The notes under the pieces were generated by a model. That model made no database searches, had not been told where the DNA came from, and was given only the letters and a program-made list of their open reading frames with translations. A stretch of DNA of 28,417 nucleotides from Macrostomum lignano (lineage: Eukaryota), in assembly GCA_002269645.1 (NCBI GenBank), contig NIVC01000987.1, positions 1-28,417 on the forward strand, written 5' to 3'. Positions 1 to 28,417 of this stretch are shown in pieces. How positions within the stretch are numbered: position 1 is the stretch's first letter; the number at the start of each line of letters is the position of its first letter. The position numbers and the translations under genes were made by a program.

Positions 1-51
1 AATATCAGATTTTAAAAAACTGCGAAAACGTTTGGGATATTAAAGTTTTAG

Positions 52-400
<349 letters not shown>

Positions 401-499
401 AAAGAAGCATTAGCGAGAGAACAGTAAGGGAGTTGAGAACAGACGGTAGATGAGAGGGAAAATAGTAGATTAGAAAGTCAATTTGAGAGCTGAGAGAGT

Positions 500-897
500 A
501 GACTGACACAGAGTAGAGTAGACACAATAGACTCTAATAGTAGAGTAGACAGAGTAGACTATAGTAGACAGAGTAGATAGTATATTAGACAAAGTAGAGA
601 GCAGAGTAGACAGAGTAGAGAGCAGAGTAGGCAGATTAGAGAGCAGAGTAGACATAGTAGAGAGCAGAGTAGACAGAGTAGAGAGCAGAGTAGGCAGATT
701 AGAGAGCAGAGTAGGCAGATTAGAGAGCAGAGTAGACAGAGTAGAGAGCAGAGTAGGCAGAGTAGAGAGCAGAGTAGACATAGTAGAGAGCAGAGTAGGC
801 GGAGCAGAGAGCAGAGTAGAGAGCAGAGTAGACAGAGTAGAGAGCAGAGTAGACAGAGTAGAGAGCAGAGTAGACAGAGTAGAAAGCAGAGCAGAGA
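500..897. repeat. 21-bp minisatellite (AGAGAGCAGAGTAGACAGAGT)
   Basis: The 21-bp period is directly visible (GAGCAGAGT at 821 and 842) and degenerates toward the left; it gives the LSTLLST repeat ORF. Confidence 0.9.
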
Positions 898-1074
898 AAC
901 TATATATAAATAAGCTCAACAATATTGAACAAAAGCTCGACCCCAACAAGCCCAAATGTCTAAATGACGGGATATATATGAACGCATATACATCAAGTCA
1001 GCATGTACCCTGTCATCGCGTACGCCCACACAACAGTAGAATTTCAACTTTGACAACAGCTTCATCAAATCACT

Positions 1075-1377
1075 TTAGTCCATCTCGCCGCCATCGAATC
1101 CCCGACTATAATCGTCTCGATCCGCATCAGCATGGCCATCTTCTTCGGCCTCTTCGCTGGAAATTCCAGCGCCGGAGAGAGTGTACAGGGCTCGGCCGAG
1201 CCACGACTGACGTCGCTGTGGCTGTTGCTGCTGCTGGCGACGGTCGTGCATGAAGTGCGACATTGGATCGCCCGGGTACGACGAGGCGCTGCCGCCTCCA
1301 ACGGCGCCGGCGCCGTCGCCAGATGAACGACCCTGGCGCTCCGTCTCGCTCACCGAGTAACCGCGCAGACGCTGGAA
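1075..1377 (-). CDS. Terminal coding exon of the BH3-only gene (FQRLRGYSVSE...RRQSWLGRALYTL...GEMD*)
   Basis: Acceptor ...ctcgctatgCAG|TTC at 1378/1377 follows a long pyrimidine tract. Phase 0 matches the upstream donor at 6154. It encodes 100 codons to TAA at 1077..1075. Confidence 0.8.
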   Translation of the reverse strand, partial: FQRLRGYSVSETERQGRSSGDGAGAVGGGSASSYPGDPMSHFMHDRRQQQQQPQRRQSWLGRALYTLSGAGISSEEAEEDGHADADRDDYSRGFDGGEMD

Positions 1378-4300
1378 CTGCATAGCGAGGGAGTGAGTGA
1401 GAGTGAGAGTGAGAGTGAGAGTCGGAGCGAGCGAGAGTGAGAGAGTGGAAGTGAGAGAGTGAGAGTGAGAGAGTAAGATTTAGACGGACAGAGTGAGAGA
1501 TGGAGAAAGCGAGTGACAGGAAGGAGCATAAATGTAGAGGCTGGACTAAAAAATGAAGCACGAGAATACTCGTAAAAGTTATACAAGGTTCTTATCTTAG
1601 TACCCAGAAACAAAATTTAAACAGATTCACAAACTTTTATCTGTCTAAAGCTCGCAACAGATTCACAAAAAAATTGTTAACCAAAAATTCATGTTCCTTT
1701 TTTATTACTTATAAGACACATGGCAAGTAGTATCATATGGAATTTCATAACGCACTATTAGTATTAGGCAAATCTTATCGCCAGGGTCCAGAGGTGGAAG
1801 TAGATTAAAAAAATTGCATTTCCAGGTAAGAATTTTGCACTACAGTCACGAGTTGGATTTATCAAAGCACTCTATAGAAGCTTTAACAGATTTAAACAAC
1901 ACGTATTGGACCCGTGCGCCGTGTGCCGAGGGTAGACTTCCATTGCACTTGACTTGCGCAGTGTTAAAAATCATCAGTCTCACTACAGATATGAAGCGCA
2001 GATACTTAGAATCAGGTGACTTAAATAACTATAAGATATACCACGTGAAGAGATTAGAGATCAGAACCATTTAGTTCTGGCTATACTATGCATACGCATA
2101 TATGCAAACTAAAATTGTCAAAAAGGCCATTTCCAAAAATAGACCCTGACGCCATGTCGCGAAGAGGGGGAGACCGGGCAAACGACAGGACACCCAGCTT
2201 AGCTGCTGTTTCCAGCGCAAACAAACTTTTATCCAGGGGCCAAGCACAGTCAGTCATCTTAGCTAAGATCAACAATTGAGACGCCAAATATACGCTCGTA
2301 CATTACGTTCGTTTATACAAAAAACATTTTGTTATTAAATTTAGAAGCAAGAATATACAGAACTACGCGTTGGTAACAGGTATGCATTTTTTTAGCGAAT
2401 CAACCTAATCACTGCTAGAGCACCCTGTGTGTCACCAATCACTGCTAGAGTTAATTCTCAGTGTCTTCAGATAAACATATTATACTTATAAATATTAATG
2501 TCACAATAGCCATAATCAAGAATTCAATAATTAATAAAGGACGCCAGGAACTTGTTTATTCACAAGTCTAAGAAAAGAACCCATGCTTATTCAAGTCTAT
2601 AAGCTACGAAATATTTTGGGTCAGCTGACTTCAGTCCAACCAGCCCACATATGGAATAAAAAATCAGCCAATGACAACGAAGGAGCAATGGAAGGTCAGT
2701 CATGCATTGGGAGAGAAATAGTGGGCGGGCGGTTTATCTCCCTCTCCCACTGGTTCCTGCAGTTCTTCTCTCTCTCTCAGCACGAAAAACCGCCACAATG
2801 TTGCACCGAATGAACTCCCCAATGCCACACATAGAATCCCGATACCGCATGTCTTTTTATACGTGTTTTTGATTAACTAAAAAAGTACGGGAAACTTCCA
2901 GTTTCTTAGAAGGTCAGTCGGGGGTTCGATTCTCGACCCACTAAGGAACAAATTGTGTCCTTGAGCAAGACGCTTAACTCTGCATTGCTTCAGTTCACCC
3001 AGCTGTAAAATGGGTGCCAGCATTAGCTGGGGTAGTTGAGGTAGCGCCGCACCTCAGGTCTGGTAAAGTTTAGAACCTGTAGGAAATTTGAGGGGTGGGG
3101 CCAACAAAGGCAATACTAAACCACCCCCCCCCCTGGTTTTTACCTTGAGCACTTGTAATAAAGCATTATTTTTTTAAATACCGAGTATAAAACAAAGTCA
3201 CGTGTCTCGCTGCTGAGGCGCTGAAGAGGTGGGGGTGGGCGCGAACCCTCCTCTCGCTCCTCTCTCTCCTACCACCCCTCACTCTCTTCCCCAATCGCTC
3301 ATTCATAAAAACAGGGCCAGTCTAGTATCTATCTCCCCTCTCCCTCTCTCTCGGCATAGCAACCCAATCAGAATACGAGTATACACAACTGCCGCAATCT
3401 CTTCATAAAAAAAGTATTCAGTATTAATATAGTCAATATTGCAAGGAATTAAACTAAATCCAGGCATTGGCACGTGACCGTGACATGCATGACAGGGTCG
3501 GGTTTAGTTTGGCAAGGGGAAGAGAAGCTGTGACGCATACTGTCTAACGTTGTCATCTTTCTTATCTTTATTAAAACAACTTCGTGTATGTCAGCCTCAT
3601 CATTCAATAAACACTTCTGTAGCAGGAGGAAACTCCGAATTCTGACCAATTAGGTCAATTTTATTACAGCACCGCTCTTTATGTTAAGATAATCTCACTC
3701 CTGTCTCAGGGTGAGTAGAAGATTCATATAATCTCACTCGTGTCTCAGGGTGAGAAAAGATTCTAATAATCTCACTCCCGTCTCAGGGTGAGTAGAAGAT
3801 TCTGATAATCTCACTCCTGTCTCAGGGTGAGAGAAGATTCTAATAATCTCACTCGTGTCTCAGGGTGAGAGAAGATTCGGATAATCTCATGCCTGATCTA
3901 TAGAAGAGGATTTTGAAGTTATCCTTCTAGAATATGAAGGCCCTAGATACTATTTGGGGCCCTGGATACTAAAAGAAGACTCCAGTTGATGAGAGTTTTT
4001 TATTTCCTGTTTTACGATTATTATTATTGCACATAAGAAGCATCGAATCGTGGAGGCATGTGAGGGCATCTGAGACGATGACCTTCACATGACCTTGAGC
4101 TGGAGCAATATTCTAATAATAATAAACAAAACTAAGTACGAGTTGAGACAAAGACCTACAGGGCCTGTTTTGATAAAAATTCAGCCTTGGCAACTGATAG
4201 TTGAGTGCACTGTACTCAAAACTGGACCTTTCATTTCAGGATTCTAAAATTGATTTTAGTCACGCTATATATACTAGTGCCAGGCTAAACTAAAATAAGC

Positions 4301-7300
4301 CTCAGGGTGAACTAAAATGAACCCCAGGCTAACCTAAAATGAACCTTAAGCTAACCTAAAAGGACTTCAGGCTAACAACCTAAAATGGATAAAATGGACC
4401 ACAAGCTAAACTACAATGAACTTCAGGCTAAACTAAATTGGACATCAGGCTAACCTAAAATGGACCTCAGGCTAACCTTAAATGGACCTCAGGCTAACCT
4501 TAAATGGACCTCAGACTAACCTTAAATGGACCTCAGGCTAACCTAAAATGGACCTCAGGCTAACCTTAAATGGACCTCAGGCTAACCTAAAATGGACCTC
4601 ACGCTAACCTTAAATGGACCTCAGGCTAACCTAAAATGGACCTCAGGCTAACCTAAAATGGACCTCAGGCTAACCTTAAATGGACCTCACGCTAACCTAA
4701 AATGGACCTCAGGCTAACCTTAAATGGACCTCAGGCTAACCTTAAATGGACCTCAGGCTAACCTAAAATGGACCTCAGACTAACCTTAAATGGACCTCAG
4801 GCTAACCTAAAATGGACCTCAGGCTAACCTTAAATGGACCTCAGGCTAACCTAAAATGGACCTCAGGCTAACCTTAAATGGACCTCAGGCTAACCTAAAA
4901 TGGACCTCAGGCTAACCTAAAATGGACCTCAGGCTAACCTTAAATGGACCTCAGGCTAACCTTAAATGGACCTCACGCTAACCTAAAATGGACCTCACGC
5001 TAACCTTAAATGGATCTCAGGCTAACCTAAAATGGACCTCAGGCTAACCTAAAATGGACCTCAGGCTAACCTTAAATGGACCTCAGGCTAACCTTAAATG
5101 GACCTCAGGCTAACCTAAAATGGACCTCAGGCTAACCTTAAATGGACCTCAGGCTAACCTAAAATGGACCTCAGGCTAACCTAAAATGGACCTCAGGCTA
5201 ACCTTAAATGGACCTCAGGCTAACCTAAAATAGACCTCAGGCTAACCTTAAATGGACCTCAGGCTAACCTTAAATGGACCTCAGACTAACCTTAAATGGA
5301 CCTCAGGCTAACCTTAAATGGACCTCAGGCTAACCTTAAATGGACCTCAGGCTAACCTAAAATGGACCTCAGGCTAACCTTAAATGGACCTCAGGCTAAC
5401 CTTAAATGGACCTCAGGCTAACCTAAAATAGACCTCAGGCTAACCTTAAATGGACCTCAGGCTAACCTTAAATGGACCTCAGACTAACCTTAAATGGACC
5501 TCAGGCTAACCTTAAATGGACCTCAGGCTAACCTTAAATGGACCTCAGGCTAACCTAAAATGGACCTCAGGCTAACCTTAAATGGACCTCAGGCTAACCT
5601 AAAATGGACCTCAGGCTAACCTAAAATGGACCTCAGGCTAACCTTAAATGGACCTCAGGCTAACCTTAAATGGACCTCACGCTAACCTAAAATGGACCTC
5701 ACGCTAACCTTAAATGGACCTCAGGCTAACCTAAAATGGACCTCAGGCTAACCTTAAATGGACCTCAGGCTAACCTTAAATGGACCTCAGGCTAACCTTA
5801 AATGGACCTCAGGCTAACCTAAAATGGACCTCAGGCTAACCTTAAATGGACCTCAGGCTAACCTTAAATGGACCTCACGCTAACCTAAAATGGACCTCAG
5901 GCTAACCTAAAATGGACCTCAGGCTAACCTTAAATGGACCTCAGGCTAACCTAAAATGGACCTCACGCTAACCTAAAATGGACCTCACGCTAACCTTAAA
6001 TGGACCTCAGGCTAACCTAAAATGGACCTCAGGCTAAACTAAAATGGACCTCAGGCTAAACTAAGCTACTAAAATAGACCTCAGAATACAATCATACTAA
6101 AGGAGAGAAATGAATATAATTTTTTAAGGAATTTTAGGTCTAAAAAAACTTACCACGAGAACTTCGCTGCGATTTTGCACAGACGACCTGCTGCTATCAA
6201 TCTCGTCACCAATGTGTCGAAGTCTCATAGCAACCATTTCGACGCTCTCTTCGCGTCGCATTTGCAGGCGCAACTGTTGAGCATCTTCAGGCATCACTGG
6301 CACAGACTGGCTGCGCACCCGGATGTCAACTACGGTGGTCTCCAGTAGAAGGTCTGGCAGCGGCTCCCGCTGGTTCAAAAGACTGCGAGCTGAGCAGAAT
6401 GGGGGGATTGTAGGTGGGGAATGAGTTAATCAAGAAATCCATAGCGGGTACTTATTAATAATTCATCTTCGGAATCTGTTAGAGAATATTACATTAAGGT
6501 CTTTTATTCAAATATATTGAGGTTTTTCCTTCAATTGATTGGGATCATTTCTTTGAATCGATCGGGATCATTTCTTTGAATCGATCGGGATCATTTCTTG
6601 GAATTGATTGGTATCATTTCTTGGAATTGATTGGGATCATTTCTTGGAATTGATTGGGATCATTTCTTGGAATTGATTGGGATCATTTCTTGGAATTGAT
6701 TAGGGTCATTTCTTGGAATTGATTAGGGTCATTTCTTGGAATTGATTAGGGTCATTTCTTGGAATTTATTAAAGTCATTTCTTGGAATTGATTAGGATTA
6801 TTTTTTGGAATTGATTAGGGTCATTTCTTGGAATTGATTAGGGTCATTTCTTGGAATCGATTAGGATTATTTCTTGGAATTGATTAGGGTCATTTCTTGG
6901 AATTGATTAAAATTATTTCTTGGAATTGATTAGGGTCATTTCTTGGAATTGATTGGGATCATTTCTGTGAATTTGATAATGCAATTTCTTAGAATCCGAT
7001 TAGTGAAATTTCTTAGAATCGATTGGGGTCATTTCTTAGATTTCAATTGATGCAATTTCTTAGAATCGATTGGGGTCATTTCATAGATTTCAATTGATAC
7101 AATTTCTTAGAATCGATTGGGGTGATTTTGACATTTTCTTAGAATCCGATTAGTGAAATTTCTTAGAATCGATTTGGGTTATTTCTAAGAATCTATTTGG
7201 ATCATTTTCTTAGAATACTATTTGGGTTATTTCTAAGAATCTATTTGGATCATTTTCTTAGAATACTATTTGGGTTATTTCTAAGAATCTATTTGGATCA

Positions 7301-10300
7301 TTTTCTTAGAATACGATTTGGGTTATTTCTAAGAATCTATTTGGATCATTTTCTTAGAATACGATTTGGGTTATTTCTAAAATTCTATTCGGATCATTTT
7401 CTTAGAATACTATTTGGGTTATTTCTAAGAATCTATTCGGATCATTTTCTTAGAATACTATTTGGGTTATTTCTAAGAATCTATTTGGATCATTTTCTTA
7501 GAATACGATTTGGGTTATTTCTAAGAATCTATTTGGATCATTTTCTTAGAATACGATTTGGGTTATTTCTAAAAATCTATTCGGATCATTTTCTTAGAAT
7601 ACTATTTGGGTTATTTCTAAGAATCTATTTGGATCATTTTCTTAGAATACGATTAGGGTTATTTCTAAGAATCTATTTGGATCATTTTCTTAGAATACGA
7701 TTTGGGTTATTTCTAAGAATCTATTTTGATAATTTTCTTAGAATACGATTTGGGTTATTTCTAAGAATCTATTTGGATCATTTTCTTAGAATACGATTTG
7801 GGTTATTTCTAAGAATCTATTTGGATCATTTTCTTAGAATACGATTTGGGTTATTTCTAAAAATCTATTCGGATCATTTTCTTAGAATACTATTTGGGTT
7901 ATTTCTAAGAATCTATTTGGATCATTTTCTTAGAATACGATTTGGGTTATTTCTAAGAATCTATTTGGATCATTTTCTTAGAATACGATTTGGGTTATTT
8001 CTAAGAATCTATTTGGATCATTTTCTTAGAATACGATTTGGGTTATTTCTAAAAATCTATTCGGATCATTTTCTTAGAATACTATTTGGGTTATTTCTAA
8101 GAATCTATTTTGATAATTTTCTTAGAATACGATTTGGGTTATTTCTAAGAATCTATTTGGATCATTTTCTTAGAATACGATTTGGGTTATTTCTAAGAAT
8201 CTATTTTGATAATTTTCTTAGAATACGATTTGGGTTATTTCTAAGAATCTATTTGGATCATTTTCTTAGAATCCAATTGGTGACATTTCTTAGAATCGAT
8301 TGGTGAAATTTCTTAGAATCGATTGGGGTCATTTCTTAAAATCTATTTGGATCATTTTCTTAGATTTCAATTGATGCAATTTCCTAAAACCAATCGAGAT
8401 CACATCTCGGGAGCCATAAACGAGAGGTCACATTTTTATCGCGGTCACCTTAACTTATCATCCATTGATTTGGGGTCAAATTTATGCTTAAAAATCACAG
8501 AATCCTACTATCTACCGCCCAAAAATTAACAAACATCAGCCATAATAACTGTTATAAACAATGTCGCAGTTATAACCATGTCAAGGTCACGATATAGTAT
8601 AACCCAAGATAGATAAAAGCTTTACTACATTGTTAAAACAAACATTGCTATTCGGCACGTTGGACAAAACTATAGGCCGCTCACTGTTTAGGAATTATAA
8701 CTACGTCTCAGTCTGGCTTTCTGTGTCTGCATTTCGAATTTCCCCCTCTCTCTCATCTCTTCTCTCCTTTTATCTCTAATATTCTCTCCCTCTCTCCTCT
8801 ATTCCTCTCCTCCCTCAACTGGCCCGCAGCCATGAGCTGGATTGTTTAGCAGGCCCTTGAGGTAAAGAATTTTAACAACCCGCAACGCTTTTAAATGAAG
8901 GGTCAGAGGGAGTTAAAACAAAGACGCTCCTGTCAACTTTGCTTCGCTTCTCTGTTATTTTATTTCATTTGCATATTTCCAACTGTCGTTCCAGTGCCGC
9001 CTATTCATAAACAGCTTAATCACGTGACCGGAGACGACCCCAGAGTGACACCTGCTTCTAGCTGAAATTTATTCAAAGCATTTATGAGTCTGCCTGCCTT
9101 TGTGCTCACTGCTTATACAAACAGACGCTATAGACAATGGTACTTACTCTGCTTACTCATGGAGATATAAGCTCTAGAACCAGTGTGATCTGGTAGCAAT
9201 TCCTCTGCACTACATCTAGTGACTCTGTGCCCTGTCTAGTGACTCTGCAATCCATCTAGTGACTCTGTGCCCTGTCTAGTGACTCTGCAATCCATCTAGT
9301 GACTCTGCCCTGTCTAGTGACTCTGCAATCCATCTAGTGACTCTGTGCCCTGTCTAGTGACTCTGCAATCCATCTAGTGACTCTGTGCCCTGTCTAGTGA
9401 CTCTGCAATCCATCTAGTGACTCTGTGCCCTGTCTAGTGACTCTGCAATCCATCTAGTGACTCTGTGCCCTGTCTAGTGAATCTGCAATCCATCTAGTGA
9501 CTCTGCAATCCATCTAGTGACTCTGTGCCCTGTCTAGTGACTCTGCAATCCATCTAGTGACTCTGTAATCCATCTAGTGACTCTGCACTCCATCTAGTGA
9601 CTCTGTGCCCTGTCTAGTGACTCTGCAATCCATCTAGTGACTCTGTACTCCATCTAGTAACTCTGTGAACCATCTAGTGACTCTGCACTCCATCTAGTGA
9701 CTCTGTACTCCATCTAGTAACTCTGTGAACCATCTAGTGACTCTGCAATCCATCTAGTGACTCTGCACTCCATCTAGTGACTCTGTGCCCTGTCTAGTGA
9801 CTCTGCAATCCATCTAGTGACTCTGTGCCCTGTCTAGTGACTCTGTACTCCATCTAGTGACTCTGCACTCCATCTAGTGACTCTGTGCCCTGTCTAGTGA
9901 CTCTGCAATCCATCTAGTGACTCTGTACTCCATCTAGTAACTCTGTGAACCATCTAGTGACTCTGCAATCCATCTAGTGACTCTGCACTCCATCTAGTGA
10001 CTCTGTACTCCATCTAGTGACTCTGTACTCCATCTAGTGACTCTGCACTCCATCTAGTGACTCTGTGCCCTGTCTAGTGACTCTGAAATCCATCTAGTGA
10101 CTCTGTACTCCATCTAGTAACTCTGTGAACCATCTAGTGACTCTGCAATCCATCTAGTGACTCTGCACTCCATCTAGTGACTCTGTACTCCATCTAGTGA
10201 CTCTGTACTCCATCTAGTGACTCTGTACTCCATCTAGTGACTCTGCACTCCATCTAGTGACTCTGTGCCCTGTCTAGTGACTCTGCAATCCATCTAGTGA

Positions 10301-13300
10301 CTCTGTACTCCATCTAGTAACTCTGTGAACCATCTAGTGACTCTGCAATCCATCTAGTGACTCTGCACTCCATCTAGTGACTCTGTACTCCATCTAGTAA
10401 CTCTGTGAACCATCTAGTGACTCTGCAATCCATCTAGTGACTCTGCACTCCATCTAGTGACTCTGTGCCCTGTCTAGTGACTCTGCAATCCATCTAGTGA
10501 CTCTGTGCCCTGTCTAGTGACTCTGTACTCCATCTAGTGACTCTGCACTCCATCTAGTGACTCTGTGAACCATCTAGTGACTCTGCAATCCATCTAGTGA
10601 CTCTGCACTCCATCTAGTGACTCTGTGCCCTGTCTAGTGACTCTGCAATCCATCTAGTGACTCTGTGCCCTGTCTAGTGACTCTGTACTCCATCTAGTGA
10701 CTCTGCACTCCATCTAGTGACTCTGTGCCCTGTCTAGTGACTCTGCAATCCATCTAGTGACTCTGTACTCCATCTAGTAACTCTGTGAACCATCTAGTGA
10801 CTCTGCAATCCATCTAGTGACTCTGCACTCCATCTAGTGACTCTGTGCCCTGTCTAGTGACTCTGCAATCCATCTAGTGACTCTGTGCCCTGTCTAGTGA
10901 CTCTGTACTCCATCTAGTGACTCTGCACTCCATCTAGTGACTCTGTGAACCATCTAGTGACTCTGCAATCCATCTAGTGACTCTGCACTCCATCTAGTGA
11001 CTCTGTGCCCTGTCTAGTGACTCTGCAATCCATCTAGTGACTCTGTGCCCTGTCTAGTGACTCTGTACTCCATCTAGTGACTCTGCACTCCATCTAGTGA
11101 CTCTGTGCCCTGTCTAGTGACTCTGCAATCCATCTAGTGACTCTGTACTCCATCTAGTAACTCTGTGAACCATCTAGTGACTCTGCACTCCATCTAGTGA
11201 CTCTGTACTCCATCTAGTAACTCTGTGAACCATCTAGTGACTCTGCACTCCATCTAGTGACTCTGTACTCCATCTAGTAACTCTGTGAACCATCTAGTGA
11301 CTCTGCAATCCATCTAGTGACTCTGCACTCCATCTAGTGACTCTGTGCCCTGTCTAGTGACTCTGTACTCCATCTAGTAACTCTGTGAACCATCTAGTGA
11401 CTCTGCAATCCATCTAGTGACTCTGCACTCCATCTAGTGACTCTGCAATTCATCTAGTGACTCTGCACTCCATCTAGTGACTCTGTGCCCTGTCTAGTGA
11501 CTCTGCAATCCATCTAGTAACTCTGCAATTCATCTAGTGACTCTGCACTCCATCTAGTAACTCTGCACTCCATCTAGTAACTCTGCAATCCATCTAGTGA
11601 CTCTGCACTCCATCTAGTAACTCTGCAATCCATCTAGTAACTATGTGAACCATCTAGTGACTCTGCACTCCATCTAGTAACTCTGCAATCCATCTAGTGA
11701 CTCTGCACACCATCTAGTGACTCTGCACTCCATCTAGTAACTCTGCAATCCATCTAGTGACTCTGCACTCCATCTAGTAACTCTGCAATCCATCTAGTAA
11801 CTATGTGAACCATCTAGTGACTCTGCACACCATCTAGTGACTCTGCACTCCATCTAGTACGAGCTAACTCTGCAATCCATCTAGTAACTCTGCAATCCAT
11901 CTAGTGACTCTGCACTCCATCTAGTGACTCTGCAATCCATCTAGTGACTCTGCAATCCATCTAGTAACTCTGTGAACCATCTAGTGACTCTGCACTCCAT
12001 CTAGTGACTCTGCACTCCATCTAGTGACTCTGCACTCCATCTAGTGACTCTGCACTCCATCTAGTGACTCTGCACTCCATCTAGTGACTCTGTTCCCTAT
12101 CTAGTGACTCTGTTCCCTATCTAGTGACTCTGTTCCCTATCTAGTGACTCTGTTCCCTATCTAGTCACCTCTTGTGCGCCCCTTGTGGCGCCCCTTGTGC
12201 GCGTTTAATTAGCTAACTAGTAACCAATTTATTAAAGAATTGCTGAATATTAATACTTACGATTGCACCTATTGCGCAGATACTTCAGACGACGAGTATT
12301 ACACGTACATATATACATATCGTAGAAAGCGATATTCCTAATGAGTCATTCAGTTTCACTATACTATATACACTGAAAGGTCTTTAGTCTAGACAATAAA
12401 ATAATAGTACTGCAGTACTAGATCCACACATTCATATTTACATAGCTGCACGGACACACGTTCAGCTAGCTGGTATTATTAATAAAATGGGAAAATTCGA
12501 AATATACGCTCCTATCAACGAACAACAGTGCAACAGTGAATATGCCCGTAGCCAAATAATTAATAGTACTACAGAGTCCCTTAACACCGTCTATATATGT
12601 ACGAGTAGACCAGACAAAGGGGTCGAAACAACTTTTTTTTACCTTAAAGCGCCTGAAAAATAATTAATCTATACCTCATGGATGCGGGCCAGATAAGAGA
12701 GAAAAATAGTTTGAATAGAGGAGAGAGAAATTAGAAAAGAAGGGATGAGTGATAGGAGAGAAGATATGAGATGAAATAAGGGATGAGAGAAGAGATGAGA
12801 GAGGAAGAGAGAGGGAAGAGAGAAGAGAAGCGGGTAGAGTAGAGAGGGGAGAGACAAGAGAGGAGAGGGGAGAGGGGAGAGAAGAGAGTAGTGGAGAGAG
12901 AAGAGAGTAGGGGAGAGAGAAGAGAGTAGGGGAGAGAACAGGGTAGAGAGGAGAGAGAAGAAGGTAAAGAGGAGAGAGGAGAGGTTAGAGAGGAGAGAGG
13001 AAAGAGGAAAGAGGAGGGAAGAGAGAAGAGACGAGAGAGGAGACAGGAGGGAAGAAAGAAGAGAGGAGAGAGTAGGGAGAAGAGAACAGGGGAGAGAGAA
13101 GAGAGGAGGGGAGAGAGAGAAGAGAGGAAAGGGGAGAGAAGAAAGGAGAGGAGAGAGAGAAGAGATTAGGGGGAGAAAGAGGGTAGAGAGGATTAGGGAG
13201 AGAGGAGAGAGTACAGGAGAGAGGAGAGAAAAGAGGGTAGAGAGAAGAGAGCTGAGAGAAGAGACATCAACCTTAAGCGGGCCAGATTCCTATTGTGAAA

Positions 13301-16300
13301 TTTCAAAGGACGCGAAGGCATGGGGCCCACGGGCCGGAGTTTGCCAACCCCTGGGCCTGGTACAGTCAACTATAGCACACAGCTGTGCACGCACTTCAAA
13401 TGCGCTATGAAAAAAAGAAACAACAAACCCTCTAAGATGCACAACTGTACCGAAGCAACATGAGTGCAGGTGCACTAGATTCGGTCTGCGCAGCGGAGCG
13501 TCCTATAAATACATACTAATTCACCGATAAGAGCAATAACTGTTTATGCACTGGCGTTGTGTTGATATTGACTCAAACTCTACTGTATTCAACTTTCAGG
13601 AACAGTAAGTTTAACCTGTCTAAAACCGAAAAAAATTACAAATTTGAAGCCAAAATTTTGAACATTAAAGAAATGTCAGTTTCACACATACTAAATCGAG
13701 AATCCCATGATCCCAAAAATTCCCAAATCAAGAATTCTAAGATTCCAATTAAAAATCCGAATTCTAAAATCCCATGATCCCAAAAATTCCGAAATCAAGA
13801 ATTCTAAGATTCCAATTAAAAATCCGAGTTCTAAAATCCCATGATCCCAAAAAATCTGAAATCAAGAATCCTAAGATTCGAATTAAAAAACCGAATTCTA
13901 AAATCCCATGATCCAAAAAAAAATTCCCAACTCAAGAATACAATGATTCAAAATCGAGAATCCCACGATCCCAAATCGAGAATCCCACGATCTCAAATCG
14001 AGAATCCCACGATCTCAAATCGAGAATCCCATGATCCCAAATCGAGAATCCCATTATCCCGAATCGAGAATCCAATTATCCCGAATCAAGGATCCCATGA
14101 TCCCAAATCAAGAATCCCATTATCCCGAATCGAGAATCCCATGATTCTAAATCAGGAATCCCATTATCCCGAATCGAGAATCCCATGATTCTAAATCAGG
14201 AATCCCATTATCCCGAATCGAGAATCCCATGATTCTAAATCGAGAATCCCATTATCCCGAATCGAGAATCCCATTATCCCAAATCGAGAATCCCATTATC
14301 CCGAATCGAGAATCCAATTATCCCGAATCGAGAATCCCATGATTCTAAATCAGGAATCCCATTATCCCGAATCGAGAATCCCATGATTCTAAATCAGGAA
14401 TCCCATTATCCCGAATCGAGAATCCCATGATTCTAAATCAGGAATCCCATTATCCCGAATCGAGAATCCCATGATTCTAAATCGAGAATCCCATTATCCC
14501 GAATCGAGAATCCCATTATCCCGAATCGAGAATCCCATGATCCCAAATCAAGAATCCCATGATCCCAAATCGAGAATCCCATTATCCTAAATCGAGAATC
14601 CCATTATCCCAAACGAGAAACCTATGATCCCAAATCGAGAATCCCATTATCCCAAACGAGAAACCCATGATCCCAAATCGAGAATCCCATGATCCCAAAT
14701 CGAGAATCCCATTATCCCAAACGAGAAACCTATGATCCCAAATCAAGAATCCTTATCCCGACTCGAGAATCCCATGATCCTAATGAACAATGCCCCCGAT
14801 TCAAGTATGCAGTGATCCCCATAAAAGCTGCATCGAATTTCAAACAAATATTTCATGGTTAAAATTCAACTTAAAGCAGGGAAATTTCGCAAAGAGCAAG
14901 ACTTCACTGTATTTTCAGGTCACCCTAATTAACAAAACATAGGGTACAGGTTCGGCGAGGTCAAAAAAGGCAGGTGAAAATTTGAGTGGGACACATGGAA
15001 TGTCAACAAGTTTGGGAAGAAAGCTTGTCAGCGGCGCCTGTTACAAGCCGTATTATTTTCCTAATTTGATTGATTGACAGACAGTTAAAGAAGTCGAATT
15101 TTGTTTCAAAAAACACAACTGAAATCATAAACTAACCATGCACATCGCGCTTATCTCCCTGCAAGATCGGGGTCTGATAAACAAGATAATATCTACAAAG
15201 CGCATCACTGAATTATAGATTGACACTAGAAAATTGACACAACAAAGGAATGCAACGTTTTGGCTTTCTGTTGTTGTTGCTGTTGTAAAATAAACAAAAC
15301 TCAGTCTTTGGTGTATGAATACAGGAGGGCCAAGATTACATAATTAGATAAAATACTTCAAATGCTAAATGGCCACTTCCCAAACTAGGAAAAAAGCTGT
15401 CCATGAACTAGTAAATGGCCACTTCCCAAACTAATAAATGGCACTCCCCAAACTAATAAATGGCACTCCCCAAACTGGAAAATGGCACTCCCTAAACTGG
15501 AAAATGGCACTCCCCAAACTAGAAAATGGCACTCCCTAAACTGGAAAATGGCACTCCCCAAACTGGAAAATGGCACTCCCCAAACTGGAAAATGGCACTC
15601 CCCAAACTAGAAAATGGCACTCCCTAAACTGGAAAATGGCACTCCCCAAACTGGAAAATGGCACTCCCTTAAACTGGAAAATGGCACTCCCTTAAACTGG
15701 AAAATGGCACTGCCTAAACTGGAAAATGGCACTCCCCAAACTAATAAATGGCACTCCACAAGCTGAAAATGGCACTCTCCAAACTGGAAAATGGCACTCC
15801 CCAAACTAATAAATGGCACTCCCCAAACGGGAAAATGGCACTTCCCAAACTAATAAATGGAACTCCCCAAACTGGTAAATGGCACCCCCAAAACTAGAAA
15901 ATGACACTCCCCAAACTAATAAATGGCACTCCCCAAACTAGAAAATGGCACTCCCCAAACTAGAAAATGGCACTCCCCAAACTAAATAAAGGCACTCTCC
16001 AAACGGGAAAATGGCACTTCCCAAACTAATAAATGGCACTCCCCAAACTAATAAATGGCACTCCCCAAACTAATAAATGGCACTCCACAAGCTGAAAATG
16101 GCACTCTCCAAACTGGAAAATGGCACTCCCCAAACTGGAAAATGGCACTCCCCAAACTGGAAAATGGCACTCCCCAAACTGGAAAATGGCACTCCCCAAA
16201 CTGGAAAATGGCACTCCCTAAACTGGAAAATGGCACTCCCCAAACTGAAAATGGCCCTATCCAAGTAAAACATAGCACTCGAGATGACTTAGACCGTAGA

Positions 16301-19300
16301 TTATGCCCTGCCACTCTTATTAGACAAGGTAATTAGTTTATACTATAAAAAAACTTATTAATAAATGGAAGACAAAAAACTCACAAGCTGACAACAAAGA
16401 TTCGCTATAATTATCTCCATTAGAAGTCGAATGTTCGAATACATCATCCGCATCGTCAGCTTCCGAATCTGATGATTCCAAGCCAAATATGACTTGTTGA
16501 TGCTGCTGTTGTTGATGCTGAGACGGCATTGCGAATGAAACACGGCCTGTTTTTAACCTATCCACCTGCCCAGTCAGTCCCGCATGCGAGACACAACATT
16601 TATATATATACACATGCGGAAAGGAAGAAGAGAGCGAAAAGAGTGGATAGAAAAGAAAATTTCTTAAATTGGCACAATGTCCAATAAATGTTCATTTTGA
16701 GACAGAAATAAAAGTAAAGGGTGGCGCCACTGGCCACGAGTGGTCAAGAGAGACCTGCTGCCTACCAAGAGAGAGAGAAAGGGGGGAGAGATTAAAAATA
16801 GAAAATTAGCTTTATTATATAAAGAATTTATACTTGATATTAATAATAAATTTTCATACTTATTCCATCAATTTTTCATAATTTTATTAAGATTACTGAA
16901 ATTTAAAAACTTGCTAAACAAAGGTTCGTTAACAACAGGTTGGGGGTTAGGGCTGGGGGTGTATAGTATAACCTTCAACGCTTGTCCACAAATTTCAAAT
17001 ATAGTTATGGCTTTCGCTAATAACCCTGGTCCCTGGATCCATCCAGGGGCAAAGCGGCCGCACGCGGTGCCCGGGTGCGCGGTGAATCCAAATCTATCTT
17101 GATAAACTTAACCTGCGATGACGTTAAACTGGACCCTGTTAAAAATAGAACAACCAGTTTTGACTACTACTAACTATATGTACGATTATGCGTAGTGCTT
17201 GCCTGTTTAGCGTTTTTGGTGTTGGCGAGGCCTTGACGAAATGTTTTAATTAATCATTTACTACAGCTTTCGACACCCCATTAGATTCCGAGATCTGACA
17301 CCCCCATTAGATTCCGAGACCTGACAGCCCCATTAGATTCCGAGATCTGACACCCCCATTAGATTCCGAGATCTGACACCTCATTAGATTCCGAGATCTG
17401 ACACCTCATTAGATTCCGAGATCTGACACCCCCATTAGATTCCGAGATCTGACACCCCCATTAGATTCCAAGATCTGACACCCCATTAGATTCCATTAGA
17501 TTCCGACATTATAGATTCCAAGATCTGACACCCCCATTAGATTCCGAGATCTGACAGCCCCATTAGATTCCGAGATCTGACACCCCCATTAGATTCCAAG
17601 ATCTGACAGCCCCATTAGATTCCGAGATCTGACACCCCCATTAGATTCCAAGATCTGACACCCCATTAGATTCCATTAGATTCCGACATTATAGATTCCA
17701 AGATCTGACACCCCCATTAGATTCCGAGATCTGACAGCCCCATTAGATTCCGAGATCTGACACCCCCATTAGATTCCAAGATCTGACACCCCATTAGATT
17801 CCATTAGATTCCGACATTATAGATTCCGAGACCTGACACCCCCATTAGATTCCGAGACCTGACACCCCCATTAGATTCCGAGATCTGATACCCCCATTAG
17901 ATTCCAAGATCTGACACCCCATTAGATTCCATTAGATTCCGACATTATAGATTCCGAGACCTGACACCCCCATTAGATTCCGAGATCTGACACCCCCATT
18001 AGATTCCGAGACCTGACACCCCCATTAGATTCCGAGAAACTACGCAAAAAGATTATAAGAACCCATTCTAACATGGATTCTAAACATGACCCCTGCAGCG
18101 GATAACAACATTGTCCTTAAAAAACTGACCTGTGCCTTGCCTTGTTAGGTTAAAAATTTACATGTGTAAAATGAAAATTACAAAACATCGGGTGAAGAGA
18201 GCGCGGCCTTAATTGCCTAAATGATGACATAATGAAGTGTAATGATTAATCTGTCAGTAGCAAAGGGCGTAGCCAGAGGGGGTGGAGGAAGGGGGCAAAA
18301 TGTCCCCACTTTAACATTAAGTAAAAAAATCAATTATGGATAGTGGATACGCTGTCTGGAATCATGATGGGAGACGGTGCATCCTTAGTGGTTCTTTCAT
18401 TCACACTACTGAATCATCTTATTTTCAACAGAGGCCCATCCATAAAAGTGCGTCAGCTCAGAAGGGGCTCATTTACATTACAAACCACCCCATTAAAACC
18501 TGTACACAGACTTGTACACATTTTAATGACCGAAAAGAAACTAAATTTGTTTTGACAATAATAATAAATAATAATACTACAATGAACGACAGGACAGACA
18601 AACAAGGACAAGATGACAAATAGGCGGCGATCGCGATCACAAATTTTGGGAACGCAGAGGCAATTAAATTGTCACGTGACCTAATAGGGTCTGGGCTAGA
18701 GGGGGGATGGGGCGGGGTGGCAAAATAGAATAGACACGATAGCCACCCCACTCCGGCCTCAATCCCCGCCCGAGTCGGGGCCGGCAATTTTCACACCAAA
18801 ACAGACAGCTCTAATGTACGGCGTGTGAATTTGTTAGATCTTTTATGGGGGCGGTGGGCGGCGGCGGGCGGCTATTTCTTTGAACAAAAATCAAAGAACA
18901 GAATAAAGTCTTAACCACGCCGTCCGCCGTAACTATTATTAAAGGGATCATCATTTACTTAAGATAAAAAGGCAAAAACATTTAAACATATTAGTTAGGA
19001 CTTAGGACTTGGATGTAAGGAGTAACTTAGTCAGGGTCAGAGGAGAGGCGATAAACAACACTCAACTGGTGCAGATGAACTAAAACTCCGTAAGCAAGCA
19101 AGCAATTATATATTTCGAAATCGAAAATAATCAACAATGAAAAGCAGCTCTAATAGCCATAATCTAAGAGCCGTTTTTAGATTAGACGCATGTCTAGACC
19201 ACAAAAAAGAATGACTATAATTAGAACCTGGCAAACCGGTCGGACAGACAGACAGACAGAGTAAACTGAGTGACAGAGCTGGCAATATGACTATTATACG

Positions 19301-21743
19301 GGTGTAGTGTATTCGTCACTTGTTTGTTTTTTGTCTTTCTTGTCAGATACTCGTAATAGGGCGTTAAGGCGTTGCCCCTGTGCCCCTGGCGCGTCCAACC
19401 CTCACACACACGCAGATTGCAAGAGCCTTATTATTTAGTTTATTAGTCTACCGAATCACGTGATAAAATCTATTTATAGTAAGTATGTCCCAACTAGGCT
19501 AGGGTCACCTTACAGGGCAACAAGTCTAGACAACTATAAATGACGCCGCTTATCTTACTTATTAGATACAAATATACATAATCATTCACAGGTTAGGCTA
19601 GCTCATTAGAGAACAAAAAAGCTCAATAACATTTAACTTGCACCCCCCAAAAAATAAGGTGCCGCAGTGTCCTCGAATTAAGGTGATATCTTAATTTCAA
19701 TTAACACTTTTTTGTAGGTGTAGAGGCAAGGCATTCTTATAGATTAAACCCGATATAAAATTTGTTATCAATTATTAACATGCATAAATTGTACCTGCCT
19801 ATACGTAATTTTGGGGCCTTGGGCTACACTTAATTAACAGTTTAGTTGTACTAATGCGTTGGTTAAAAAATTTAAAATAATTCGCTAATATAGTTAAGCC
19901 AGGTGCGTATGCACTGCTGTCAACACTACATTTTTATATGAAGGCTAACATTATCTATCACAGGTAAATGTCAAAATTATTAATCTACTGGAGACTGTGG
20001 AGAGTGCCAATGCCAAAATGGCACGGGGAGTGCCAGAATGAGACTGGGGGTGGAGTGCCAGAATGAGACTGGGTGGAGTGCCAGAATGAGACTGGGGGTG
20101 GAGTGCCAGAATGAGACTGGGGGTGGAGTGCCAGAATGAGACTGGGGGTGGAGTGCCAGAATGAGACTGGGTGGAGTGCCAGAATGAGACTAAGAGAGTG
20201 CCAGAATGATACTAGGGCCTAGGGGTGAGTACCAGAAGGTTCATAAACTCAGGGAGTGTCAGAATGAGACTTATAGTAGAGTCTATACTCTATAGAGTAT
20301 CAGGCCAGAATGCAAGAACCAGAATGGCACTATCTGTTCCAGAGTAATTATAATAATAAGTGCAGTATGAACTTTATTCAAACAAAAAGTACAATAAACA
20401 GAAGCTTTAAATGTAGCTTTAGATTTTTATGCCCCCGTTTTAGAATTTAGACTAATGCCAGATTGAAACACGAAATCGTAATTTTTCTGCATTCAAATTC
20501 TAAGAAGCCAAAAATGAAACCATCAATTAAAAAGTACCAAATGTACTTTATAAAATTCGTTTGTTAAAAGAAAAAAACGCACTCAGTGACCTTGCTGTCT
20601 TCCTTCCTTATCATACACATGAGCTGACCTAATTCTTGACCAAGACCAACCCCTCTCATTTCCACACTACAGGCCATAGAGATGTTTAAATGACACTCAA
20701 TTAAAAGTGCAAGCAAACAAATTTAATTAGGAAATATCGATAGAAAGAAGGAAGAAACCCCCGTGTCACGCGGTTGAACCGCTTTAACGTCATGTCATGT
20801 CACGTGATCAACATGTGAGTTGTGAGCATTCCTAGAATAGAGCCATAAAATGTTCCCCCGCCCCTAGTCAGCTCTTTCTCCTGTGCTCATGCTCATGTAC
20901 TTTTAGAATAGAAAATAATTAACCCAGAAACCTTAATAACTCACCACCCGAACGGGAGGCAGCAACGTAAGCAACTTCTCGATCTGCAGCAGAATTAGGG
21001 CCGCCTCCTAGAAGGCTTTGCTGGGCCTCGAGGTCTGCTGCTTCATCTGCTGCTGCTGCCTCTTCTGGCTCTGGCAGATCGGCCATGGGTACAGACGGCG
21101 GTCGATATGGATAATAATATTGATGATGATGATTCTGATAGTGCAGATGGTAGCCTGAGGCGAGATGAGGCGATAGCTGTCTCATTGTTGGAGCAGACGA
21201 TGACAGCATGACAGGCTGGGGACTAACAGGTCTAAAAGTGCCAGGCGGTGGCTGCTGCTGCTGCTGCTGTTGATGATGAAGCGGCGGTGGGCTAGGCAAT
21301 TGTAGTCGCAAATCTTCCATGCTCATTTGAAATTGCTCCTGCTGCTGTTGATCAGATGTTGATGTCCCAGCGGCTGCTGCTGCTAAGGCGGTGTTCATCA
21401 TCAGCGGTGAGTCAGTCTGATACCCGCTATCCATGCCGCCGCCGCCTCCGGCGCCGTGTCGACGACGCCTGGCATTATTATAATTGTAGCTATCCGGATT
21501 TGATACTGGCGTGCTCCATTCTAGCGGCGGACCCCGAGGACTAGTAGTGGCCTGGGTTGAGCCGCCGGCGCTGCCGCCACGACTGCCAATGCCAGCGTCA
21601 ACTGCGGCTGCTATTGGTAAACTGCCAGCGCTAGGACTGCCTCCGCTGCCGCTGGCACCGTCGCCAAGTTCAAATGTAACCTCGGAGTCCACATTTACCA
21701 GCATGTTGTTGTTTTCGTTGACGTTATTGTTATGATGCTCCAT
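1075..21743 (-). CDS. BAD: Spliced gene model: BH3-only pro-apoptotic Bcl-2 family protein, BAD-like; join(21743..20945, 6389..6154, 1377..1075), 445 aa
   Basis: The three GC-rich open exons join in frame through canonical GT-AG sites (799+236+303 = 1338 nt = 445 aa plus stop; phase 1 then phase 0). Motif order is RVRSQSVP, BH3 (VAMRLRHIGDEI), RLRGYS, RRQSWLGRAL, with no transmembrane tail, which parallels vertebrate BAD. The BH3-only call is well supported; BAD orthology (and the symbol) is inferred from motif order only. Confidence 0.65.
1389..1500. repeat. (GAGAGT)n hexamer repeat forming the polypyrimidine tract of the last intron
   Basis: It reads (CACTCT)n on the transcribed strand, immediately upstream of the acceptor at 1378. 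Confidence 0.85.
2915..3060 (+). mobile_element. 5'-truncated tRNA-derived CORE-SINE (MIR-like core)
   Basis: Pol III B-box GGTTCGATTC at 2923-2932 is followed by GTGTCCTTGAGCAAGACGCTTAAC...CTTCAGTTCACCCAGCTGTAAAATGGG. This aligns by eye with the MIR/CORE domain (GTGACCTTGGGCAAGTTACTTAAC...CTCAGTTTCCTCATCTGTAAAATGGG, recalled consensus). Confidence 0.75.
3690..3889. repeat. 38-39 bp minisatellite of imperfect palindromic units (5 full copies plus a partial)
   Basis: AATCTCAC starts at 3691, 3730, 3768, 3807, 3845 and 3883; each unit contains TCTCAC...GTGAG(A/T). Confidence 0.9.
4290..6085. repeat. 22-bp satellite (TGGACCTCAGGCTAACCT[A/T]AAA), about 80 copies
   Basis: Period 22 (TGGACCTC at 4461 and 4483), highly homogeneous centre with degenerate flanks; it ends about 70 bp from the exon 2 donor. 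Confidence 0.97.
6154..6389 (-). CDS. BH3-containing middle coding exon (ARSLLNQREP...IRVRSQSVP...VAMRLRHIGDEIDSSR...SEVLV)
   Basis: Acceptor ttctgctCAG|CT at 6390/6389 (phase 1) and donor GTG|GTAAGT at 6154/6153 (phase 0). LRHIGDEID at 6222..6196 fits the BH3 consensus h1-xxx-L-xx-h3-G-D-x-h4. Confidence 0.88.
6533..8385. repeat. Composite minisatellite: 23-bp monomer grading into a 48-bp dimer (2x24), rich in TTCN3GAA
   Basis: The 23-bp period is seen at 6541/6564. The 48-bp unit ATTTCTAAGAATCTATTTGGATCATTTTCTTAGAATACGATTTGGGTT runs about 7180-8270. Confidence 0.96.
9213..12165. repeat. 20-bp satellite (CATCTAGTGACTCTGCAATC and variants), about 148 copies with higher-order structure
   Basis: Register is unchanged from 9301 to about 11860; five recurring sequence variants are visible. 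Confidence 0.98.
12695..13265. repeat. Purine-only low-complexity tract (GA/GGA/GAA rich)
   Basis: About 570 bp almost exclusively A/G, with sparse T and C. Confidence 0.9.
13277..13353 (-). mobile_element. Terminus of a non-autonomous hAT (Charlie-like) DNA transposon
   Basis: The minus strand reads CAGGGGTTGGCAAACTCCGGCCCGTGGGCC from 13353, resembling hAT-Charlie ends (CAGGGGT..CAAACT followed by GGCCC motifs). The opposite end and 8-bp TSD were not convincingly found. Confidence 0.5.
13694..14782. repeat. Minisatellite: 67-bp trimeric unit grading into a 22-bp monomer (AATCGAGAATCCCATTATCCCG)
   Basis: AATCCCATGA occurs at 13701, 13768, 13835 and 13902 (period 67); the period is 22 from about 13950. 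Confidence 0.93.
15367..16257. repeat. 22-bp minisatellite (AAAATGGCACTCCCCAAACTGG), about 39 copies
   Basis: The period is directly visible; it explains several repetitive ORFs at 15385-16336. Confidence 0.96.
16385..16529 (-). CDS. Alternative coding exon of the BH3-only gene (MPSQHQQQQHQQVIFGLESSDSEADDADDVFEHSTSNGDNYSESLLSA)
   Basis: ATG at 16529 with a purine at -3, and a strong donor T|GTGAGT at 16385/16384 in phase 1, identical to the exon 1 donor phase and compatible with the 6389 acceptor. Composition (polyQ, acidic/Ser) resembles the other exons. It could instead start at a weak acceptor at 16546. Confidence 0.6.
16560..16625 (-). promoter_or_regulatory. Candidate TATA promoter for the alternative first exon
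   Basis: The minus strand has TATATATATAAA at 16610..16599 and an NRF1-like CGCATGCG at 16581-16588, about 70 nt upstream of the ATG at 16529. Confidence 0.35.
17272..18037. repeat. 26-bp minisatellite (CTGACACCCCCATTAGATTCCGAGAT) with a recurrent variant block
   Basis: Period 26 (17295 and 17321). The variant CCATTAGATTCCATTAGATTCCGACATTATAGATTCC recurs four times near 17481, 17661, 17789 and 17918. Confidence 0.95.
18660..18880. promoter_or_regulatory. Intronic CpG-rich GC-box/E-box cluster
   Basis: GTCACGTGAC at 18671-18680, GGGGCGGGG at 18709-18717, CCCCGCCC at 18764-18771 and GGGGCGGTGGGCGGCGGCGGGCGG near 18848. Confidence 0.4.
20027..20275. repeat. 23-25 bp minisatellite (GAGTGCCAGAATGAGACTGGGGGTG)
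   Basis: About 8 good copies and 2 degenerate copies. Confidence 0.9.
20945..21743 (-). CDS. First coding exon of the BH3-only gene (MEHHNNN...DSGYQTDSP...RPPSVP...ASRSG)
   Basis: Long GC-rich ORF with a strong Kozak context (aaaagATGg) and donor G|GTGAGT at 20945/20944 in phase 1 (799 nt). It encodes a Gly/Ala/Gln/Pro/His low-complexity, disordered-type sequence. Confidence 0.82.
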
Positions 21744-21979
21744 CTTTTATCTAATTCGAATAGTACGTAGTATCAAAGTGAATTGATGCTGCTAGGCGAG
21801 TAGTGTAATTTATTAGCACTCAGCGTCGATGAAAGCTAGACGATTGATGACGAAGAGATTTAGATTTTAAATATTTTTACATGCCGAGCCAACGGACTTG
21901 CTGAGCTTTGTTAAAATTAAAGTCCACACACTCGCTGTTATTTACACGCGCTGTAAAAGTTTCACAAAGCGGCCGGTTC

Positions 21980-22160
21980 TAAATGTGCGAGGGGTTGATT
22001 GTTCCGCTCTATAAATGGCCTCTGCCCTTCTCGCATGGGCTAAGAGGGGTGAGAGATTTGGAGCGTTCCTATTGGACGATATTTATGGGGTGGTTTGTTC
22101 GCCCGTTGGACTGGGGGAATGGGGTGGTGGGTTTTCGCTTTGCGGGGCGGGGTCCCTCGG
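21980..22160 (-). promoter_or_regulatory. Candidate proximal promoter of the BH3-only gene
   Basis: In transcription order: GC box 22152..22144, CCAAT 22075..22071 and a TATA-like element at 22016..22010 (the canonical TATAAAT reading is on the + strand), 270-410 bp upstream of the ATG. The region is CpG-rich. Confidence 0.5.
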
Positions 22161-22182
22161 TGTGTGTGTGTGTGTGTGTGTG
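22160..22182. repeat. (TG)11 microsatellite
   Basis: Directly visible, adjacent to the GC box. Confidence 0.95.
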
Positions 22183-22845
22183 ATTCACTTCGCTCCTCCT
22201 CTCCATAGTCAAACCATGGACCATGTTAGGCTAGTCAAAATCAAGTGTATTTTTTATTTTTAGTATACGGACCCCAGTCCCCACCAGCCGTAATAAGTCA
22301 CTGTCACTGTGCCTGACACAGGGCACTGAATGACTGCAGCAGCAGCAGCATCACAAGTTAATTCGCTTCCATGACGTCCATTTTTGTGTCATTTTTAATG
22401 GATTTTTATGCGTTAGCTAATATTGCTTGCTTCGATTTTAGAATTTACAGTGACAAGAAAATACAGACAGAAATTGCATTTAAAAGCCAAGAGTAAAATT
22501 AAACCCCCATTTTTGCTGTCGTTGTTGCTATGTGGATGAAAATCGGCACGAAATGTGGCAGATGACTCTGAAAATGAGCCTTATTATTCGATAAGCAATC
22601 AATTTTATTGCATAGACGGCTTTAGACGCATAGCTTTCAAATTAACTCCAGACTAATAAATAAGGAAGTTGAAACTGACCTGAGAAGGGGGAGAGACCAA
22701 AAAGATAATTTATGATTTGTGGAGAATTGCTTCAAAAATTTAGTTGCTTGCTTTCCAAATTGTCTCGTCAATACCGCGCTCTCAGCTCTGCTTGCTAAAA
22801 TGCTTCTTGCATAGTTAGTTGAAGATTACAGATAGGTGCCTGGCC

Positions 22846-23322
22846 TTCTCAAAGAATCTTATGACCCTTATGAATTTGACGAAGGAGGTCAATGACCCCC
22901 TTCTCAAAGAATCTTATTACCCTTATGAATTTGACGAAGGAGGTCAATGACCCCTTCTCAAAGAATCTTATTACCCTTATGAATTTGACGAAGGGGGTCA
23001 ATGACCCCTTCTCAAAGAATCTTATTACCCTTATGAATTTGACGAAGGAGGTCAATGACCCCTTCTCAAAGAATCTTATTACCCTTATGAATTTGACGAA
23101 GGAGGTCAATGACCCCTTCTCAAAGAATCTTATTACCCTTATGAAATTGACGAAGGAGGTCAATGACCCCCTTCTCAAAGAATCTTATTACCCTTATGAA
23201 TTTGACGAAGGAGGTCAATGACCCCTTCTCAAAGAATCTTATTACCCTTATGAATTTGACGAAGGAGGTCAATGACCCCTTCTTAAAGAATCTTATGACC
23301 CGATGTGATTGACGAAGGAGGA
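22846..23322. repeat. 54-bp minisatellite, 8 full copies plus a degenerate one, each full copy with AGGTCA-A-TGACCC
   Basis: Unit TTCTCAAAGAATCTTATTACCCTTATGAATTTGACGAAGGAGGTCAATGACCCC with a period of 54-55. Confidence 0.96.
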
Positions 23323-24099
23323 CAAATCTCACTGACCCTTATGCAGCTTTGCATTTAAAAGTAAAAATATAATCAATATATAATCCCCCAGGGTAGATAA
23401 TTAATTAAAAGTACATTTTAGGATGAAGAAAAATGCGAAAATGGTTATGTTCCTCTCATGGGGACTAACAAACAATATACTTCATGCTTGCAGAGAAGCT
23501 GTGCAATTAATTCCATTCATCCATGCGCAACGGCGTTATGTCAAAAATGGTGAGTATGCGCATGCATGCATATCATTCATAATGCTCTGCACGAATCCGG
23601 TACACTTGAAGTGCGTATAGTCTGAAGTATGCATTTCACCCATCCCTCGGAGAATTATGAGAGGTCCAGGGTCGTGCGGGGCACGGATACTGGAGACAGT
23701 CAGATACAAGCATGCAGACACACCATCAAGAGCGAATGCAGCAGGGCAAAAGGAATTGCTTTTCAATGCATGCTTTGGGTCGCTAGCTAACGCCAAAAAA
23801 TTGCTGGCAAAGTTCCTTCATGATGGCCATTGCATGCAAAATTTGTCTTCTTTTTGTTTCCCTAGCGCGCTTCCCGTATTGGTGCACGTGAAATTTATGA
23901 CTCATCTTGCGGAGAGAGAGAGAGAAGTCTTAACACCCCAGCAGTAGTTTCAATATGAATTTTTCGAGTGCTCGTGCACTTGTACTAGTATACAGAACAG
24001 ACCTCAGTATACTCAATTGTTTATTAATTTTTTTCCATAGCGTCAAGAATTAACATTGTATCAGTATGAAGATGTCATTAATGATGCCGCTCACAGAAT

Positions 24100-24162
24100 T
24101 AGACCAGGGATCGAACCAGCACAACGCAACAGTCAGACGCGTTTAGCTGCTCTGACCATTGA
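24100..24162 (-). mobile_element. tRNA-derived fragment (SINE head or tRNA pseudogene)
   Basis: The minus strand has an A-box-like TGGTCAGAGCAGCTAAACGCG and a B-box GGTTCGATCCC at plausible spacing; a complete cloverleaf could not be formed. Confidence 0.45.
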
Positions 24163-25196
24163 AAGAAAACTTAAGGCTTGAAAAAACTACAATCAAACCA
24201 GCAGGAGAATTTCCCACAGGAAGTTTTCCCGCCGAGGTTTGCCATAGCTTCCCGCAGCGAGGTTTTCCGCAGCGCGGTTTTGGACTACATGTCCAAAGGT
24301 CTTGTCATTATTTCAAACGTTTTTTCCAAACGTTTTTTCCAATAAGATCAATTTAACATGAAAAATCGATCAATGCGTCGTTAGAGCAGCATGTGAGGCA
24401 CAAAATAGTGTGCAGATTAGAACTTTCTCTGACACTGTTAAGAGACTCAATCACTGTTTTAGTGTTGAAAATCGTGAAATTTCCTATCCGTAAGTGTATT
24501 TTCCTGTCTTACTATTTCTGAACGAAAAGCTTTATGAATATCGATAGAGCAATAATAAAGGCACGACATATCAAAAGATGAACACTGGATCTTCCTCCTA
24601 TCAAAAGCAATAACAATTTTTGTGCTGAAAAAATTAAAACCTCCTATCTCTGTAGTGTATTTTTCGGCGAAAAGTTGCCTTCAAAACATTACCATAAGAT
24701 TTCGAGTGTTGCGTCCTATATGTTACTTGAGTAGTCCTTGTTACAGCCTATTCCAAGGCTAATTAATTATGCTGGTAAATAAGTTAGTAAATTAAAAAGA
24801 TAATAATATTAATATTACTATTACTATTACAAATTACAAGTGAGAGACACAGCGCTTTCCAATTACTTTATCTTCCAAAGTCGTTACTACATTGGACTCA
24901 ATAATTATCGTGCTTTTTTGCTTTTAGTAAGCAAAAATGCATACAGGTACACTTATTTTTAAAAAATAAGTTGCTTAACTTAAACAATTACGCATTGTAT
25001 CCCCACACTTAGGATAAAAACAATATCGATGGTTTAATGCATATAGTTCTTAGAAAGTCGCGTAGGTACAAAGCGTCGTCTGGATTTCCTAGAAATGCCC
25101 ATGCCTGCCCTGTCTGCAGTCTGCATCATGCATTCTGCGTTTCTTGAATCTTAAAATTCATTTATTGCCATGACAGGCTTTTTAAAAAATACGGCG

Positions 25197-27911
25197 TGTG
25201 GGAATTGATCATTGATGAACTGACTGAAATTGCTAGCTATCAATCAGATCATATCAGATATCATCCACTCTCTAAAAGTGGTGTTTTTAAATAATGCATT
25301 GGTGAATGACATAAGGCTTTAAGTCTATCTAGACCCATATTATTGCTTATGCTAATTGAAGGCCTATAACATAGCTACACTATTTCTATAGCCATAGATG
25401 ATAGCTAAGCTATGCCTATACAGCACAGACTGCACAGGCCTATACTATAGATAGAAAGTACAACAAGAGCAGAGCACAAATGACAAATATAGTACTTACT
25501 CATGGCCTCATGGGTTTGTGCTGGCTATCTTATATTTTTTAATGTTGAATTTTTTGTGTCATGTCATTAAAAGTTATTTTTTAGGTTAAAAACAATTGTT
25601 ACTGTTATATTGAATTGACTTTTTTGTTTGTAGTAGTAGGCCAGGCCTATTGGACTATGCTATAGAGTATTTTTTGCATAATTGCATATGATAGAATATA
25701 AATATATGCTTTATAGGTTTATAAAAATTAAGCTTAAAATAAAAAAAAATTAATTAACTTTTAAACTTTAACTTTAACCTATGAAATATTAAGAACTTAA
25801 CTATATTTTACTATACTCATACCATAACTTAGTCTGGATCATGCTAGGTGTACACCAAAACAAAAGTTGAATAATTACAATTGCATACCAAAAATTTTTG
25901 AGTATATGCTCATACTCTCAAATCTATGCTAGTGTTGCAACAATATATGATATTTTTCTATGCTGCAACAATAAAAGACTTTTTTGGGTTGTGTAAGGGA
26001 CCCCTTTTGGCAAATAATTTATTTGATTTTTTGCTTTTTTTGCTTCTCCTATTTATTATGCTTATACTATTTATATTATTTATCAATAATTAAAAATTAA
26101 TACATACAAAGATTTGTTTAAATGCCTTATTACAAGCTTTAAAAACCTGGAAAGCTTGAAATTTATGCTTAAAATGAACTTTTTATATCTTTTTCAATGA
26201 ACACTAACTTTTTGATGTGATTCTTTAAGGTACATGCCAAGCCAAGTATGCACTCATACTATTTTCTTAAGAGTGATAACACACCAACTGTGCATGCCTA
26301 CTTTTGGTCTAAATTTTAGGCATATACTATATGATTGAGAGTGTGGTATTCATATACTAAGTTATGAATAGTATACTATCTATAGTATTATAGATATAAA
26401 AATAAGTATTTTGAAACCTTAAGTTTTTTATTCTTGGATATTTAAAATATTACAAGTTTTAAAACCCCTATTAGAATAAGTATAAAAAACCTGTAGATGC
26501 ACAACATTGGGTCTAAAGTTATAGCTAAAAAATGCAATGCAACACAGAATATGTTAATTTTTGCATCAAAAACGGGTGTAGTACTAATTAGATAATGAGG
26601 CATTTAGCCTTAAAAAGACAGTAATAGTTACTCTTGCCATTTACCTAAAAGTCTAAAACTACACCACACTGCAACACTACCTGCATTGACTCTAGCTGCA
26701 ATGCAACACTGTGACAGATGGTTAGACACCTTTTGTCCACTTATTCCAATAGGGTTTGAAATGTTAAACTAATTTTACCTAAAGCAATTAACTATATAAA
26801 AAGCAGAAAGCAATAAAAATATTGCTTAATAGCAATAAAAGCTAATGACAATAATAAGAATAAAAGTTCCATGTTGCAGAAATAATTTTTTGGTCTCTAT
26901 GCTTTTAAGATAATTGAGATTTGATCAAGATTCAAGATTAAGCCAAATAGCATCTAGTAGGTCTATTTATACTATTCTATCTATCATAATAATAGTAATA
27001 TTGTTATTTGTTAAATGTGTTTAATGCTGACAATAGAAGGAAAAAGCAATTATTGTTGAGCTTGTTAGTTACTTGATATATATCAAATATAATGATGATA
27101 ATATCATAGTCACCAATAGTGACTTAGTCACAAATCTTGACTTTTTTCAAGATCTTAAAACCAAGATCAAGATTGAGAAAAAAGTACTAAGTTATTGACA
27201 ATCAAGATAGAGATCTTGAAGATCTTGTCAACTCTTATCATAGCCTAGCTGTCTGATATATAGCATTATTATGCTAGTAGCCTTAGCTTAATCTTATGCT
27301 TGTGCTTATGAGTAGGCCTAAATAGGTATCAATATGCTTGATTGCCTACTCAAGGGGTTGGTAAAACAGGCCATTATGCCTTTTGCTAGTTGTGATAATG
27401 TTAGTTAAAGTGTATAAAGGTGAACATAGACTTTTTGCAAGTCTTGTCTTGAATAAAAAACAATAAAATACTATATAAGAACTACTAGGTATAGTAATAA
27501 TAGGTATATATATGTGGTAGCTAAAATATGCTTATAAGATTACTTTAGAAATTTGACAATGCTAACACTATTAATATTGACCTAAAAATCATATTATGAC
27601 CAAAGCTTAGATATCTAATAATGATTAAATTGGTAACAAAAATGAGCAATAGATTACCTAAGTAAATGCAATGGACTATATGCTCCTACGACCCTAACCC
27701 TAGTATACTTTAACTAGCTAGCAAGAGACATTGGTTGGCATGCAAGCACAGAAATATAGAAACAATAGCAGAACTACCTTTATTTTATGTTAGGTATGTA
27801 TATATTTTGCTCTGCCTTGCAGGTTGGCCCTTAGGACAAGAACAAGGGACAATGACATTAAATGCATAAGCAAAGCCAAGCCCAGATTTCAATTTAGGCT
27901 TGTTATTTATT
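25197..27911. other. CpG-depleted AT-rich domain (decayed, probably methylated repeat-derived DNA)
   Basis: I counted only 2 CpG (26573 and 27689) in about 2.7 kb, while flanking DNA has frequent CpG. No credible ORF. Confidence 0.8.
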
Positions 27912-28037
27912 CGAAGGAATCAAGTCGAATTACTGAATTACTACTTAAAAGTAGAAGTGCAGGATTTTTATTGTTTCTCGATTCTTATCTTTCTGAGTCT
28001 ATGCAAGATCTATTTTGAAGCCTCGGCTTGCACATAC

Positions 28038-28313
28038 TGTTGCGTACAACCATACATGTATGCAAGCTTCCCTAGTTTTTCTTACCTTCCCTCTCTATGT
28101 ACACTTCACCGGTATAAAAGCGAGGGTGTCCCAACAAAATCAGGCCCCTCTCTCTGCTCTCGGACTTTTTCTCATCGCTGCAGAGCTGAGTCTGAAAAGA
28201 GTTTTCTCTATTTTTAGTCAGCTTCTCTCTCATTGTTGGCCAATAAGCTTCTATCAGCGCTCATGCTGAACTGTCTGTCTTCGTCTTCTAGAGCTGGCTG
28301 AAGTGGACACACA
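28038..28313 (+). mobile_element. Possible solo LTR
   Basis: It starts TGT and ends ACA, with an internal TATAAAA (near 28113) and a downstream AATAA(G) followed by a GT/CT-rich tract. No clean target-site duplication, PBS or PPT was found. Confidence 0.3.
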
Positions 28314-28417
28314 AGAGTGAGCTGGATCGAACCAGCGTGTCACGTGGCGTATAATCCTGATATAAACCTATTAGTTAGCTTAAACAATATATTTGATATA
28401 CGTTAATGTGAGATAGA

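Follow-up and report, generated by a model that had tools for sequence, protein, structure and literature searches.

A candidate BH3-only protein with a BAD-like order of motifs in the flatworm Macrostomum lignano

The locus described here encodes a protein in which a BH3 motif is preceded by an Akt/14-3-3-type phosphorylation motif, and the preliminary description took it for either a BAD orthologue or a BAD-like convergent protein. The question is therefore whether a flatworm has kept BAD itself, has arrived independently at a protein of similar design, or carries a BH3-like stretch that has nothing to do with apoptosis. Throughout, the window refers to the whole stretch of DNA that was analysed (28,417 nt of M. 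lignano contig NIVC01000987.1).

Gene structure, isoforms and paralogues

Three exons on the minus strand join into one open frame of 445 aa closed by TAA (concatenated length 1338 nt), and a fourth coding exon, 1b, which was absent from the preliminary description, provides an alternative start. The features of the gene are as follows.

20945..21743, minus strand: coding exon 1a (799 nt; ATG at 21743; 266 codons + 1 nt; donor G/GTGAGT, phase 1)
16385..16529, minus strand: alternative first coding exon 1b (ATG at 16529; MPSQHQQQQHQQVIFGLESSDSEADDADDVFEHSTSNGDNYSESLLSA; donor T/GTGAGT, phase 1)
6154..6389, minus strand: exon 2 (236 nt; phase 1 entry, codon-boundary exit; in both isoforms)
1075..1377, minus strand: exon 3 (303 nt; phase 0; TAA stop at 1077-1075)
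6390..20944, minus strand: intron 1 of isoform A (14.6 kb; includes exon 1b and large minisatellite arrays)
9203-12152: minisatellite in intron 1 (20-bp unit, x147)
7159-8364: minisatellite in intron 1 (48-bp unit, x25)
1378..6153, minus strand: intron 2 (4.8 kb)
4392-6059: minisatellite in intron 2 (22-bp unit, x76)
3689-3889: minisatellite in intron 2 (38-bp array)

The introns of the 445-aa model are GT-AG (donors G/GTGAGT and G/GTAAGT, both acceptors CAG/; phases 1 and 0), and the predicted product matches an annotated M. lignano protein, PAA49021.1/PAA73904.1 (gene Mlig026279; UniProt A0A267DID4), from end to end at 100% identity, so that the three-exon, in-frame model originally proposed holds. 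The gene is not cryptic, as it had been called, because it is already annotated, under the GenBank label "hypothetical protein". The M. lignano annotation is derived from RNA-seq and transcript assemblies (PMC5730564); in it, two loci carry the identical 445-aa protein and another one the short isoform, and on this transcript-based annotation the locus is a real, expressed gene. Its introns are indeed repeat-filled, with tandem and minisatellite arrays (periods 19-26, 38 and 48 bp) making up ~49% of the 20.7-kb gene span.

Exon 1a encodes a low-complexity N-terminal region in which Gly, Ala, Gln and His are abundant. Exon 2 holds the Akt/14-3-3 site and the entire BH3, and exon 3 contains RLRGYSV (1371-1351), a Gly/Ser linker, a polyQ tract, QRRQSWLGRAL (1218-1186) and the acidic tail. 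Exon 1b, which we located by tblastn of PAA93152.1 (BOX15_Mlig023455g1) against the window, splices to exon 2 to give a 227-aa isoform (frame and product checked), which the M. lignano annotation lists for a paralogous locus. Neither isoform contains lysine or cysteine. A short isoform of 227 aa is in keeping with the usual context of BH3-only proteins, and so is restriction to one lineage, which is also seen for EGL-1 and sayonara.

Exons 2 and 3 are present with 100% identity in locus L001, and exon 1b is kept in both L001 and the paralogous locus L003. In the latter, all four exons are open, every indel is a multiple of 3 and the consensus splice sites are kept. Exon 1a retains its ORF and donor there (95% nucleotide identity, 3n indels only; dN/dS 0.16 in the paralogue comparison), exon 2 is 96.5% identical, and exon 3 has a single indel, of 18 nt (3n), within the polyQ tract. 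Overall, exon identity between the paralogues is 93-97% (nominally 87% for exon 1b, from one 15-nt polyQ indel), as against 83-92% for the introns, of which intron 1 is colinear. The paralogue dN/dS is 0.185 (26.5 synonymous and 16.5 non-synonymous changes), and the gene is under purifying selection between the two paralogues. RVRSQSVP is identical in the paralogue, and the sole change in the BH3 is H to S at a non-contact position; this conservation is uninformative on the motifs specifically, because the sole comparison is with a within-species paralogue at such high exon identity.

A BH3 motif beside a kinase/14-3-3 site

The interpretation of the protein turns on two motifs, the first lying 29 residues upstream of the second:

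6298..6321, minus strand: RVRSQSVP (aa 290; from a regex scan; RxRxxS-hydrophobic Akt/AGC consensus overlapping the RSxSxP mode-I 14-3-3 motif)
6199..6234, minus strand: BH3 motif VAMRLRHIGDEI (aa 319; h1 V, h2 L, h3 I, G, D, h4 I; wholly inside exon 2)

In the translated 445-aa ORF, RVRSQSVP and the BH3 are followed by RLRGYS (aa 348), QRRQSWLGRAL (aa 399) and then an acidic tail, which is the order that the preliminary description gave. Its term "textbook" for the BH3 is also apt, since VAMRLRHIGDEID fits every position of the 13-residue consensus Phi1-Sigma-x-x-Phi2-x-x-Phi3-Sigma'-D-Z-Phi4-Gamma as well as a PROSITE-type pattern. Across all six frames of the window this pattern is matched exactly once, and its chance rate in shuffles with this protein's composition is 1.25e-4 per protein. 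Scored with a PSSM built from 12 known BH3s, the motif reaches 14.85 (leave-one-out range of the 12, 4.1-31.4). The core is LRHIGDEI, and over 16 residues the motif is identical to BIK at 8/16 positions, to BIM and BAX at 7/16 each, and to BAD at 4/16. Its best PDB-wide sequence match is the BH3 peptide of PXT1 (13/21 identical, E=0.006). In an AlphaFold2 model of the paralogue, made from a single sequence, the segment VEMVAMRLRSIGDEIDS, which covers the BH3, is helical; this is weak evidence.

The RxRxxS-hydrophobic definition of Akt/AGC sites and the RSxSxP definition of mode-I 14-3-3 sites are well established. RxRSxSxP has its sole instance in the six-frame translation of the window in this protein, with a per-protein chance of 1.5e-3 (shuffles, same composition).

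Both isoforms are intrinsically disordered: disorder-promoting residues account for 69%, and the AlphaFold2 model has a mean pLDDT of 43 and no confident fold. No convincing Pfam domain is found, the only matches being sub-threshold chance ones to AIMA-like_N and CHD1-like_C, well below the cut-offs. The C-terminus is acidic and has no hydrophobic segment, and there is no TM tail. The protein thereby shares with the BH3-only class a canonical BH3 contained in a single exon, disorder, and the lack of a Bcl-2 fold, other BH motif or globular domain. An exhaustive phmmer search of 1.84 billion representative proteins returned the M. lignano paralogue only and no non-Macrostomum protein, and neither the protein nor the metagenome collections searched yielded a homologue from another species; the exon 1a search was saturated by low-complexity words. 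Judged by these searches, the gene appears to be restricted to Macrostomum.

We consider the protein to be a candidate lineage-specific, pro-apoptotic BH3-only protein, with BAD-like logic that would have arisen via convergence and not common descent, and we hold this reading with about even confidence. A serious alternative, to which we give somewhat less than even credence, is that a real orphan gene encodes a disordered protein whose BH3-like stretch is an amphipathic helix that arose by chance or has no apoptotic role, for example in a phospho-regulated 14-3-3 client or scaffold, with no engagement of the Bcl-2 family in vivo. The PSSM score is equalled or exceeded at 17 of 2e7 random positions, and a BH3 of such quality is therefore expected ~15-20 times per proteome by chance, to which the shuffle rate of the pattern may be added. 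Homology to known BH3-only families is lacking by Pfam, phmmer and hhalign, and classical BH3-only proteins do not typically have a long low-complexity N-terminus such as that of isoform A. BH3-like motifs without BH3-only function are documented as well: ApoL2 is reported to have such a motif without BH3-only action (PMC4611713), and many human BH3-like peptides bind in vitro, their death function not being established (PMC4072508). On the other hand, a top-quality BH3 together with a perfect Akt/14-3-3 site in a domain-less protein is expected only ~0.01 times per proteome (a post hoc estimate), and the domain-less, disordered setting beside that site raises the odds of a genuine BH3. Within exon 2, helix prediction is also strongest where the motif lies, and the PDB sequence nearest to the motif is a genuine BH3. 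The accompanying motifs were chosen post hoc, an observation that counts against the candidate reading, as do the lack of an orthologue from another species in the searches above and a conservation record confined to the within-species paralogue.

Relationship to vertebrate BAD

Like BAD, the flatworm protein is disordered, is without a TM tail, and has an RxRSxSxP Akt/14-3-3 site N-terminal of the BH3 and basophilic Ser sites C-terminal of it, followed by a Q[MR]RQS..W segment; in size, the short isoform (227 aa) is also comparable to BAD (168 aa). The BH3 of BAD, however, is of the MSDE type (LRRMSDEF) with a phosphorylatable Ser, whereas that of the flatworm protein is of the IGDE type, with Gly at the position of BAD's PKA-targeted Ser, and therefore lacks a PKA serine inside the BH3. 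The motifs are spaced 1.5- to 3-fold more widely than in BAD, and unlike BAD the flatworm protein is lysine-free, contains a polyQ tract, ends in an acidic tail and, in one of its isoforms, starts with 266 aa of low complexity. In the flatworm gene, the exon with the BH3 lies between a phase-1 and a phase-0 intron; a literature search on the exon-intron layout and synteny of vertebrate BAD returned nothing to set beside this.

Profile and pairwise searches do not connect the two proteins. Queries of 445, 227, 179 and 69 aa gave no hmmscan match to Pfam PF10514 (Bcl-2_BAD) at E<=10, and human BAD, as a control, scored 316.7 bits. BLASTP against BAD gave E=0.17, in an alignment that did not bring the BH3s into register, and hhalign gave a probability of 0.19%, its best local pairing being VVDIRVRSQSVPVMPEDA on BAD AVEIRSRHSSYPAGTEDD (8/18 identical). 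At the level of sequence, no relationship to vertebrate BAD is detectable.

The proposal of orthology fares poorly in this light, and we regard a true BAD orthologue, inherited from the bilaterian ancestor and diverged past sequence detection, as very unlikely. The shared motif order (RxRSxSxP, BH3, basophilic Ser site, Q[MR]RQS..W), the missing TM tail and the local hhalign pairing would fit such descent, and candidates obtained with BAD, Bim and Bmf as seeds have been described, in a review, from echinoderms and possibly from Lophotrochozoa (PMC8998228). These points are set against the blank PF10514 result and the BLASTP and hhalign values, a BH3 closer to BIK than to BAD (8/16 vs 4/16) with Gly for the regulatory Ser, the altered spacing, the lack of intermediate homologues among the 1.84e9 representative proteins, and the view that BH3-only proteins are polyphyletic (PMC10107002, PMC11463336). 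That the protein is BAD-like by convergence is a reasonable hypothesis. Also very unlikely is a non-functional locus, either an artefact joining fortuitous ORFs over repeats or a pseudogene: very long introns full of repeats, a low-complexity exon 1a and the lack of homologues outside the species would fit it, but the transcript-derived annotation at three loci, the consensus splice sites kept in the paralogue, the 3n exon indels, the dN/dS of 0.185 and the higher identity of exons than of introns all speak against it.

A possible kinase-gated switch and comparison with known systems

BH3-only proteins of schistosomes were reportedly described by Lee et al. in 2011. Bak and Bcl-2-like proteins occur in flatworms, as do BH3-only proteins in schistosomes (PMC11463336, PMC8998228). 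If the M. lignano protein is a convergent BH3-only protein, as we favour, its BH3 would enter the groove of flatworm Bcl-2-like survival proteins and/or Bak, its putative partners, and this insertion would lead to mitochondrial outer-membrane permeabilisation; Bcl-2 family binding and killing activity are thus what we infer for it. Basophilic kinases of the Akt or PKA type may phosphorylate RVRSQS(V)P, RLRGYS and RRQS(W), and phosphorylation would allow 14-3-3 docking, which would hold the protein inactive. Akt-type or 14-3-3 control, judged from the motifs alone, is a tentative proposal. Equally speculative is the full scheme of a flatworm BH3-only switch gated by survival kinases, in which the Bim/PXT1-like BH3 of a lysine-free disordered protein would be silenced by Akt-type phosphorylation and 14-3-3 capture, independently of BAD or, less likely, in a deeply diverged BAD orthologue. 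If true, growth-factor control of mitochondrial apoptosis via a BH3-only protein would be either ancient or recurrently invented. Transgenesis and regeneration are possible in M. lignano, and the switch idea is therefore genetically testable.

Among proteins of known structure, PXT1 (PDB 8gsv, 7wjh) is closest in sequence, with REESVEMVAMRLRHIGDEIDS and MEEIIHKLAMQLRHIGDNIDH identical at 13/21 positions. Human PXT1 (peroxisomal testis-specific 1) counts as a noncanonical BH3-only protein of restricted lineage; crystal structures show its BH3 peptide bound to Bcl-xL and to Bak, and this BH3 activates Bak directly (PMC10298792). The similarity is confined to the BH3, and does not imply homology; PXT1 is mammalian, testis-specific and has a peroxisomal targeting signal. 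BIK, BIM and BAX share the L-x-x-I-G-D-E-Phi-D signature with the flatworm BH3, but the flatworm protein is without the TM anchor of all three, the dynein light-chain motif of BIM and the Bcl-2 fold of BAX.

Sayonara (Drosophila CG14044) belongs to the conserved coiled-coil family PTHR21974, which is marked by two coiled-coil domains (PMC10107002), whereas the flatworm protein is without PTHR21974 coiled-coil domains. The phmmer results include no Drosophila or PTHR21974-type match, and we reject membership of this family, to which the exhaustive search gave no homology. As precedents, Sayonara, EGL-1 of C. elegans and the schistosome BH3-only proteins are nevertheless the nearest counterparts in kind: all are lineage-specific invertebrate BH3-only proteins that were missed by sequence homology, and BH3 motifs are thought to emerge convergently as short linear motifs (PMC10107002, PMC8998228).

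A gene with alternative first coding exons

The minus-strand segments 21743-20945 (exon 1a), 6389-6154 (exon 2) and 1377-1075 (exon 3) join into 1338 nt of one open frame, which encodes 445 aa and ends in TAA. Both donors (G/GTGAGT and G/GTAAGT) are near consensus, both introns end in a CAG acceptor, and the intron phases are 1 and 0. The product agrees at every residue (100% identity, full length) with "hypothetical protein BOX15_Mlig026279g2/g1" of Macrostomum lignano (PAA49021.1, PAA73904.1; UniProt A0A267DID4), and the window matches contig NIVC01000987.1 of assembly Mlig_3_7 base for base (1-28417). The concatenated frame, the GT-AG-type junctions and this match uphold the three-exon, in-frame protein of the preliminary description. 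Its author was wrong to call the gene cryptic, since it was already annotated; what is new here is the motif reading of the gene, not the gene itself. The Mlig_3_7 gene models derive from RNA-seq (StringTie/TACO), a de novo transcriptome and TransDecoder rather than from ab initio prediction, so that the annotated protein is indirect transcript evidence for both splice junctions (PMC5730564). Neither gene identifier, Mlig026279 or Mlig023455, turned up in any paper in a literature search.

When 1.84 billion representative proteins were searched exhaustively with the exon 2+3 peptide (phmmer), a single true relative emerged, PAA93152.1 (BOX15_Mlig023455g1, 240 aa, partial). It matches the query at 97% identity over its C-terminal 185 residues, and its N-terminus differs. 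This N-terminus maps to 16529-16385, inside the window's large intron, with an ATG and a T/GTGAGT donor in phase 1; splicing to exon 2 is therefore in frame. This expressed gene has two alternative first coding exons, 1a and 1b, the latter overlooked earlier, which give two isoforms:

Isoform A (exons 1a, 2 and 3): 445 aa, N-terminus rich in Gly/Ala/Gln/His
Isoform B (exons 1b, 2 and 3): 227 aa, N-terminus short and acidic

The size and simplicity of isoform B are typical of BH3-only proteins. Exon 1b might alternatively serve as a 162-nt cassette that joins exons 1a and 2 in frame (16385-16546, minus strand; AG at 16548-16547; 499-aa product), but this is doubtful because the acceptor has no polypyrimidine tract, and exon 1b is for that reason treated as an alternative first exon. 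Two further phmmer matches (P0003 and P0004) were judged spurious, being internally repetitive and aligned via many short repeats (FMHGRS..QQQ; EF-hand-like LRRVFxEID). A scan of the metagenome collection with the exon-2 peptide gave no relatives. Word-indexed searches with the full-length protein and with exon 1a were saturated by low-complexity words (8000 candidates), and the exon-1a search missed the protein itself.

The introns (14.6 kb and 4.8 kb) are repeat-filled, as had been described. Minisatellites with units of 19-26, 38 and 48 bp dominate them, the largest array having 147 copies, and such arrays account for about 49% of the gene span. They include the following:

9203-12152: minisatellite, 20-bp unit, 147 copies
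4392-6059: minisatellite, 22-bp unit, 76 copies
7159-8364: minisatellite, 48-bp unit, 25 copies

The 369-aa ORF at 7197-8306 on the forward strand was rejected as a gene, being nothing but the 48-bp tandem repeat (FGLFLRIYLDHFLRI... unit) in translation; it yields spurious loose BH3-pattern matches. The remaining long ORFs of the window are also tandem-repeat translations, and the window has no Rfam match and no tRNA. Just downstream of the gene's 3' end lies a strongly strand-skewed, purine-rich satellite (1-900; GC skew +0.63) composed of (AG)n and of a 21-bp AGAGTAGACAG... unit. The 215 nt past the stop codon (down to position 860) contain no canonical AATAAA.

Copies of the locus and selection

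The locus occurs in three copies in Mlig_3_7, namely the window, L001 and L003. L001, which shares 99.2% identity with the window across 13 kb, is an allelic or very recently duplicated copy, and hence uninformative on selection. L003 is a colinear paralogue on the 1.46-Mb contig NIVC01000032.1. Between it and the window, aligned introns are 83-92% identical and exons 1a, 2 and 3 are 93-97% identical, the nominal 87% of exon 1b being due to one 15-nt polyQ indel. Exon indels are all multiples of three, and no splice site or isoform ORF is disrupted. Overall, the Nei-Gojobori dN/dS comes to 0.185 (exon 1a, 0.16; exons 2+3, 0.23), based on 26.5 synonymous and 16.5 non-synonymous differences. The comparison supports a functional coding gene; with paralogues this similar, it carries no specific information on the motifs.

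A 15-nt (five-codon) polyQ/His indel in exon 1b (16480-16529, minus strand) separates the window from L001 (15536-15728), whose form agrees with the more distant L003. The intronic arrays (window 3689-20271) recur at matching relative positions in L003 (4300-22000), and so predate the duplication.

The BH3 motif and its protein context

Along isoform A, RVRSQSVP (aa 290), the BH3 VAMRLRHIGDEI (aa 319), RLRGYS (aa 348) and QRRQSWLGRAL (aa 399) are all found in the order claimed for them, and the protein ends in an acidic tail that has no hydrophobic anchor. The BH3 lies in exon 2 and is common to both isoforms:

26-mer peptide carrying the BH3: REESVEMVAMRLRHIGDEIDSSRSSV

The stretch V-A-M-R-L-R-H-I-G-D-E-I-D agrees at every position with the consensus Phi1-Sigma-x-x-Phi2-x-x-Phi3-Sigma'-D-Z-Phi4-Gamma (as defined in PMC10107002) and also fits a PROSITE-type BH3 pattern, which bears out its description as a textbook BH3. 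With a PSSM derived from 12 known BH3s the site scores 14.85, inside the leave-one-out range of known motifs. This score is reached by 17 of 2e7 random positions, or about 15-20 chance matches per flatworm-sized proteome, so that the motif alone is not evidence of function.

When a 38-residue peptide around the BH3 was compared with all 177,635 distinct PDB sequences, E fell below 1 only for two chains of the BH3 peptide of human PXT1 (E=0.006 and E=0.011); 13 of 21 positions are identical, AM.LRHIGD.ID among them. In crystal structures, the PXT1 peptide binds Bcl-xL and directly activates Bak (PMC10298792). L003 differs in the BH3 by a single substitution, H to S, which falls on a non-contact residue. 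The M. lignano BH3 is probably promiscuous. A single-sequence AlphaFold2 model of the paralogue is of low confidence and essentially disordered (mean pLDDT 43); in it, the BH3 (VEMVAMRLRSIGDEIDS) and the polyQ-QRRQSWLGRALYTLSG segment are helical. The end of the BH3, DEID/S (6196-6207, minus strand; aa 328-331 of isoform A), has the form of a DExD caspase-3/7-type site, which may be a motif coincidence; BAX (DELD) and BIK (DEMD) have a like arrangement in their BH3s.

RVRSQSVP, 29 residues upstream of the BH3, fits two patterns perfectly, the Akt/AGC consensus (R-x-R-x-x-S-hydrophobic) and the mode-I 14-3-3 motif (R-S-x-S-x-P), while RLRGYSV matches a second Akt-type site and RRQSW a PKA-type site. 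A canonical BH3 helix and basophilic kinase and 14-3-3 consensus sites are present in one protein. When the protein was shuffled within its own composition, 0.15% of the trials contained RxRSxSxP and 0.0125% the BH3 pattern; the pair is expected roughly 0.01 times per proteome, a figure to be read knowing that the companion motif was picked post hoc.

Neither lysine nor cysteine occurs in the 445 residues, in the 451-aa paralogue or in exon 1b. From the base composition at each codon position, 2.7% Lys would be expected, and the probability of none is about 5e-6. The protein therefore has no canonical ubiquitin acceptor sites, and the absence of lysine may bear on the control of its turnover; human PUMA and p14ARF are likewise lysine-less. 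In exon 1a, and so in the long isoform only, DSGYQTDS (21420-21440, minus strand; aa 105-112) resembles a beta-TrCP phosphodegron of the DSGxxS type.

The strongest competing explanation is that this is an orphan disordered protein whose helix is due to chance or has a non-apoptotic use, which we rate at a little below an even chance. The base rate of BH3 matches favours it, and BH3-like motifs that bind as peptides are on record (PMC4072508); ApoL2, which has a BH3-like motif, is reported not to behave as a BH3-only protein (PMC4611713). On the other side, the lack of a recognisable domain, the disorder, the restriction to one lineage, the confinement of the motif to a single exon and the kinase/14-3-3 sites all raise the odds of a putatively functional BH3. 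Since the chance base rate has to be weighed against this domain-less, disordered and motif-rich context, we consider it an even bet that the protein is a functional BH3-only-type protein.

Relation to BAD and other BH3-only proteins

The proposal of a BAD orthologue was not borne out. The suggested profile-HMM check against the Bcl-2_BAD family (Pfam PF10514) gave no match at E<=10 with any of four query lengths, and the control, human BAD, whose sequence is validated by this very match, scored 316.7 bits end to end. BLASTP against human BAD gave only a 24-residue patch (E=0.17), in which the RxRSxS sites are aligned and the BH3s are out of register, and a profile-profile comparison (hhalign), with the two isoform-B sequences of M. 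lignano on one side and BAD of human and mouse on the other, gave a probability of 0.19%. On these three results, membership of the BAD family was rejected. The 16-residue BH3 core shares fewer identities with BAD (4/16) than with BIK (8/16), BIM (7/16) or BAX (7/16). BAD has a PKA-regulated Ser in its BH3, whereas the M. lignano protein has Gly at that position, and its motif spacing is 1.5- to 3-fold larger than that of BAD. No intermediate homologues were found in the representative library (1.84 billion proteins) or the metagenome collection. Apart from the shared motif order, then, the evidence is against true BAD orthology, which we regard as very improbable. It is likewise very improbable that the locus is not a real gene, given its transcript-built annotation and intact paralogous frames.

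We interpret the layout instead as the logic of BAD combined with a Bim/PXT1-like BH3, apparently reached by convergence. Flatworms keep a mammalian-like Bak/Bcl-2-dependent cytochrome c release pathway, and both regeneration and tissue turnover in these animals depend centrally on apoptosis. As long as the protein is unphosphorylated, its BH3 would fold into the groove of flatworm Bcl-2-like proteins and/or of Bak, the only effector reported in platyhelminths (PMC11463336), and this engagement would promote cytochrome c release. A survival kinase would phosphorylate S77 and perhaps also S135 and S185 (isoform B numbering), and this phosphorylation would recruit 14-3-3 and leave the protein sequestered; the alternative N-termini could allow differential regulation. 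Such specific phospho/14-3-3 gating, which is suggested by consensus matches, is tentative and on balance rather unlikely. If the overall reading is true, the protein would be an upstream stress/survival sensor for the flatworm Bak/Bcl-2 pathway in a genetically tractable species, and a clear case of convergent BAD-type gating, with a BAD-like regulatory layout in a regenerating flatworm capable of transgenesis. If the BH3 is non-functional, the protein would be another cautionary case of chance BH3-like linear motifs in disordered proteins.

To our knowledge, very few BH3-only proteins have been described outside vertebrates (EGL-1, CED-13, the Hydra candidates, the schistosome proteins and, in 2023, Drosophila sayonara), and we know of no way to find invertebrate members by homology. 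In reviews, BH3-only proteins are regarded as polyphyletic, and attempts there to connect the nematode, schistosome and vertebrate members by sequence did not succeed (PMC8998228; PMC11463336). Orthology to sayonara was rejected, the host here being a flatworm and sayonara belonging to a coiled-coil family (PMC10107002). If real, the candidate would be like EGL-1, the schistosome proteins and sayonara in being a lineage-specific invertebrate BH3-only protein.

What the first reader, a model, noticed from the sequence alone, without database searches (positions are those of the whole stretch)
6196..6321. Hybrid logic: BAD-type 14-3-3 switch attached to a Bim/Bik-type BH3 (IGDE, not MSDE)
Seen: RVRSQSVP (6321..6298) lies about 25 residues before LRHIGDEI. 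Established: vertebrate BAD has LRRMSDEF, whose Ser is a PKA site that blocks Bcl-xL binding and contributes to its selective binding, whereas Bim (LRRIGDEF) and Bik (LACIGDEM) have Gly there. Inference: this protein would be sequestered like BAD but lack the in-BH3 phospho-switch, and may bind more broadly or activate Bax/Bak directly. It could resemble an ancestral state before BAD/Bim specialisation.
Basis: partly seen in the sequence, partly recalled or inferred. Interest (0 to 1): 0.7.

Follow-up and report, generated by a model that had tools for sequence, protein, structure and literature searches.

The report
Candidate flatworm BH3-only death protein
The flagged stretch is a real exon of an unnamed gene of the flatworm Macrostomum lignano that carries a textbook "BH3" cell-death motif flanked by two survival-kinase/14-3-3-type phosphorylation motifs, so it is a good but untested candidate for a new invertebrate cell-death trigger, not a demonstrable relative of vertebrate BAD or Bim.

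Summary
Observation confirmed: on the minus strand 6321..6298 encodes RVRSQSVP, and 25 residues later 6222..6199 encodes LRHIGDEI. Both lie in one cleanly spliced exon (6389..6154) of a four-exon gene. The window is the first 28,417 nt of Macrostomum lignano contig NIVC01000987.1. The gene is the annotated "hypothetical protein" BOX15_Mlig026279g2 (445 aa; 499 aa with a cassette exon). Comparison with a ~90 %-identical second locus shows purifying selection (dN/dS 0.21, all exonic indels in multiples of 3).

The protein is predicted to be disordered, and the predicted helix with the highest local confidence covers the BH3. The BH3 fits a strict BH3 pattern (1 in 200,000 shuffles). The only PDB sequences it retrieves are BH3 peptides: PXT1 (E=0.0023) and BAX. 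RVRSQSV and a second site, RLRGYSV, are full RxRxxS-hydrophobic (Akt-type) motifs flanking the BH3 at -28 and +30 residues.

There is no Pfam match and no homologue among 1.84 billion representative proteins. "BAD/Bim ancestral hybrid" is therefore unsupported: Gly is the usual BH3 residue, and Bim is also reported as a 14-3-3 client.

Best reading: a lineage-specific BH3-only protein with convergent BAD-like gating. All function is inferred from motifs. Interest is moderate.

The parts
6154..6389 (-). Exon 3 (236 nt, enters in phase 1, ends in phase 0). It encodes ...RSLLNQREPLPDLLLETTVVDIRVRSQSVPVMPEDAQQLRLQMRREESVEMVAMRLRHIGDEIDSSRSSVQNRSEVLV and holds both motifs of the finding.
   Evidence: The splice sites are ttctgctcag|CT and GTG|gtaagt. 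The junctions are identical in annotated proteins P0001 and P0002. Against the second locus L001 there are no indels and 228/236 identical bases.
6298..6321 (-). RVRSQSVP: an RxRxxS-V basophilic-kinase (Akt/SGK/S6K/RSK-type) consensus merged with the 14-3-3 mode I motif RSxpSxP. The candidate phospho-Ser is S349 in the 499-aa model and S295 in P0002.
   Evidence: It is the only RSx[ST]xP in the six-frame translation of the window. It is identical in the paralogue P0001. Phosphorylation and 14-3-3 binding are inferred, not shown.
6190..6234 (-). BH3 motif VAMRLRHIGDEIDSS. The hydrophobic positions are h1 V373, h2 L377, h3 I380 and h4 I384, with small residues A374 and G381 and the conserved D382.
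   Evidence: It matches the strict PROSITE-type BH3 pattern (pattern recalled from memory) once in the window and in 1 of 200,000 shuffles. A PDB phmmer search returns only BH3 peptides: PXT1 at E=0.0023 and BAX at E=0.89. AF2 predicts a helix over exactly this stretch in both paralogues. The paralogue differs only at the exposed position H379S.
1075..1377 (-). Exon 4, the last coding exon, with stop codon TAA at 1077..1075. It encodes FQRLRGYSVSE...RRQSWLGRALYTLSGAG...acidic tail ...GGEMD*.
   Evidence: The acceptor is ctatgcag|TTC in phase 0. It is present in P0001 and P0002. The only indel against L001 is 18 nt, in frame.
1351..1371 (-). RLRGYSV: a second RxRxxS-V site (S407 in the model, S353 in P0002), 30 residues after L377. 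It is a possible second 14-3-3 anchor, although it lacks Pro at +2.
   Evidence: It is conserved in P0001. Function is inferred.
1177..1215 (-). RRQSWLGRALYTL: a PKA-type RRxS site (S457 in the model) followed directly by a short predicted amphipathic helix. It loosely recalls the Trp-rich C-terminal region of BAD.
   Evidence: AF2 predicts a helix at 405-412 of P0002. The stretch is identical in the paralogue. The resemblance to BAD is recalled from memory and is only a lead.
20945..21743 (-). Exon 1, with ATG at 21743 and donor GGTG|gtgagt in phase 1. It encodes 266 low-complexity, Gln/Gly/Ser/Pro-rich residues.
   Evidence: P0002 is 100 % identical and joins this exon directly to exon 3. 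Its indels against L001 are 3, 3 and 6 nt, and its dN/dS is 0.17.
16385..16546 (-). Exon 2, a probable cassette exon (162 nt, phase 1 to phase 1, 54 codons) encoding an acidic, Ser-rich stretch. It is included in the paralogue model P0001 and skipped in this locus's model P0002.
   Evidence: The acceptor (aaaaacag|GC) is weak. Its RVSFAMP is CVSLAMP in the paralogue, so it is not a conserved 14-3-3 site.

Best explanation
The finding lies in exon 3 of a real, selectively constrained Macrostomum lignano gene: BOX15_Mlig026279g2, 445 aa, or 499 aa with cassette exon 2. The gene encodes an intrinsically disordered, lineage-specific protein.

Its recognisable functional element is a canonical BH3 amphipathic helix (V373-A-M-R-L377-R-H-I380-G-D382-E-I384). 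I infer that this helix docks into the groove of the flatworm Bcl-2-like survival proteins and/or the effector Bak, the only proapoptotic BCL-2 member found in the four platyhelminths analysed so far. The protein would then be a pro-apoptotic BH3-only protein.

The BH3 is bracketed by two RxRxxS-Val sites: S349 in RVRSQSVP, which is also a perfect 14-3-3 mode I motif, and S407 in RLRGYSV. I infer the following mechanism:
- When a basophilic survival kinase (Akt/SGK/S6K-type) is active, one or both sites are phosphorylated.
- A 14-3-3 dimer then binds, possibly to both sites at once, and masks or sequesters the BH3.
- Loss of survival signalling frees the BH3.

There is no Ser inside the BH3, so the second, BAD-specific PKA lock is absent.

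Shown here: the exon, the gene model, purifying selection, the motif matches and their rarity, predicted disorder plus helix, and the absence of detectable homologues.

Inferred: Bcl-2/Bak binding, killing activity, phosphorylation, 14-3-3 binding, and convergent rather than inherited similarity to BAD.

My rough split: real gene 0.97; functional BH3 about 0.55; 14-3-3/kinase gating given a functional BH3 about 0.6.
For: Gene reality:
- The splice sites are consistent and the phases fit.
- Annotated proteins P0001 and P0002 use the same junctions.
- The window is 100 % identical to NIVC01000987.1.
- Exonic indels against the second locus are all multiples of 3, and dN/dS is 0.21 (27.5 synonymous against 19.5 non-synonymous changes).

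BH3:
- A strict-pattern match, unique in the window, seen in 5e-6 of shuffles.
- The PDB search returns only BH3 peptides: PXT1 at E=0.0023 and BAX at E=0.89.
- 10 of 14 core residues are identical to the PXT1 BH3. PXT1's L82, L86, I89, D91 and I93 contact the Bak groove (PMC10298792), and these align with V373, L377, I380, D382 and I384.
- AF2 predicts general disorder (mean pLDDT 40.7). The longest helix and the top local pLDDT of P0002 fall at residues 316-333, which is the BH3. The paralogue again has a helix over the BH3.
- There is no BH1/BH2 or any other Pfam domain.
- The BH3 sits on a single exon, as the literature reports for the echinoderm BH3-only candidates it examined (PMC8998228).

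Gating:
- RVRSQSVP is RxRxxS-hydrophobic plus RSxSxP, and RLRGYSV lies on the other side. The flanking pair arises in 3.5e-5 of shuffles.
- Both sites are identical in the paralogue.

Context:
- Flatworms run a tripartite Bcl-2 / Bak / BH3-only pathway (PMC8998228, PMC7022251, PMC11463336).
- 14-3-3 sequestration of Bad after AKT signalling is the textbook precedent (PMC6193947).
Against: - Everything functional rests on short linear motifs chosen post hoc, and BH3-like motifs are notorious for false positives.
- The PDB E-values are marginal.
- The AF2 models are low-confidence single-sequence predictions. In P0001 a poly-Q helix scores higher than the BH3 helix.
- Conservation was tested only against copies 90-99 % identical, which barely discriminates the motifs from their surroundings.
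- No orthologue from another species was found, so deep conservation of the motifs is untested.
- The protein is much longer (445-499 aa) and more low-complexity than classical BH3-only proteins. It lacks a membrane anchor.
- I could not verify the Bcl-2, Bak, Akt or 14-3-3 genes of M. lignano with these tools.
- The second site lacks Pro at +2.
Confidence: 0.45

Rival explanations
1. The BH3 look-alike is incidental. The gene encodes a disordered, poly-Q/Ser-rich, lineage-specific protein, such as a signalling scaffold or transcriptional co-regulator. The amphipathic helix binds some other partner. The RxRSxSxP site, if used, regulates that other function.
For: - There is no homologue and no domain.
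- The protein is long and low-complexity, unlike classical BH3-only proteins.
- A loose BH3 pattern arises in 0.4 % of shuffles and RSxSxP in 4.9 %.
- Validated non-functional BH3-like motifs exist, for example ApoL2 (PMC4611713, title listed).
Against: - The match is to the strict 15-residue pattern (5e-6 of shuffles), not only to the loose one.
- All PDB hits are BH3 peptides.
- The helix coincides with the motif.
- Two of the protein's seven Ile occupy h3 and h4.
- The joint arrangement with flanking kinase sites is rare.
Confidence: 0.3
2. It is a functional BH3-only protein, but without BAD-like 14-3-3 gating. On this reading the RxRxxS sites are unused or serve another purpose such as stability or localisation, and control is mainly transcriptional or by alternative splicing of exon 2.
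For: - Many RSxSxP and RxRxxS motifs are not used.
- The second site lacks Pro at +2.
- A cassette exon differs between the annotated models.
- Most BH3-only proteins are controlled transcriptionally (established knowledge).
Against: - RVRSQSVP is a perfect composite Akt plus mode I motif in a disordered region.
- A second matching site lies symmetrically on the other side of the BH3 (3.5e-5 of shuffles).
- Both sites are conserved in the paralogue.
Confidence: 0.17
3. One reading: a true orthologue or ancestral-like relative of the vertebrate BAD/Bim lineage that preserves a pre-specialisation state.
For: - It has the same RxRSxSxP-then-BH3 order as BAD and an IGDE core as in Bim and Bik.
- The BH3 is in the penultimate coding exon.
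- There are loose echoes of BAD's C-terminus (RRQSW plus a helix) and of Bim's STQT stretch (STQATTSP in exon 1). Both are recalled from memory.
Against: - There is no Pfam BAD, Bim or Bmf match.
- No homologue was found among 1.84e9 representatives.
- The BAD BH3 is the least similar of those compared, at 4/14.
- The spacing differs: about 28 residues from the phospho-Ser to the BH3 Leu here, against about 15 in BAD.
- The literature regards BH3-only proteins as polyphyletic. Searches seeded with the schistosome and nematode BH3-only sequences found no homologues in the other protostome branch (PMC8998228, PMC11463336).
Confidence: 0.06
4. Not a gene feature at all: a chance open frame or a pseudogene.
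For: None beyond the repeat-rich surroundings.
Against: - Annotated models share the junctions.
- Indels are in frame and dN/dS is 0.21.
- The frame is intact in three genomic copies.
Confidence: 0.02

Closest known systems
Vertebrate BAD (Bcl-2_BAD, Pfam PF10514)
   Same: A disordered BH3-only protein with no membrane anchor. It has an RxRSxSxP Akt/14-3-3 site N-terminal to the BH3, and further basophilic sites near the BH3. The predicted logic is the same: a survival kinase leads to 14-3-3 binding, which hides the BH3.
   Different: There is no detectable sequence homology. The BH3 has Gly where BAD has the PKA-site Ser, and the BAD BH3 core is the least similar of those compared (4/14). Here one site lies on each side of the BH3, whereas BAD has two upstream. 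The protein is three times longer.
PXT1 BH3 (human peroxisomal testis-specific protein 1; PDB 8GSV, 7WJH)
   Same: The closest BH3 by sequence: LAMQLRHIGDNID against VAMRLRHIGDEID, 10/14 in the core and E=0.0023. All five groove-contacting consensus residues correspond. PXT1 directly activates Bak (PMC10298792), and Bak was the only proapoptotic BCL-2 member found in the four platyhelminths analysed (PMC11463336).
   Different: The similarity is confined to about 20 residues. PXT1 is a small mammalian testis protein, so the likeness is presumably convergent. The I78 and I79 contacts of PXT1 correspond to S369 and V370 here.
Bim, Bik and Bax BH3 motifs
   Same: An I-G-D-E core with h1-h4 hydrophobics. 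Bim is also reported as an Akt target and 14-3-3 client (Qi 2006, cited in PMC6193947). The BAX BH3 peptide was the only other PDB hit.
   Different: There is no Pfam match to the Bim, Bmf or Bik families. There is no C-terminal hydrophobic anchor, because the C-terminus is acidic. There is no canonical TQT dynein-light-chain motif. There are no BH1/BH2 motifs, so it is not a Bax-like multidomain protein.
Schistosome BH3-only proteins (Lee et al. 2011 PNAS), with BH3-only components also reported in planarian genomes
   Same: The same phylum, and the same proposed role in a tripartite Bcl-2 / Bak / BH3-only pathway (PMC8998228, PMC7022251).
   Different: I could not compare sequences, because the paper is not held. 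HMMER found no relative of the Macrostomum protein in any other species. No kinase or 14-3-3 gating was mentioned for the schistosome proteins in the reviews I read (PMC8998228, PMC7022251).

Membership tests
BH3-only proteins (functional class defined by a BH3 short linear motif) | BH3 consensus: h1-small-x-x-L-x-x-h3-[G/A/S]-D-x-h4 | tested here: met
   VAMRLRHIGDEI fits. It also fits the stricter 15-residue PROSITE-type pattern (recalled from memory). It is unique in the six-frame window and appears in 5e-6 of shuffles.
BH3-only proteins (functional class defined by a BH3 short linear motif) | No other BH motifs and no Bcl-2 fold | tested here: met
   No Pfam family at E<=10 for the full 499-aa model. 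AF2 predicts no globular domain.
BH3-only proteins (functional class defined by a BH3 short linear motif) | Intrinsically disordered, with a helix-prone BH3 | tested here: met
   Mean pLDDT is 40.7. The helix at 316-333 of P0002 is the BH3, with the highest local pLDDT of 54-62. A helix at 105-121 of P0001 also covers the BH3. These are low-confidence single-sequence models.
BH3-only proteins (functional class defined by a BH3 short linear motif) | The BH3 binds the groove of Bcl-2-family proteins, and killing depends on the conserved Leu and Asp | not testable with these tools
   This needs peptide binding assays and cell-death assays.
BH3-only proteins (functional class defined by a BH3 short linear motif) | The host organism encodes multidomain Bcl-2 partners | not tested
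   The literature shows BAK plus BCL-2-like genes in other platyhelminths (PMC11463336, PMC8998228). The M. lignano genes could not be searched here.
BAD family (Pfam PF10514) | Sequence similarity to the family profile, or to any BAD homologue | tested here: not met
   No Pfam hit. HMMER against 1.84e9 representatives found only the query itself.
BAD family (Pfam PF10514) | A phosphorylatable Ser inside the BH3 (LRRMSDEF) | tested here: not met
   The position is Gly381 (LRHIGDEI).
BAD family (Pfam PF10514) | An RxRSxSxP Akt/14-3-3 site upstream of the BH3 | tested here: met
   RVRSQSVP at 6321..6298, with S349 lying 28 residues before L377. This is met at the motif level only.
Bim/Bmf families (Pfam Bclx_interact, Bim_N, BMF) | A profile match, a dynein-light-chain TQT motif, and (for Bim) a C-terminal hydrophobic anchor | tested here: not met
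   No Pfam hit. Only STQATT is present, not TQT. The C-terminus is acidic...DYSRGFDGGEMD.
14-3-3 clients (mode I) | An R-S-x-pS/pT-x-P motif in a disordered region | tested here: met
   RSQSVP is the single occurrence in the window. It lies in a region with pLDDT below 50.
14-3-3 clients (mode I) | Phosphorylation-dependent binding to 14-3-3 | not testable with these tools
   This needs a kinase assay and a pull-down with S349A and S407A mutants.

The most novel reading that the evidence does not exclude
A Macrostomum-specific BH3-only protein evolved, independently of vertebrate BAD, a survival-kinase/14-3-3 clamp made of two Akt-type sites bracketing the BH3. Its PXT1-like BH3 directly activates Bak, the effector reported for other flatworms. 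That would make a one-protein link from nutrient or growth-factor (PI3K-Akt) signalling to mitochondrial cell death in a regenerating, degrowing flatworm. It would be a case of convergent evolution of the BAD logic.
Probability: 0.25. Interest if true: 0.6.

Novelty: new member of a known kind. Interest (0 to 1): 0.4.

Why it matters
Few invertebrate BH3-only proteins are known, such as C. elegans EGL-1, Hydra candidates and schistosome proteins. Whether survival-kinase control of BH3-only proteins exists outside vertebrates is, as far as I know, unsettled. M. lignano is a laboratory flatworm with RNAi and transgenesis (my own knowledge). Apoptosis matters there for stem-cell turnover, regeneration and starvation-induced shrinkage.

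A validated BH3-only protein with a built-in Akt/14-3-3 gate would show one of two things. Either this regulatory logic is older than BAD, or, more likely given the lack of homology, it is easily reinvented from short linear motifs. It would also give a handle for manipulating cell death in this model.

If the motifs prove non-functional, it becomes one more example of a BH3 look-alike.

Tried and rejected
- Pfam scans of the exon peptide, the C-terminal half and the full model gave only sub-threshold noise (AIMA-like_N, CHD1-like_C), rejected as chance.
I used the annotated paralogue P0001 instead. It found only itself among 1.84e9 representatives.
- The third homologous-protein search, on the exon 3 peptide, returned 'no candidate' even though P0001 and P0002 contain that peptide. 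One search had also missed P0002. The word index is therefore incomplete, and 'no close homologue' from that tool is weak evidence.
- A PDB search with the 14-3-3-site stretch found nothing.
- Lee 2011 (PMC3084110) and Bender 2012 (PMC3324028) are not held, so I could not compare with the schistosome and planarian BH3-only sequences.
- The supplement of PMC11463336 is not held. No paper mentions Mlig023455. The papers that mention M. lignano together with Bcl-2 were not examined for the species' Bcl-2 genes.
- RVSFAMP in exon 2 was considered as a second BAD-like site and rejected. It is CVSLAMP in the paralogue and lies in a cassette exon that this locus's annotated model skips.
- A multidomain Bax-like protein was considered because of the BAX BH3 hit. 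I rejected it: there are no BH1/BH2 motifs, no Bcl-2 Pfam hit and no fold.
- A nuclear export signal reading of the helix was rejected, because Asp falls at the last hydrophobic position (by inspection).
- The antisense ORF 6175..6348 (+) and the out-of-frame ATG ORF 6442..6326 (-) have no support.
- Rfam and tRNA scans of the window were empty.
- I did not run a Foldseek search, because the models are too low in confidence to be meaningful.
Full report
**1. What is in the sequence**

The window is eukaryotic. It has about 42 % GC, GT-AG introns and very many minisatellite arrays.

- On the minus strand, 6321..6298 translates to RVRSQSVP.
- In the same frame, 6222..6199 gives LRHIGDEI, with 25 residues in between.
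- Both lie in an open frame bounded by a strong acceptor (ttctgctcag|CT, exon start 6389) and a strong donor (GTG|gtaagt, exon end 6154).

**2. Gene and organism**

From splice sites and reading phases I assembled a four-exon minus-strand model:

| Exon | Coordinates |
|---|---|
| e1 | 21743..20945 |
| e2 | 16546..16385 |
| e3 | 6389..6154 |
| e4 | 1377..1075 |

The model is 1,500 nt and encodes 499 aa.

Protein searches then found two annotated Macrostomum lignano proteins.

- P0001 (BOX15_Mlig023455g1, partial, 240 aa) is 92 % identical and uses the e2-e3-e4 junctions.
- P0002 (BOX15_Mlig026279g2, 445 aa, 'hypothetical protein') is 100 % identical to e1+e3+e4 and skips e2.

The window is 100 % identical over its full length to the start of contig NIVC01000987.1 of assembly GCA_002269645.1. 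A second contig carries a copy about 99 % identical. A third locus (L001, NIVC01000032.1) is about 90 % identical. Exon 2 (162 nt, phase 1 to phase 1) is thus a probable cassette exon.

Comparison with L001 supports a real gene.

- Every exonic indel is a multiple of 3 (3, 3, 6, 15 and 18 nt), and the splice sites are conserved.
- The Nei-Gojobori dN/dS is 0.21 (27.5 synonymous against 19.5 non-synonymous changes).

This is a real gene under purifying selection, not a chance frame.

**3. The protein**

- No Pfam family matches the whole model, including the BAD, Bim, Bmf, Bik and Bcl-2 families.
- An exhaustive HMMER search of 1.84 billion representative proteins with P0001 found only P0001 itself.
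- AlphaFold2, run on single sequences, predicts a disordered chain with mean pLDDT 40.7.
- The longest helix and the highest local confidence of P0002 are at residues 316-333. This is exactly the BH3, V319-I330 in P0002 numbering.
- In the paralogue a helix at 105-121 again covers the BH3.
- A second short helix, LGRALYTL, follows RRQSW.

**4. Is it a BH3?**

VAMRLRHIGDEIDSS has hydrophobic residues at h1-h4 (V, L, I, I), small residues after h1 and h3 (A, G) and the conserved Asp.

- It fits the strict 15-residue PROSITE-type BH3 pattern, which I recalled from memory.
- That pattern occurs once in the six-frame translation of the window and in 1 of 200,000 composition-preserving shuffles of the protein.
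- A phmmer search of all PDB sequences with the 28-residue stretch returned three sequences, and all are BH3 peptides. Two are PXT1 peptides (E=0.0023 and 0.0038) and one is the BAX BH3 (E=0.89).
- The 14-residue core is identical to PXT1 at 10 positions, to BAX and BIK at 8, to BIM at 7 and to BAD at 4.
- The PXT1 residues that contact the Bak groove (L82, L86, I89, D91, I93; PMC10298792) align with V373, L377, I380, D382 and I384.
- The paralogue differs within the motif only at the exposed position (H379S).

**5. The kinase and 14-3-3 motifs**

RVRSQSVP combines RxRxxS-hydrophobic (Akt, SGK, S6K or RSK type) with the 14-3-3 mode I motif RSxpSxP. This is the same RxRSxSxP architecture as the BAD Ser136 site (established knowledge).

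It lies 30 residues after the BH3 Leu, while S349 lies 28 residues before it.

- Two such sites bracketing a fixed point within 35 residues arise in 3.5e-5 of shuffles.
- A loose BH3 with RSxSxP no more than 45 residues upstream arises in 1.5e-5 of shuffles.
- Both sites, and an RRQSW (PKA-type) site, are identical in the paralogue.

**6. Most likely mechanism (inferred)**

I read this as a disordered BH3-only protein.

- Its helix docks into flatworm Bcl-2-like proteins and/or Bak.
- When a basophilic survival kinase is active, phosphorylation of S349, and possibly S407, recruits a 14-3-3 dimer that masks or sequesters the BH3.
- Loss of signalling releases the BH3.

Flatworms are reported to use a tripartite Bcl-2 / Bak / BH3-only system. 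In the four platyhelminths analysed, Bak was the only proapoptotic BCL-2 member found (PMC8998228, PMC7022251, PMC11463336). This makes the resemblance to the Bak-activating PXT1 BH3 suggestive, but it remains untested.

**7.

The motif-level part holds: a Gly-type BH3 together with a BAD-like 14-3-3 site. The evolutionary part does not.

- There is no detectable homology to BAD or Bim.
- The literature considers BH3-only proteins polyphyletic. Among fishes it reports a Bad homologue in coelacanths (PMC8998228, PMC11463336).
- Gly is the normal BH3 residue, and BAD's Ser is the oddity.
- 14-3-3 binding is also reported for Bim (PMC6193947).

Convergent assembly of short linear motifs in a lineage-specific disordered protein is the more economical reading.

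**8. Limits**

- All function is inferred from motifs, which were selected post hoc.
- Conservation was tested only among copies 90-99 % identical.
- The structure models are low-confidence.
- I could not inspect the M. lignano Bcl-2, Bak, Akt or 14-3-3 genes, nor the schistosome BH3-only sequences.
- The word-index homologue tool behaved inconsistently.

**9. Verdict**

This is a credible, previously unannotated candidate BH3-only protein of M. lignano with predicted BAD-like gating. I classify it as a new member of a known kind, of moderate interest (0.4). It is readily testable by peptide binding, 14-3-3 pull-down and RNAi in a tractable flatworm.

Noticed in passing
window 4392-6059 and 6533-8383: The BH3 exon is sandwiched between two large minisatellite arrays that start within about 100-150 bp of its splice sites. 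One is a 22-bp unit repeated about 76 times. The other is a 23/48/72-bp array of about 1.8 kb. The same repeat families flank the exon in the second locus L001.
   Followed up: partly
window 9203-12152; introns 1378-6153, 6390-16384, 16547-20944: Tandem repeats make up 43 %, 73 % and 21 % of the three introns, including a 20-bp unit repeated about 147 times. The gene spans 20.7 kb for 1.3-1.5 kb of coding sequence.
   Followed up: partly
window 16385-16546 (-): Exon 2 behaves as an in-frame cassette. It is included in the paralogue's annotated model (P0001) and skipped in this locus's model (P0002). It encodes an acidic, Ser-rich stretch (SSDSEADDADD, CK2-like). Its acceptor is weak and has a 3-nt indel in the paralogue.
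   Followed up: partly
window 21537-21560 (-), residues 62-69: STQATTSP in exon 1 loosely recalls the dynein-light-chain-binding stretch of Bim (KSTQTPSP, recalled from memory). It lacks the canonical TQT. It is identical in the paralogue.
   Followed up: no
window 6241-6258 (-), residues 365-370: RREESV places a Ser (S369, with Arg at -3 and -4) four residues before h1 of the BH3. This corresponds to a groove-contacting position in PXT1 (I78). It is a possible alternative phospho-switch at the edge of the BH3, but this is pure inference.
   Followed up: no
window 1177-1215 (-): RRQSWLGRALYTL is a PKA-type site followed directly by a short predicted amphipathic helix. It is reminiscent of the Trp-rich lipid-binding C-terminus of BAD (recalled from memory). 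It is conserved in the paralogue.
   Followed up: no
whole window versus L002/L003 and L001: Three genomic copies of the locus exist in the assembly. Two are about 99 % identical, on separate contigs, and encode the same protein. The third is about 90 % identical. This is consistent with the duplicated, polyploid-like genome described for M. lignano (my own knowledge).
   Followed up: partly
window 53-895: A long (AG)n tract and 21/42/63-bp AG-rich repeats lie just downstream of the gene's stop codon, in the probable 3' UTR or flank. They give an extreme GC and AT skew in the first kilobase.
   Followed up: no
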